Source: Blastocladiella emersonii ATCC 22665 (taxonomy: Eukaryota; Fungi; Blastocladiomycota). Taken from it: a stretch of DNA of 64,000 nt. Location: positions 372,001-436,000 of the forward strand of contig JANHCV010000007.1 of the NCBI GenBank assembly GCA_025594325.1, given 5' to 3'. This document shows positions 1 through 64,000 of this stretch, piece by piece. Numbering within the stretch: the first letter of the stretch is position 1; each line of letters opens with the position of its first letter. The notes below the pieces were generated by a model, which did not search any database, had not been told where the DNA came from, and saw only the letters and a list, made by a program, of their open reading frames with translations. The translations under genes and the position numbers were made by a program.

Positions 1-2
1 TC

Positions 3-758
3 AAGGTCGAGCTCACCGGTTTGTCTGCGCAACTCGATGAGCTGCGCAGCGATTTTGCCCAACAACTTGCTTTGGCCGAGTCCAAGCTTTCGCAGCTGGT
101 TCCAGATCACGAAACGACGGTGCGCCAACTTGCGCTTGCAGAGGCCGAGGCCAATGCCTTGACCTCGGAGCTTGCCGCTGTCAAGCAGTCCCAGCTCACT
201 ACTCTTGCGTCTCTGGCGGACTCCAAGGCAAGTAACAATAAACTTATTGCGCGTGCCCTTTGCTTTGAGCAATCGACCGCCAAGCTTACGAAAAAGCTGA
301 ACGACGCGCAGTCAAACGGGACCGACCAGAGTGCGCGTATCGTGACCTTGACGACCAAGCTTGACCAGATCAAAGCAGACAATTCTCGACTCCGCGACAA
401 GCGGCATCAGCTCTCTGAGAAGCTTGATCTCGGAGCTCCCTATCATTCCTTGAGCGACAGCGACCTTGCGCGGCGGGCCGGAGTGGATCGGACCGCGATC
501 CGCAGGTACCCGCTTTCAAGGCCGCTCCAGACGGTCTTGGGTAAAGCTCTTACGGTCGGACGCAGTGCGTTCCGAAATATCGAGTACGCGCAATTTCCCA
601 GTCGCGAGGCGATTCGTGGCGAGTTGTCCGAGGCTGATGATGTTCCACTTATCGATTCGGCCTTTCGCGACGATGAAGACGCTTGGCTTGATCGATGCGT
701 CAAGCGCCTCGAAAAAGCGGATGCCGCTTGCTATGGGCTCGCTCGTTTCGCTTGCTAG
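3..758 (+). CDS. 5'-truncated coiled-coil protein with a Cro/C1(XRE)-like helix-turn-helix near the C-terminus
   Basis: The frame is open from nt 3. The first ~135 aa are heptad-rich, followed by LSDSDLARRAGVDRTAIRRY...LGKALTV. Lower GC than the core genes. No family assigned. Confidence 0.5.
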   Translation, partial: KVELTGLSAQLDELRSDFAQQLALAESKLSQLVPDHETTVRQLALAEAEANALTSELAAVKQSQLTTLASLADSKASNNKLIARALCFEQSTAKLTKKLNDAQSNGTDQSARIVTLTTKLDQIKADNSRLRDKRHQLSEKLDLGAPYHSLSDSDLARRAGVDRTAIRRYPLSRPLQTVLGKALTVGRSAFRNIEYAQFPSREAIRGELSEADDVPLIDSAFRDDEDAWLDRCVKRLEKADAACYGLARFAC

Positions 759-1146
759 CGGCTCGACCGCATGCTAGTGGCTGAAGCCTCTGCAGCGGGC
801 AATGATTCCACGAATGCGTCGGCAAGCACCAGTGCGACTCAGGCTCAGCCTTGGGATCCGAACGAGCCTGATGTCCCTCGTCGCCAGAAGCGGCGCCGGA
901 CGGACCCGGGAAACTGAAGCCGATTTATTGTTCCTTTGTTTCATGATAGTAACTGTTGTTTCAAGCTGATGGTCTGTGAGGAAATGTCTCATGTCTCGCG
1001 CCCCGCGGCGTGATCAGAGAAGTGATTTCGCGGGGCGTCTCGACCCAGCTGCCGTGTCCCACAGACTGAGCGCTCTTCACGCGTTCGGAGGAATCACTTT
1101 GCATTTTCATCCACTTGATCCCACAAGAATCACATCCCCATCTCGC

Positions 1147-2856
1147 TCAGTACGCCGGCGCGCGCGTCCAATCATCAAGCACAACGACCTTGCTGCCGTA
1201 CCCCTCAATCTCGCGGACCCCGCTCTCACTCATCTCGGTCCCCGCGACTGAGACTGACAGCTTGCCGCTCGCCATCCCCCTGACAAACCGGAGGATCGCG
1301 TCCACACTCGCGTCCGAGACCGGGTTCCCGTCGAGGACCAGGACCTCGATGTTCTTGGACACGCCCGCGAGCAGCACCCGCACCTCCTCGTCCGTGATCC
1401 CGAGCGCGCCGAGCCACAGGTAATCGAGCCGCTTGAGCCCCGCGACCGCCGTGACGAGCGCGCGGCGGCCCGGCGCGTCGTCGTCGCTCGCGTCGCCCGG
1501 CTCGCTGTTGAACAGCTTGAACGACCGCAACCCGGCGGCGAGGTGCGGCGCGAGGCACGCAAGGTCGCCGTCGTTGAGGGCGCAGAACGTCAGGTCGAGC
1601 GCGGTGAGCCCCTCGTGGAGGTACGGGGCGAGCGCGGGCATCGCGCCCGCGGCGACCGCGGTGTTGCCCGGAAGCCGCAGGTTCATGAGCGAGTCGGGGA
1701 TAACCGGGCCGAGCGCGGCGAGGTCGGCCGACGTCAGGCCGCACCGCTCGATGCGCAGGAATTCGAGGTCGCGCGGGAACGAGCGCAGCAGCGCGGCGAA
1801 GACGGGGAAGGTTTGGTGGTGGACTCGTGGCGGCCGAACGCGCAGTTGCGGAAGTACAGCGTCGTAAGCGTGTCGGGGAGGTACGTGAACAATGTAGTCG
1901 ATCCGTCAAGCTGGCCGAAATCGTAATCTTCGAAAACCAGCGACTCGAGCTTGCGCGGGAACAGGCTCCCGAGCGCCGCGGCGCACCGCGGGTCGATCCA
2001 CGACCGGCAGAACGTCAGCGACGTGAGCGAGTCGGGGAACGGGGCGCCAGCTTCAGCCGGCAGCGCACCGCGCGGAACGTCGTGCCGCATGCACGTGAAC
2101 GCGAGCCGCTTGAGCGAGGGCGGGAGCTGCAGCGACCGGGCCAGGTCGGCGGTCATGTTGCACGGGCCGAAGGTCAGATTGTTGGCCTTCTCGGAAGTAA
2201 ACGAGTAGCTGCCGGATGCGGGCGGCGATTCGGCAAGCACGGCGTTGAGAGCGGTGATCCCGGCGGCGGTCAGGCGGCCGGCGTACACGCCCATGGTGTG
2301 CGAGTGCGCCATGCGGAGAGCGCGGGCGTCGCCTGGTTCGACGAGGTTCTCGGGTAGCTAGGTCGGGGTACGACCGTCAGCATTCGCGCGTCACTCACCG
2401 TGTACGGGCCCAACGCACCGGCTGCTTATCCTTCATCTCCGCGACCGCGCGCGCGCCAACGACCCCCGCGACGACCTCGAACGCCTTCCCCGTCTCCTCC
2501 TCATCCACCTCGCCGGTCATCGGCGGCAGCGGGAGCCCCGCGTCGCGCCACCAGTCGAGCGCCGCGTACTTGAGCCCTCGCCCGGCACCCAGCAGCGCGT
2601 TCGCCATGTAGCGGAGCGGTAGCTTCATTTCACGCCACAGGTCGAGCACGGCGACGTTGCCGCGCTTGCTGGCCTCGTCGATGGCGAGCAGCGGGCAGGT
2701 GCACAGGATGGTGCGGGTGACGCGCGGGATATCGGCGCGGAACGCGACGCGCGCGTGCTGCATGAGCCCGGAGAGGTCCGACGCGTCGGCGTGCAGGCGG
2801 ACCGCGTGGCACAGCACGGTCTCGATTAGGTGCGGTAAGTTAATTATCGGATGCAT
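1147..2856 (-). pseudogene. F-box/ankyrin-like N-terminal domain + RNI-like LRR protein, with one apparent frameshift
   Basis: Exon 1 2856-2419 and a 61-nt phase-0 intron 2418-2358 (GTGCGT..CTGAC..CTAG) join ORF 2395..2856 to ORF 1734..2312. LRRs of the LPxxLxxLxLxxC/N type continue in another frame (TFPVFAALLRSFPRDLEFLRIERC into ORF 1147..1686) after ~1820, with no splice signal there. Confidence 0.65.
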
Positions 2857-3091
2857 CGCGGTTGCATGGGGTTGGTTTGTAGCGGGCGGGAGAGCGGGAG
2901 AAGCGAAGCGAACGCGGCCGGTTTCAGAGTCCGTGCTTCACCCGCACGTGGGCGCTGCAGCTCGACGCGTCGTCGCGTTCTCCCCTCCCTCAGCTTCACG
3001 GGCGCAAGTGCTGTGGTGTGAGTCAAGTGTATTCAGTGCGTGTGCTTCTCTCGAGAAATGGATGGAATCGCAAAACGTCATTGTCGGTCAA

Positions 3092-4747
3092 TCAGGACGT
3101 CGCCGGCGCGAGCCCCGAGTCCTGCCGCGCGAACACGGGCACGAGGCTCTTCTTGGTCGGCGAGCTGATGACCGCCGCCGCCTTGCTGCTCGCTGCCGCC
3201 TCGACCGCGTTCCACGCCGCTTCCTCGCCGGGCGCGGGCGACGCGCGGCCGATACAGTCGACGACGAACCCGATCTTGCGGAGGGCGGCGTGGTCGAGGA
3301 CGAGCCGGCCGTCGAAAACGTACGCGGGGCGGAGCATGCCCTTGTGCACCCGCGCAAAGTCGATGGCCTTGAACTCGTCCCACTCGGTGCACACGACGAC
3401 GGCGTGGGCGCCGTGGCACGCCGCGTACGCGTCGGAGGCGGCGACAACCGACGAATCAGCGTCGCGGACGCCCGCGTGGCGCAGGTCCGCGTGGATCTGG
3501 TCGGCCGAGACCTTCGGGTCGTAGACGTGCAGACGCGCGCCGTCGTCGGCGAGGAACTTGCACAGGGCGATGGCGGCCGACTCGCGCGTGTCGCCCGTGT
3601 TCTTCTTGAAGGCGAACCCGAGCACCGCGATCTTCTTGCCCGTGACCGTGCCGTGCAGGCGGCGGAGCACCTGGCGCGCGACGCGGAGCTTCTGCCAGTC
3701 GTTGATGGCCGTGACCTGGGACCAGTAGTGCGCGACCTCGGGCAGGTTGAGCGAGTGCGCGAGCCAGCACAGCGCGCGGATGTCCTTCTCGAGGCAGGTC
3801 CCGCCGTACCCGATCCCGGCGTTGAGGTACTTTGGCCCGATGCGCGAGTCGAGCCCGATGGCGCGGGCGACTTCGGTGATGTTGGCCCCCGTCCGCTCGC
3901 AGATGGCCGACAGCGCGTTCATGGACGAGATGCGCTGGCCGAGCATGGCGTTGGCGGCGACCTTGGCGAGCTCCGAGCTCCACAGGTTCATCCCAACGAT
4001 CCGGTCGCGCGGCACCCAGTTGGCGTACACGTCGGCGAGCGCGGCCATGGCCGCGTGCCCCGCGGGGGACTCGGCGCACCCGATCAGGATGCGGTCCGGG
4101 CGCAGCAGGTCGGTGATGGCGGTACCCTCGGCGAGGAACTCGGGGTTCGACAGGATCGCAAAGGACGCGCCGGGCCGCGCGTTCGACTCGAGAATCGACC
4201 GGACTGCATCGGCCGTGCGCACGGGCACCGTCGACTTCTCGACCACGATCTTGGGCGACGTCGACGCCGCCGCAATGCACCGCGCCGCCGACTCGATGTA
4301 CTTGAGGTCGCACGCGGACCCGGCGCCCTCGCCAGCGACCTTGGTGGGGGTGTTGACCGAGATGAAGATGATGTCGGCGGCCGCGATCGCGCCGTCCACG
4401 TCCGTCGAGAAGAAGAGGTTGCGGCCGCGGCACGCGAACACGATCTCGTCGAGCCCCGGCTCGTAGATGGGCAGGTGCTCCGAGTTCCACGCGTCGATGC
4501 GCGACGACGAAATGTCCACGATGTGCACGTCAATGTGCGGGCACTTGAGCGCCATCACCGCGCACGTCGGGCCGCCTACACAACCGGAAGGTTAGCCGAT
4601 CGGCGATGCGGCGGGGGCGGGGGTGGGATGGGATCGGGGCGTACCGACGTAACCGGCGCCCAGGCACACGACGGTCATGCGGCGCTCGGGGACGGCGGCC
4701 TCGGTGACCTCGCAGTTGACGCGCGAGGAGGAGTTGCTCGAGAGCAT
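3092..4747 (-). CDS. UGDH: UDP-glucose 6-dehydrogenase
   Basis: VVCLGAGYVG|GPTCAVMA Rossmann motif restored by intron 4644-4576. NPEFLAEG, EKSTVP, catalytic-Cys motif GYGGTCLEKD and KKNTGDTRES are present. Confidence 0.97.
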
Positions 4748-5853
4748 GGCGGTGGTGATGCAGAACAAGTTGGGAGCGAGCGGGGAGGGTAACGAGTGCA
4801 GTCTAATCGGTCTCTAGGCTTGCTCGCGAGGGCAAGCGTCTGTGCGCGCGCGGTCGTCGGTGAGCTCTCGGCGCGCTCGGTCGGCAGGAGCAGGCCCGCG
4901 CACCTAGGGTAGGCAGGATGCGGGGTGATCGCGAGATGAACAGTTGGTTCGTGGGTTGGCGAGGAGAGAGCGCGTGTGGGCACGGAGCGCGGGAGGTCTT
5001 TATGCCCAGTCGGCCGGCAGAGATACATGTGAACGGGCGGGCAGGCCGACGCGAGGAAGAAGAAAGGGCGCCAGCGCGCGCGCGAGACGCTCGCGGCGCA
5101 CGGCAGCGGCCAGCGGCCACCGTTCTCGAACAGCGATCCAGCACGCGTCTCGCACGGAACAAGAAAGCGGTCTTCCGCGGCGCGGAGGGGAGGGGAGATG
5201 CGCACTTGCCCGCGAGACACCGGCGCGAGGCGCGACGCGACGCGTGCCGGGAGACGCGCGGCGGCGGTCAGGTGCGCGCCCACCCGCGTCACGCCGCCCG
5301 CCGCCGCCACCCGTTCGCCGCCACCCGCCGATCGCTCTTTCGCCCCTCTCTCCCCTCCCCCCTCCGCTCTCCTCTCACGAATTATCAGCCGGCCCCCCGC
5401 AGTCGGTGCACTTGGACCTCCACGATTGCGCGCGCGAGTTCGCCAAGGCCACCGTCCCCCGAGGCAAGCCGATTCCGAAACGTGGGTGGCCCAAAGTGGC
5501 GCTGCTCGCTCTTGACCGCCCCTCGCCGCCACCTCCCCGACATATCCTCTCTCCCTGCCCTCTCGCCCTTCATCATCTCCCACGCACACGACACACACTC
5601 CCGGCAGTACGACCCCCGCCTCGCGCACACACTACCGCTCCCTCTGCCGCGGCCCGACTTTCGCTAGCGCCCACCACCATCAGCCCGCGTACCAGGTCCG
5701 TGCGTGTGCATATTCTTGGAGCACCTGCCCTCCCCGTCGCCATCGGTGTTGATGCTGACGTCCTCCTCCGTGCGCATCGTGCAGTGTATAGACTAGGGCT
5801 GCTGCTCAACACTACCCTCTCTCCATACCCGCACCGCTCTCCCCCACTTCACC

Positions 5854-8800
5854 ATGGCCCCGACCCCGCGCGTAGGCGACCGCGTGCTCGTGCCCTCGAC
5901 GGGGCAGGCGGGCACACTGCGGTTCCTCGGGCCGACGCACTTCCGCCCCGGCGTGTGGGCGGGCGTCGAGCTCGACGCCATGGGCTCGGGCAAGAACGAC
6001 GGCTCCGTCGCGGGCGTCTCGTACTTCCGGTGCCCGCCCGAGACGGGCCTGTTTGTTCCCGGCGACAAGGTGCAGCCCCTCCCCCACCACCCTCCCCCGC
6101 CGGCGCCCACCGCGTCCCGCAACGCCACCCGCACGCCCGTCCGCCCGACGCCCATGCGCGCCAACGTGCGCACGCCGCTGGGCAACGGGACCGGGTTCGG
6201 CGGTGGCGCCGGCGGCCACCACCCGGTCCCGATGCCCCTCGCACCCACGCCGACGGCACGATCGAGACAGAACTCGCACGATTCCGGGTCGTCGCGGTCC
6301 CGCTTCTCCGGCTCGTCCACGGGGAGCGCCGGGTGGAACGCGCCACCACAACAGTACACGCAGGCGGCGCGGCGTGGGGCGCCCGGGACCGCTACGCGGG
6401 CGGGCACCACGCAGTCGGGCGGCCGGCTCGCCGCACCTGGCGCTGGTGGTAACCTGCGCGGCGCGCGCAACAGCGTCAACGGGCCCGTGGCGGGCTCGTC
6501 CACCGCGTCGCCGAGCATCGCGCGCCTGAGCAAGCCGGGCTTCTCGTCGCCCGGCCCCGTCCCGCACTCCTCGGGCGGCATGCCGACGTCGCCCTCGCCC
6601 AACGGCACCGGCCCCGGCCCGCGCGCGCGCAAGGCGCTGTCCATCAACCCGAACGCGGCGCCCGCGCCCGAGCCCATGCCGCAGGTCCAGCCGACCAAGC
6701 GCCTGACGCTGTCGGTGCTCCCGTCGCCGCTCCCCTCCGCCGACGCCGTCTACTCGCCGGGCTTCTCCCCCACGTCGTCGCAGTTCTCCCGGTCCTCGTC
6801 CGCGATCGGCCGGCAGAGCCCGATGCCGCACCCGATGCCGCACCAGCATTCGTCGGAGTACCCTACCCCGCCCCACACGCTGCTGCACACGTTGCCGGAC
6901 ACGCCGTTCAACGCGCGGCTGCAGGCGGCCGTGGCGCGGTCGGCGACCCCGCAGATGCAGCAGCGAGCGGCGTCGCCGCTGGTCCAGGCCCGCGGCGGCG
7001 GCGGTGGTGGCGATCCGGATGCGGACGCGCGCGCGATCCAGGACCTCAAGGCCAAGACCGAGGCGCTCGAGGCCGAGAACCGGATCCTGCAGCTCGAGGT
7101 GCAGCAGGCCAAGGCGACGCGCGAGATCCACGGCCTTCTGACGCCGGGCGAGGCCGACGAGGCCGACCTGAAAGTCAAGGACCTCGAGGCGCAGCTCGCT
7201 CACGCGTCGCTCGCGCACCAGGTGGCGGTCGCCGAGCTCGAGGCCGCGCACGCCAAGCAGGTCGAGACCCTCGAGCTCGTCCTGTCGGAGCTGCAGTCGA
7301 CGCTGTCCGAGAAGAACCGCGCCATCACCGAGCACTCGGAGAAGCTCGCGCAGCTGCAGGTCGAGCTGACGTCGCGCACCATCATGGCGTCCGAGCTCGA
7401 CGATATCTCGCAGACCATCAGCCTCCTCGAGACCGAGGCCCACCACAAGCAGCTGCAGGCGCAGCGCCTCGAGAACGAGCTCGCCGCGTCCCAGAAGGAG
7501 CTCGCGGCCCGCACCGACGCGGTCGCCGCCCTCGAGCGCGACAAGCGCAAGGCCGAGACCGACATGGAACGCCACCGCGCGCGCGTCCAGGTCCTCGAGC
7601 GCGAGCTCCAGGACAAGGCCCACTGGGTCGACGAGTACATGAAGGAGGGCGAGGGCCGCGTCGAGCAGGTCGGCAAGCTCCACGCCGACATCAAGGCCAA
7701 GCAGGACCGCATCGAGCACCTCGCCCTCGAGCTCGACGCGCGCTCCGACATGCTCCGCAAGTCGCAATCCCTCATGGACGAAATCACGGCCAAGGCCGAG
7801 ACCGCGGCCGCCGAGGTGACCAAGTGGTCCACTGCCGCCAAGGCGCTCGAGGCCGACGCCGCCGCGCTCCGCGCCGATGTCGCCGAGAAGACGGCCGCCC
7901 TCGACGCCAAGGCCGCCGAGTTCGCCCGCCTGTACGAGAAGCACGAGGCGGCGCTCGCGTCGGTCGCCGACCGCGACGCCAAGCTCGCCGCGCTCGCCGC
8001 CGTCGAGTCCGAGAACGCGGACCTCAAGGCGACCGTCGCCACGCTCACCGGCGACAAGCAGGCGTGGGCGACGCGCGAAGACGACCGCCGCGCCGCCATG
8101 CAGGCGCTGCACGCCGATGTCGCGCGGCTGCAGGCCGCCGTCGAGGCGCACGAGGCCAAGGTCGCGGACCTGACCGCGTCGCTCGCGGAGCGCGACCGGC
8201 TCGTCGCCACGCTTGAGCGCGACCTGGCCTCGCGCAAGCAGCTCGTCACGCAGCTCCAGGCCGAGGTCGACAGCCTCGCGTCGCAGGTCAACGACAGCGA
8301 GCGGTCGTCGCTCGCGCACACGCAGGCCATCAAGCGGCTCGAGGCCCAGGTCGACGCCCGCGCCAAGGCGCTCGCCGAGGTCGAGGCCGACCTGACGGCG
8401 TCGACGGACCGCGCGGCGCGCGCCGAGACGTCGGTCAAGGAGAAGTCCAAGGCGCTCGACGCGCAGACGGCGCGCGTCGCGCAGCTCGAGGACGAGCTCG
8501 CCGAGGCCCGCGAGAAGGCGACGGTGCTGTCGACGCAGCAGGTCGCCGCGCTGCAGCGCGAGCTCGACGCCGCCAAGGCCGCGGCCAGCGACCTCGCGGC
8601 GCAGCTCGAGTCCAAGTCGGACGACCTCGTCGCCGCCAAAGCGCTCGCGCAGGGCCGCGCGCAGGAGCTCGCGCAGGCCAAGGCGTCGTTGTCCTCGGCC
8701 GAGCAGTCGCTCGAGTCGACGCAGGCCCGCGCCAACGCCCTCCACGAGCAGCTCGTCGCGCTCCAGTCCGCCCACAACGCGCTCCAGGACGAGTACACGC

Positions 8801-9750
8801 AGGCGCTAACCCGGACTACGGACGCCGGGCTCGTGCGCAGCCAGGCGGCCGCTGCCGAGGCCAAGGCCGCGCAGCTCGCGGCGCAGCTCGCGGACCGCGA
8901 CGCGCGCGTCGCTGAGCTCTCGGCCGAAGTCAACGCGGCGCAGCAGCACGCCAACGACGCGCGTGGGCGCGAGAAGGCGGCCAACGCCCGGATCGCGGAC
9001 CTCGAGCAGCAGCTGCGCGACGCCGAGGCCACGGCGGCCGCCAAGGAGCGCGCGGCCGAGGAGCTCGAGAACAAGGTCAAGCACCTCAAGCAGTCCCGCC
9101 GCGAGACCATGTCGCACTACATGGAGTCGATCGATATCCTCATGGCCGACATGATGAAGCTCCAGGCCAAGTACGACCAGGTCACCTCGAAACCCGACCC
9201 GCGCCGGCTCTCGACGCAGTCGTCGCCCGGCGACCACCACGAGATTGGGGTCGTGTCGCCTAACCTCGACGCGAACCCGTACCGCATGTCGATGCCCGCG
9301 GCGGTTTCGGACTCGGCTATCTCGTCGTCGGTCGAGGGCGGCGACGGGTGGACCGACGATATCACCATGTACCCCGGCGACGAGACCGAGGTCGACATTG
9401 ACCCGTCCTCCACGGCCGCGGATGAGGAGGGGGTCGACGGCCGCGGCCGCCACCACCGCACCGCCCCGCCCCGGTCCACGTCCCGGTCCGCCGCCGTCAA
9501 CAGCGCGCGGTCCCGGTCCCGCGCCCGCGGCAGTTTTGACGCGCTCGCGGGTGGCAAGACCGTGTCCATGGCCGGGCTCCCCGACGAGTACCTCCGGTCG
9601 TTCCCCGGCGTGCCGTCGGCGGCTGCGGTCGCGCACCGCGGGTCGACGAGCGATGCTGGGTCTGTCGCGGGCTCGTCGCCGCGCGAGTCGGTCAGCGGTC
9701 AGCAGCAGCAGCAGCAGCCGGCCATGGCCATGTTCCGGTTCGAGGAGTAG
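5854..9750 (+). CDS. CAP-Gly domain + long coiled-coil microtubule plus-end protein (CLIP-170/Bik1/p150-like)
   Basis: 1298-aa single ORF. N-terminal [26 protein letters not shown]-Gly signature, Pro/Ser-rich linker, ~750-aa coiled coil, strong GC3 bias. Confidence 0.93.
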
Positions 9751-9888
9751 GAGGTGACGCGCTGCGCGCTCGCCTTGGTGGTGAGGAGACTTTTGATTTG
9801 TGTTTGGATGTGCCCCCCATGTGTATCTTGTGACTGTATCTATCATATGTATGCACCCGCATCCGACTCGATCAGCAGGATAGTATAT

Positions 9889-10740
9889 TCACTCGCACAT
9901 GTCCCCGTCGTTGCAACGAGTGCGGAACGCTGCGAACTCGGCCGCGACGGCCGCCGCCCTTGCCTCCGCAACACGGACTCGGTCCTCGGCCGCGGCGATC
10001 GCCATGCGCAGGTCCGCGACGTCGCGCTCCAGCTCGGCCATGGCCGCCGCGGCGACGACGGACGGAGGCGCAATGTACCCGTCGGCCGGGATCAGCCCGG
10101 ATCGCGGGACGCGCGGCGGCGGGCGCGGGTGGCGCTCGCGGACCAGCGCGCGTTCTGCGGCGTCGCGCTCGGCGTGAGCGTGGCACAGCTGAAGACGCTT
10201 CGTCTCGTTGTCGAGCTCGAGCTTGGACACGCGCGCGCGGAGGGCCAAGAGATCGGATTCGAGGGAACGGAGCGCCGCGGGCTGATCTGTGTCACGCGCG
10301 GCGGCGGGCGGCGGCGTGGCGGCGGGAGCGGGGTCCGTCAGCTCGAACGCGGCGAGGTTGGAGGAGAGCTGGTCGAAGCCTGAGTCGGCGTCGAGGTTGC
10401 GGGTGGCATCAACATTGCGCGGGATCTCGGTGGTCGTGGTGCTGACCGCTGACGAGCCCGACTTGGTGTCCACAGCCGCGTCCCACGCAACATCAGAGCC
10501 GCGACCACGCTGGGCGACGCTCGAGGTCGGCGACGAGAGGTATCGGCCGATTTTGATGACCTCGCCAGCGACGGCAGACGGGTGCGGCGAGCTGCTGACC
10601 GGCGAGTCACCGTCCTCATACTCGCGTCGGTGGTAGCCGTCGTCCTCGTCGTCCGACGACCCGATCAGGTCGCACGCAGCGACGACCTGCGCCACGGCAA
10701 AGTCGGGCGTCGTGGCGAGTTTGGACGTCGATGCGTTCAT
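9889..10740 (-). CDS. Hypothetical protein, Ser/acidic low-complexity N-half and C-terminal coiled coil
   Basis: ORF 9889..10752 has core-like codon usage. Probable start is MNAST at 10740. Heptads include LRSLESDLLALRARVSKLELD and MAELERDVADLRMAIAAAEDRV. Confidence 0.7.
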   Translation of the reverse strand: MNASTSKLATTPDFAVAQVVAACDLIGSSDDEDDGYHRREYEDGDSPVSSSPHPSAVAGEVIKIGRYLSSPTSSVAQRGRGSDVAWDAAVDTKSGSSAVSTTTTEIPRNVDATRNLDADSGFDQLSSNLAAFELTDPAPAATPPPAAARDTDQPAALRSLESDLLALRARVSKLELDNETKRLQLCHAHAERDAAERALVRERHPRPPPRVPRSGLIPADGYIAPPSVVAAAAMAELERDVADLRMAIAAAEDRVRVAEARAAAVAAEFAAFRTRCNDGDMCE

Positions 10741-11413
10741 GGCCAGATACATGCAGCGGGCAAGCTTGAGCTGGAGAGAGAGCGGGAGCCCGCGGTGAAC
10801 TGGGTCGGCTGCCTTGAACTCTGCGCGCGCGGTCGGTTTGCAACTGCTGCACGAACGCCGGCAGCAACACCACGCGCGCGAGTGGACGCTTGCTCGACAT
10901 CCTGGCCCGCATGGGCTCGCGAAGTGACCGCGGGCCGTTACATCACAGGCGATGAATTAGAAGCTTATCGCGCCGAGAGCGGACAGTGCGGCGGTGGACA
11001 GACGGATTGAAGAACGCGTGGTTCATAAGCGCGTGACCACCCGAAACAAACCCTCGACCTCCTCGTCGAATTCCTCCCAAACAACGAAGATCGCTCACAT
11101 GTAAGAGAATGTGACTCGGTGCAACAGTTTTGTTCGTCGCATGTGAGACCGGCCAGTGAGATGTTGCTAGACTTTACGTGCGCGGTTCGTGCAGCTCTCA
11201 GGCGAGGTTTTCGGTTCAGCAATTTGCCAGGGCCTGGCCACCCCGTGGATCAGAGCGAGCGATGCAGAAACGTCTCGCAGTAAACTATCATTTAAGAAGG
11301 CTACGAGCTGGCCATCGGATTCAAACAGTACAACAAGACTTCACCGCCTGCTCTCCGTTCCTCCTTGAACCCGCCAGCGTGATGCCCTGGACCTGCTTGC
11401 TCTTGTGACTCGC

Positions 11414-11734
11414 TTACGAGATGCCGCCAGCAACGCCGCCGGCCGCAAGGTCGAGCGGGGTGATGGCCGACGAGATACCGCCCGCAACGCCGCCGGCTGC
11501 AAGGTCGAGCGGCGTGACGATGGACGAGATGCCGCCAGCGACGCCGCCCGCAGCCAGATCGAGCGGGGTGACGGACGAGATGCCACCTGCGACGCCGCCA
11601 GCGGCCAGGTCGCGAGGAGCGAGATTCGAGTCAAGCTTGGGAACCGGGACGGGGCGGGCCTGGATGGCGCTGGCCAGGGCGAGGCAGAGGGCGAGGATGA
11701 CGACAAAGTTGCGCATAGCGATCTTGAGCTTCAT
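11414..11734 (-). CDS. Small secreted protein with 4 tandem DLAAGGVAGGIS repeats (candidate peptide precursor)
   Basis: Signal peptide (MRNFVVILALCLALASAIQA), short pro-region ending APR, then 4 identical 12-aa repeats with synonymous-only differences and short S(V/IV/AI)TPL linkers. Confidence 0.85.
   Translation of the reverse strand: MKLKIAMRNFVVILALCLALASAIQARPVPVPKLDSNLAPRDLAAGGVAGGISSVTPLDLAAGGVAGGISSIVTPLDLAAGGVAGGISSAITPLDLAAGGVAGGIS
11417..11611 (-). repeat. Coding tandem repeat, 4 x 36-bp core separated by 15-18-nt linkers
   Basis: Core GAYCTKGCNGCNGGCGGCGTYGCNGGYGGYATCTCG read directly from the four copies. Confidence 0.95.
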
Positions 11735-12787
11735 GAGCGACAGAGCTGGAGGGATGAGAGAGCGGGGATGTGTTGCGCGCTCGGCATCGCAAGTTGCTTG
11801 TGGCGACGCACCCTGATCTGGAGTTCAAGTGACGTGACACCGGTTCGAGGTATCTCTGCGAAATGATTAACGCGAAGAGACCTAACACCGTTGTCCACCG
11901 CGCGCGACTGCGTATGCGAGGCCTGGTTGATCGCCAATTCTTTCGACGAATCAACGAATCAACGATTCAGCGCAGCATGAATTGACTCAGAACTCTGGTC
12001 CTGAACCTGATCAGGTACGCGGATCACAAACTGCTGCACGAACGACAAGCGAGAGTCGCAGCGGCGTTCTCCGTTTCCGCGAGAAGGTTACTGCCCGCAC
12101 ATCAACACTCTGGCCGCGGGAGGGGCGTGGAAGCGCGGACATGGACATGCTTGATGTCGAGGCGAACGTGTTTTCGTCCGAGCGCACGGCTGGACGCACA
12201 ATACTTGCTTCATAACTGCGGTCTCGTCCAACAATGCGTGTGTATCTGGTATTCCGTGTCATCCGCATTGTGAAACATCCGCGTGAACAGGGCGAACTGG
12301 TGGCCGCGCCTGGATCGGACTTGTCTCACACGTGAGACGCGCTGCGCCACTCACGTGTACGCCGTCTCGCAGGTCGTGATCAGCCCCGAGTTTTGCCTTT
12401 CGTCGCCGCGCACTTGTGGGCGACTGCAAACTGCGTGCACTGCGCGATCCTGCCTCCCCAGTCATGTAACGCAGACATCGGAAGTCCGGTCGGTGTCACG
12501 CCGAACGGTCGCAACCTCGTGTGGCCCAGCTGTGCCCGAGCGCCGGCTAAACCCGAAACGGGGAGCGCCGATCCGAGTGCGGATGCACCACTCGCTTGCC
12601 AACGTCGCTTTATCTGGGTTACCGCAGCGCGCAGCAACGGGCCGCAGCTGCGCTTTTCACGGCGTTCCGCCTGGCGTTGTTTCGGGGAGAGCATAAAACC
12701 TGCCCGCGAGTCGCGGCTCGTCTGCGCTCCCGAAGCTCATCCTTCACTCTCCCTTCAACCTAGAGTAGAGGCGTGGCAGCACCTACG

Positions 12788-14410
12788 ATGCGTCGCACCA
12801 CCACCACACGCCCGATCCTCGCGCTCCTCGCCCTCGCCGTGGCGCTCGCCACGCTCTCGGCCGTCGAGGCTCGTCCCGCGCCGGCCGCGGCCAGCTACGG
12901 CAGCGAGACGGGCGTCGGCAACGCCTTCAACATCGATTTCTCGTGCGACAAGGACGTCAAGTCGTGCAAGCGCATCGAGAAGGCTGTCAAGGGCGCCGCC
13001 CAGCGGATCGCCAGCGAGTTCAAGTTCCGTCGCACTGTGGTACGCTTCGCCCGTTTCACCCACTCACGCTTCGAGCAAGCTCTCACCTTTATCTCCTCAC
13101 GCTTCTAGAACCTCAACATCGGTCTGTTCCAGCCGTGCGGCTCGTCGCAGCCGGATCCCGCGTGCGCGTAGTCCGAGGTCGACGGGTACGCGTACCCGAC
13201 GCAGCGCTTCCCCGTGATCCACAAGGACGACGGCGAGACGTACCTGTACCCGACGGCGGTGCTCAAGCAGCTCGACTTTGCCGCCATCGACCAGGGCAAG
13301 GTCAAGTGGCCCGCGTACGACGTGGTGGCGCGGTTCAACGCGCAGCGCGACTGGTGGTTCGCCGACGACAAGGCGGCCATGCGCCCTGACCAGCGCGACC
13401 TCGAGGCCACGGCGCTGCACGAGCTCCTGCACGGGCTCGGGTTCGGCGACGACACGCTCATGTCGTGGCAGCTTGACGCGCGTGCCCCGATCCTCCTCCC
13501 CTTTTACGACTCGACGCCGCCCAGCGTCCAGCCCGCGCCCGAGCAGTCCGAGTCCACGGACCGCCCCTTCAACCAGCAGGTCTTCTACCGCCTGACCCAG
13601 CCGACGATCTGGAGCCGGTTCCTCGTCGTCAATGGTACCTCCGTCGCCGATTTCGTCAAGCCGATTCGCGCCGCGTTTGGCGCGGTCGTCGCCGCCAAGA
13701 AGATCACGCCCACCGTCACCTCGCCCGACAACGGCTACTCGCCGCGCGCCGCCTTTGACGCCATCACGGCCGACGCGACCGCGTACAAGACCATGTCCCG
13801 CCTGTACGTCCTCGGCACGCGCCCGGGCAACCTCGAGTTCCGCGCCGGTGCGTGGCCACCGGGTTCGCCCGCCGACAAGCCGCTCACGCTCGAGACGGGT
13901 CTGCGGCCGTTCGTCCGCGGCTCGTCGGTCGTACACACGGCCGTGGCCGCCAACGCGACGGCCGACTTTATCATGACGTACAAGCCCTCGGGCCTGTCGC
14001 TCGACAAGACCATCGCCAAGGTCAAGGCGCCCAAGTCGGGCATCGGCAAGGCGACCAAGGACGCAATGCACGCCATCGGCTACACGGCGGCCGGCGCCAA
14101 GGAGTTCAAGTCGGTGGCCAAGTTTGCCGAGATTGACCCCAGGGCTCTCGTCCAGGGCGCCGTCAAGGGCAAGGCCGTGCGCGACAACACGGTATCGGTC
14201 GCGGCGAGTACCACCGGCACAGCTGCGCCCGTTCTCGCGTCGACCGCCGAGTCCGCTGCGCCGACCGAGTCGTCCTCGGCCCTCGGTCTCGGTGCCGGTG
14301 GTGTCGCTGGCGGTATCTCGGCCGCGGCCCTCGTCGCCTTTGTTGCCCGCCGCTCGCGCAAAGCGGCGACGGAGGCCGAGGATCCCGAGTACAACACGCT
14401 CAACGCGTGA
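12788..14410 (+). CDS. Secreted, C-terminally membrane-anchored HExxH zinc-metalloprotease-like protein; in-frame TAG at 13169-13171
   Basis: Signal peptide, then a phase-0 intron 13040-13108 (GTACGC..CTCAC..CTAG). Contains ATALHELLHGLGF, an S/T/A-rich stalk, a TM helix and an RRSRK stop-transfer. Exon 2 reads NLNIGLFQPCGSSQPDPACA*SEVDGYAYP in frame. Confidence 0.85.
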
Positions 14411-14579
14411 TTCACTGATATACCCTCCGTCCCTGTACCCTTAATCGAGAGATATATCCAGTCATTTTCGCCAATCTAATGACTGAGATATAGATCGAAT
14501 AGTGCGGTGACGTGGTGAGTGGCGCAACACGTTCTTCCCACGCGTCCCACTGTCTCCTCGCCGCTCCCTCGTCAGTTCT

Positions 14580-16396
14580 ATGCATGTAACCACCATAAAT
14601 CTATCCAACTTGCCGCAAAATGTTATGGAGGATGTCCTGAAGCTGATTGCACGGCCGTGCTCGTCTATCGTGGCGACTTCGCGGGAACTCGCACACGCAG
14701 GGCGTCCGACCAGTTTGATCGCGCACTGGGCCGAGCGCGTCGTCCACGACACAGCGCGCGAGGTTTATGCTAGCAAGCCACGGCAGGCCAGTAGATTTCT
14801 GTCCCCGCTCGCAATCTATCTCGAACGCCTGGTTTGCGGTCGTCGTTCAAGCCAATCCATGCCACCCAACACACTTGTGGGCGAGCTTGCGCACCCGTTC
14901 ACCGAGGCTATAGTGAAACGCTCTGTTCGAGCGGTCCGGCTCTCAGTGCACTCGGCAAAACCGTTTCCAGTCCAACTCGATGCGAGTGTGGCCTCTCGGC
15001 TAGCGCGGCTGCGCCAGCCAAGCATGCCTCGCACGGAAGGCCCGGCCATCGATGCATTGTTACTTGTCATCTTCTTTCTCTACGTCGGCGAACTCCCACG
15101 CATGCAGTCCCTGCTCGATGACCTCATCTCAGCCGACCCCTCACTACTTACACACCAAACACGGATCTCCAGCCTTGCATCGATTTTTCTCGACCAGGAA
15201 GTCCATAACTACCAATTCGTTGGCATTGGCCCCGAAAGACTTGCTACCCAAACCACGTTCGCGACCTATCTTTCCTCCCTTGCCCTAATTGAGTGGGACG
15301 CGGACGCGCTCAACCGGCTCCTTCAACCCCAATACCAAGTCGACATCGACCTTTGCGTCAAATTTGCGTGGTCGATCTCGAATACCATGCTCATTCGTCT
15401 CAACGCCGAAGGAGCTCTCGATGCCATCACGCCTCGCATAGCCCAAATCCTGGAGTTGCTCAGATCTCACGGCTGGGTTGACACTGACCTTTTGCTGGGT
15501 CAGGCATGTGCCCGCCGCTTGACGCCTGACCTCCTCAAGCATCTCTTCTCGACATACTACTCAACGATCGGGCCCCTCACCACTGACCACACCGTCCGTG
15601 AGTTCTTTATCCGCTATCTTACTTCTTGGGTCAAGGCACCGCTTGATCTCGATCTCGATCTGCTGACAGCCGCAGCAGAAATCGGGCTCGTCTCGGACAA
15701 TATGTGGGCCACGTTACTTGGTGAGTTGGCCGAGGACGCAGCATGGTGGAAAGTTGCCCAAGTCGCACAACTGCCGGGTGCAGTCCGGGACTGGGACTTC
15801 GTGCTCACCGCAAGTACGTCACTGATTTATCTAAGCCCGACGACGCACAGCGACTAACCCGTAGTAAAGCCATACTCCGTAGCCCGCGGAAGAGCGTTAG
15901 ATTCGATCGCCCGTTCCAACTCGCTGGAGAAGTGCTACCGCAGCCGTTCGACGTCTTCACAGACGAGGTCCTGGAACATGTCACCTTCTCCTCAGGTCTC
16001 CTTCCTTCGCTTCGACTCCTTCGCGAGCGCGGGGCCGAATTCCCGTCCAGCCTTGACCTCCTCCAGCACATCGAGGAGCGCGATTGGCCCAAAGAGGAGT
16101 TCACCACGAAATCCCTGGCTATCGCATCTTTACTAACTTCGGTACTCAACGACGAGGACTCAACCGAGCACGCTCTCACATTCCTTGCTGGTGACGGCGA
16201 CACCGCTGATCTGAGCACGATTCACTCCCGCGTTATGGGTCATTTCGATTGTCTCGCAACGCTCGACAACCCGGCGAACCAACGTTACGCGTCCCACGTT
16301 CTTGAAATGGTCCCACTCCATCCCCACGCGCGGGCTGGGACCAAGCCGTGGACGTACGCCGCCGACCTGATTCAGCAACGGTTTGCTGAGGTGTAG
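14580..16396 (+). CDS. Hypothetical helical protein with F-box-like N-terminus, probably one gene split over two frames
   Basis: ORF 14580..15857 starts NLSNLPQNVMEDVLKL and overlaps ORF 15743..16396. The candidate intron 15814-15864 does not restore the frame. Confidence 0.5.
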
Positions 16397-16591
16397 GAGG
16401 GACGTAAGATGGTCGCGTAATGTTAATGACTATGTCGCGTCAAATTTATATGGCCGATTCCGGTGGTGAGCTCACATTCGTTAAACCGAGGAAGTTCAGC
16501 CAGCGCTCGACGCGTACTGACGCGACTGGCGTCCGTGACACGTGATGCTACTGATCGCATTTTCGCGCCTTGATCCGAGCCGACCGACTGG

Positions 16592-16637
16592 TCCGGTCCG
16601 CTCAAGAGCGCTCCTCCGGTCCGCTCAAGAGCGCTCC
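16592..16637. repeat. Perfect 23-bp tandem duplication (TCCGGTCCGCTCAAGAGCGCTCC)x2
   Basis: Read directly. It lies just upstream of the 16678 ORF. Confidence 0.95.
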
Positions 16638-16677
16638 GCTGCACCTCCCGGTTGACGAAACCCACATTTCATGAAAT

Positions 16678-17964
16678 TTGCATGAACTTGCTGAAACCAT
16701 GAAAGTACACTCCATTATTGAACGAATCCTTGTCTTCGCCGTAAAGGCGACCGACCCGGCCGACTTGTCGTCGCTCGCCCAGTACTCCCGTGTTCTCCCG
16801 CGCTCTGCTGCGCGACTCGTGAGTCAGGCCATCGAAAAGCATGTCTCAACCCGGTTACACTTGGAATATGCGGCCGAGCACGGCCCGCCCCAACTACTGG
16901 AGCTCCGTCGGGCTTCTGGCAGCACTTGTAACCTTTCTGTGATTCGCACACATTCTCAGCGTACGCCTGATGGCAACCATCCGGCGGCGTATGCGCTGTC
17001 GGACGCGACGCTCTCTTCATCACACAAGCGGCCCCTCCCGCTGCCGTCCACCATGCTCTCGCCGTTCGACTCATCTGACGTGGCGTCGCTGCATCTGGCG
17101 AAGCGACGTGCGCTTGGAGATGCCAGTACCGTGACCTCTGCAGCTAAGCGGCTAGTGCAGTTCCAAACTTACAAGCGCAAGGTACTGGCCGAACTGCAGC
17201 TCGAGGAGGACCATCTCATGCTCGAGGTGTTCAACGAGTGGAAGCAGGTCGAGCAGCAGCGACTTGCGGCGCGAAAGCAATACGACGCTACCAAGGAGGA
17301 GTTCGACCTGCTAAGAGGCAAGGTTGAAGCGCTCAAGCGAGAGAAAGCCGAACTTGAGGCCCAGAGAAAGAAGTCCGAGCGAACGGCGCCTTGTCAGCGG
17401 GCGAGGGGACTCGAAAAACTGCAGCAGCAGACTCAGCAGCTTCTCGCGCCGCCGCAGCCGCAGAAGCAGCAGCAACATGCGACGGTCGCGTTCGCGCTTG
17501 ATAACTCGATGCAGGCGCAGCCCCGCGCGTCTCAATCGATTCCGCTGTATTTGATGCACGGAGGAGCGCCGCACATGGCGAGTGGCTCCACAAACCCGAG
17601 TCAGCAGCAGTACGCGACGGCCTCGTACATGTTCGGCTACCAGGCGCAGCCGGAGCAGCTCACGTCGCCGTCAACCTCGGTTTCCGACGCGTATCCGCAC
17701 CAGGGAGCGCGGTTCGAGCCGATCCGCGGCAGGAACACGGCGCGTCTCTCGCTGCCGCAGCAGCAACCGCATCCCGCTCCAACCTCATCTCCGCCCGACG
17801 GCTCAATGCAGGCGAATCAGCTCATTTCGTCGTCGCTCCCGCTGCCCGCGACCTATACGCACACAGGAGCGCAGCTTATTGCGAGCGGCTCCACAAACCT
17901 GCCTCAGCAGCAGCAAGATTTGTTCTCACTCATTGGCGCGGATTTCCTCAACAACTTTCGTTGA
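16678..17964 (+). CDS. Chimeric-looking protein: LRR-family N-terminal domain fused to a coiled-coil and Gln-rich region
   Basis: Residues ~8-80 (IIERILVFAVKATDPADLSSLAQYSRV) align by eye with the N-termini of the LRR genes at 2856, 20243 and 53832. The remainder is coiled-coil plus Q-rich, with an internal repeat GAxxxASGSTNxxQQQ. Confidence 0.6.
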   Translation: MHELAETMKVHSIIERILVFAVKATDPADLSSLAQYSRVLPRSAARLVSQAIEKHVSTRLHLEYAAEHGPPQLLELRRASGSTCNLSVIRTHSQRTPDGNHPAAYALSDATLSSSHKRPLPLPSTMLSPFDSSDVASLHLAKRRALGDASTVTSAAKRLVQFQTYKRKVLAELQLEEDHLMLEVFNEWKQVEQQRLAARKQYDATKEEFDLLRGKVEALKREKAELEAQRKKSERTAPCQRARGLEKLQQQTQQLLAPPQPQKQQQHATVAFALDNSMQAQPRASQSIPLYLMHGGAPHMASGSTNPSQQQYATASYMFGYQAQPEQLTSPSTSVSDAYPHQGARFEPIRGRNTARLSLPQQQPHPAPTSSPPDGSMQANQLISSSLPLPATYTHTGAQLIASGSTNLPQQQQDLFSLIGADFLNNFR

Positions 17965-18180
17965 ACGTGGTGGCAACGACGAACTCAATAGATATTCCCG
18001 TCAATTTCTGTTTTATCCTGACACGAAATAAGGAAGCAACTCTTAGCACCGCGTGCTACCATGATAGGCTCGTTTTACGCAACACCGCGGTGAGAGATTC
18101 CAGGTGACAACGGCCATGGTCACGGCCGTGGCAGACCTGGCGAACTCCCCGTTGAACACTTTGCCGAGTTCTCGCTGCCG

Positions 18181-19597
18181 TTGCGTACTCTCCTGGGCTT
18201 CAACGATGTACTAGACTGCTCAAAGCCCTCTGTGCGCCGTCCCTCGGGCGACCTGTACGCCGAGACACATCACGGCACAATCGCCTTGGGGGAAGCAACG
18301 GCACTTAACCTGAACTCAATGCGACTCACCATGGTGGGGGCGAATGTACTTTGGGCTGCTCTCGCAAGCCCCAATCAAGCTGTGGACAAAATCTCTCTTG
18401 CAATGTCGGCAGTTTCGCTCGCACTGGTTGTACAACTCGACCTCCCTGACACTTTGCAACAACGTGATCTAAGTGGACATCGGCGATGGACATTGCCTTA
18501 CTTATCGGAATAACGAAGTTGCACCTGGTCCATGGCTTCCAAAGAGCATTAAACGCCTCGATCTGAGCGATGGAAACTTTCTAGGCGGAAGTACTGCATT
18601 TTTACGGCACCTCCCCGCGTCCCTCACGGCGCTCAATGTCAGCTGCAGCCTTTGGACTGGTGATGGACTCGTTGATCTCGTCAACGGCTTGTCGCCTTCT
18701 CTCCAACGCCTCAATCTTCTGGAGGTCGATTTCACTCCCAAGGCGGCCACGGCGTTTTCAAGCTGGCTTCGTGGGAGCGCACTGGTCGAGCTTGCGTTCG
18801 GACTCGTAACGGATTCTGACGATTCCTTGCAACTGATATGTGTGTCTCTATCGCCCACTATTCGCCGCCTCCGGGTCGAGAACTCTCAACTTGTTTCTGA
18901 TAACGCGTCGGCGCTCTCGAAGGGGATGCCGCCACATTTGGAAGCCCTCAACCTTCGAGGAACTTGGATCGGACACGAATCGATTCGGGCATTAGCACCG
19001 ACTCTTCCTGCTACGTTGAAAGAGCTTGTGCTTGCTGATGGTCCAGTTGGCCAAGACGGGTGCTCAGCGCTTGCCGCTCACATGCCGCCGTGTCTTGAGA
19101 CGCTCAATTTTTCAAAAGCGGGTCTTGGCCCCACTTCCGCGGCCATCCTCGCCCGCAAACTGCCTCGAAGCCTCAAAAATCTTGACTTGAGTTACAACCG
19201 GATCGACGACGATGGGATCATAACACTTGCGAATGCGTTCCCACACCTTCTTAAGCATCTCGACTTCAGTCAAGTCGATCTGACAGGGACAGGAGCTGCA
19301 GCAATTGCTGCGGCGCTTATCCCAGCGTTACGTGTCCTAGTTCTGGACGGTAATCGCGAGCTTGGCGACGAAGGGTTGATTGTTTTCGCTGAGCGGATGC
19401 CGATTTCACTTCAGAGCCTCAGTGTTCGTGACACAGCTGTCACGCATCGCGCTTTGTTGCGCATGACAGAGCTTGCGATGCACGGCAATCTCCGCAGCCT
19501 GATCGCGAGCGACAACGACCTTGGATCCGACGATCAGGTCAATTTCGCTCTGGAGGTGCTCTTGACGAGTTACCCAGCTTGTGAGGTCGAAGTCTGA
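18181..19597 (+). pseudogene. RNI-like LRR gene lacking a start and N-terminal domain, frameshifted by a 13-bp insertion
   Basis: ORFs 18181..18513 and 18473..19597 are joined by removing 13 nt at 18481-18493, giving DLSGHCLTYRNNEVAPGPWLP (paralogue: LDLDGHCLVHRADEVPEGPWLP). Confidence 0.8.
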
Positions 19598-19744
19598 GCG
19601 CAATCGTGGCTTTGTACAGGAATTAATGGTGTGCGAAACAATTTATACGACTAAAATGGTCTGCAAATCGCACCTGAACGGCAAATGCGGGGCTTGAAAC
19701 GCCATTAATTTATGGCAGCGTCCTTCGTGGGCGGGAAGAAGGTA

Positions 19745-20062
19745 CGGATCAAGAATTTGACGAGGAGTACGATGATTACATTGTTGAGCTGGACGAGGCG
19801 AAACTAGTCATCTAATGTGGTACATTTTTCGTAAGCATCTGACTTTTATGGCCGAAGAAGAAAATGGGGAGGTTTATCGCGGGAGGTCGAGCCCGAAGTT
19901 GCTCAACTTGCGAGACGCGTCAAGGAGATCTTTACTCGTGGTTGGCAACGTGATCTGCGCGTGACGAGTGACGAGCAGGCGCTGTTCCTGCGGTATGTGA
20001 TGATGCAAATTGTCTGTGAGCCTGACCCAACGAATCGTGGACCCATCATCGCGGATTGTTAG
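19745..20062 (+). pseudogene. Relic fragments of a DUF4470-family 3' region
   Basis: Reads ...YDDYIVELDE (cf. the C-termini RIVELDE and RIVELD at 54178 and 58229) and WQRDLRVTSDEQALFLRYVMMQI (cf. ERDLRHAPTSEQTAQYLQYVLAEL). Confidence 0.45.
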
Positions 20063-20242
20063 GCGACGGACATGTGCACGTGGGCGGCGCCACTCGTGGC
20101 TCGTTCGTGACGCTCATCAGCACGTGAGTGGCACCCTTCCATGTGCGGGCTTGAGTTCGTGGTTCGTGGAATGTACAATGCTCGACTCGTCGACACCCTC
20201 ACTCATCGACTCTTCAACTCCCCTCTGGCTCCCTGAATTCAC

Positions 20243-21680
20243 ATGAACCAAATGAGTAACATCTTGCAAGGCTTTTCGAAGCCCTCCTCGGCTCTGGTTC
20301 TGCCGTGGCTGGACGTCGGCTTCGTCGTTGAAGACATTCTCGTCCGCGCCGTGTACTTGACGGCGCCCGACAACTTTGTGGCGCTTGCCAACTACGCTCG
20401 CGCAAGTCCGCCTCCAATGTTTTGACTGGCGCGTTGGTTCGGGGTTGTCGCTTCACCGAAACTGGTGCTTCCCTGTTGTCCAATTTCTATGGAAGTCTCG
20501 ACCCGAAGCCGATTCAGATCGACCTCCTGAATTCGGCCATCTCGCTTCCGACTTTCCAGCGTATTCAGATCCCGATTTCAGTGCGTATCTTGAGGCTTAA
20601 CGGAAATTGCCTTGTTCACCGCGCCGAGGAAGCGTCCATGGGTCCCTGGCTCCCCGAAACTCTTCAAATGCTTTCGCTCCGAGCTGGCCGACTCAATCGT
20701 GCGAACAGCACTTGGCTTCTTCGCTCTCTTCCAGCTTCTCTTGTTGAGCTCGACCTTGGCTATTGAAACATGCTCCCCGACGACATCATTGATGTTGCGC
20801 ACGACATTCCCAAGGGCTTGAAACAATTGAACCTGGCGACGGCCAGCTGGAGCCCAGAGGCGGCGGATGTTTATGCCGGTCAACTTCGCGACACCGCATT
20901 GCTCATTCTCGAGTTGCAGGAATGCCCGATTCCCGCCGAGCCGAGGTCTGGTCGCGCCTTGTTCTCGGCCTGCCGCCGCAACAGCGGGTGCTAAATCTTT
21001 CCAAGACTGCAATGGGACTTGCTCTTGTTAAACCTGTACCCAAGCCTTTCCCGCCTGAACTTCAGGTTCTGGATCTCAGCGGAAACAAGCTCGGTTCGAA
21101 CTGTGCGAGTCTGTTGGCTGGTGCACTTGTCGGCTCGCTTCGCTCACTTGATCTCTAGGGCAAAACGGGCATTGACGCTGCACCCATGCGCGCAATAGCA
21201 CCCCTGTTCACACTGTCGCTTCGGATCCTTAGGCTTTGTGACAAATCGCTTGGAAACGAAGGAGTCGGTGCACTGCTTGGACAGCTTCCGTGCCAGCTGA
21301 TCCAGTTTGGTCTGAGGCGCGTAGGCCTCACGTCAGCGGGGACCGGTATTTTGGCGATTGAAGAACTGGCCAAGCTAATCCCGCCATCGATGCAGAAGCT
21401 TCGCCTGGATTCCAACCAAGGGCTTGGAGACGCTGGCATCACTGCAATCGCGCGACAGCTACCCGGTTCGATTCGTTCGCTCACGATTGCCGGGGCGGGA
21501 ATGACAGTCGAATCTTTCGTGCAGTTGGCAGAGCTTGTACCGGGAAGGCTTTCTCATCTCCTCATGGATAGCCGCATACTTGAACCCTCTGAGGAAGCGG
21601 CGCGAACTGCGCATGCGGCGTTCCTGGAGCGACACCCTAACTGCAAGCTGCACATGCGATGGTGCCCTGAGACGTATTGA
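20243..21680 (+). pseudogene. Degenerate F-box-like/RNI-LRR gene, paralogue of the 52003-53847 gene
   Basis: Internal deletion after the N-terminal motif, in-frame TGA at 20764 where the paralogue has Cys, a 5-bp duplication CCGAGCCGAG near 20935 that shifts the frame, and in-frame TAG at 21156. Confidence 0.85.
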
Positions 21681-22231
21681 AATCCTCTTAAGGCCTATTT
21701 TCTTTTGAATAACTCGAATGTCCTCTCGTTACGCCGTTGCTTTAGTGGGAGCTCTCAACAATAGGACAAAGCGCTTGGATGTAAGGCTGTGGCCCCAAAC
21801 GTCCGTTTGGCCTGTCGCGTAGCTAATCATAAACTAAAACAAGCTTCGTGAAGTCAAGATAAAAAAGATAATGATTGAATTTCAACTCCATTCGTGCTTG
21901 TATATTGCATGGGTGTCAGGTGTTCTCTTGTTGCGCGGACGAGCTGTTGGCCCCAATCGATCCTGGGCGATCACAACTTCCACCCGTATGCCCCAATGGA
22001 GAACAAGACTAATGATTGTTAACGTTTCGTGCCGTGCGTGTGGGCATGAGCGTGTCGACGTCGCATGCTTCGGCCTGGCGCGTTTGATGGCGGTGATCAA
22101 CTGCACGTGAGTGGCGCTCGAGTCGCCCCGACGTATCGAAACAGGCGTCATTTTTGCCTGTATCCAGTGCGCTTCGTACTAGGTTTGTCTGGTGAATTTT
22201 TTAGGGTGCCAGATGTCGGCAGTCAATGACG

Positions 22232-24797
22232 CGCGCGGCGCCACGCGGGACAAGTTGATTGGCTTGGCAGGCAGCCACCAGCCACCGCAGGAGACATCTC
22301 ATTTTCTGGTCGTGGTCGCGCGGCCCGTTCTCGCTCCCCGCAATGAACCATGGGCGCAAAGAAGAAAACGAAAACGAATGGAACTTCCGGCAACGGCCGT
22401 GCCCCGTCGAAACACGAGACTCTTGCGGACTCTGACCTCGGCGCCGGCCCGAACGTCCCGCCCGCCCTGACGTGCCCGTCGCGCATCTGCGACGAACAGT
22501 CAGACGTCTTCCGGCCCTACGGCACCGCGCATCCGCGCGACCTGCTGATGCTCCAGAGCATCGTTTCCGAAGAGAATCGGCACTTGCACATCCACCATGA
22601 CGGCACCCAGAGCGTCTTGCTGCTCGGCTGCGGCGACCTTCGCGACCTTGCGCGCACACTGCAGGACACTCGGGCGAAAGGCGGCATTGCCGAGTTTCGC
22701 TTCCTGCTCAACGACATTCGCCCCGAGGTGCTTGCGCGCAACTTGCTCATCCTTCACGCGGTCTCCACGAGCGCCGCCTTGGTCGACGAGACGCTCGCGC
22801 GCCACGTTGCTCAGCTTTGGTTCTCGCTTCTACTCGAGCCCGACACCCGTGCCTTCTGGGAGGACCAGATGCGCGCCTGCCTCGACGTGGACTGGACCGA
22901 CTCGCCCGCGACCTCGATCTCGGTCTTTGACGACGAGACGCTGCGCGCCGTACGCCACTGCTGGCAGTCGTGGCTCAGCGTCGACTGGTCCGTCGAGACG
23001 CTCCTTGAGCACCGGTCGCGGTACCTCGAATCGCACTGGGACCCGGCCGTTCGCGACGTGACCGCGAAGCTGCTTGCGCAGGGCTACGTGGAGCGCAACC
23101 GGGCGCGCTTCGGCAAGCACCTGACGCGTGCGCGCGCGAGCCGGATCGAGTGTACGGCCGAACGTCACGCCACCGACCACACTTTCGCGGTCGACCCCGC
23201 CTCGGTTTCGGCGGCCGTCGTCAACCCGACCTTTCTGCTTGCTCGTGCTGATGGAACCGTGTACTACGCCGTGCCGAACCTCGCGCTGCCCTTCGAGTCG
23301 CTCGACGTTTACGTGACCACCGAGTCGCCCGACTCGCGCTTGTTTGACGAGGTCTGGGACTGGGCCACTGCTCTCCGCGCTTCTTTTGCGCGTGACGCGA
23401 AGCCTCGGCACAAGCTATCGGTTGCCGTTGGCCACGCGATCGGCTTCATGGAGCGGCTCGCCGCGGACCCGCAGCAGCGCTTCGATATCGTGGACACGAA
23501 CAACCTGCAGGACTCGGTCGGCCTGCTCAACCTGCTCGTCCACGCCTCGCCCCTTCTCAACACTCCTCATTGGGTTACCGGCGAGCGACCGCTGATTTTG
23601 ACCTATACCGCTCGTGCTGCTCAAGTTGCTTCCTCCCCTGGGGAGTACTTGGCTTCGACGGCTGGTCTCCCCATCACATCGTTTCCCACGCTCTTGGGCG
23701 TTGGTTTCCTCGAGCTGCCCACCGACGGACACTGGTTTAACTTGGTCACGAACTTTCGGGCGTGGGATGAGGGCGTTCATCGGCGAGTCGAATGCTTGAC
23801 ATTTCAGCGCCTTCCCACTCCTACCGTGCCTATTTCGCTTGAAAAGTCACCGTTCCTGGTCGATGCGCTGGCCAGCTGCGGTGCACACTTGGACTCGTCC
23901 CCGCTCGGTACGCTAGTCTTGCGTCGGAAAAGTATGCCCCTGCCTCTGACACTGCTGTTGCGCGACTGTAGTCGCTCCGCACAACTCTGGCGCTGTGATC
24001 CCAAAGCTCGTCGCGGCCGCTCTCGCAGCAGGCCGGCTTACCTGGTCGGGTGCCAAGCAGGCCTCGTCCGCAGCCCTTTCATCCGGTGTTTGGTCGGGAC
24101 TTCTTGATTCGATGTCTCGCAGCCGCATCGAGGCGACCAACACGGTTTCGCTCTACGGTCTCGCCGAGGGCGACACGACCAAGCACCAATGTTGCTTTGA
24201 ATTCATTGTGCCGCTTGGCGAAAGCAGCACCTCGAAGCCGCCGTCGTTTCTGACGGCTCAGCTCATGGTTCACGACAAACCAACTTGGTTCAAGTCCCTC
24301 ATCGTCGAGCTATTGCCTACCGAGCCCGGATCCGTGCGCGTCAAGCTCTACCTGGCGCACCATCTCGCGCACCGCTTCGCCAATGCTTCGATCAGCTTCT
24401 ACCGCGAGTTTGTGACGGATCCCGGTACTGATTGCCCGCCTCGCGAGCTTCTCGGCGGTCAGCCTTTTTCGCTCTCGTCCGCGATCATGACACGAGCCCC
24501 CTGCGATTCGTTCCACGCGCTGGCTCGCGGCATCCTGGCGTCTCGGAAGCCGCAACGGGGTGCCTCATTGACGACAGCGCCGGTGGCTCTGCCTGTCACA
24601 CACGCCGCCGAGTTTGACGACCGCATTGAGCTTACTCTCTCGATTCCCAAACGCGAAGGACTCGCCAGCATCAGGCGGGGCGAACCGACTTCCTACGGCG
24701 CGGCGTCGCTCTTCGTGGGGAGGAGGATCGTGGACGATCGCTACTTTCTTCCCTCGAGCGTCGAGATTGTTGACCTTGTCGTTTCGCGCCAGAGGCG
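22232..24797 (+). repeat. Left arm of a 2,566-bp inverted repeat (partner 49046-51611)
   Basis: Paired coordinates sum to 73843. All overlapping six-frame ORFs have identical translations in both arms, the intron was spot-checked as identical, and both ends were located by direct comparison. Confidence 0.95.
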
Positions 24798-25458
24798 CTT
24801 AGTGCTTGTCGTCCTCAAGCGGATCCTTGGCGCCGCGCAGTTCTCCCACGCTGTCTTCCGCGTGAAACCGACGATTGGGCGCAGCAAAGAGTATCTTGCG
24901 ACCGCTCTCCCAATGCAGCTTGCGCTTGACCAGTTCTCTACGATCGAACTGGGCGATGCTTTCGCGGGATCCGAGGCGCATGCTTCCGCCAAGGTCATTG
25001 TCGAGACAATCAAAGCCATCTTCGCACTTGCGGCCGACGCAGCCACGCGCCTGATTGAGATCCGCTCAAGCGAAACCGGAAACGTGCTGTTGCTCGTGAT
25101 TCCACAAGGGTTGTTGCTTGTCCCGCCAGCGGGTCCAGGGCTCGCGCCGACGCCAGCCCTGAAGTGCTTGCTCGCACTCGCACCACAGCTCAGGGTTGGG
25201 GTGAACGACAAGTTCACGCCTGATCTCCCTACTTTGCTCACCACCGCGCGGGAGCAAGTTTCTCCCTCGGCAGTGCGGTCCCTCACGTTCGCTTCTACCG
25301 ATCATCTGTTCCATGGGTTTTGCCTGGTGAACGCCAACACTTCTCCCCTTGTGCATGTCCCGCCGTCGGATCCTCGCTTCCCATCCGAGTTTTACGCGCG
25401 GCTGCGCCCGAACCTGGTGGACTCGCTGATTCTTCCCCTCTATCCGGTGCGGCACTAG
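22350..25458 (+). CDS. DUF4470-domain (SAM-dependent-methyltransferase-like) protein, copy A, 1014 aa
   Basis: Motifs VLLLGCGDLRD, LNDIRPEVLARNLL and RFDIVDTNNLQDSVGLLNLL. Intron 23908-23971 (GTACGC..CTGAC..GTAG) joins ORFs 22350..24107 and 23995..25458 into one frame. Confidence 0.88.
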
Positions 25459-26550
25459 TCTAGTCGTTTGACGTCTTGTGTGCTTCCTTGTTTAATCCGT
25501 TATTTCCGCAAATAAATCCATTTCATGTCCATGCTCGCGTGTTTGAGCGGAATCGACGCGACGCGGAGGAACCTGTCGTGTTGCAGCGAGCGCTCGCACG
25601 GCTCGGCTCACAGGTCAAACCTTGGCTCGGCTCTCGGCTCGCGACTCGCGGTCAATCGGCTCGGAGCCGGAAGCGCGACTGATTTCGACTCGCCGCTCGG
25701 CACCTGTCCTTGAACATTCATGCTGAGCGGCGAGCGCACGAGTGCGGCACCCGAGACTCTGGAGATACATGGCATGTTCTGCTCCTAACTTTGTTAGAAA
25801 ACGTCTGGCTTAAATGTCAAACCGCGCGTTCGACAACGGAAACGCTCCTACTACCGCGGGAGCAAGACCATCGTGTGAGTGAGGACCGACTGGTCATGGT
25901 TAAGGTGAGATCCCATGGGCCACGAATTCAATCACGTTAGTTGTTGCTCACTCACACGGCTTTCTAGCCCCTCACCAGAATGAAGGCTGATCGATACGTG
26001 ATTTTCCTTTCGAATTCCGCGATCTGGGGCCTACTCATGTTGTTAAATCAAGAGCGCTCGCGAGCCCTCACGAGCCGCTCGAACCACCCCCGACCTTGTC
26101 CTCCCCACTCGCACGCGCCCCCCAAACACGACTTATAAGTGCCGGGCACGAGTGGGTCCGAGCCCCAGCTCTGAGCGCACCGAAAGCCGATATCCGCAAC
26201 TTTCTCGCGCGTCATGTCCAGCGGGCTCCTCGGCCGGAGTGGCGCAACGCGTCGCTCCGCCACCCACGTGCGTGGCGCAGCCTCACGCTTTCGGGTCATC
26301 TCCGCCCACGTCATCGAGCCGCAGCGACCAACCCTTCGCCTCGCGGACTCATGAGGCGATACGGCACAAGCAAACGAGAGAAAACATACATGTAATAGTA
26401 CACGCCGACCGGAACCCCCCATCCTCGCCTTCCTGCCACCGCGACACACACGAGGACGAGAACGAGGACGAGAACGAGAGCTCCGAGGGAAGGAAATGGA
26501 TGGTATCAACATCAACGTCAACAGCACCGCGCGCAGCGCACCCGTCATTG

Positions 26551-28769
26551 TCACTCGGCATGCGCGCCGACGCGGTCTCTGGGCGAGTAGAGCGACGCGG
26601 CGCGCGGGAGCGCTGGCGCGACGACGGCAGCGGCGGCGGGCGCGGCGGTCACGTCGTCGGCCACGTCGTCGGTCACAACCATGGTGGCGCCGGCGAGCAT
26701 GGACCGGACGCGCGGCGCCTCGCGGCGCTTGACGACCACCTCGTAGTTGCACCCGCCGTTGTTGTCCCACGCCGACTCCCAGCGGGACACGAGGGCGCCG
26801 CCCGCGGCGCTACCGCTACCGCTACCCGCAGCCGCCGTGTCGACGTGGCACGCGCCGCCGGCGACCGCCGCCGACCCGGACGCGAGCGCGACCTGCTCCT
26901 GGACAAAGTACTGGTAATGGACGCAGAAGTACACCGTGGCGTGCTGCTGCTGCGCGTTGCCGCTGCCGACGAGCTGCGGCGTGACGTCGAGCTCGAACTG
27001 GAACCGGTCCCACCCGGGCGCCGGGCCAGCGCCGACGTACCGGGCCTCGAGGTCCGTGAACGAGCGCCAAAAGTCCTGCGTCGCGCGCACCGTGACGCGC
27101 TTCTCGTACGCGAGGTTGCGCACCAGGACGGTCCCGACGACACGAACGCGGTCCGAGGTCGCGGGGAGCTGGTCGGGCGTCGCCGAAAACGAGGAGCGGA
27201 GCGCTGACTTGGGCCGCCGCACGACCGCGGGCAGCGGGACCGGGCACACGCCGACGGCGAGCTGGACCGCCTCGACGACGACCACGTCCCACGGCGCGGG
27301 CGACCGCGGGGCCGGGGCGCCCGTGGGCAGGTACGCGAGGTGCGGGACGACGGCAGCCGCTTCGTCACCAGGCGAGGGTGACCGCGACGACCCCGACTCG
27401 GACTCGCTGCTGCCCCACAGCGCGGGGAGGAGCCCCTTGCGCCCGTCCGCGAGCGTGCCGAGGACGGGGTTCGCGCACCCGTTACTCGTCGCCGCCCCCG
27501 CCGAGATCCCGAGGCCGACGCCGGGCACCGCGGGCGCGCCGATGCGCAACCCCGCGGTCGCCGTGGCGGCAGGCCAGTTGGGCGCGAGGAACGCGTAGTC
27601 AAAGTGCGGGACCTCGGGCTCGTCGACGGCGGACCAGCGCGCCGACGACACCTCGGTGGGGCGGTCGTTGTGGCGGAAGAAGCGGACGGCGCCGAGATGC
27701 GACGGGAACGAGACGGACCGGCGGTTCGTGGGCGGGGCGAGGACCGCGGCCACGGGCTTGTTGACGGGCACCACGGACGCGGCGGCAATGGGCTTGGCGG
27801 CGGGGACGAGGAGCGAGTTGAGGACCACGGGCGCGACCGCCGACGATGGCGGTGTCGCGCCGCGCGGCGGGAGGACGGCGGCGGGCTTGCACGAGCGTTG
27901 TGGGATAGGCGCGGACAGCGGGATGCCGAGGGCCGGGAGCGAGATGCGCGGCGACGGCGGGGCGGCCCTGGACGAGACCGACTCGTCGTCCTCGTCGAGG
28001 TCGAGGTCGAACACGAGCGGGACGTCGTCGGCCGAAGAACTGTTAGCCGCGGCCACCGCGACCGCCGTGGCCGCCGCGGCCGCCGCCGCAACGACGGCCG
28101 ACGCCGCGTTCTGGACGAGCCGGTCGGCGAGGAGCGTGGCGAGCTTGGCGTTATCGACCGAGTCGGACCGCGATCGCCGGTGGTGGTGGCCGTGGCCGTG
28201 GCCGTGACCATGCGCGCCATGGTAGACAATGCGGTTCTCCTCGCCGGGCGACGACGAGAGCGACGGCGACTTGCACCGGAACCCGTCGCTCGGCGACACC
28301 GTCCGACGCGCGCCAGGGGACGCGGGCGTGGGTGACCCGTTGTTACGGGGCGCGGGCTGCGCCCACGGGTTGCCGGCGTGGCGGGCGTTGGGCGGCGCGG
28401 TCGCGGGCCCGGCGCGCGGGGAGAGCGAGAGGGCGCGGAGCGCGGCGGCGGCGGCGGCCGACGACACGGGGCTGCACCCGAGCGAGGCGAGGGTGGCGGA
28501 CATGGGCGACGGGTGGCGCGGGAAGAAGCCGGCGGCGACCGAGGGCGCCGAGGTCGAGACGGACGGGTTGGCGGCGGCGAGGAAGATGGGGTAGGCGGGG
28601 GACCCGGGCCGCGGTGTGGGCGGGGCGGACCGCGAACGGGCCGTCGGGATGGTCATGGGCGAGCCGGGCCGGCGGTGGTGCGCGTGCGCGTGCGCGGGCT
28701 GGTGCAGGTGCGGGAACGGGGCCGGGTTGTGCGGCGAGCCCGTGGGCGAGGGGTAGACGTCGAGCGACA
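26551..28769 (-). CDS. Glycogen-targeting protein phosphatase 1 regulatory subunit (CBM21 domain; Gac1/PPP1R3-like)
   Basis: RVxF-type RSVSF followed by VRFF. CBM21 core GTVLVRNLAYEKRVTVR..W..F..FCV..WDNNGGCNY. Probable start MSLDVYP at 28769. Confidence 0.9.
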
Positions 28770-31374
28770 TGGTTGGAGGTCTAGTGATGGAGGGTGGCAC
28801 AGTCAAGGGGGTGAGTTCTATGTGCGAGTGTCAAACGGGGGCGCGGAGCGAGGGGGCCGCGCGGGGTATTTATCGGCGCCGTGGGCAGGGCTGCCCGATG
28901 CCGGCGGGCCTTGGCCTCGGCCGCAGCCGCCGGCGACGGCGCTGACGCAACCGCGCGTCACGGTGGATACGACGGGAGGGGCGTGACGCACCGATATCAA
29001 TCCGCAAGTGATAATCGACGAGGCAGCGGAGGTGGCGAAGCGAGGCAGCCCTTGCTGAAACGATCGCGGGATCTAGAAGCGCGATCAGAGGCCGGGCCGA
29101 CGTCAGCGGAGGAGCAAGCCGCAGGGGCGCGAGGGTGACGGAGCGGTGACGGCGACCACTCAGGGCCCGCCGCGATGCGCCGTGCAGGACGCGGCGGGAC
29201 GCGAGGGCACGCCTAAGCGCATGACGATGGCGGGGCGAATCGTACCTTGCCAGCTGCGGGGCCGATGGGCAGGGATAGAGTTTTGGGCGGGGCGCGAACT
29301 GGTGCAGATGGCGGGGCACGTTTATGCGGGCGGGCGCGTGTGCGTGTCGATGATGGCCACGTTCAGGTGCAGCAGCTGAGGAAGGGAGGAGCGGTGTCGT
29401 CAGTCGCGCTGCTCGGGTGATGAGGCTCGGCGAGTGCAAGGAGAGAGGGAGGGAGGAGAGGGGGGAGCGCCGCCAAGGCTCGCACACACGCACAGCCGAG
29501 GAAGCCGCGCAGCGAGCGAGCAGCGGATCGAAGGCGTGGTGGTGGTGGAACAAGCGATGGCGCGACGAGGGCGGCGAGCACAGAAGGCATCGAAGCAGGG
29601 AGGTGTGGGAGCGCGATAGGGCGAGGACAGCAGAGGTGGTGGGCAAGGAACGATAGCGTGCGAGAAAAGAAAAAGGGACGCGACGGCGGCGGTGGGTCAC
29701 GGCGGGCACGGACTTGCTCAGAATGAATAGGCGTCTCCCCCCGGGTTCCCACGCGGCGATAAGCCGGCGCGACGCGATGAGCCACAGTGACACGGCCACG
29801 CGTCACCCTCGCCCCGCCCCGCCCGACGGGATCGCGTCACCGTCTCCGCCCACCGGGTCCCGAGCCGAGGTGCCCGGCGCGTCGCGCCACGGGGCGCTCG
29901 GGTCACGCGGGCCCTGCGTCGAGACGCAGAGGCAGGGACACGGCGTAGCGACCCCCGGCGGCCCGCGACCCGACCCCAGCCGACCAGAGGCTCGATCAGC
30001 GGGGCAGGACGCAGGTTGCAGGTGGACGAGGAAAGGAGCAGGGAGGCAGGGCCGATCCAGGCTCCCAAGTCGCTGCGGCCCGCGGCCCGCGACCGGCGTC
30101 GGCGGCGACGGGAACGGTCAGGGACCGCAGGACCCAGAGAACGTGTGTACGCGCGCGAGCGCGTGGGGCCGGGTGCGGACATGATCGCGACGGGAATGGA
30201 AAGGGATGGAATGAGGCGATCAGCGATCAAGCGAAGAACGTACCAGGCGAGCAACGGGTGGTGATGGCCGCGCTGGTCGCCGACGACGAGGCGGACGCGA
30301 GCGAGAGAGAGGGAGGGGAGAGCTCTGTGTGAAGAGGGGCGGGGTCAGATCCAGCCGACGGCCGAGGCACAGCGCCAAGCGATGCGGACCCTGAAGTGAG
30401 CAGAGCGGCCGCGCGATGGGAGATCCGAGGCAGTCGAGTTCTTTTGCAACGGGGCGAGCGAGCGATCCCGGCGAGGCAAGTGGTTGGCGGGCGGGCGGAC
30501 GCGTGGTGGTGGTGGTCTGCGGGCGGTGGTGGGACACGTTGCTGGGCGGTCAGTTGGGCGGATCAGGGAAAATGGTCGGGCGAGGCGGGGCGGGCAACGG
30601 ACGAGCGAGCAGAGCAGCGAGGTGGGGGACAGCTGTAGCAGTCGGTGGGGGATGATAGATGGTGGGAGAGCGGTAGCAGATCGGCGGCGAGAGGGAGGGA
30701 CGAGGGCGGCCGTGCTCTTTGAAGGCCGTGTGCGGCGGTGGCGGCGCACTGCTCGAGTCAGCATCGAGCGAGCAGCAAGGCCGATCGATAGCGTAGCGTT
30801 GGGTTTGCGCCATGCGGGGAACAAGGGAGTGATACGGCGGGACGAGACACGGCGGGTGGAGGAGAGACACGGCGTGTGCGATAGCCAGCCGCGAGCGAGC
30901 AACACCAGCTGCGGCAGCGGCGCGATTAGCGTCCAATCGCCGCGCGCTGCAAGTCGCTGCAAGGGGTGCAGCGGCACCGTTTCTCCGCCCGCCCGCCCAC
31001 CCCGCACCACCGCGCCGCCGCGCTCCCCTTCCTCGTTCGAGCCGAGTGCAGGAAGTCGCCGGGGACGCCACGGCGCGCGGCGGCGCGCGGTGCGGCGCGA
31101 GGGCGAGGGCGATGGCGAGGGCGAGCACAAGGAATGGAGCTGCATGAAGTGTGCGCGGCGAGGGATGGACGAGGGGGGATGGGGATGCAGGAGGAGGGTG
31201 TCTCGCAGCCGTGCGGTGGCGATGGTGAGACACGACCGCGGTGAGGATGGTGAGACATACGGCGGCGGCGGCAGGGACCGTGAGACCGTGGTGGCGGTAC
31301 GAGCGTCGTGGTGCGGGATGTGTCGGCGATGGTGGTGGTCGAGAGAGCGAGCGCGGCCGTGGCAGCGATTTATG
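28770..31374 (-). promoter_or_regulatory. Putative long multi-intron 5' leader and promoter of the CBM21 gene
   Basis: Minus-strand donor/branch/acceptor sets at 28991-28817, 29245-29073 and 29493-29376, further donors (e.g. GTATGT at 31260), a CATAAAT box at ~31370, and no credible coding ORF. Confidence 0.35.
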
Positions 31375-32084
31375 CGCAGCAGGAAGCGGCGGAGCGGGCG
31401 AGGGCGGTGGGTTCCCCGTGGCGAGGATCGGCGCGCGTCGCGTCGCGTCGCGTCGGCCCGGTGTTGTTCTTGTGCGCGCAGCGGGCGGCCGTAAGCGTAG
31501 CTCGGAACGAGAACCCCTGTGAGGGGGTCGGTGAGTTGTCGGTGCTTGTCGTGCTCGCGGTGGTGGTGCGAGGTCGCGAGACCCGTTGGAGCCGGCGGCG
31601 GTCGCGATGCCGTGCTGGAACGCGTCCGACGCGTCACTCACTCACCCCCTCGCTTCCCTTTGAGCCAGCCACTCCCATCCCCACCTTCACCGTGGCCGCC
31701 CACCGCCATCTCTGCCACGTTGCTCGTGCGTCGGCCTCTCTCCCGGACCTCCGCGCGTCGTTCGCCGCGAGCGAGCGCACCGGATCGAGCCTCCCACTCG
31801 CGCAAGGCTCAAAGCGAACGAGAGGGCGAAGCAAAAGATGCCGCATCTGCGCTCTCTCATCTCGTTTGTTCTGCGGCCTGGGGCCTCGGCGCGGCGCGGG
31901 CGCGGTTCTCACGGTCGCGTCAGCACGACTCGGCCGCCTCCCCCAACCTGCCCTCCCTCCCCCAACGGGCCCCATGCTGCCGGTAATTTCGGGTCGGCCG
32001 CGGAATTACATGAAGGCTGAGCGCAACCTTGCTTGCTTGCATCTATTGAACGTAATAACCCACGGGCAAATGAGACATTCGACT

Positions 32085-35000
32085 TCAGACCGCCGACCCA
32101 CGCGAGCTCGGCGCCGGCGACGCGGCCGCCGACGCGCGGCGGCGCGCCTCGACGGCCTCGGCAATCGACGCCGTCTCGCCCTTCTTCCACACCTGCTTGG
32201 ACATTTCCGTGAGGTCGCGGTTGAAGCTGAGGTAGTCGATGTTATCGTCGTGGTCCTGGAGCGCGTAGTGCGCCACGATCAGCGCGACATCGGCTTCCAT
32301 CAGCTCGCACCCGGCCGCCGACATGGCCGACATGAACTGCGTGCGCGTGATGGTCCCGTTGTGGATCTTGTCGTGGTCCTCGAGGTACCGCAGCAAGAAA
32401 TACATGCGCCGCTGCCGCAAGTCCTCGGCCAGCGAGTGCATCAGCTGCGACAGCGCCGCGTCGTGGCTTGGGCCCCACGCTTCGTTGCCGCGGCCCGCAC
32501 CCCCCGCGATACACGCCCCGCCGGCGCCCTGCGGCAGCGCGACCGCGCGCGGCTGCCCGTGCTCGTGCCACAGCGGCTTGAATTCGGCCACCTTGGCCGT
32601 CGGCGTCCGCTCCAGGTGCTTTTGCGTGAACACGGCCTCCATGTCGTCCGAGAAGGCGCGGTAGTTGACGAGCCCTGCCAGCGGGTTGCGCCCGCTTCCC
32701 CCGCCACTTCCACCACGCGCCACGGCGTACCGGTCCGCGACCGACGCGATCTCGACGCGGTCGAGCTGGAACGACAGCCAGTCGAGCGCCCGCTCAAACT
32801 CGCCGCGCGTGATGCGCCCGCAGTTGAGCCCGTCGAAATCGCGCAGCGCGTCGTACACGCGGATGCGTTCCGTCTTGACTTTCGACTTCATGCGCAGCAG
32901 CAGCGCGTCGAGGTCGTCGTCGGGGATCCGCGGCAGCGGCGCCGGTCGGGCGAGCGCCGCCATCGCGACCACCCCGCCGCCCGTGCCCGTCGTGAGCCCG
33001 CACCCGGCGGCCGGGATCGCCGACGCGCGGCCGACATCGATCGGCATGCCGGAGTGCAGCATCTTGTTGACCGACGGGCACCCGGGGGCCGCCTGGTCGC
33101 CGGGCCGCGGGCCGAGCGGCGGGGTGTCGACGGGCGCGAGCGGGTCCTGCGCCTCGACGAGGGCGATGAACGGCTGGTAGCAAAAGTCGCCGAACCCGAC
33201 GTCGGTCCAGTTGCGGCAGATCAGCTCGAAGGCCGCGTCGCTCACCTCGGCCTCGACCCACGAGAGTACCTGGCGTAGCTGTGCGCGTGTGACGCGGCCC
33301 GTGCGGAGCTTGTCGAACGAGTGGAACTGCGGCTTCATCGACGTCGACCGCCGCTGCAGGTGCGCGCGCAGGGACACGAGCGTCTCGCGCAGCTGCACGT
33401 GCTCGACGGCCGCCAGCGGGCGCGTGTGCGGGTGCTCGGCCGGGTTCGCGAGCGCCGGCGGGACGACGCGGAGGGTCGGCGTTTTCTCGAGGTCCGTGTA
33501 GTGGCCGTGCGCTACATTAACCCCCCATGTTAGCGTCAGATCACCTCCACCATCATCTCTCGAAAACAGCGTACCCTCTTCGACATGCCGCTCAAAGTCG
33601 CGCCAGCGGCACCGCTCGGGCTTGTCGGGGGCCATGAAGTGGTCGGCGAGCGTCTGCGCCTCGCCGGGCGTGAGCTGCAGGCCCATGTGGTTGAGCGCAC
33701 GCACGAAATCGGGCCGCGAGATGGTGCCCGTCTTGGACCGGTCAAAGTCGCGCAGGAACTCGCACATGCGCAGGCCCTTCATGTACACTTGCCGCTGGAT
33801 CGTGTCGAGCAGGTCACCGAGCGACCGGTCCGGGATCACCAGCGGCTCGATCGTCTCGTACTGGTTCGTGCTGTCCCTGCGCTTGGCTATACACAGGGGG
33901 GTCGCGCGCGCGGTTAGTGATGTGGGTTGCGGCACGGAGCGCGGGGCAGCGTACTCGAAGCGTCCACCTCGTGGACAAAGTTGATGTAGTTGACGTGGTA
34001 CGGGTCCTGGTGCTTGTCGAGGAGCACGTACAGCTCCTTTTGCGAGATTTCGAGCCCCGCCAGCGACAGCAGGCGCGCAAACTGCGACTTGGTGATCTGC
34101 CCGCACCCGCCCGCGCGCCGGTCCAGGTCCTTGAAGAAGCTCATCATGTTGATCCGGCGCCGCCCAATCTGCTGCTGCAGCCGCTCGATCACCTGCGCGT
34201 AGATGGCCTCGTCCTCGGCCGACAGCGTGTTCGTGTGCTAGATACAAGGGGAGTGAGTGGGAGATTGATGAGGGGGATGGGATGGGGTATCGGACCTTGA
34301 TGAGCGCCTCGCGGTCCGGCGGCGCGAGCTGGAACGTTGGGTCGGCCTCGACCTTGTGCGACGTGAAGACTACACATCCACTTGAGGTCAGCCCCCGTCC
34401 AACACGAGACACGAGCTCCAACGTACTCTCATCGACCTGTGCACAAAAGTCGCGGTACGAGACCCGCCCGTCGGCGCACCGGAACGCGGCCACGACCGCG
34501 TCCGTCTCGGCGCGGCTGATGAGCAGCTCGGCCTGCTTCATGGCGGCGCGGAACTGGTTCTCGGTCACGAGCCCGAGGTTGTGGCGGTCGTAGTCGCGGA
34601 ACAGGTCGACCAGCCGGATCCGCTGCACGTACACGAGCTTCTGGATGTGCGCGAGCGCCGCCGCCGCCGTCGGCACGGTGCGCGGGCTCGGGTCGTTGCT
34701 CTCGAGCAGCACCTCGGTCCCAACCGGCGCGCGCATCGGGTGCTCGTCGGCCGCCTTTTGCGGGACCAGGCGGTTGCTCGGCTCGACGCGCGGCGGGCGG
34801 ACTAGATTTCCGCGGGGATGTCAGCTTCGCGTTACCATGTCCTCGACGCCGTGGCCGTACCCTTGCGGTTGACGTGCACGTTGAACTTGAAGTAGTTGAC
34901 GGTATCCGTGCCGTGGTCCTTGTACATCACAAGCAGCGTGTCGATCTCCTCGGCCGTGAGCAGGCTGGCGGGGAACCCGCGCCGGTACTGGTTCACCGTC

Positions 35001-35635
35001 ACAAACCCGGAGTTGTGCTTGTCGAAATCGCGGTACCACGATTTCACGTCGAACCCGTGGTGACGCACGTACGCCCGGATCCGGTCAATCAGCTCGAGAC
35101 ACCGCGCCTGCGTCTTGGGGCTCAGCGGGCGGATGTCCTTGATCCACGCGCCCGGCGCCTCGACGGACAGCGTCGGCGTCTTCTCGAGGTACCGCTCGCC
35201 GAAGACTACACGATCGAGTGTCAGCCGCTCGCCCTCCTAACCCATGATCCCGTGCGTACCCTTGTCAACCGACTCGATGAACGCCGAATAATTGACCGTC
35301 CCGTTCCCGCGCGTATCGTAGTGCCGCTGCAGCACGCCGTACTCGCCGTCGCTGAGCTGCGGGCCCTTCTCGATGCTCATCGACAGGCACCGGCGGAACT
35401 GGCCGTACGAGATGAACCCGGAGTGCAGCCGGTCGTAGTCCTTATAGTACTCGGAGATCCGGATCCGCGCGCTGTACACGTGCGACCGGATCTTAGACTC
35501 GATGATCTCGAGCTCGGACGTCGCGACGGGGCGGGGTTTGGGGGTCGTGTCGCCATCCGTGTCGGGCGAGGTGCCAGGGGCGGACGAGGGCTCGCCGGGC
35601 CCGCCGCCGCTGGATGCGGGATCCATCATCATCAT
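32085..35635 (-). CDS. Large multi-EF-hand protein (8 paired EF-hand modules; EFCAB6-like, ciliary type), 7 exons
   Basis: Repeats of the type RIRLxDLFRDYDRxxxGxVTxxQFxxxL...VNYxxFxxxVD. Introns 35259-35206, 34860-34802, 34426-34370, 34295-34238, 33954-33887 and 33574-33512 all restore the frame. Confidence 0.88.
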
Positions 35636-35962
35636 TGCGGTTTGTGTTGCGAGGGGTGCGGTTGCATGGAGAGAGCGCGTTGATGAGGTAGCGGTGACGT
35701 GCGGGCGTATTATTGCGCCGACGCGGCGGCGAGCGCGCGCGCGCGTGTCTCCTCGCGGTGCGAGACATCGACGCGTTTATCACGTGCCCCTGAACACGCC
35801 CTTTCGCCCGCGCTGCTCTCTCAGCTCGTCGCTCAGGTCCCCGTAGTCACGATGCACGACCGTGGCGCGCGTTGCAGCGCGTTTCGCAAGGTGAGGATCG
35901 AGGATGGCAGTCACAAAAGCCGCGCGCGGATATATTCGCCTCCTCCCCTCCCCGTCGCTCGT

Positions 35963-37231
35963 TCATTCAGAGATGGTGTAGCTGAAGAAGAGCAGCTTGA
36001 GCAGCAGCGCGAACACGGCGTGGGCGGCAGCGGCGGCGAGGAGGACAAACTTGACGACGTGGCCCGGGATGGCCTGGGGCCGGTTGGTGGTGAGCTCGGT
36101 TAGCTGCAGGTGCACGTTGCGGCCGAGGAAGAGGCCTGTGCGGGCGAGGTGTATGAGTGACGGTGAAGACCAGGAGATGCGGCGTGGGACGTACCAGTGA
36201 GCAGGAAGGCGAGCGCGACGAGGATCCACCGGACCGCGTCGATCGGAACGACGCACACGAGCTACACTCCCCTCACGTCAGCCCAGCTCTTCGACTAGCA
36301 CTCGAGACAAGCGTACCGTGATCGGGATCCACATAGCCATCCCGTACCCATAGATGGCCCAGAGATCGAGCAGCCCGAGGTGGCGGCCGTAGTACCGCGA
36401 CACGCCCCACATGGCCGACGGGGTCGCGAACGTGTAGGCGTAGACCGTGGACATGGCGGCGCTCAGCCGCGTGAAGTCGTAGACGTAGGGCTTGGCGGCC
36501 ATGTACGACGCGATCGAGTGCGCGAGCGAGCTCGTCACGAACAGCGCAAAGATGAGCGTCGTCGGCACCCAGAACGGACCGTACAGCTCCTGCTTGACGG
36601 CCAGCGCCGACACGAACTGGTTGTTGGGGTACAGCGCCAGGCGCGCGCGCAGGAGGATCTACGCGATGGGTCGGTGCGTCAGCTGCATGACGGGGAGTGG
36701 GGTTCGGAGGGAACCGTACGTCGGCCGTGTCCACGTCAAAGTACCGCGCGTAGTACTCTATCTGCCACATCTTGGCGTCGGCCGGCGGCGGGAGCGGCTG
36801 CCGCATCGGCTCGGGGCCTGCACCGCCGCCGGCCGCGGTGGCCGTGGTGGGCGACGACGGGATTGGCGCCGTCGAGTAGCTGCCCGCAGCGGGCGTGCCC
36901 ATCTTACCGGCGACGAGCGGCGTAGGCGACGCGGCGGGAGGAGCCGGGGAGGTGCCGGCAGGAGGCACGGGGCTCGCGGACGCTGTGAACTCTGCACGGC
37001 GGCCACGAGAGTCAAGCAAGGCTCACAGCAGAGCCGAGAGCGAAGTACGTACGCTGGAAGGCCAGCCGGTCATTGTCGTCGAGAGCCAGCGACGCGGGCT
37101 GGAGCACCGGCGACGCGCTCGGCGGCACGATCGCCTACACTTGGCCGCGGTCAGCGCACGGTCCGCGGGAGCACATCTGGTGCGACAAGGCCCACCTGGT
37201 CGTCGTCTTTCAGCGACTGGTACTTTGACAT
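35963..37231 (-). CDS. YIP1-domain membrane protein (YIPF1/2-like)
   Basis: WQIEYYARYFDVDT, ELYGPFWVPTTLIF and IYGYGMAMWIP motifs, 5 TM helices, multi-exon model starting MSKYQSLKDDDQ. Confidence 0.92.
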
Positions 37232-37543
37232 GGTTCCATGGGATGCCGAGGCAGTGGAGAGAGGGCAAGGCAGCGCGGCGAGGGAGAAGGCCGACGCGTG
37301 TCGGCGCCTCGCCCGAAACGGTCACCTGAGCGCCGCTCTCTCGACGTCTCTTCTCCCCTCGCTCCCCTTTCCCATGCATCTCGCGCCGTTCCGGCCGTAT
37401 CCCGACAACCTCACTCCATGCAACGAACCGAACGGCCCACGTTGCGCCCGCGCCAGCGGTCCGAGTCGAGCAAATCGGCAACCGCTCGCCCAGGAGAGTT
37501 GGTAGGAGGGGGCAACCCTGTCATCCCTGGCTCGGCCGGTCCC

Positions 37544-38987
37544 ATGGCTGCTCTCGCTGCCGCGCACCCGCAACCTCGCCCACACCACCACCACCACCAT
37601 CACCAGCACCACCACGCGGGCCCGCCGACGCACGCGTCGACGGCGTCGAGCAGCTCGACGACCGTCTCGTCGAACGCGCACTTTGTGACGCAGCGCGAGA
37701 GCAAGCTGCCGCTGGCCTCGGGCCACTTCTACGGCGCGTGCCGCAACATCGAGGACTACGTCAAGGGGCAGAAGGTCGGCGAGGGCACCTACGGCGTCGT
37801 GTACCGCGTCCAGGACTCGCAGGACGCGAGCGGCCGCCAGTACGCCGTCAAGCGGATCCGCATGGATAACGATAACGACGGGTTCCCGATTCCGAGTATC
37901 CGCGAGGTCACGCTGCTACGCCAGCTCAAGCACCGCAACGTCGTCCATGTCAAGGAGGTCGTCGTTGGGGATACCCTCGACAAGACGTTCATGCTCATGG
38001 AGTTTTGTGACCGCGATCTCGCGTCGCTGCTCGACCGGTTGCCTGAGCCGCTCGGGGAGGCTGAGAGTACGTTTCATCTCGACTCCTTGCTGGCGTGTGT
38101 GACTGACCCCCGCGCATCTCCATAGTTCAGTGCCTCATGCGCCAGCTGCTCGAGGGCATGGAGTACCTGCACACCCACTTTGTCATCCACCGCGACCTCA
38201 AGCTCGCCAACCTGCTCCTGACCCAGCAGGGCGTGCTCAAGATCGGTACGCTCTCCCTCGCACCTTCCCTCTTCCCCTGCCCACTCAACATCCACCAAAC
38301 TATAGCCGACTTTGGCCTCGCCCGCAAATTCGGCCTCCCGCCGCGCCCCATGACCCCCAAGGTCGTGACGCTGTGGTACCGCGCGCCCGAGCTCCTCCTG
38401 GGCGAGCGCACCTACACGGTGGCCGTCGACAACTGGTCCGTTGGGTGCATCTTTGGCGAGCTCGCTCTCAAGAAGCCGCTGATCCCGGGCAAGACCGAGC
38501 CCGAGCAGCTCGACCACATCTTTCGCCTCATCGGGCCTCCCACCGACAAGGCGTGGCCCGGGTGGAAGAAGTTGCCGCTCGCGGACGCACTCGCGGTGCC
38601 CAAGGACATGTACGTTCGCTATGCGAAGCGGGTGAACGGACGACACTAACGCGCGCGGGATGTGTAGCAAACCGACCTTCTATGACCGGTTCCGCGGGCT
38701 CACCGACGTCGCCCTCGACCTCCTCAAGCGGTTCCTCTCTTACGACCCGGCGCGCCGCATGACGTGTCCCGACGCCCTCCACCACGACTACTTTTGCGGC
38801 GGTACGTGTGCCGCTCACTCATCTGCCGCCGACCCAGACTGACACCACGAATGTGAATGTAGCGGCGACCGACGAGGCGCCGCTTCTGCGCAACCGGCAC
38901 ATCATGGCGCAAATGGACGAGTCGACGGGCCAGTCGCGCGAGCTCGCCAACCGCGCGCATGAGCAGAAGCGGCGCCGGTTACGCTGA
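37544..38987 (+). CDS. CMGC cyclin-dependent kinase, CDK10/CDK11-like, with a poly-His N-terminus
   Basis: [37 protein letters not shown] and [14 protein letters not shown]. Four short introns. Confidence 0.93.
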
Positions 38988-39091
38988 TCGATGGACGACC
39001 GAGGCCATGTACATAGAACAGATACCGTGTTTCATTCACTCTCTTGGACTCGACCAAACCATCCTCAAACTCGAGCTCATAACACGCGTAC

Positions 39092-40489
39092 TCACCCGAC
39101 GGTCGGCACGGCCGTGTCGTTGGTCATGCTCCACCCGGGCGGGAGCCCCGCGGGCGGCTTGCCCTGCATGTCGATCCCGGCGGCCACGTCGATCGGCGCG
39201 CCGTGATCCGCGGGCTCGCCGCGGGCAATGGCGGCGCGGCGGTGGGCCATGGCGAGCTCGCGGCGGTGGGCCTCGTCCTTGCGGGTCTGCTCGATGCGGT
39301 AGAAGAGCGACCCGTCGTACTGGGCGCGCATGTACTCGCGCGGCATGATGCGCTCGCCCGAGGTCGGGTCGCGCTCCATGCACAGCAGGTACAGCGTGCC
39401 GAACTCGAACTTGGCCGCGAACCACCCGAACGGGTCCGTCGCGCACCGCAGCGCCTCGGTCATGGCCAGGCCCTCGGCGAACGTCAGGTACCCCGGGTTG
39501 GTCTTGGCGTACTTGGCGAACAGCTCTGTGCGATGGTGGGTCGGCGAGGGTGAGTCGGGAGTCGGGCAAGAGACGGTGGCCGCGCGCAGAGAGAAAATAC
39601 GGACCCTCGAACTTGGCCGGGATGAAGCGGCCCTCCGTGTCGTAGGTGCCCGAGTCGCTGCCGTGCTTGGCCTTGTGGATGTTCTGCGCGCGTGCGCGCG
39701 GGTGAGGGGTGCGTTAGCCATGACCACCGACCGACTCGACGTGCTGACCAGGGAGCCCGTACCTCGACGTGGATGTAGAACTATCCTCGCAGGAACGAGC
39801 GGACGCGGCGAGCGTCAGTCACTGCCATGGCCAACACCACACACCACCGAGTAGAAAACGCACCCGCGGGTCCGGGATCCACGACTTCTGGGTCACGTAG
39901 GCAAAGTTGAGGTTGATGACGAGCATGGCCGCGATCGAGAAGAGGATGTTGAACCCGAGCGCGCGGAAGCCCTGGTACGTCTCGAGCGGCGTGATGATGC
40001 CGTCGTTGTTGCTGCGCGTCGTCGCGCGTCGTCGCGTGTTGCGGGCCGTCAGCGCACGCGGGTGGGCGCGCGAGAAAGGATAGGGAAGCGTACCGGTCAA
40101 AGAACATGACGTGCTGCTGGAGCACCGACATGTTTTCGTGCGGGTTGTGCAGCGTGCCGTCGGGGTGGTCCGCGTCCACGGCGCGCGTCGCGCGCGGCAG
40201 CCCTGGAGCCCGCAAGAGCGAAACATCATCAGTCCCCGTATCACGGCGGGCACCCCACACACGCCGGCAACGTACACGGCGCAGGAATCGCCTCGTCGAG
40301 ATCGTGCGGCAGCGGGCGGTCGAGCGTGACGCGCGCCGCCGACGTGCCCGTGACCACGTGCGTTGTCGCGTCGCACACCGTCTCGATGCCGTCGTCGTTG
40401 ATCAGCGTGCCCGCCGGCGACGACCGCGCCGTGCCCGCGTCGCCGCCGCCGCGGTGGCGCAGCTCGGACTTGGCGGCGTGGTGGGACAT
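39092..40489 (-). CDS. Caleosin / peroxygenase
   Basis: LQQHVMFFD|[16 protein letters not shown] (EF-hand), a hydrophobic hairpin with a PDP knot, [26 protein letters not shown] and YDGSLFY. Multi-exon. Confidence 0.93.
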
Positions 40490-40975
40490 GGTGGATGGTG
40501 GTGGTGTGTGTGGTGGTGTGGTGGATGATGATCGGGACGGAGATGTCTCAGCGGACGAGAGAGAGCGGGCGGCCCGCGGCTGCTGCATCGCTGATGGCGG
40601 GGCGGCCCAGCTCGTTCGATGCGCGCCGATGCCCGCCGCCCGAGCAGATTCACGCGCAGGCGGGCGGGCAAGCAGGTCAGCGCGGCGGCGCTCTCACGGG
40701 CAAGCCGAGCGACCGAGCAACGCGCGGTGTTCCCGTCGCACCCACCGCCCGCCCAACGCGCGTTTGTGGCGCAACGCGTCTCACCTCACCTCACCTTCTC
40801 ACCTCGCTGTCTTCGGTCGCCCCAGAGGGACCTCTGATCGCACGCTGGACCAGTTAAAACGTGGAGTGTGTGTGAAATACCAGAAACTCTCTCGAGAGCG
40901 CGGCGGCGGCAGAGGGGCACAAAACAAGGGTAAAACGAGGTGACACCATCGACCAGAAACGCGCCGGCCGCGCAG

Positions 40976-42385
40976 CTAGAATACAATGGCGCCGAGGAGG
41001 AACGAGACGACCGCGACAATGAACACGAGCTGTGGCGGGTAGTAGCTCGGGTTGACGATGGTGCGCGTGATGACCTGCGGCTGCGCGGGTGCGGCCGACG
41101 CAGCGGCGGATGTTGGCGCGGCGGCGGCGATGGGCGCGGGCACCGACCGCTGCCGCAGCGTGGCCGCCGTGGCGTTGGCCTGCTGCAGCTGCTGCGTCAG
41201 CTCGGCGATCTTGCGCTCCTTTTGCGCCGTCGCGTCCTCGAGCGTCGCGATCCGCGCCTCGAGCGTCTTGACGTTGGCCGCCAGCGTCTTCTCCATCGAG
41301 ATCTACACGTGTATCCCAACCAGTCAGTCGCGAGGTCGGTGGAACGCGCACGACCAAGTCGTACAACGGTCTCGGCGGGCCGCGAGGGGGCGTGGGACGC
41401 GGCGAGCGGGAGCGGCGTCGGGAGGGCCGGCGCCACGGGAGCGCGGGCGACAGGAGCAGCGGGGGCAGGGGCAGCAGCGGGGATATCGCGCGACGTGCTC
41501 TGGAACGTGGCCGAGCCGGCGAGACTCGGCATCGACGTAGACCCGTTATTGCCCGACGCGGCGGGGTTCGGGATCGCGGCCATGGGCAGCGTCACGGGAG
41601 CAGCGGGCACGACGGCGGGCGCGGCCGAGATGGGCGCCGGCACCGCGGGCACGGGTGCGGGAGGCGCAGCGACCGGGAGGGGTGGCGTGTACGCGGGCGG
41701 GGCGGGCGGCTCCTCGGTGCCGGCGGCGGCGCGCTGGAGCGTGTGGGTGGCGGCGGACATGTCGGAGCGCGAGGGGACGGCGCTCATCATGGGCGATTTG
41801 GGCGCGGCCGACCACATGGCGCTGTTGTTCCCGTCGTCGTCGTTGCCGACCATGGACCCGCCGGCGGGCGAGTCGCCGGGCAGCGTGACGCGGAGCGGGT
41901 CCGACCCGCCGCTGTCGCCGGACCCCTCGTTGCCCGAGGCGTCGAGGTACGCGCAGCGCAGCTTGTGCTCGACGATCTCGTCCTTGCGCGACTTTTCGAT
42001 GATGGGCCACAGGTCGGCCGAGGCAATGTCCACCTCCATGGACGCGATCTTGACGCTCTGCACGAGGAACTTGTCCTTGCACTTGAAGCCCGGCGGCGGG
42101 TCCACCTTCATGGGCTGCAGCAGCACCGACACCTCGATGGTCTCGCGCGGGCCAATGTTGCCGCAGTTGGGCCGCACGCAGTACTGCTTGGGCGCCGTCG
42201 TCTTGACCTTGAACGCAATGGTCGTGTCCGTCACGTTGCGCACGCGCAGCGTCGACGTGGCGCCCTCGGCGAACGGGCCTACGAGCGAGGGGCGGGTCAG
42301 CGGGGGCTCGCTGATGGGGCGAGCGGGTAATCAGGCGTACGCTGGAACGCCAGCTGCTGCGGCGGGTCGAGCTCGACAATGGTCA
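40976..42385 (-). CDS. SCS2: VAMP-associated protein (MSP domain, coiled coil, C-terminal TM)
   Basis: FKVKTTAPKQYCVRPN and CKDKFLVQS. Intron 42340-42279. Tail anchor LVFIVAVVSFLLGAIVF. Confidence 0.95.
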
Positions 42386-43199
42386 TGCTGCTGAATGTTG
42401 CTCGGAGTGTTGCTGACTGATGGGTGCAGCAGCAGATCCAGTGCGCCGAGTCCGATCACACCACGACGTCCGAGAAATCACACCCGGGCGCGCGGGGAGC
42501 ACGCAGAAGGTTAAGCGGCGAGCAGTAGTGGGGCAGGCATCAGGGGGACGCGCGGAGGTGTGGGAGACGAGTCCGAGGGCGATCCGCAGCGAGCGCAAGC
42601 GGCACAGCGTGCGTGGTGGCGGGCGGGTCGAGGGACGAGCGATACAAGGGAGGGCGCAAGGGTCAGCTCGCCGTCGACTCGAAGAGTTCATCGCGGAGCG
42701 GCCTTACGTTGCGTGTCGCTTGGCAGCGCGAGCGGGCGGGCGGCGCGAGTGCGGGCAGCGCGGCGGTTCAGGTATGCTTCGTGGTTGCGGGCGGTGGCGC
42801 GAGCTGTCGTCGCGAAGCTTACGTGGTTGGGGAGGGTCGGGGCAAGGTCGGCAGCCAGGATCGTGGCGGCGTGGCGCGGCGGCCGCTTCTGCAGCCGAAC
42901 GGGGATTCACGCGTCGGTTCGTATCAGCTGATTTGCGACAGGAGTGGCAGGCTTCCGGGGAGCGCATCTGATTGGCCGACGGGCGTGGCACCGCTGAAAC
43001 GCGGACTCGAAACGGCCCGCCCTTCTCGGTGCGGCTTCTCTTGGCCCTCGTCATCCACCGTCCACGGCAGCAGCTGCCTGATCCGGCCCCGAATGCGAGG
43101 CCAGTGCGAGGGCCGGGGTGGCAGGCAGGCGAGCGGCCCGGAGAACTCTCTCTCTCCCCAACCACTGCGCCTCTCTAACTCAGCAGCACACTGCACACC

Positions 43200-44475
43200 A
43201 TGAAGCACTCGCACCGCCGGCCAACGCTACTCCTGGCCACGCTCGTCGCCGCCCTGGCCCTCGTCGCCTCGGTGCACGCGGCGGTCGGGATCCCCGACGC
43301 GCGCGACTGGTGCATCCGCACGCGCGGGTGCATCATCCCGCCGTCGGACCTGGTCAAGTCGAACCGCGACCTCGAGGCCAAGCTGCTCGGCGACAAGAAG
43401 GTGTGCGGCGACGGCGTGTGCAACGTCGCCCAGGGCGAGACGTGCGACTCGTGCATGGGTACGCTTCGCGGCCACGATCTTGTTTGATGGCGGTGCTGAC
43501 CCATGCGATCGGATAGCCGACTGCGGCAAGTGCCAGTACGCCGTGCCCTTCACGCAGTGCGTGCAGCCCGGGACCGTCGCGCTGACCTTCGACGACGGGT
43601 TCGCCAAGTACACCGAGTCGCTGATCGAGATCCTCGACAAGGAGCAGATCAAGGGCACCTTTTTCACCATCGGCGAGGCTATCATGGCCAACGCCACCAA
43701 CTGGCCCATCATGCGCAAGGCCATGGCCAACGGGCACGAGGTTGCGAGCCACACTTACACGCATCGGTGGGTCAAGGCCAACTGCACGGATCGGATTAGC
43801 TTCTCCTACTGACATGCAATGCGCGCGTATAGGAACATGGGCAAGACGGGCCAGGTCGAGCCCGAGTCCCCGCGCGGTAAGATGATGACCGAGGCCGAGA
43901 TGCGCACTGAAATTCTCCTGGGCGACCTCGCCGCGCAGCACGCGCTCGGCAAGCGGCCGCGCTTCTTCCGGCCGCCGCAGCTCGACTACCGCACCGAGAC
44001 GATCCGCGTCATCGAGACGCTCGGCATGGTGCCCATCAACGTGAACGTCGACACGCGCGACTGGGAGGAGAACGCCATGCACGCCAAGGACGGCACCCTC
44101 CCGTCGACGCAGGACATCATCGACAACTTCAAAAAGTCGTACGCCGAGGCCAAGGAGCGCAACGCCAAGTCGTTCATTGTCCTGCAGCACGACCTGTACA
44201 ACTTCTCGATCGCCGCCGTCCCCGAGATCATCAAGATCCTGCGCGCCGACAAGCTCGAGTTCGTGCCCATGAGCAAGTGCCTCAACGAGACGCCCTACCG
44301 CGACCCGACCGACAACCCGTTCCTCAACCCGCGCTACGGCAAGCTCTCGGCCGAGATGGCCGCCATGTCCGCGTCGATCCTCGTCAGCGCCGCGCCCGCC
44401 GCCCACCTCGCCTCCATCGCCGCGTCCGCCGTCGCGTCGGTCGCGATGGTCGCCGCCATGGCGCTCCTGCTCTAA
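43200..44475 (+). CDS. Secreted, probably GPI-anchored CE4 polysaccharide (chitin) deacetylase
   Basis: Signal peptide, LTFDDG, HTYTH, FFRPP, DTRDW and IVLQHD motifs, hydrophobic C-terminus. Two introns restore the frame. Confidence 0.93.
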
Positions 44476-44824
44476 GGCGTCTACTCTCTCTCTCGCGTGA
44501 TTGCAAACCTCCCCCTCCCATTTTGCCGTGTAATAGCTTCCCTCCTCCCACCTAATGTGACCCCCAAAAGTGTATTTTGCTTCATTTACGCGCGAGCGAG
44601 CTGAGCGGGTCGAGCTGAGCCACCCCTGGCTGGCAGTGACGGCGGGGTCGGCGGCGGTGGGTGATCGGCGAACACGCACGCGCAAACGCGTCTCGCGGCC
44701 CCCGCTGCACCCATCACCTGACCGCGCTGCCGCCGCCGCGAGACGCGTTGTTCAGGGATCGCGCGCCCCCTCTCCCCTCTCCCCTCTCCCCTCCCCTCGC
44801 CTCCCCAATACCACACATTGCGCA

Positions 44825-46484
44825 ATGGAATCGACGATCCGCTTCGAGGACCTGGAGCTGAAAACCGAACTGGGCCGCGGCCTGTTCGGCGTCGTGTACC
44901 TGGCCGAGTACCTCGGGACGCAGGTCGCCGTCAAGGAGGTGTTCCGGATCCCGGGCGTCGAGTTCGCGAAATATTTCGCCCGCGAGGTCGACGGCCTGCG
45001 CGAGGCGCGCCACCCGAACTGCATCCAGTTCATGGGCATTGCGCGCGACGAGCCGGGCAACCGCGACTTTATCGTCACCGAGTTTGTGCCCGGCGGCAAC
45101 CTCAGCGATAACTGGATTCATGACGAGTCGAGGGAGCTGCCGTGGCGGCTGCGGGTCTCGTTCGCCACGGATATCGCGCGCGCGCTTGCGTACCTCCACG
45201 CGCGGGAGATGATTCATCGGTACGCCTTGGCCGTGATGAGCGGTGCTGGGTCGCGTCGCTGATGTATTGCCATGGCTGGGGTAGTGACCTCAAGGGCAAG
45301 AACCTGCTCGTCACCGAGAACAAGCGGATCAAGGTGTGCGACTTTGGCCTGTCCCGGATCCGCGCGCGCACCGCCGACGAGCGCAAACGCGTACGCTCTC
45401 CATCCATCGCACGGACCGCTCGGCGCAAACTGACCCGCGAGTCCGCCCGCAGATGTCGTACTGCGGCACCGACGCATACATGGCGCCCGAGATCATGCTG
45501 TGCATGGACCTCGACAGCGCGGTTGACATCTTCAGCTACGGCATCATCCTGCTCGAGCTGATCACGCGCCACCCGGCCGACCGGTACCAGCGCATCATCC
45601 CGGGGTTCGGCGTCGACACGGCGCTCCTCGCCCCCTACACGCCCGACGACACCCCGCCCGCGCTGTGGTCGCTCGCGTGCAAGTGCGTCGAGCCCGAACC
45701 CGCCGACCGGCCCGGGTGGCGCGAGATCCTGGGCACGCTCGCGGGCATCGAGGTCGCGCTCGTCGCCGAAGCCGCCGCTGCGCTCCACTCGGCGTCCGCG
45801 TCCCGCCGGTCATCGGCCGTCGTCAACTACGACCGACCGGCGCGGCGCGCGACTGACGAGACGTCCGAGGGGAGTGTGGCGGGGGCGGCGGGCGGGGCGG
45901 AGGATGAAGGCGGGGAGGAGGTGCCCGTGCCGCCGCTCCACCTCGGCGCCGAAATGGTCGACCGGCTCGCGGCCAACGCGCGGTCGCCGAGCGAGCCCCT
46001 GCTGCACCTCGGCCACTCGGAGAGCGTCGCCGACGACCTCGAGTCCCTGTCGACGCTCGCGTCAAGCTCGGTCCCCGCGTCCGCCACCTCACCCTCACCT
46101 TCGCCCGCCGCCGCGACGGGAAGCAACGGCACCCTCGAAGCCCCGCTGTCGCCCGCGAGCCCCGACGACGACGGCGAGCCGCCCGTGGTCCCGCACCGCT
46201 TCTCGCTGCTCATGCCGCCGTCCATGGACAAGTGCAAGATGTGCAAGAAGCGGTTCGGCATGCACCGGCGGCTCGTGTGCGACGACTGCGGGTACGCGTG
46301 CCACCGCAAGTGCGCGGCCCTCGTCCCGCCGCTGTGCGCGCTCAAGGGCGGCATCAAGGCGTACCACGAGCGGTACCTCGAAGACCTGATGCGGCGCAAG
46401 CCGGCGGAAGGGTCGCTGGCCAAGTCGCCGCCGGGTGTCGTGTCGCCCACGGGCGGGTCGCGGAATAAGCTCGCGGGGGTGTAG
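44825..46484 (+). CDS. TKL (LISK/TESK-like) protein kinase with a C-terminal C1 zinc finger
   Basis: LGRGLFGVV, VAVK, HR|DLKGKN, DFGLSR and SYCGTDAYMAPE. C1 motif HRF..CKMC..CDDCGYACHRKC..C. Two introns. Confidence 0.93.
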
Positions 46485-46740
46485 TGGCGGTAGAATAAAA
46501 TGGAGCGACTTCATGATCACTTCACGGTGGCGGACTCGGCGGTCCAGACCCTGACGCGCAGCACAAACGCGTCGCGCGTCACAGTCACATCGCGCCACTC
46601 GCCGCGCGCGCTTTCGCTCGCCCGCCCACGCCGCCCACGCCGCCCCCGGCTGCGCACCCATCCGCCCGCTCGCTCTCCTCTCCCCTCCGCTCTCCCTTTG
46701 CGAACCCACGCCTCCGAAGACGAAGCAACGCATCAACACC

Positions 46741-47538
46741 ATGCAATCGACGCGCCTGTACACCGCGTTCGCGCGCGGGCTGCCTTCCGCCTCGCTGATC
46801 ACGCGCGGACTCCCCGCCGCCGCCGCCGCGCCCCGCTTCCGCCGCCAGCTGCACCTCGATCGCACCCTCGTCACCCCCGCGGCGTGCGAGCTCGACGACG
46901 CGACCGACCGCGCCATCGCCGGCGAGACGGCCGAGCGCGAGGGCATCATCGAGTCGGTCGTCGAGCCCGAGTCGGCCGAGGTCCCGCCGCCCCCGCCCGC
47001 GCACCACCCGGGCAAGCCGTTCGCGGGCGCCGACGACGAGCCCGCGCCGTCGCCGCAGGACGCGCCCGTCGCGGCTAAGTCGAGCAACAAGCACCGTACC
47101 ACGACGCCCGAGGAGAAGGGCGGGGATGGGGATGATGATGGGAACCCGACGTTCGAGCACCCGGACGACCTGTTCACGGGTATCTTCGGGTACCGGCTCA
47201 ACTTCGGCCTCGGTCGTCGTGTTCCTGCGCTCGTCCCGATCTACGTCCCCGTGCGCGCGTTCGCGACCAAGTCCGCGTCGCTCTCGTCGTCGTTGGGCGC
47301 GCGCCCGCCCATGCCGCTGCGCCCCGAGGACCTCGACACCCCGTTCCCTGAGGGCGGTGAGTCGTTCCCGCACGCCGACCGCGCCGCTGCCGGCCACGAC
47401 GCGCTCGCGCCGCGCCCTGAGGACGTGGACAAGCCCGAGCTCCAGGACGGCGCGATCCGGAACCCCGCCGACGAGCTCGACGATGAGCTCGTCGACCTCG
47501 ATCTGCCCGAGGGCGCCGGTACCGCGTTCGGTCGCTGA
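46741..47538 (+). CDS. Hypothetical protein with a mitochondrial-presequence-like N-terminus
   Basis: 265-aa ORF with core-like codon bias. The first ~35 aa are R/S/A/L-rich and free of acidic residues; the body is acidic and Pro-rich. Confidence 0.65.
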   Translation: MQSTRLYTAFARGLPSASLITRGLPAAAAAPRFRRQLHLDRTLVTPAACELDDATDRAIAGETAEREGIIESVVEPESAEVPPPPPAHHPGKPFAGADDEPAPSPQDAPVAAKSSNKHRTTTPEEKGGDGDDDGNPTFEHPDDLFTGIFGYRLNFGLGRRVPALVPIYVPVRAFATKSASLSSSLGARPPMPLRPEDLDTPFPEGGESFPHADRAAAGHDALAPRPEDVDKPELQDGAIRNPADELDDELVDLDLPEGAGTAFGR

Positions 47539-47725
47539 GCCGGCGGTTTTGGGTGGATGCGAGGGGACGACGCGTGGCGCGTCGCGAGTGATGTGACGAG
47601 TGATGTCGGCGAGACAGAGTGTGCGCAAGCGTTATATGATTATCTGTCCGTGTATCTCGCTTGCGATTCAGGGTATAGATCTCGGTAGAGCTGGACAGGC
47701 CGGACCCCGCGAGCCACCCTGCTCG

Positions 47726-47938
47726 TCAACCACGACGTGCTTGCTTCGCCAAGTTGCCCGTCAAGTCGAGCGATTCCAGGCGTGCAGGCAGATGAATGCC
47801 AAAGTCCGCGAACGTTGTCAGGTGGTCAAGGCCGCCGAGAACGCTGAATCCGAGTGGGAGGTGCGCGAGGGAGCGCGGAAAGTGACGCGCGAGCTCCCCA
47901 GCGCGGGCACGTGGTGGCTCAGCGACGCGTTGCGCCAC
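47726..47938 (-). pseudogene. Short RNI-LRR relic
   Basis: ELARHFPRSLAHLPL and GIHLPARLESLDLTGN match the repeat style of the neighbouring LRR genes. Confidence 0.5.
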
Positions 47939-48381
47939 AATCGGTTGAGTCGCCGAGCGTGATGCGATCCCTGATGCCTGCTCAACTGCTGAGCTGCTGA
48001 TTGTTCAGGTAGAGAAGGTCGATGGACTGGATGTCCATGTCGGTACGTGCGGCTCGTTGGCGAGCAGCGCGCTTGAAAGCTGAATCCCTAGGCGGCGGCG
48101 CGCGTGGTCCGTTCCGGCCATTCTGTTCCACGCGTCGCGGACGTGACTCTGTGCGGGTCGTAACCGATTTTGTGTTGGAACGACGTTTGGTCGACGGGAG
48201 CAGACGTCCTCGGCCACGAGTTCCGAGACGTTGCAGTTGCGCGTGTCGCCAACATGTGTTCGGCCGCTACTCCGAGGCGTCGATTTCGCCGGACGGACAC
48301 GCGTGAGGAACGCGAGCGGAGACATGAGATGTATTCGTTCGCAACAGGACGTATTAGGCAGGGCAGTGAACGCGACGACCA

Positions 48382-51300
48382 CTAGTGTCGCACCGAATTA
48401 AGGGGAAGGATCAGCGAGTCGGCCAGGTTTGGGCGCAGTCGCGCGTAAAAATCAGCCGGGAAACGAGGATTGGACGGCGGAACCGACAAGTGTGGAGATG
48501 TCATGGAGTTGACCAGGGACAGGTCGTGAAACAAGTCATCGCTTGAAGCAAAGGTGAGAGACCGCACCGCTGAAGGGGAGGAGACGTAGTCCCGCGCGGT
48601 GGACAGCAACATTGGGAGATCCGGTGTGCACTTGACTGGCCCATGGGAGGTGAACTGGGGCGCGAGTGCGATCAAACATTTCAGGGCCGGCGTTGGTGCG
48701 AGCCCTGGACCCGCTGGAGGGACGAGCAGAAGCACGTCTGGAATCAAGATCATAAGCACGTTCCCGGTTTCGCTGGAGCGGATTTCAACCAGATGCGTGG
48801 CGGGGTCCGCTGCAAAGGCGAAGATACCTTTGATGGTCTCGACAACAACCTTGGCGGAGGCGTGCGCCTCGGATCCCGCAAAAGTATCGCCAAGATCAAT
48901 ATCCGAAACTTGGTCCAGAGCGAGCTGCATCGGGAGCGCGGTCGCGAGATACTTCTTGCTGCGCCCGAAAACCGGGACCGAATGGAAGACACCGTTCAAG
49001 AACTGCGCGGCGCCAAGGATCCGTTTGAGAACGACAAGAACTGAACGCCTCTGGCGCGAAACGACAAGGTCAACAATCTCGACGCTCGAGGGAAGAAAGT
49101 AGCGATCGTCCACGATCCTCCTCCCCACGAAGAGCGACGCCGCGCCGTAGGAAGTCGGTTCGCCCCGCCTGATGCTGGCGAGTCCTTCGCGTTTGGGAAT
49201 CGAGAGAGTAAGCTCAATGCGGTCGTCAAACTCGGCGGCGTGTGTGACAGGCAGAGCCACCGGCGCTGTCGTCAATGAGGCACCCCGTTGCGGCTTCCGA
49301 GACGCCAGGATGCCGCGAGCCAGCGCGTGGAACGAATCGCAGGGGGCTCGTGTCATGATCGCGGACGAGAGCGAAAAAGGCTGACCGCCGAGAAGCTCGC
49401 GAGGCGGGCAATCAGTACCGGGATCCGTCACAAACTCGCGGTAGAAGCTGATCGAAGCATTGGCGAAGCGGTGCGCGAGATGGTGCGCCAGGTAGAGCTT
49501 GACGCGCACGGATCCGGGCTCGGTAGGCAATAGCTCGACGATGAGGGACTTGAACCAAGTTGGTTTGTCGTGAACCATGAGCTGAGCCGTCAGAAACGAC
49601 GGCGGCTTCGAGGTGCTGCTTTCGCCAAGCGGCACAATGAATTCAAAGCAACATTGGTGCTTGGTCGTGTCGCCCTCGGCGAGACCGTAGAGCGAAACCG
49701 TGTTGGTCGCCTCGATGCGGCTGCGAGACATCGAATCAAGAAGTCCCGACCAAACACCGGATGAAAGGGCTGCGGACGAGGCCTGCTTGGCACCCGACCA
49801 GGTAAGCCGGCCTGCTGCGAGAGCGGCCGCGACGAGCTTTGGGATCACAGCGCCAGAGTTGTGCGGAGCGACTACAGTCGCGCAACAGCAGTGTCAGAGG
49901 CAGGGGCATACTTTTCCGACGCAAGACTAGCGTACCGAGCGGGGACGAGTCCAAGTGTGCACCGCAGCTGGCCAGCGCATCGACCAGGAACGGTGACTTT
50001 TCAAGCGAAATAGGCACGGTAGGAGTGGGAAGGCGCTGAAATGTCAAGCATTCGACTCGCCGATGAACGCCCTCATCCCACGCCCGAAAGTTCGTGACCA
50101 AGTTAAACCAGTGTCCGTCGGTGGGCAGCTCGAGGAAACCAACGCCCAAGAGCGTGGGAAACGATGTGATGGGGAGACCAGCCGTCGAAGCCAAGTACTC
50201 CCCAGGGGAGGAAGCAACTTGAGCAGCACGAGCGGTATAGGTCAAAATCAGCGGTCGCTCGCCGGTAACCCAATGAGGAGTGTTGAGAAGGGGCGAGGCG
50301 TGGACGAGCAGGTTGAGCAGGCCGACCGAGTCCTGCAGGTTGTTCGTGTCCACGATATCGAAGCGCTGCTGCGGGTCCGCGGCGAGCCGCTCCATGAAGC
50401 CGATCGCGTGGCCAACGGCAACCGATAGCTTGTGCCGAGGCTTCGCGTCACGCGCAAAAGAAGCGCGGAGAGCAGTGGCCCAGTCCCAGACCTCGTCAAA
50501 CAAGCGCGAGTCGGGCGACTCGGTGGTCACGTAAACGTCGAGCGACTCGAAGGGCAGCGCGAGGTTCGGCACGGCGTAGTACACGGTTCCATCAGCACGA
50601 GCAAGCAGAAAGGTCGGGTTGACGACGGCCGCCGAAACCGAGGCGGGGTCGACCGCGAAAGTGTGGTCGGTGGCGTGACGTTCGGCCGTACACTCGATCC
50701 GGCTCGCGCGCGCACGCGTCAGGTGCTTGCCGAAGCGCGCCCGGTTGCGCTCCACGTAGCCCTGCGCAAGCAGCTTCGCGGTCACGTCGCGAACGGCCGG
50801 GTCCCAGTGCGATTCGAGGTACCGCGACCGGTGCTCAAGGAGCGTCTCGACGGACCAGTCGACGCTGAGCCACGACTGCCAGCAGTGGCGTACGGCGCGC
50901 AGCGTCTCGTCGTCAAAGACCGAGATCGAGGTCGCGGGCGAGTCGGTCCAGTCCACGTCGAGGCAGGCGCGCATCTGGTCCTCCCAGAAGGCACGGGTGT
51001 CGGGCTCGAGTAGAAGCGAGAACCAAAGCTGAGCAACGTGGCGCGCGAGCGTCTCGTCGACCAAGGCGGCGCTCGTGGAGACCGCGTGAAGGATGAGCAA
51101 GTTGCGCGCAAGCACCTCGGGGCGAATGTCGTTGAGCAGGAAGCGAAACTCGGCAATGCCGCCTTTCGCCCGAGTGTCCTGCAGTGTGCGCGCAAGGTCG
51201 CGAAGGTCGCCGCAGCCGAGCAGCAAGACGCTCTGGGTGCCGTCATGGTGGATGTGCAAGTGCCGATTCTCTTCGGAAACGATGCTCTGGAGCATCAGCA

Positions 51301-51493
51301 GGTCGCGCGGATGCGCGGTGCCGTAGGGCCGGAAGACGTCTGACTGTTCGTCGCAGATGCGCGACGGGCACGTCAGGGCGGGCGGGACGTTCGGGCCGGC
51401 GCCGAGGTCAGAGTCCGCAAGAGTCTCGTGTTTCGACGGGGCACGGCCGTTGCCGGAAGTTCCATTCGTTTTCGTTTTCTTCTTTGCGCCCAT
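48382..51493 (-). CDS. DUF4470-domain protein, copy B (identical to copy A for ~794 aa, divergent last ~220 aa)
   Basis: Mirror of 22350-25458, with intron 49935-49872. Translations are identical up to VVSRQRR. Confidence 0.88.
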
Positions 51494-51611
51494 GGTTCAT
51501 TGCGGGGAGCGAGAACGGGCCGCGCGACCACGACCAGAAAATGAGATGTCTCCTGCGGTGGCTGGTGGCTGCCTGCCAAGCCAATCAACTTGTCCCGCGT
51601 GGCGCCGCGCG
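49046..51611 (-). repeat. Right arm of the 2,566-bp inverted repeat (partner 22232-24797)
   Basis: Same evidence as the left arm. Confidence 0.95.
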
Positions 51612-51713
51612 TCTCTCTGTCAGTTGCATTCCGGACACGCATCACCAGGGATAGAGCGAATGGAGCGTGCCAGCTCACAATCAGATGCTTCAACGCGCTT
51701 ACTTAAAATCGGG

Positions 51714-51923
51714 TCAAAGAACCGCTACAATTTCCTTCATACTCCTTAGCTTGCAGTTCGGGCGCCGTTCCTGGAACGCCGTGCGCGCTGCAACCGTTTC
51801 TTCGTCGCTGGATCGCATCATGATGACTCGGTGATGGGTCGAGTGATGCGCATGCGTGCATGCACCTTGGTCCAGCCCAGCTCGAGTCAGGAGGCGCCCC
51901 ACTCGCGTGCTGATGAACGTCAC
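51714..51923 (-). pseudogene. Relic C-terminus of an LRR gene
   Basis: SDEETVAARTAFQERRPNCKL resembles SEEAARTAHAAFLERHPNCKL (21680 gene) and DDEHVVAARDAFLKRFSGCQL (52003 gene). Confidence 0.6.
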
Positions 51924-52002
51924 GAACGAGGCAACCTCACTCGCTCAAGATCTCAAATATCATTACTCAAACGTTCAAAACCTTTCAAGTATGATAATAC
52001 GC

Positions 52003-53847
52003 TTAACGAATCGGGTACATAAGCTGGCACCCCGAGAAGCGCTTCAGAAACGCGTCGCGGGCAGCAACAACGTGCTCGTCGTCGTCTTGAATAATGCCCG
52101 GATCGAGCCGGAGAGTCTTGAGTTGAGGAAAATGGAGCTCCATCAGATCGTACAGCACGAGCGGTGTAATATCGGTGCCGGCGATGCCGAGCTCGCGGAT
52201 AGACAAAGGCAAGTGGCTAGCAATCATCGCGATCCCGTCATCCTGGAGCCCGGGATTCTCGTTCAGTGTGAGTCCCTCAATTGTTTTTGGGAGCTTTTTG
52301 GCGAGGCTCACGACTCTTGATCGCGGACCCGAGAAGGTGAGCCCCGCGTTGCGCAGATCCAGGTCCTTCAGGCGACGCGGGAGATGCTTGGCCAGAACGG
52401 CGATGCTGGCGTTGCCGAGCGGGTTCATGCCGATGCCGAGCTCCTCGAGCGATCTGGGCAGTGCGGGAGCAATAGTTTTCATCGCGTCAAGGCCGATACC
52501 CATGTGGTACAAAGTAAGCGATTTAAGCCGCCGCGGAAGGTGAGCCATGAGCGTTCCAATTCCGTCGCGGCCGATTGGGTCGGTGCCAAGGCTCAGCGTT
52601 CGGAGGGTGCGAGGAAACGCAGGTGCAAGAATGGCGATAGTCGCGGGGTTCAGTCCGGTGTTAACCAAGCAGAGCGACTCAAGTCGCGGCGGGAAGTGGT
52701 CAGCGAGGAGTCGAGCTGCAGCCTCGTTCATGTGGACATTTGGCAACTCGAGCTCACACAAACTGGGTGGAAGCCCGGATATGAGAGGTAGCCACGCGTC
52801 GGTCGGAATAGAGCAGCTCAGCAGCCGAAGCGACCGAAGCTGAATGCCCCGAAGCTTGATCTGCCGTGTGAGCTGCTGGGCAGCTTCCGCACTCCATTGG
52901 GCCTCGGACAAGCGCAGCTCGTCGAGAGCGGGCGGGAGGCCATGCGCCAGGTTCATGATGCCGTCGGGAAGCAGGCCGCAACTGTCGAGGCTGAGAAAAT
53001 AGAGCGACTGCGGGAGATAGCGCAAGAACCACGTCCCGCCAACGCGATTGAGCCGACCGTCGCTAAGGCTCAGTCGCTCGATGCTATCAGGAAGCCAAGG
53101 ACCCTCGGGCACCTCGTCGGCGCGGTGGACGAGGCAGTGTCCGTCAAGGTCGAGCCATCGCACCGTGTTGGGCAGCTTCATCTGCTTCAGGACCGGGAGC
53201 GATATGCCCGAGTTGAAGCAGGAAATCTGAACTACCTGTTGATTTGGGCTTGCGAAAGCTGAGGCGAGAAGAATGGCACCAGCCTCAGTGAAGCGCGCGG
53301 CGTGAACTGCGAAAACCTTGGATGATCCCGACGCGATCTCGCCGCGAGCGTTCACAGCTCCCTCATCGCCAGAAGGCGGTCCGAGGAGGACGGAAATGGT
53401 TTGCGGGACGTCGATCTCGAGCAGTTCGCGAAAGTCCAAGCCGGGCAGCCGTTGCGATTCGCGCCACCACTCCAGAGTTGAGATGTGGCAGGCTTTGTAC
53501 GCCGCGTCAAGTGCCTGAATCAACAAGTCCACTTCGTCGTCGTCGGAGACAGCCTGTCCCGACGATTTCCACAGCTTGAGTACGGGAAGCAGACCCCGCG
53601 CTGTCGCATCGCTGACAGTAATTGCACCGAGTACGCGGTTGACGATGGCACGAAAGACTCGCGGGGCAGCGTTACGCGCAGTGACTCGCGCATAGCGGGC
53701 GAGCGCTGCGATGTCGTCGGGTGGCGTAGCGTAAACAGCGCACACAAGAATCTCTTCCACGACAAGACCGACGTCCAAACGCGGGAACGGTGTTGGAGCG
53801 TCAGGAGGGTCGCGTTGCATAGAGTGAGACATTTCATTCGCTTGCAT
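52003..53847 (-). CDS. Intact F-box/ankyrin-like + RNI-like LRR protein
   Basis: Uninterrupted ORF, with likely start MQANEM (53847) or MSHS (53832). About 12 LPxxLxxLxLxxxxIG-type repeats. Confidence 0.85.
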   Translation of the reverse strand: MQANEMSHSMQRDPPDAPTPFPRLDVGLVVEEILVCAVYATPPDDIAALARYARVTARNAAPRVFRAIVNRVLGAITVSDATARGLLPVLKLWKSSGQAVSDDDEVDLLIQALDAAYKACHISTLEWWRESQRLPGLDFRELLEIDVPQTISVLLGPPSGDEGAVNARGEIASGSSKVFAVHAARFTEAGAILLASAFASPNQQVVQISCFNSGISLPVLKQMKLPNTVRWLDLDGHCLVHRADEVPEGPWLPDSIERLSLSDGRLNRVGGTWFLRYLPQSLYFLSLDSCGLLPDGIMNLAHGLPPALDELRLSEAQWSAEAAQQLTRQIKLRGIQLRSLRLLSCSIPTDAWLPLISGLPPSLCELELPNVHMNEAAARLLADHFPPRLESLCLVNTGLNPATIAILAPAFPRTLRTLSLGTDPIGRDGIGTLMAHLPRRLKSLTLYHMGIGLDAMKTIAPALPRSLEELGIGMNPLGNASIAVLAKHLPRRLKDLDLRNAGLTFSGPRSRVVSLAKKLPKTIEGLTLNENPGLQDDGIAMIASHLPLSIRELGIAGTDITPLVLYDLMELHFPQLKTLRLDPGIIQDDDEHVVAARDAFLKRFSGCQLMYPIR

Positions 53848-54177
53848 TGCGTGTGGGGCGAGGAGCAAGAGCGGAACGGCAGGCGAGCCGCCGTGAGAAC
53901 GAGCACCACCGCAGCGCCACCCACGTGCACATGTCCATCGCCAGGCAAGCGCGCCATCACGGCGCACAAAAGTTGTTCGGCAAGAGAAGCCAATGCCTCG
54001 CATAATCGAGATCACGGTCAAGCTTGCGGGCACACGCTTCTTTCTAACGCGTCTCGCATTTCAAGAAACTTCAGGGCGGATCGCCTTTGATGCGAGAACA
54101 AACTTCAGCACTTGGTCACGATTAGAGAGGAGAAAGCATCAAATTAATATGACAAAAAATACTATACTACCAAGCCG

Positions 54178-57100
54178 CTACTCGTCCAGCTCAACAATAC
54201 GATCATCGTCCTCCTCGAGCGCGGGGCGGACTGGAGCAGTCTCGCTCGCAGCAACTGCAGGCGCGGGCGGCGCCATCGCCGCCGCGAGAGTGTTCAAAAC
54301 AGCCGCTTTTGACCCGAACTGAATCGAATTCCACAGCATATCCGACTCGCGGAGCTGCAAGTCATGTGGGGGGTAGGCGGGCAGCAGCGTGCATCGGAAA
54401 AGGTGAGGCCTCAGCGCGGTAAAGAAGTCCTCGTCAAAAGCACCTGCGTCGTCGCGGATGAACTGGTTGGGCGCTGAAAGGATGCCGCCCTCGATGCATG
54501 CAGAAACGGTGAGCAAGCAGCCAGCAGGGACCTGGATACGCTCGACATGTGAGGCTGAGCCGTTCCTACGATACTTGCTAGCCACCTGAGACAGGAGAGA
54601 AGCGCTGGCTGGCCGCGGCGCCGGCAAAAGCATGCCGGCTGCAGCGGTCATGGGACCTGGCAAGTACCACGCGTCAAGAACAGGCGTGCGCGTGCGCGAA
54701 GTGTCCGTCGGTGGGAGCGACCAAACGCGGCGAAGGATGAGCACGCCCAATAACGCGCTACCACGCACCGAAGATCCCATGGTGCTCTCGATCTCAATGA
54801 CTCGGACGCCACTGAAGAAGTTCACAAAGATGTTCATCAAAACGACGCGAAGGAACTGCGCTTGCTTTTCACAAGGCATCACCACGTCCAAGGCGCGTGC
54901 GCGGGCCAGGATCTCCTTGGAAGTAATCAACGTTTGCTGATCCATGACCAACATGATGCCGTCATTAACGGCCAGTAGCTCCGTGAGTCGCATTGAGCTT
55001 TGGTCGGAATGATCCGCGAGGTGTGCGATGAGAAATGGAAGGGCGTGATGGACATGCGTCGAAACAGGGGCGGGTTGGCGTTGGAAATGAAGTCGGACTT
55101 GGCGATGCGGAAGCTCGACGTGAATCGATTGCAAAATGACGGGGCAAGGCAAGCGCAGCACTTGCTGGCGACCGTTGACCGTGAAGTACGCGGCTCCATA
55201 TGTGGGGAATGAGTCCCATTTGCCAGGACCCTCGATCTTAGCCCGCTCGTAGCCGCGCGGAAGCGAAAGGAAGAGATCGCACCCGTCCCCAGTCTCAGTG
55301 GCGCCGACCACGGGCAAGAGCGGACTCGCCGTCGGCAGGAGCATGCCCTTGATGAAGCTAACGAACCGCGTCGCTGCAGCAACCTTGGCAACAGGAAGAG
55401 TGGTGGCAGCAAACGCGCCAACGGGCACCTTGCGCGTCAAAATGGAAGTGAGCTCGAGGCGCCTGACGCTCAGTGCTGCAGGGTGGTTCGAGCCGTAGTC
55501 GAATCAAACGCGAAGGCTGAGCTGGTTCGTTGAATCCTCGACAATAAAGCGCGGCACGCACGCGGCGACCCGAAGCTGCGGGTTTTCACCCGCTCCGGTC
55601 GGTGTCACAGTGAGACTGCGGAACTGGAAAACAAAAGTCCCGTGCGTGATTTCGAGTACCATGGCGGCCATCGGATTGACGGCAGAAGCTGCGGCGACGA
55701 AGGAGCGGTCGACAAGGCCTTCGACACGATGCAGGTGCTTGTCAGTTGAGAGCCGCTCAATTGCAATCGGGAAGCCGTAAAGCTGCGCCTGGGCAAAAAC
55801 CTCAGCCGAGTACTCGGCAAGGTGCGGGCGATCGTGGTAGAGGGACCACACGCCATCTGCGTTGGGCCACGGCGCTAATGTGAGCTGTTTCGCATCAGTC
55901 CACGAGAGACGAACCCGAAGCAAATGCGAACGCGAGCATTTTCGGAATGAGGGCGCCCGTCGCGTGCGGCCCAGCTACACACGTTGTGCGCGTGAGCGTC
56001 GAGGCGTCGTTCTACGGGACACAAAACCCAAACGTACCGTGCTTGCCAGTGAGAGTTGGAGCATTTGGCCCGAGTCGCGATTCAGCGCAGCCCCAAAGCA
56101 CCAGCTTAAGATCTCTCGAACTGCGCAGGGAAACAGGGACGGTCGGAGGAGCAAGCTTGTAGAAGGTGAACTCCTCGCGTCGGCGACCGTCGCGGCCTAC
56201 GAGGTGTCCCTGGCTCCACGCGGTGCGCGTGACGTGCGTTGACCAGTGGTTTGACGGCACCTCGAGGTAGTTCAAGCCAAGGAAGACCGGGAAGACCGCG
56301 AGAGGGAGACCCGTGGCCTTCTGGAGAAAATCGAGGCGCGTGGGCGCAATGGAGGAAGCGTGCTCGGTCCAGGTTTGAATGAGAGAGCGTCCGTTGTCCC
56401 ACTCGAGCGCGAGAAGCGGCGATGCGTGCACGAGTAAGTTGAGCAGCCCGCACGTGTCCATCAAGTTGCCCGTGTCGATCACGTTGAAGCGGAGGAAGGC
56501 CTGCTCGTGCTGGGCCGGTTGCAGCTGCTCCTGCTGCCGTACTGAAGGATTCGGCCGGCGAGGATGGTAGAGCTGGTCCTGGGAAAGAAGCCGCTCCATG
56601 ACCTCGACCGGATGGCCAGCAATGAAAGCGATGCGGCACACGAAGGCTGCCGGCGGCGGCGCGTCCTTCCAGTCGAGGACCGACGGAATCGTCGTGGGGC
56701 TACGGCGGCGGCCGCTACCGGGACCAAAGGCTTCAATCAGCGTCTCCACGTACTTTTCGAGCGCAAGGTGGACACTCTTTGAGGCAGCCTCGGGATCGAA
56801 ATCAAGGACGTCGAGGGGAGAAACGTGCGAAGGGAGTGGAGCGCTTTGGGCCATGTTAAGCAGAATGGTCGGATTGACAAAGAAGTCAGCGTCTGGGTCA
56901 CTTGCCGGGTTAAGGACGAAGAGGCACCCGGGAACAAGTTCCCGAATCTTGCCCTCCATCGCATTGGCAGCAGTATCACCGTATATGTCCCGCGCCCTGG
57001 CCATGAAGCGACCAACCACCTGGTTTGCGTAAGACGGAAGGTGAGCACTGTATGCGGAAACAAAACTGTCCGCCTCCAAGTCGGAAACAATCCAGGACTC

Positions 57101-57661
57101 CCAGCATCGACGAACAGCATCCATGGTGGCCTCGTCAAGCACGCGAACCTGGGCTTCCGCGCGGGTCCAGTCAGCCGCAAGGCACTCGCGCATGTGCCCA
57201 AGCCAGAAGTCGCGCGCCGTCTCCTCGAGAAGGAACGTGTAGGACAGCTGGCGAACGTGGTAAACTAGGGCGGACTTGTCGACCTCGTCGCTCTTGGAGA
57301 TGGCGTGCAGGACAAGCAAGTTTCGGGCAAGCACCTCGGGCCGTTCGTTGCTAAGAACAAAGGTAAGGTCCGCACGGCCGTACTTGCGCTTGGCATCGTC
57401 AAACGTGCGCGTTACGTCGCGGAGGTCGCCGCACTGAAGAACGAGGGCATCGAGGCGCCGGAATGTGCGCGGGTTGTGGTGGAAGAAGAGGTCGCGTGCA
57501 TAGGTTCGGCCGTAAGGGTGGTAAGTCGAGTCGTCGTCAACGCAATCCGAAGCGAGCGTCGCGCTGATCCGCGTCGGCTCGAAAGTGGGCGCGCCACTCG
57601 CCGCAGCGGCTGGAGGGCTCTTGGCGGCCCTTTTGCCGCTAGTCTTTTTCTTTTGCTTCAT
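54178..57661 (-). pseudogene. DUF4470-domain gene, copy C, disrupted
   Basis: Same intron position as copies A and B (56037-55975), a +1 frameshift near 55912 (GGTTCGTCTC), and an in-frame TGA at 55504-55506. Ends RIVELDE. Confidence 0.85.
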
Positions 57662-58228
57662 GGTAGTGAGGTCAAATTCATCGGGGTGTCGGAGAGAAGG
57701 GCGAAGTGCTGTTGTTTGGGACGGCGGTGGCGATCAGGGGCCAGCGCCGATCCTCCGCGATCGTGGCTGGTTAGATCACATGATTCTCTGACGCGTCTCG
57801 CAGTCTGTCTCCGCTCCGCCTGACGCCGATCACGACTGCCACCGAGCGAGCAATCCCAGGCGTTAACGCTTTCGCAACGTACACGAAGCCGCATGCCTAG
57901 AGGACACGCCAAATGTCAGCGATACCTTCCAGTTGAGATGGGACCGCGAGCTGGCTCCGATCGATCACGCTCAAAACCGCGGATCCATGCAATCTGCGCT
58001 ACTTCTTGGCACACGGGATAAGCGCGGGCACCAAGTCGAGTACCTCATGTTGCGCGATCGGCAATGTCAGAGCAGCTAGTGTGAAACCGTGGGACGCATC
58101 GCCCAATCCTGGCTGCACGCGACGCGACGCGTCGATCGTCTCGCTCAACGAGCGATGGTCGGAGGCTTCTCGTACATGGCAACAAGTCAAAAAATCTTCT
58201 CTTTCGTTCTTCAATCACACGAACAAAG

Positions 58229-60191
58229 TCAGTCAAGCTCGACGATTCGGGTATCCTCTGCCACAACGTCAGCCTCGTCACCGTTGCTCTGGGCCGTGTC
58301 ACGCGTGTCGCTCTGAAGGCCGACAAGCCCCGCCGCAGCTGTGCTAGGAGCAGGAGGTGGCGGGATCGGGACCTGGTACTGCGTCCCATGAACTGGATAC
58401 ACTGGAAGAATGAGCAATCGATAGAGATGCGGCTTGAGCGTGCCGAAAAAAAAGTCGTTTGGGAAATTTGCAGCCTCGGTTCGCGATAATGTGCGAGAGG
58501 TGCACCGAGAGCGAGCTGTGCTCGATGCAATCGAGAAGGCTGCGCAAGAACGGGCCGGGGACGTTGATGCGCATCGCGTGCGGTTCGTCGCGATACGTCT
58601 TGTACTCCTCCGCCATCTGGCCAAGCAGGGCCTCGTCGAACATCTCTGGTATTGGCCGGATGATGCACCGATCCCTGAGGCGCGGGTTAGGCATGTAGTT
58701 GACGTCGAGCACAGGCGTGTGAGCGCGCGATGGGTCAGACGGCGGGATCACGGACATGGACAAGAGCATGAGCACGCCTGCGATCGTGGTTTGGCCGCCG
58801 CTACCCTTGAGTCCGTCACACGCAAGCTCGATGATGCGCACGCGGCGGTCGAAAGTGAAGAAAAGTTCGGCCAAGACATATTGGAGGTATTGCGCAGTCT
58901 GCTCGCTCGTTGGCGCGTGGCGAAGATCGCGCTCAGCCGCAACAATAGCAGGATCGCGACCAGGGGTGTTCAGGCGGAGAGCACGAAGCGCGACCTTGAG
59001 CGGAGTGTTGGTTGAGCTGGTCCTGAGAGATGAGTTTCTCCATGACTTTGAGCGGGTGCCCGGCAATGAAAGCGATGCGAGCCAGGAAAACCGGCCAAAC
59101 TGAGCCCTCAGTCCACACAAGGGCGGGAAGCCTGTGATCGGGATCCTCGCGCTGGTTGCTATCAGGCCCAAACGCCTCGAGCAAGGTGATGACTTGACTG
59201 CGAAGCGCGTCGCACATGCTGACCATCAAGTCGTTTGGGTCCAAGTGGAAGACGTTGAGGGGCGAGAGGGCGAACGGGGCCGAGAATGAGAGCGAGTGGT
59301 CGGGGCGAGCAAGTAGCATGGTCGGGTTGACACAGTCGGCCACGCGAACCTTGCGAGGAGCTGGTTTGGCGTCATCGTTGCAAGACTTTTCTTCCGGCGT
59401 GGCAAAGACAAAGACGCCGTTCTTGACAAGCGGACGGATCGCCGTCTCGAAAGCCTTGACCTCGGTCTCGTTGAGCAACTCGTCGCCGTAAGTGCTGCGC
59501 ATCCTGGCCACGATCCGGTCGACGGCGACCTGAACATGGTCGCGGGTTTCACCGTCGGGGCGAACGCGGGCAAAGTAAGCCTCACGCTCCTCGGTAAGCT
59601 TGGCAGGCGACCAGTCGCACGCGAGCCACGACTCCCAGCAGTGGCGGACGGGCGCAAGGTGTCGTCGTCAAGCACCCGAATTTTGGCGTTGGTCTTGGTC
59701 CAGTCCGTAGTCAAGCACGCCTGCATCTGGTCGCGCCAAAAAGCAAGAGCGTGCGGCTCGAGGAGAAGCGAGTAGAAGAGCTGGCCAACGTAGCGCACAA
59801 GGACCGACATACGGATAGTCTCGCTCCCCGCGACGGCTTGCAGGACAAGCAAGTTACGGGCGAGCACCTCGGGGTGCGTGTCGCTGAGCACGTAAGTGTG
59901 GTCGCAGTGAAAGTCGTACTTGCGTTTGGCCTCGTCAAACGTGAAGGCCACATCGCGCAGGTCGCCGCACTGGAAGACGAGCGCGTCAAGCCGACGGAAG
60001 AAGCGCGGGTTGTGGTAGAAGAACAAGTCGCGCGCATAGGACCGGCCATAGGGGAAGTACGGATCGGTCGTCTCGTCGAGAGCCAAGGTTGCACAGGTCA
60101 ACGTCGGCTCGACGGCGGACTCCTGACTGGCCCCAACGGTACGCGGACCGTCGCCAGTGCGATTGCGGGTAGTTTTCTTCTTTTGCTTCAT
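58229..60191 (-). pseudogene. DUF4470-domain gene, copy D, frameshifted and internally deleted
   Basis: A -1 frameshift near 59660 (TLR/AVRHCW), a jump from the QDQL region to DPAIVAAERDL near 59000 (~1.6 kb missing versus copy C), and a further shift near 58470. Ends RIVELD. Confidence 0.85.
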
Positions 60192-60913
60192 GGCAGTGAG
60201 GAGTTACGGTCCGAGCCGGGAAGACTCCACTGAGCGACGACTTCGGCGGCGGACCGCAAGAGGTGTGGCGCTCGTCGACCCCTGCCTGCCTCGACGCGGC
60301 GATCATTTCTCATCGCGTGGTCAAACGTGATATCCCGACGCGTCTCCCAAACGCGCCGCCCGAACTTTTTCTGTTCCTGCAACCGACCCCAAAAATTGAG
60401 AGGCCGCGCGAAGAGTCTGATTTCAGAGGGCATCGAGTCGCGCGACGATGAGCGTCGCGCAGCGCAGCGCGTGGCCCGGCGCCGTGTCTCCCTGCTCCTA
60501 CGCGTTCCCGATCCGACATCCGTCCAAACCCGAGCACCGTGCACTTCACCGCGGGAGACGCGCATGCGCAGGTGATGCGCTCGACCTGTTGTTGCTCCCT
60601 GGCGCAGGGTTTAGCCTCCGATTGGAAACCAGGGAAGGCCCAGATTGACAAGGGCCCGACCTGAGTCCTCATGCAACGGATGAACATGACCACAATGGAT
60701 CGCACAAGGGTCGCAAGCTATCCAAGTCGGAGACTTGCTGTGGTGCTCGTTGGTTTGGACAGTTGCTCGCGCCGAGGGGCAGAACCATCGCTCACTGCGG
60801 GAGCTGTCTAGCCCTGTTTAGCTATCTCGGACTCGTGAGCGCAGTTCGCATACTCGTACCATCATGTAAGTTCCGTCAGCCCACTGATACGAACACGGAA
60901 GCTGATTAGTAAC

Positions 60914-63900
60914 GTGGAAACTGCAGGGTCGCCGCTCGATCCCGCCGGCGAGTGCGCGTTCTGGGACTCGACGGCCGCGGCGTGGCAGCGCGACACGGGC
61001 ACGGCCATGAACGTCACGATTCACACGCCCGTAGACTACACGGGTACCTTCTATGTGGGGTACACCTGTGGCTCTTGGAGAGTCGCTAACGCTGTGCGCA
61101 AACGTTTAGTCGACCTCAGCGCGTTCGCGGACGCGGTGACGTACGGCGAGTTTGACGTTGTCCTCGCTGACAGTACGTCCCACTCTTTCCACTCGCTTCG
61201 TCGAGAGCTCACCGCATCCCGGTTCTGTAGTGACCTACCTCCCGCTCCTCGCGCCGGACCTCGCAGTGATCGACCCGGCCACCGTCAAGGGCGACGTGAC
61301 GACGACGGCGTTCACGGCGGCCACTCTCAACGGCACCCTGTACGCCACCATAACTCGCGCAGCTCAATCGTATGATCTGATCACCTCTGGTGTAGCCTCG
61401 GCATCCCCATCGCACTCGACCAGGGTGTGCTGCTGTACCGGCGCGACCTGCTGCTCAAGCACAACTACACGGCGCCGCCCAAGACGGTCCGCCCTGCCCC
61501 TCACACCTCCCTCCCTCCACTCCACACTCACCACCCCTAACGCGCGTGTTTAGTGGACTGACCTCTCCGCCATGACCTCGCGCATCCTCTCGCAGGAACC
61601 CGCTGGCACGCTCGCCGGGTACATGACGGCTTTGCGCTCCGACGACGCCTTCACGTCGTCCACCATCGAGTGGATGGCCGGCGCGGGCCTGGGCCCGTTC
61701 CTCGTGCCCAACGGGACGCTGACGGCGCCGACGACCTCCCCCTCCCGCCTGGCCGCCGTCGCGTCGCTCGCGACCACGTGGCGCGGGCGGATCCGCACGG
61801 GGACCGTCGCGCCGTTCGCCCTCGGCGCGTCGCCCGCGTACGCGATCAAGTACTGGGCCGACGGCCGGGCCGTGTTTCTGCGGTACGGGCTCGCGGCGGG
61901 CGTGGCCGCGGCCGCGCGGTCACGGACGGCCGGGTGGGACTGGGGCGTCACGGGGCTGCCGGGCGAGACGGAGAAGTTTGCGGGCGCGTCGACGGCGGAG
62001 GGGTGGGTCGCGGTCGTGCCGAAGACGGCGGCGGCGTTCAGCGGCGTGGCCGAGCGCGCGGCGCGGTACTTCTTGACGGACGCGGTGCAGCGCGCGATCG
62101 TCACGCAGTTCAGGCTCGCGCCCGCGCGGGCGGCGGTGGCTACGGGTCCGTTGCCGGTCGTGTGGTGGCGGGAGCAAGGGACTGACCGCGGCGACTTTGT
62201 AGACCCGACCATGTGCCCCGCGATCCCGGCGTGCGCGTATAGCCTGAACACTCGCGTACGCTATCCTCTCCACACACCGTGGCCAATCCACTCACACCCC
62301 CTCCCCGTGTAGCTCGTGTACCGCCCCGCCGCCGCTTCGGGCGCCAAGTACTCTGTGGTGTCACAGGCGATCGCCGAGACGTGGCGGAGCGTGCTGACGG
62401 GGCAGTCCGTGGACCCCGCGCGCGCCATCACCGGTCTCTCGTCAACCCTCGCGTCGATCCTGTCGCTCGACGTGCTCGGCCCGCCGACAAACGTGTCGGC
62501 CGACTCGGACCTCGCCCTGCTCGTCACCGGTTTGGGCCTGATCGGCCTATTCGCGGTGTTCAACACAGCGATCGCGCTGACGATCCTCAAAAAGCGCCCC
62601 CGTATCCGCCGGCTCGCGCCGTCGCTCATGACGCTGATGCTGTCGGGCCTGTGTCTCGGGTACATTTCCGTGTTCGTGTACATCGGGGTCCCGACGGCCG
62701 CGACATGCATCCTGCGGCCGTGGGTGCTGGGGACCGCGTTCACGGTGACGCTGGCGGCGTCCGGGTTCAAGAACTTCCGCATCTTCATCGTCGTGTGCAA
62801 CCCCTACGCGAAGACGGCGAAACTCGACGACCGGCAGCTGTTCCGGTGGATCGGCGGGGTGCTCGCCGCGCTCGCGGTGCTGCTGGTCGCGTGGATGGTG
62901 GCGGACCCGCCGCGGCCCATCGTCGTTGACCTGGCCACCTCGCGGTACGTGTCGTGTGGCGGGAGCGGCAACGGCGGCGCGGTGTCGACCTTCTTTCTCG
63001 TCCTCGTGTACCTGTTCATGGCGGTCCTCCTGTGCGTCAACCTGTTCGTGGCGGCCAAGACGCGGCGCGCGGGCAAGGACTACTCCGAGTCCAAGGCCAT
63101 CGGGATCTCCATCCACACGATCACGCTTCTCGCCCTCGTCACGGTGACCCTGACGGCGGTCGAAGGGCTCCCGCAGCCGTTGTATTTTACGGTGCGCGCG
63201 CTCGCGATCCTGATTGCGACGTCCGTGTTCCTCGTCTCCTTCTTCTTCCCCGTCCTCTGGCGCGAGATCAAGCCGCACCTCGGGACCTCCGCGACGCCTG
63301 GGCCAGCGACCATGGCGCTCGCCGTCGCCCCGCCCGCTCCGGCGCCGAAACCAGCACCGGCGGTGCCGGCACCTGAGCCCGCGGCGGCAGCCCTCGTCAA
63401 GGCCGACCCGTCGCTCTCGCACGTCACGGTTCCACAGCCCGACTCGGCATCGGCCCTCGCCGCGCAACTCACCCCGCTCCCGCCCACGGTCCCGCGGCGC
63501 CGCGGGTCCGTCTTCTCGGCGCTCCCGACGTCCATCGACACGGCGACCGCGGCCACGGCGGCCGTGATCGAGGGCGCGCTGACGGCAAGGCGCGGGAAAT
63601 CCGCGCTGCGCCTACAACTCGCGCCGTGGTCCGCGGTGCGGGCCGTGTTCATCCCCTCGCTCCGCATCCTGACGCTCATCTACCTCAGCGACCCGGACGC
63701 GGCGGCCGACGCGATGGGCGTGCTCGACGCGGCCGTGGTGCCGCTGGACAAGGTGACGGGCGTGTACCTGCAGGAGGAGGAGGTGGACGAGGATGATGAG
63801 GCCGAGGGCGGCGGCGCGGCGGGGGGAGGTGGGGAGCCGCAGTCGGTCCTGGTCTCGTTCGTCCTCGACGCGAAACCGTACATGTACGAGGTCATGGCCG

Positions 63901-64000
63901 CGCACCCGGCCGCGGTGCTCGGGTGGGCCGAGGCGATCAATGCGGTGCGTGCCGGGAGCAGGAAGGTCGAGGCCAAGGGCGCGCCAGGCGCTGCGGGCGC
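60914..64000 (+). CDS. Class C (GABA-B-like) 7TM receptor with an extracellular solute-binding-protein domain and a PH-like cytoplasmic tail; 5' end unclear, runs off the window
   Basis: Spliced LGIPIALDQGVLLYRRDLLLKHNYTAPPKT|WTDL (sugar-SBP family 1 style). 7TM at ~62510-63260 with PSLMTLMLSG, CILRPW, KNFRIF and ESKAIG. The tail ends LGWAEAINAV. Confidence 0.85.

Follow-up and report, generated by a model that had tools for sequence, protein, structure and literature searches.

An unannotated repeat-peptide gene beside a predicted metzincin gene in Blastocladiella emersonii and its possible origin by partial inverted duplication

Kex2-processed repeat proteins (KEPs) and alpha-factor-type multi-copy precursors are the described fungal proteins that come closest in layout to the small protein reported here: like it, they have a signal peptide, a short leader and tandem invariant cores, with selection on the cores and variable spacers (PMC7329392, PMC6339444). 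For the neighbouring gene the nearest described system is leishmanolysin (GP63, M8; 1LML), a surface-anchored protein with an HExxHxLGF motif and a distant conserved His and Met. A short Gly-rich string links the small protein to helix 1 of the ADP/ATP carrier (PF00153) and to microcin V (colicin V), whose Gly-rich region contains AAGGVAGG (PMC9954637). A further parallel is the birth of new genes from partially duplicated neighbours: both ends of the parent are kept and the middle is lost, the copy lies inverted beside the parent, and it gains a constraint of its own. The locus described here lies in a 64,000-nucleotide stretch (the window, to which all positions refer) from the water fungus (blastoclad) Blastocladiella emersonii ATCC 22665. 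A small ORF and a predicted metzincin gene stand head-to-head, their start codons at 11734 (minus strand) and 12788 (plus strand), which confirms the divergent pair about 1 kb apart announced in the original prediction. Comparisons turned up no repeat and no likeness to other loci in the shared intergenic region of 1,053 bp (11735..12787). We propose that this ORF, though absent from the annotation, is a genuine orphan gene, probably born by partial inverted local duplication of its metzincin neighbour, and we would give this reading as a whole an even chance.

Is the small ORF a gene? It occupies 11414..11734 on the minus strand and, in the ORF list, consists of 106 codons (106 amino acids) and a TAA. 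Residues 1-26 (11657..11734, minus strand) form a predicted signal peptide with a basic n-region, a 12-residue h-region and a c-region ending in AIQA before RP; its Kyte-Doolittle 19-residue mean is 2.11. A 15-residue leader separates it from the first core of a four-repeat array with units of 17-18 amino acids (11417..11612, minus strand), which is evident in the translation, in the inverted repeats and in Tandem Repeats Finder (period 54, 3.7 copies, 11416-11612). The core DLAAGGVAGGIS, 12-13 residues of Gly/Ala character, is present four times, starting at residues 42, 59, 77 and 95, and is invariant in translation (11576-11611, 11525-11560, 11471-11506 and 11417-11452, minus strand); the linkers between cores read SVTP, SIVTP and SAITP. 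The four cores differ by 12 synonymous and 0 nonsynonymous substitutions, all at third positions (P about 1e-6), and the codon-usage log-odds of the ORF is +0.47 bits per codon, against -0.30 and -0.16 for antisense frames. The antisense frame that shares third positions with the ORF is equally invariant, so that the reading frame is decided by codon usage and the signal peptide alone. Given the synonymous-only core changes and the codon usage, the ORF looks like a real gene and, judged from its sequence, is under purifying selection. A decaying fragment or a minisatellite open by chance would fit an unannotated ORF without a homologue, in GC-rich DNA where open frames of 100 codons are common; with all 12 substitutions silent, a gene-like codon usage, and a frame that runs from an intact ATG through a signal peptide to a stop immediately past the fourth unit, we regard such a non-functional origin as very improbable. 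A 106-codon gene was missed in the public annotation because that annotation is ab initio (PMC9730499); if the gene is expressed, small secreted genes of this model genome escape such annotation. The stop codon overlaps GTAAGC, a possible splice donor; a further exon past this donor was rejected, the sequence there having low GC3 and stops in all frames.

The product is probably a secreted repeat protein or peptide precursor. No relative came to light: a word-based search returned one unrelated match (E 2.6), tblastn against plasmids with the low-complexity filter on gave no match, Pfam gave none at E up to 1, neither the small ORF, looked up exactly from each of two start codons, nor either flanking ORF is on record, and homologue and metagenome searches yielded no orthologue. 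A PDB sequence search with both proteins of the pair produced nothing usable. Besides its predicted signal peptide, the protein shares with KEPs the possession of at least three tandem cores. It differs from them in its Ser/Thr-Pro spacers, in its Gly/Ala-rich, transmembrane-helix-like cores, in its blastoclad host and in having no homologue found, and also at the cores themselves, where KEPs have Lys-Arg or Arg-Arg and the whole mature small protein contains no dibasic pair (KR/RR). A precursor without Kex2 sites would need another protease to cut it. Provided that it is expressed, the gene would add to the known multi-copy precursors one that is independent of Kex2 and comes from an early-diverging fungus. 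In a single-sequence AlphaFold model the only confident helix spans residues 2-25, that is, the signal peptide, and for the rest the model is uninformative and predicts no fold (pLDDT 51). The core does carry the small-xxx-small or GxxxG pattern of helix packing, since each Gly of the leading GG pair in AAGGVAGGIS is followed by another Gly four positions on (i+4), and Ala5-Ala9-Ser13 continue the series.

The neighbouring gene encodes a predicted membrane-anchored protease. An open stretch of 412 codons (13172..14410, plus strand) covers a catalytic domain, a Ser/Thr/Ala-rich stalk, an anchor, a tail and the stop. In the zinc motif HELLHGLGFGD (13418..13450, plus strand) the part HExxHGLGF is nearly invariant in the family, as are His255 (13934-13936) and Leu-Met267/268 (Met at 13973-13975; 13934..13975 overall, plus strand) in the family alignment. 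H83, E84, H87, H255 and M268 are each conserved in at least 90% of 108 aligned family sequences; by analogy with leishmanolysin His255 is a candidate third zinc ligand and Met268 a candidate Met-turn. Protease sequence and structure searches handled exons and pieces one by one rather than joined. With the AlphaFold model (pLDDT 90.8), the best match of a wide VIA search was leishmanolysin 1LML, at a Z of 7.2 over 135 residues and 18% identity, a Z of 7 being middling on the tool's own scale; MMP-2, -9, -12 and -20 and then snapalysin followed at Z 3-4.4, and Foldseek against the PDB with the protease model returned nothing. The model gives the neighbour a metzincin fold nearest to that of leishmanolysin, and together with the zinc motif and the conserved residues this agrees with its earlier designation as an HExxH protease. 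It nevertheless departs from leishmanolysin in its low structural identity, its transmembrane anchor with a cytosolic tail and its in-frame TAG, and the window protease has no Pfam match at E up to 10, PF01457 (Peptidase_M8) included. Weak Pfam matches to Peptidase_M10/M11 occur in 4 of 108 family members, and the zinc helix of the protease weakly matches that of matrixins and astacins. The family is fungal and, judged from its 253 representatives, old, and it has no Pfam model; the analysis flags a widespread fungal metzincin family outside Pfam coverage. Surface anchoring is a trait in common with leishmanolysin, most members of the family having GPI-like tails. In the window protease a 22-residue transmembrane anchor (14282..14347, plus strand) is the sole hydrophobic span (Kyte-Doolittle 19-residue mean 1.87). 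It is followed by a cytosolic tail of 20 residues (14348..14407, plus strand) that starts with RRSRK and contains YNTL, and nothing comparable appeared among the 40 family tails inspected.

What connects the two genes? The anchor begins with LGLGAGGVAGGIS, the translation of 14282-14320, which agrees with repeats R2-R4 at 11/13 residues, as had been predicted for the repeat in general; R1 agrees at 10/13. The Smith-Waterman score of the repeat unit against the anchor is 52. The two N-termini are alike as well, although the pattern in which the original prediction had written this likeness matches neither protein literally: in a gapped alignment they score 57, the best among 254 comparators made up of 108 signal-like N-termini and 146 family N-termini. 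Family N-termini score on average 20.9 (sd 5.4, n=146), with a family member containing ARPAP as runner-up. In the three top-scoring inverted repeats of the region, repeat pairs with anchor or signal with signal; these similarities are also the best blastn matches between the two genes, and their blocks are collinear; blastn found no DNA similarity between the genes beyond these two short blocks. Across the 32.65 Mb of this single genome the back-translated string AGGxAGGIS has 7 matches at 4 loci, namely four in the repeat array, one in the protease anchor and one in helix 1 of each of two ADP/ATP carrier genes (reversed-pattern control, 0), and two of the four loci lie 2.7 kb apart (p about 5e-4). 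Because of the adjacency, the collinear similarity blocks and the best-ranked N-termini, the two genes very probably have a common ancestor as far as signal peptide and anchor motif are concerned.

Three unrelated Gly/Ala small-xxx-small motifs could also have converged in a GC-rich genome, with the N-terminal likeness a matter of ordinary Ala/Leu signal-peptide composition. The match is indeed a short one in low-complexity sequence, scores of up to 53 against the protease occur among unrelated signal-like N-termini, AGGVAGG-like strings are not above the reversed-pattern control (13 versus 28), and the carrier shows that the motif can exist independently. Microcin V contains it too; this membrane peptide of glycine-zipper type is hydrophobic, uncharged and small-residue-rich like the repeats, yet it is bacterial, single-copy and 88 residues long with another type of leader, and a likeness of eight residues only is not, as sequence evidence, a sign of relationship. 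Convergence leaves unexplained the adjacency, the collinear blocks that are the best local similarities of the region, and an N-terminal score so far above the family mean. Moreover, a single-base step that leaves a rare third-position T in place accounts for each of the two residues at which R2 and the anchor differ; the codon usage of the anchor motif is unusual in having such a T in 6/13 codons, against 6% across the rest of the ORF. We therefore consider convergence without shared ancestry unlikely.

The duplication that we favour is not recent, because third positions are near saturation both between repeats and between repeat and anchor. A direction from protease to peptide fits the tail of the closest paralogue, P0002, which has GGVxGG at its start and shares GGVxGG..AA.L.AF. 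Within 6-8 kb, no repeat ORF or tail-mimicking ORF occurs at 4 paralogue loci or at 2 Allomyces loci, so that the event would be a one-off. In contrast to classic partial duplicates, the similarity left here covers only about 60 nt and about 40 nt; the proposed origin accordingly depends on where the genes lie and on rank statistics instead of on a duplicate that can be aligned.

The motif is not peculiar to the protease and the peptide: both B. emersonii ADP/ATP carrier genes carry LDLAAGGTAGGIS at the start of transmembrane helix 1. A motif common in unrelated transmembrane anchors would have spoken against the pairing; carrier helix 1 does have it, yet the genome holds only the seven matches given above. 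The repeat unit LDLAAGGVAGGIS-SIVTP matches the carrier's LDLAAGGTAGGISKTVVAP at 12/13 in the core and 14/19 with the linker, with a Smith-Waterman score of 64, and so better than it matches the protease anchor. Since the motif occurs, and matches more closely, in an unlinked and unrelated carrier, the repeat does not specifically copy the protease; by its sequence, the motif is a generic helix-packing motif, not a protease-specific one. The claim that the small gene is an inverted derivative of the protease gene thus keeps its backing as regards a common origin and loses it as regards specific copying. The carrier match is also a caution against reading molecular mimicry from nothing more than a short Gly-rich identity of two neighbours.

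Could the repeat unit have come from the carrier? An ectopic capture of about 57 nt of helix 1 might have been amplified, the likeness to the protease anchor then being secondary, whether by coincidence, by an insertion that microhomology guided or by subsequent gene conversion between the neighbours. The higher score agrees with such an origin, as do the carrier-like rather than protease-like Asp, second Ala and linker Pro of the repeat (the motif common to carrier and repeat reads LDLAAGG(T/V)AGGIS, with Pro at the same linker place). Of the 19 metagenome matches to DLAAGGVAGGIS, 17 are carriers of other eukaryotes with the exact core, and the carrier N-terminus is the second-best of the weak own-genome matches to the small protein (E 0.06). 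The Val of the repeat is that of the protease, however, where the carrier has Thr; the carrier loci show no similarity outside the motif; the adjacency and the best-of-254 N-terminal match would go unexplained; and the protease tail looks vertically inherited, to judge from P0002. The small protein lacks a Mito_carr domain, the 100-residue repeats and the Px[DE]xx[KR] signature, its unit ending in PLDLAA with no basic residue, and it has an ER-type signal peptide. DNA comparison favours neither donor: the repeat is equally identical to both (42 nt at 81% each), third-position identities fail to separate them, and flanking DNA shows no likeness to either. On balance a carrier origin appears doubtful to us.

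Under partial duplication, a leishmanolysin-like metzincin gene would have been copied locally in inverted orientation, with nothing retained but its signal-peptide end and the first part of the membrane anchor. The anchor fragment would then have been amplified four times, and each core copy held constant thereafter by purifying selection. The product would enter the secretory pathway, lose its signal peptide and act extracellularly, either as a small repeat protein or in the form of four peptides, each about 17 residues long. Its cores may pack against each other or against membranes, for which the same motif in carrier helix 1 and the Gly-rich part of microcin V provide a model. If the gene is expressed, it would be a clear case of a secreted orphan peptide with traceable raw material, namely the two ends of a neighbouring gene, a transmembrane fragment having become a soluble, amplified and strongly conserved module. 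The peptide gene would then be tied to the protease gene by descent, and perhaps by a common promoter, rather than by a demonstrated molecular interaction.

The peptide might have a special role as a mimic of the protease, its secreted repeats serving the neighbouring enzyme as a dedicated substrate or acting as its decoy. Metzincins usually accept a hydrophobic residue after the cut. As a substrate, each unit could be cut once at Pro-Leu-Asp/Leu-Ala-Ala, which resembles the juxtamembrane Ala-Leu-Gly/Leu-Gly-Ala of the protease; as a decoy, the repeats would bind the GxxxG face of the anchor. The divergent genes with their common 1 kb upstream region, the invariant cores under strong selection, the precursor's lack of Kex2 sites and the metzincin nature of the neighbour all agree with such coupling, and PLDLAAG and ALGLGAG resemble PLGLAG, a standard MMP-2-sensitive linker (PMC11787566). 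We nonetheless think it improbable, given that a mitochondrial protein unrelated to the pair contains the motif too, that no other family member at the six loci compared has a partner, and that a TAG interrupts the protease frame. The units are also too short and polar to enter a bilayer as helices: with Asp and Pro every 17-18 residues, the mature part reaches a maximal 19-residue Kyte-Doolittle mean of 1.36, below the usual membrane-span threshold and below the 1.87 of the anchor, and so offers no spanning or entering segment of the kind a transmembrane decoy would present. There is accordingly a small chance that peptide and protease juxtamembrane region or anchor form a functional pair, by cleavage at the copied junction or by competition for shedding or self-association. 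If this were true, a protease would have beside it a substrate or decoy that its own anchor gave rise to.

The upstream part of the protease gene has a structure of its own. Exon 1 (12788..13039, plus strand; 84 codons) has the P0001 start, encodes a signal peptide and a Cys-containing N-terminal segment, and is conserved in paralogues. A predicted 69-nt GT..AG intron (13040..13108, plus strand) follows that is missing in the paralogues, whose proteins run uninterrupted here. From the ORFs and the paralogue alignment, the next twenty codons are kept in paralogues and end in the in-frame TAG (13169-13171; 13109..13171 in all, plus strand), which lies upstream of the catalytic domain. The public gene model splices 13109..13171 out within a 132-nt intron. 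Because the protease and one copy of the carrier both contain an in-frame TAG, a reassignment of TAG was considered; it was rejected, TAG being found in 3/88 and TGA in 2/88 Mito_carr matches.

The window (G000:C19:372001-436000, in an assembly of 32.65 Mb and 21 contigs) contains a small ORF of 106 codons at 11414-11734(-). Its product has a basic n-region, a 12-residue hydrophobic core and an AIQA/RP junction, followed by a 15-residue leader and four repeat units, R1-R4. Each unit carries the core DLAAGGVAGGIS; the cores are separated by the spacers SVTP, SIVTP and SAITP, the stop comes directly after the fourth, and Tandem Repeats Finder resolves the array into 3.7 copies of period 54. In the neighbouring HExxH protease gene, 14282-14320 translates as LGLGAGGVAGGIS, identical to R2-R4 at 11 of 13 residues. 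This stretch starts the sole membrane-span-like segment of the protein, the anchor, after which come RRSRK and a 20-residue tail. The ATGs of the two genes are divergent, with 1,053 bp between them. The repeat/anchor match and the divergent arrangement put forward in the original prediction are therefore borne out by coordinates, translations and ATG positions, and the likeness of repeat peptide and anchor is real and non-random.

Is the small ORF a gene? The four 12-codon cores differ by at least 12 substitutions, every one of them synonymous and at a third position (P ~1e-6 under random point changes). An antisense ORF, 11421-11816(+), whose third positions coincide with those of the sense frame, is equally invariant. 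Codon usage, referred to six protease-family genes that themselves score 0.41-0.75 bits per codon, gives +0.47 bits per codon for the sense frame and -0.30 and -0.16 for the antisense frames, and so decides for the sense frame. Between repeats, about half of the third positions are identical (the exception is R3/R4, at 10/13), near the level estimated from B. emersonii codon bias, which argues that the array is old and that its copies have been kept by selection, not by homogenisation. An exact look-up of the protein with either start codon found it absent among 15 billion public sequences, a homologue search with E up to 10 returned none save one unrelated match, and AlphaFold run without an alignment predicted the signal helix only. 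The TAA lies within tcGTAAGCg, a possible splice donor (GTAAGC at 11412-11417, minus strand); the 660 nt past it have low GC3 and stops in all frames, with no downstream exon evident. The genome assembly is built on PacBio HiFi reads with Illumina polishing, and its gene models come from an ab initio funannotate run (PMC9730499). The flanking ORFs 9889-10752(-) and 14580-15857(+) are both absent as exact sequences from the public protein collection, so the annotated models probably differ from plain ORFs; these two and the long ORFs 15743-16396(+) and 16678-17964(+) have no Pfam match at E<=0.01.

The protease gene (12788-14410, +) has a first exon at 12788-13039 and, from 13040, a 69-nt GT..AG intron with a polypyrimidine 3' end that is absent in the paralogues. 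The next 20 codons, two Cys included, are conserved in paralogues and run into an in-frame TAG at 13169-13171, beyond which 412 codons are open (13172-14407); NCBI protein H9P43_006087 (P0001, B. emersonii ATCC 22665) is 100% identical to this frame. The public model removes 132 nt as an intron, whereby the TAG and the 20 conserved codons are lost together. A recent pseudogene, a null allele and stop readthrough are all possible readings of this arrangement. Queried as separate exons and pieces, the protease has no Pfam or PDB sequence match; an exhaustive HMMER search collected 253 representatives (E<=1e-3), and, when aligned, 108 of these show almost no variation at HExxHGLGF, at a distant His (H255) and at Leu-Met (267/268). 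The AlphaFold model (pLDDT 90.8) is structurally closest to leishmanolysin (M8; 1LML, Z 7.2 over 135 residues); MMP-2, -9, -12 and -20 and then snapalysin follow, and Foldseek alone found nothing. The description as an HExxH protease is thus supported: the protein belongs with the leishmanolysin-like metzincins, in a fungal family that is not catalogued and has no Pfam model. B. emersonii has at least six full-length family copies (C19, C16 and four on C11). Most family members end in a GPI-signal-like hydrophobic tail; among 40 tails inspected, that of the window copy alone continues past the hydrophobic span with a charged tail, and GG-h-x-GG within the last 60 residues is confined to this copy and its closest paralogue, P0002.

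How specific is the shared motif? Back-translated GGVAGGI has seven matches in the whole genome, namely the four repeats, the anchor and two cytosolic linkers in which the next residue is not Ser. With 13 occurrences against 28 of a reversed-pattern control, AGGVAGG strings show no enrichment. In metagenomes, 17 of 19 matches to back-translated DLAAGGVAGGI are the N-terminus of mitochondrial ADP/ATP carriers (one of the 17 confirmed as Mito_carr), and the two B. emersonii carrier genes read LDLAAGGTAGGISKTVVAP and IDLAAGGTAGGISKTVVAP. AGGxAGGIS matches the genome exactly seven times, in the four repeats, the anchor and both carriers (control 0); the motif is therefore rare yet not specific to the protease. 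In the carriers it forms the conserved packing face of helix 1. The objection that it is common in unrelated TM anchors holds in kind but not in number.

These matches bear on the origin of the small gene, for which readings were weighed on one genome. We give about even chances to a local partial duplication of the protease gene; the inverted derivative originally proposed is thus plausible, favoured by adjacency, collinear blocks and N-terminal rank. The chance that at least one of the three other motif-bearing loci in 32.65 Mb falls <3 kb from the repeat gene is ~5e-4, and pure convergence, which leaves adjacency unexplained, seems unlikely. Repeat/anchor and signal/signal similarities account for the region's three best inverted repeats and for the top blastn matches between the genes, and they are collinear in gene orientation. 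The N-termini of the small protein and the protease align with a score of 57, the highest of 108 signal-like N-termini from ~260 kb (next 40) and of 146 family N-termini (mean 20.9, sd 5.4), where the runner-up, at 47, is another member with ARPAP. Against duplication, the repeat unit resembles the carrier (12/13 in the core, 14/19 with linker, Smith-Waterman 64) more than the anchor (11/13, 52); at the DNA level the two are equally close to it (42 nt, 81% identity each). Derivation from the carrier would leave both adjacency and the signal match to chance, and we regard it as improbable. Returning to duplication, GGVxGG..AA.L.AF is shared by P0002, so that the anchor seems native to the protease lineage, and R2 differs from the anchor by two amino acids, each a single-base step (GAT/GGT, GCT/GGT). 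Third-position T is found in 6 of the 13 codons of the anchor motif, as against 6.3% over the remaining ORF (post hoc P 7e-5), and five of the motif's six Gly codons are GGT; rare Gly codons also occur in P0002 at the corresponding site.

What might the peptide do? Neither a tail-mimicking neighbour nor a small repeat ORF was found within 6-8 kb of four B. emersonii paralogues and two Allomyces homologues; the pair is therefore a one-off. The proposed link of the peptide to protease mechanism is unsupported. By hydropathy the mature part lacks a membrane span (maximum 19-residue Kyte-Doolittle mean 1.36), which makes a decoy acting in the bilayer physically unlikely. A role as protease substrate or shedding-site mimic is possible by analogy, PLDLAAG in the repeat and ALGLGAG at the protease's stalk-anchor junction recalling the MMP-sensitive linker PLGLAG (PMC11787566). 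Helix packing or membrane association would be the likely property of the repeat, judging from the motif's place in carrier helix 1 and from the AAGGVAGG stretch of microcin V (PMC9954637). As a working mechanism, the product would be a secreted, Kex2-independent, multi-copy Gly-zipper peptide or protein.

Two GC-rich metagenome contigs (L042, L052) carry DFAAGGVAGGI in a 388-codon open frame unrelated to carriers, which looks like an off-frame or low-complexity reading. The second B. emersonii carrier copy (L054, G000:C2:1321667-1322640) has an in-frame TAG at a position that is Gln in the C1 copy, inside the conserved carrier signature (ERVKLLL*TQDS). GGT makes up 1 of its 34 Gly codons, versus 17 of 30 in the C1 copy, and it may therefore be a weakly expressed or decaying duplicate.

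Follow-up and report, generated by a model that had tools for sequence, protein, structure and literature searches.

Partial gene conversion as the best-fitting explanation for a perfect inverted repeat between two old DUF4470 paralogues of Blastocladiella emersonii

Overview

Two convergent genes of the DUF4470 family in Blastocladiella emersonii ATCC 22665 share their 5' 80% as a letter-identical inverted repeat of 2,566 nt, and their remaining 3' parts differ to the degree expected of an old duplication. The best explanation that we can offer, with a probability of roughly 80%, is that interlocus gene conversion, in one event or in several, homogenized part of an old inverted pair of paralogues; this would leave a passive substrate for inversion rather than a dedicated switch. 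The locus was analyzed within a 64,000-nt stretch of DNA (here called the window), which occupies about 372-436 kb on a 2.017-Mb contig, away from the contig ends; a single assembly (GCA_025594325.1) and a single orientation were compared. On this reading the locus would be a clean, textbook case in which interlocus gene conversion overwrote part of one of two inverted paralogues and stopped at a base-precise boundary within an exon; as a single locus it is of little importance.

The gene pair and the extent of identity

Copy A of the gene pair (22350..25458, + strand, about 1,014 aa) consists of exon 1 (22350-23907), an intron (23908-23971) and exon 2 (23972-25458), and was recognized from its ORFs, their translations, splice sites and a match to Pfam PF14737 (aa 59-162, E 8e-12, 45.6 bits vs a cutoff of 25). 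Copy B (48382..51493, - strand, about 1,015 aa) has its exon 1 at 51493-49936, its intron at 49935-49872 and its exon 2 at 49871-48382. These gene models are our own, with the GT..AG splice sites read from the sequence, and an alignment to the paralogue P0002 supports them. The 5' ends of the two genes are the outer ends and the 3' ends the inner ones, and 24 kb separate the inverted copies.

Arm A of the repeat (22232..24797, + strand) takes in 118 nt of 5' flank, exon 1, the intron and the first 826 nt of exon 2, and arm B (49046..51611, - strand) is its mirror image. A base-by-base comparison of 22232-24797 with 51611-49046, i.e., with the reverse complement of the second arm, yielded 0 mismatches in 2,566 nt. 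The original prediction had described the arms as identical even at synonymous sites and in the intron, and this was borne out: no synonymous difference occurs over 612 synonymous sites of the arms, and the 64-nt intron is the same in both copies, as are the 118 nt upstream of the ATG (22350). Were the arms as diverged as the adjoining tails, for which dS is 0.73, those 612 sites should show roughly 290 synonymous differences, and the identity of the arms is thus far beyond chance.

Both edges of the identical tract are abrupt, as had also been predicted. Outward of 22232 and 51611, identity drops to random levels (about 25-30%) within 1-2 nt. Inward, the tract ends in mid-exon at 24797/49046, the first mismatch being at position 24798 within exon 2, and from there the two copies continue at a flat level of about 77% identity, gapless to about 25260 and then, interrupted by a few indels, as far as the stop codons (25458 / 48382) and for about 90 nt further. 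A repeat search of the window returned arms of 22232-24859 / 48984-51611, with a further 316 nt at 81% beyond them. No tRNA, Rfam family or tandem repeat was found at either arm boundary.

The tails that lie inside the arms (24798..25458 on the + strand for the last ~220 codons of copy A, and 48382..49045 on the - strand for the last ~221 codons of copy B) confirm that the arms are embedded in an old and diverged inverted duplication. They are 77% identical at the nucleotide level and 74% identical in amino acids over the last 220 codons, and the longest runs that they share are 25, 20 and 17 nt. Their dS of 0.73 and dN of 0.16 give a dN/dS of 0.22, which is flat across all four sub-windows; both tails are under purifying selection and hence not diversifying. 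The GC3 of codons 400-794 (0.59-0.73) is similar to that of the tails, and no GC3 step was found at the conversion boundary, which gives no hint that biased conversion has long acted on the arms alone.

Gene conversion and the alternative explanations

Gene conversion had been listed as one alternative to a switch in the original prediction, and it is the explanation that fits best. The identity of the arms (0/2,566) greatly exceeds that of the homology adjoining them (23% divergence, dS 0.73), and it extends to positions that should be neutral, i.e., the synonymous sites, the intron and the 5' flank. The inverted, convergent paralogues stem from an old duplication that was about 3.3 kb long and comprised essentially one gene, and wherever they were not overwritten they have diverged to a dS of about 0.7. 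We infer that intrachromosomal homologous repair then copied one paralogue over the other, starting at the outer limit of the duplicated segment and reaching codon 794, and erased the differences over 2,566 nt, synonymous sites and intron included. The outcome would be the perfect inverted repeat, in which rare crossovers would invert the block of nine genes. Repeated homogenization seems to us somewhat more likely than a single recent event. Copies that are only ~77% identical should convert each other with very low efficiency, and this weighs against a one-off event. At the outer edge, 100% identity gives way to random sequence with no residual diverged zone, as would fit one-ended repair or else homogenization that reached the limit of the duplicated segment. 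The inner edge counts against repetition, in that a sharp step without a gradient is not predicted by repeated events with variable endpoints unless the endpoint is fixed.

The other alternative that had been raised, that the arms truly differ and were equalized by read correction or polishing, is unlikely given the sequencing method, to the point that we give it hardly any weight. The genome was assembled with LJA from PacBio HiFi reads with a mean length of 10.5 kb at about 190x, polished by Pilon with reads of 65-75 nt, and purged of haplotigs (PMC9730499). LJA read correction, Pilon and haplotig purging were thus all applied, and a handful of real single-base differences could in principle be erased by correction or polishing. 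However, HiFi reads of this length exceed the 2.57-kb arms together with their unique flanks, and at this mean length and depth single accurate reads should cover each arm with unique sequence on both sides; with equal depth of the two copies, neither would be corrected away as error. Reads of 65-75 nt do not enable Pilon to turn ~77% identity into 100%, nor does mis-polishing produce a step from 100% to 77% at a single base. In a study of yeasts, moreover, the inverted-repeat sequences of long-read assemblies were reproducible across laboratories (PMC9731477).

The remaining explanations concern inversion of the block between the arms. The geometry on which the original prediction rested is correct: the 5' ends face outward, the diverged 3' ends face inward, and nine annotated genes lie between them. 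Crossing over between arms arranged in this way would indeed turn the block around and exchange the tails between the upstream regions. The arms may recombine occasionally, giving both orientations in different nuclei, isolates or related species, without regulation or function. We consider such a passive polymorphism possible but rather doubtful; it extends the gene-conversion explanation and is compatible with it. With its copies 24 kb apart, a perfect 2.57-kb inverted repeat is well able to support non-allelic homologous recombination, no gene would be broken by break points that lie within identical sequence, and an analogous region in yeast flips repeatedly over evolutionary time (PMC9731477). 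On the other side, the assembly gives one continuous 2.0-Mb contig, from which, judging by the behavior of assemblers, a second isomer was not abundant in the sequenced culture, and the yeast region did not flip once in about 53,800 mitoses and 950 meioses (PMC9731477).

Far less probable is the programmed flip/flop switch that had been proposed, in which a regulated inversion, comparable to the mating-type (MAT) switching of Ogataea and Komagataella, would change the pairing of C-terminal variants with upstream regions. The layout is of the appropriate kind: inverted arms of about 2-3 kb enclose about 20-25 kb, the upstream regions outside them differ, and so do the 3' ends inside them. The diverged part may correspond to a linker and a final alpha/beta domain, according to a low-confidence AF2 model of the C-terminal half (pLDDT 64, pTM 0.38). 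This proposal has no positive support, and several points weigh against it. Inversion would leave both proteins unaltered, the tails are under ordinary purifying selection, and the proximal promoter is probably shared, given that the arms include the sequence immediately upstream of the ATG. The locus is not near a contig end, and the continuity of the contig through both arms speaks against two isomers that are both abundant. Of roughly 50 ORFs scanned across the window, none matched a Pfam domain of a recombinase, integrase or transposase, and in place of short, specific inverted recombination sites like those of hsdS, Hin/Gin and shufflon elements the arms consist of 2,566 nt of ordinary gene sequence. 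A broader version, in which the locus is one of many segments of the B. emersonii genome that are bounded by inverted repeats and invert measurably in the multinucleate thallus or between life stages, seems to us very improbable, by a shade less so than the switch itself. If it were true, the genome would hold a family of flip/flop regions, and at this one inversion would move each of the two C-terminal variants of a methyltransferase-fold protein from one upstream regulatory context to the other.

Comparison with known systems

Intrachromosomal conversion maintains large inverted repeats at or near 100% identity, with sharp boundaries and occasional inversion of the spacer, in the palindromes of sex chromosomes and around recurrently inverting segments such as the human FLNA-EMD region. 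The arms of these repeats are usually tens of kb to Mb in length and their identity ends where the homology ends, whereas one boundary of the Blastocladiella repeat lies within continuing homology. The bacterial hsdS and shufflon systems likewise arrange a constant 5' part and alternative 3' parts as inverted repeats, and they use a dedicated site-specific recombinase that acts on short sites and generates new chimeric coding sequences. The locus described here differs in belonging to a eukaryote, in having no recombinase among the ORFs scanned and in yielding no new protein upon inversion.

The closest known case is the flip/flop region of Saccharomyces chromosome XIV, a 24-kb region bounded by 4-kb inverted repeats of "Centroid" genes (Salzberg et al. 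2022, PMC9731477), which flips over evolutionary and not laboratory time (PMC9731477). In both organisms, inverted paralogues of an often-duplicated gene family surround about 24 kb of ordinary genes, and the proposed mechanism would be shared as well. The "Centroid" family of Saccharomyces is fast-evolving, its arms are identical or nearly so through gene conversion, and inversion is a by-product (PMC9731477). For Saccharomyces, both orientations and recurrent homogenization are documented across strains and species, whereas the comparison here is of one genome in one orientation; the Blastocladiella identity also differs in ending inside the gene, so that diverged C-terminal tails are left.

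The mating-type flip/flop of Ogataea polymorpha and Komagataella phaffii, in which inverted repeats of about 2 kb surround a block of about 19 kb (PMC5720833), resembles the present locus in its inverted repeats and in that inversion changes which end adjoins a given chromosomal context. The two ends of the yeast block carry different master regulators, one of which is silenced by its proximity to a centromere or telomere, and starvation induces switching (PMC5720833). By contrast, the end genes of the Blastocladiella block are 80% identical copies of one gene that differ only in the last 220 codons.

Gene family, predicted fold and genomic neighborhood

The single-copy block between the two genes (25459..48381) holds nine annotated genes according to Pfam matches and public gene calls. 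These encode a CBM21 protein, an EF-hand protein, a Yip1-like protein, a kinase, a caleosin, an MSP-domain protein, a polysaccharide deacetylase, a kinase with a C1 domain and a 265-aa protein of unknown function. The GC content of the block is 0.65-0.73, as against 0.54-0.63 for the flanking islands. A search of a 5.8-billion-protein database found no close relative outside this assembly for either the CBM21 neighbor or the exon-2 half of the DUF4470 gene.

Just beyond arm B lies an intact LRR gene (52003..54033, - strand) with an ORF of 676 aa and a weak LRR Pfam match, and beyond arm A tblastn detects a strongly diverged LRR homologue in mirror-image position (20237..21650, + strand) that is spread over three reading frames, has no ORF longer than 164 aa and is 34-49% identical in amino acids to the right-hand LRR gene. 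We considered whether this "decayed mirror image" continues the duplicated segment and rejected the idea, as it reflects LRR paralogy at that level of identity. Residual homology outside the arms, as sought by sensitive blastn (word size 7), was confined to scattered, non-colinear patches of 14-91 nt within LRR genes, and an unfiltered tblastx comparison of the left and right halves of the window returned only noise.

The head of the DUF4470 protein is predicted to adopt a class-I SAM-dependent methyltransferase-like fold with a Rossmann-type core, for which SAM binding and catalysis are putative. Its AF2 model (pLDDT 80.7, pTM 0.84) gave VIA-align Z scores of 10-11 over alignments of 160-200 residues, and the top 50 matches were almost all methyltransferase-fold proteins; Foldseek was weaker (best E 3e-3). 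The head had no match in the bacterial and archaeal genome contigs against which it was scanned. In the B. emersonii genome the DUF4470 family is greatly expanded and locally amplified, and the gene family has 36 database representatives at E<=1e-30. Two further copies, both of which match PF14737, occur within the window on the - strand: a full-length, diverged paralogue, C (54178..57661), which tblastn aligns along the entire length of A at 25-32% identity, and a paralogue, D (59017..60191), of which only the N-terminal part is present, corresponding in tblastn to aa 1-375 of A. As a practical point, the public annotation shortens both genes of the inverted pair to about 40% of their length, ending its model of copy A at 404 aa and that of copy B (P0001) at 383 aa.

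The inverted repeat and the genes that contain it

The window, from Blastocladiella emersonii ATCC 22665, lies at ~372-436 kb of the 2.017-Mb contig JANHCV010000007.1 (GCA_025594325.1), and a repeat search returned inverted arms at 22232-24859 and 48984-51611, plus a further 316 nt at 81% identity. Base-by-base comparison of 22232-24797 with 51611-49046 gave 0 mismatches over 2,566 nt, which bears out the inverted repeat described in the original prediction. The first mismatch is at 24798, beyond which identity is flat at ~77%, gap-free to ~25260 and then interrupted by a few indels up to the stop codons (25458 and 48382); past these codons the homology fades ~90 nt into the 3' flank. At the outer edge (22232/51611), identity drops from 100% to random within 1-2 bases, and sensitive blastn detected no colinear homology outward of the arms. 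The detectable duplicated segment is ~3.3 kb long (22232 to ~25545) and is essentially one gene.

Each arm forms the 5' portion of a large gene, cut short in the public models, which give 404 aa for copy A (22201-25458) and 383 aa for copy B (48382-51493). The true genes are ~1,014 aa long with a single 64-nt intron. On the + strand, copy A (1,014 aa) consists of exon 1 at 22350-23907, a GT..AG intron at 23908-23971 (64 nt) and exon 2 at 23972-25458; copy B (1,015 aa) is its mirror image on the - strand, running from 51493 to 48382. The intron was placed by using two overlapping ORFs, splice signals and the alignment of a paralogous database protein, P0002, across the junction. Pfam places DUF4470 in the head of the protein (E 8e-12). 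The public models of the two copies are unlike each other despite the identical sequence that underlies them.

The first 794 codons show 0 differences over 612 synonymous sites, where ~290 would be expected at the rate of the 3' tails (24798-25458 and 48382-49045). In these tails, which comprise the last 220 codons, dS is 0.73, dN 0.16 and dN/dS 0.22 (Nei-Gojobori), with similar values across four sub-windows. This disparity between identical heads and diverged tails indicates an old paralogue pair that has been overwritten along most of its length. The tails, which had been described as variable, are, by these substitution rates, under ordinary purifying selection with no diversification. The exon-2 half (~494 aa) is absent from the protein database; despite the short public models, it is, judged from the sequence, clearly coding, given the tail dN/dS and the match of the copy A tail to another paralogue, P0004 (35% identity, E 1e-33).

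Probable gene conversion and its alternatives

The best explanation, to which we assign a probability of roughly 0.8, is interlocus gene conversion between the inverted paralogues, which was an alternative in the original prediction and which accounts for identical arms within a diverged older pair. Homologous repair would have copied one inverted paralogue over most of the other. A one-ended repair event, in which homologous invasion within the gene would be followed by non-homologous joining upstream, would also fit the outer edge. We lean slightly toward recurrent or continuing homogenisation over a single event. Two points weigh against a single event: the runs shared by the tails are only 25, 20 and 17 nt, which makes them poor substrates for homologous repair, and a single tract should leave a diverged zone at both ends, whereas the outer end is without one. 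Long-running homogenisation is in turn opposed by the lack of a gradient at the inner edge and of a GC3 step at the boundary.

The B. emersonii genome was sequenced with PacBio HiFi reads (mean length 10.5 kb, a yield of 6.4 Gb against a genome size of 34 Mb) and assembled with the La Jolla Assembler, followed by clean-up with purge_dups and by Pilon polishing with 65-75-nt Illumina reads (PMC9730499). At that mean length, accurate single reads span each 2.57-kb arm together with unique sequence on both sides. An artefactual origin of the arms' identity in assembly or polishing is very improbable: depth is equal for both copies, and polishing could not have raised identity from ~77% to 100% while leaving an edge sharp to the base. 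No more than a few genuine single-nucleotide differences between the arms could have been lost. As for the proposed flip/flop switch, its geometry stands, in that crossing over between the arms would flip the block of nine genes and exchange the two tails between the upstream regions, but a dedicated switch finds no support beyond that geometry. Inversion would leave both proteins unchanged, and 118 nt before the ATG already lie inside the arms, the proximal promoter probably being common to both copies. No recombinase, integrase or transposase domain turned up in the ~50 ORFs scanned, no tRNA or Rfam RNA lies at either arm boundary, and the contig is unbroken across both arms in the output of a de Bruijn-graph HiFi assembler, which argues against two abundant isomers.

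The closest documented case is on Saccharomyces chromosome XIV, where a 24-kb flip/flop region lies between 4-kb inverted repeats of "Centroid" genes; these genes are fast-evolving and often duplicated, and homogenisation of their repeats is continual. The region has been re-inverted many times in evolution, yet 0 inversions were seen in ~53,800 mitoses and 950 meioses (PMC9731477). The regulated MAT flip/flop of Ogataea has its geometry in common with the Blastocladiella locus, but works through centromeric silencing and through master regulators that differ between its two ends (PMC5720833), neither of which is indicated in the Blastocladiella case.

Predicted fold of the protein

The AlphaFold model of exon 1 (pLDDT 80.7, pTM 0.84) aligns with class-I SAM-methyltransferase-fold structures at VIA-align Z scores of 10-11 over 160-200 residues; nearly all of the top 50 VIA-align matches have this fold, to which Foldseek also points, weakly. 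The DUF4470 head (22350-23906, aa ~50-490) is predicted to adopt a Rossmann fold like that of class-I SAM methyltransferases, interrupted by a large helical insertion, catalysis being only putative. The prediction may bear on the dynein assembly factor DNAAF3, whose N-terminal domain is, according to published work, also DUF4470. Conserved motifs of the head include LLxGCGDLR, LNDxxPE and FDVIxTSNL. When the C-terminal half is modelled with AF2, the conversion boundary (24798, exon-2 residue ~275) falls ~10 residues ahead of a linker predicted with low confidence, after which comes a final alpha/beta domain. The unconverted tail would roughly correspond to that linker and last domain, which could be coincidence in so poor a model (pLDDT 64).

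Neighbourhood and gene family

Copies A and B converge on a 22.9-kb single-copy block of nine ordinary genes, identified from public annotation and Pfam as encoding a CBM21 protein, a large EF-hand protein, a Yip1-like protein, a kinase, a caleosin, an MSP-domain protein, a polysaccharide deacetylase, a C1-domain kinase and a 265-aa protein of unknown function. Outside the arms are islands of LRR and DUF4470 genes with lower GC (0.54-0.63 at 14000-26000 and 48000-60000, versus 0.65-0.73 in the core at 26000-48000). All placed island genes are oriented toward the core, and GC skew has opposite signs on its left and right sides.

An intact LRR gene and two further DUF4470 paralogues lie to the right of arm B. 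The LRR gene occupies 52003-54033. One paralogue is full-length but diverged (54178-57661, - strand, 25-32% aa identity), with the ORFs 56012-57661 and 54178-55440 as its two halves; the other is a fragment with the N-terminal 375 aa only (59017-60191, - strand). Two LRR-type genes lie to the left of arm A. One of these (20237-21650, + strand) matches the right-hand LRR gene only in three different frames, with ORFs of at most 164 aa, and is probably a pseudogene, or else contains several introns. The mirrored LRR proteins are only 34-49% identical, so the mirror image outside the arms was rejected as a continuation of the duplicated segment and is attributed to family paralogy. HMMER recovered 242 family representatives at E<=1e-3, 36 of them at E<=1e-30, and the named top matches are all B. 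emersonii proteins from other contigs. At 5854-9750 (+ strand), where GC is very high (0.71-0.73), lies a 1,298-aa ORF whose N-terminus carries a CAP-Gly domain (E 1e-22).
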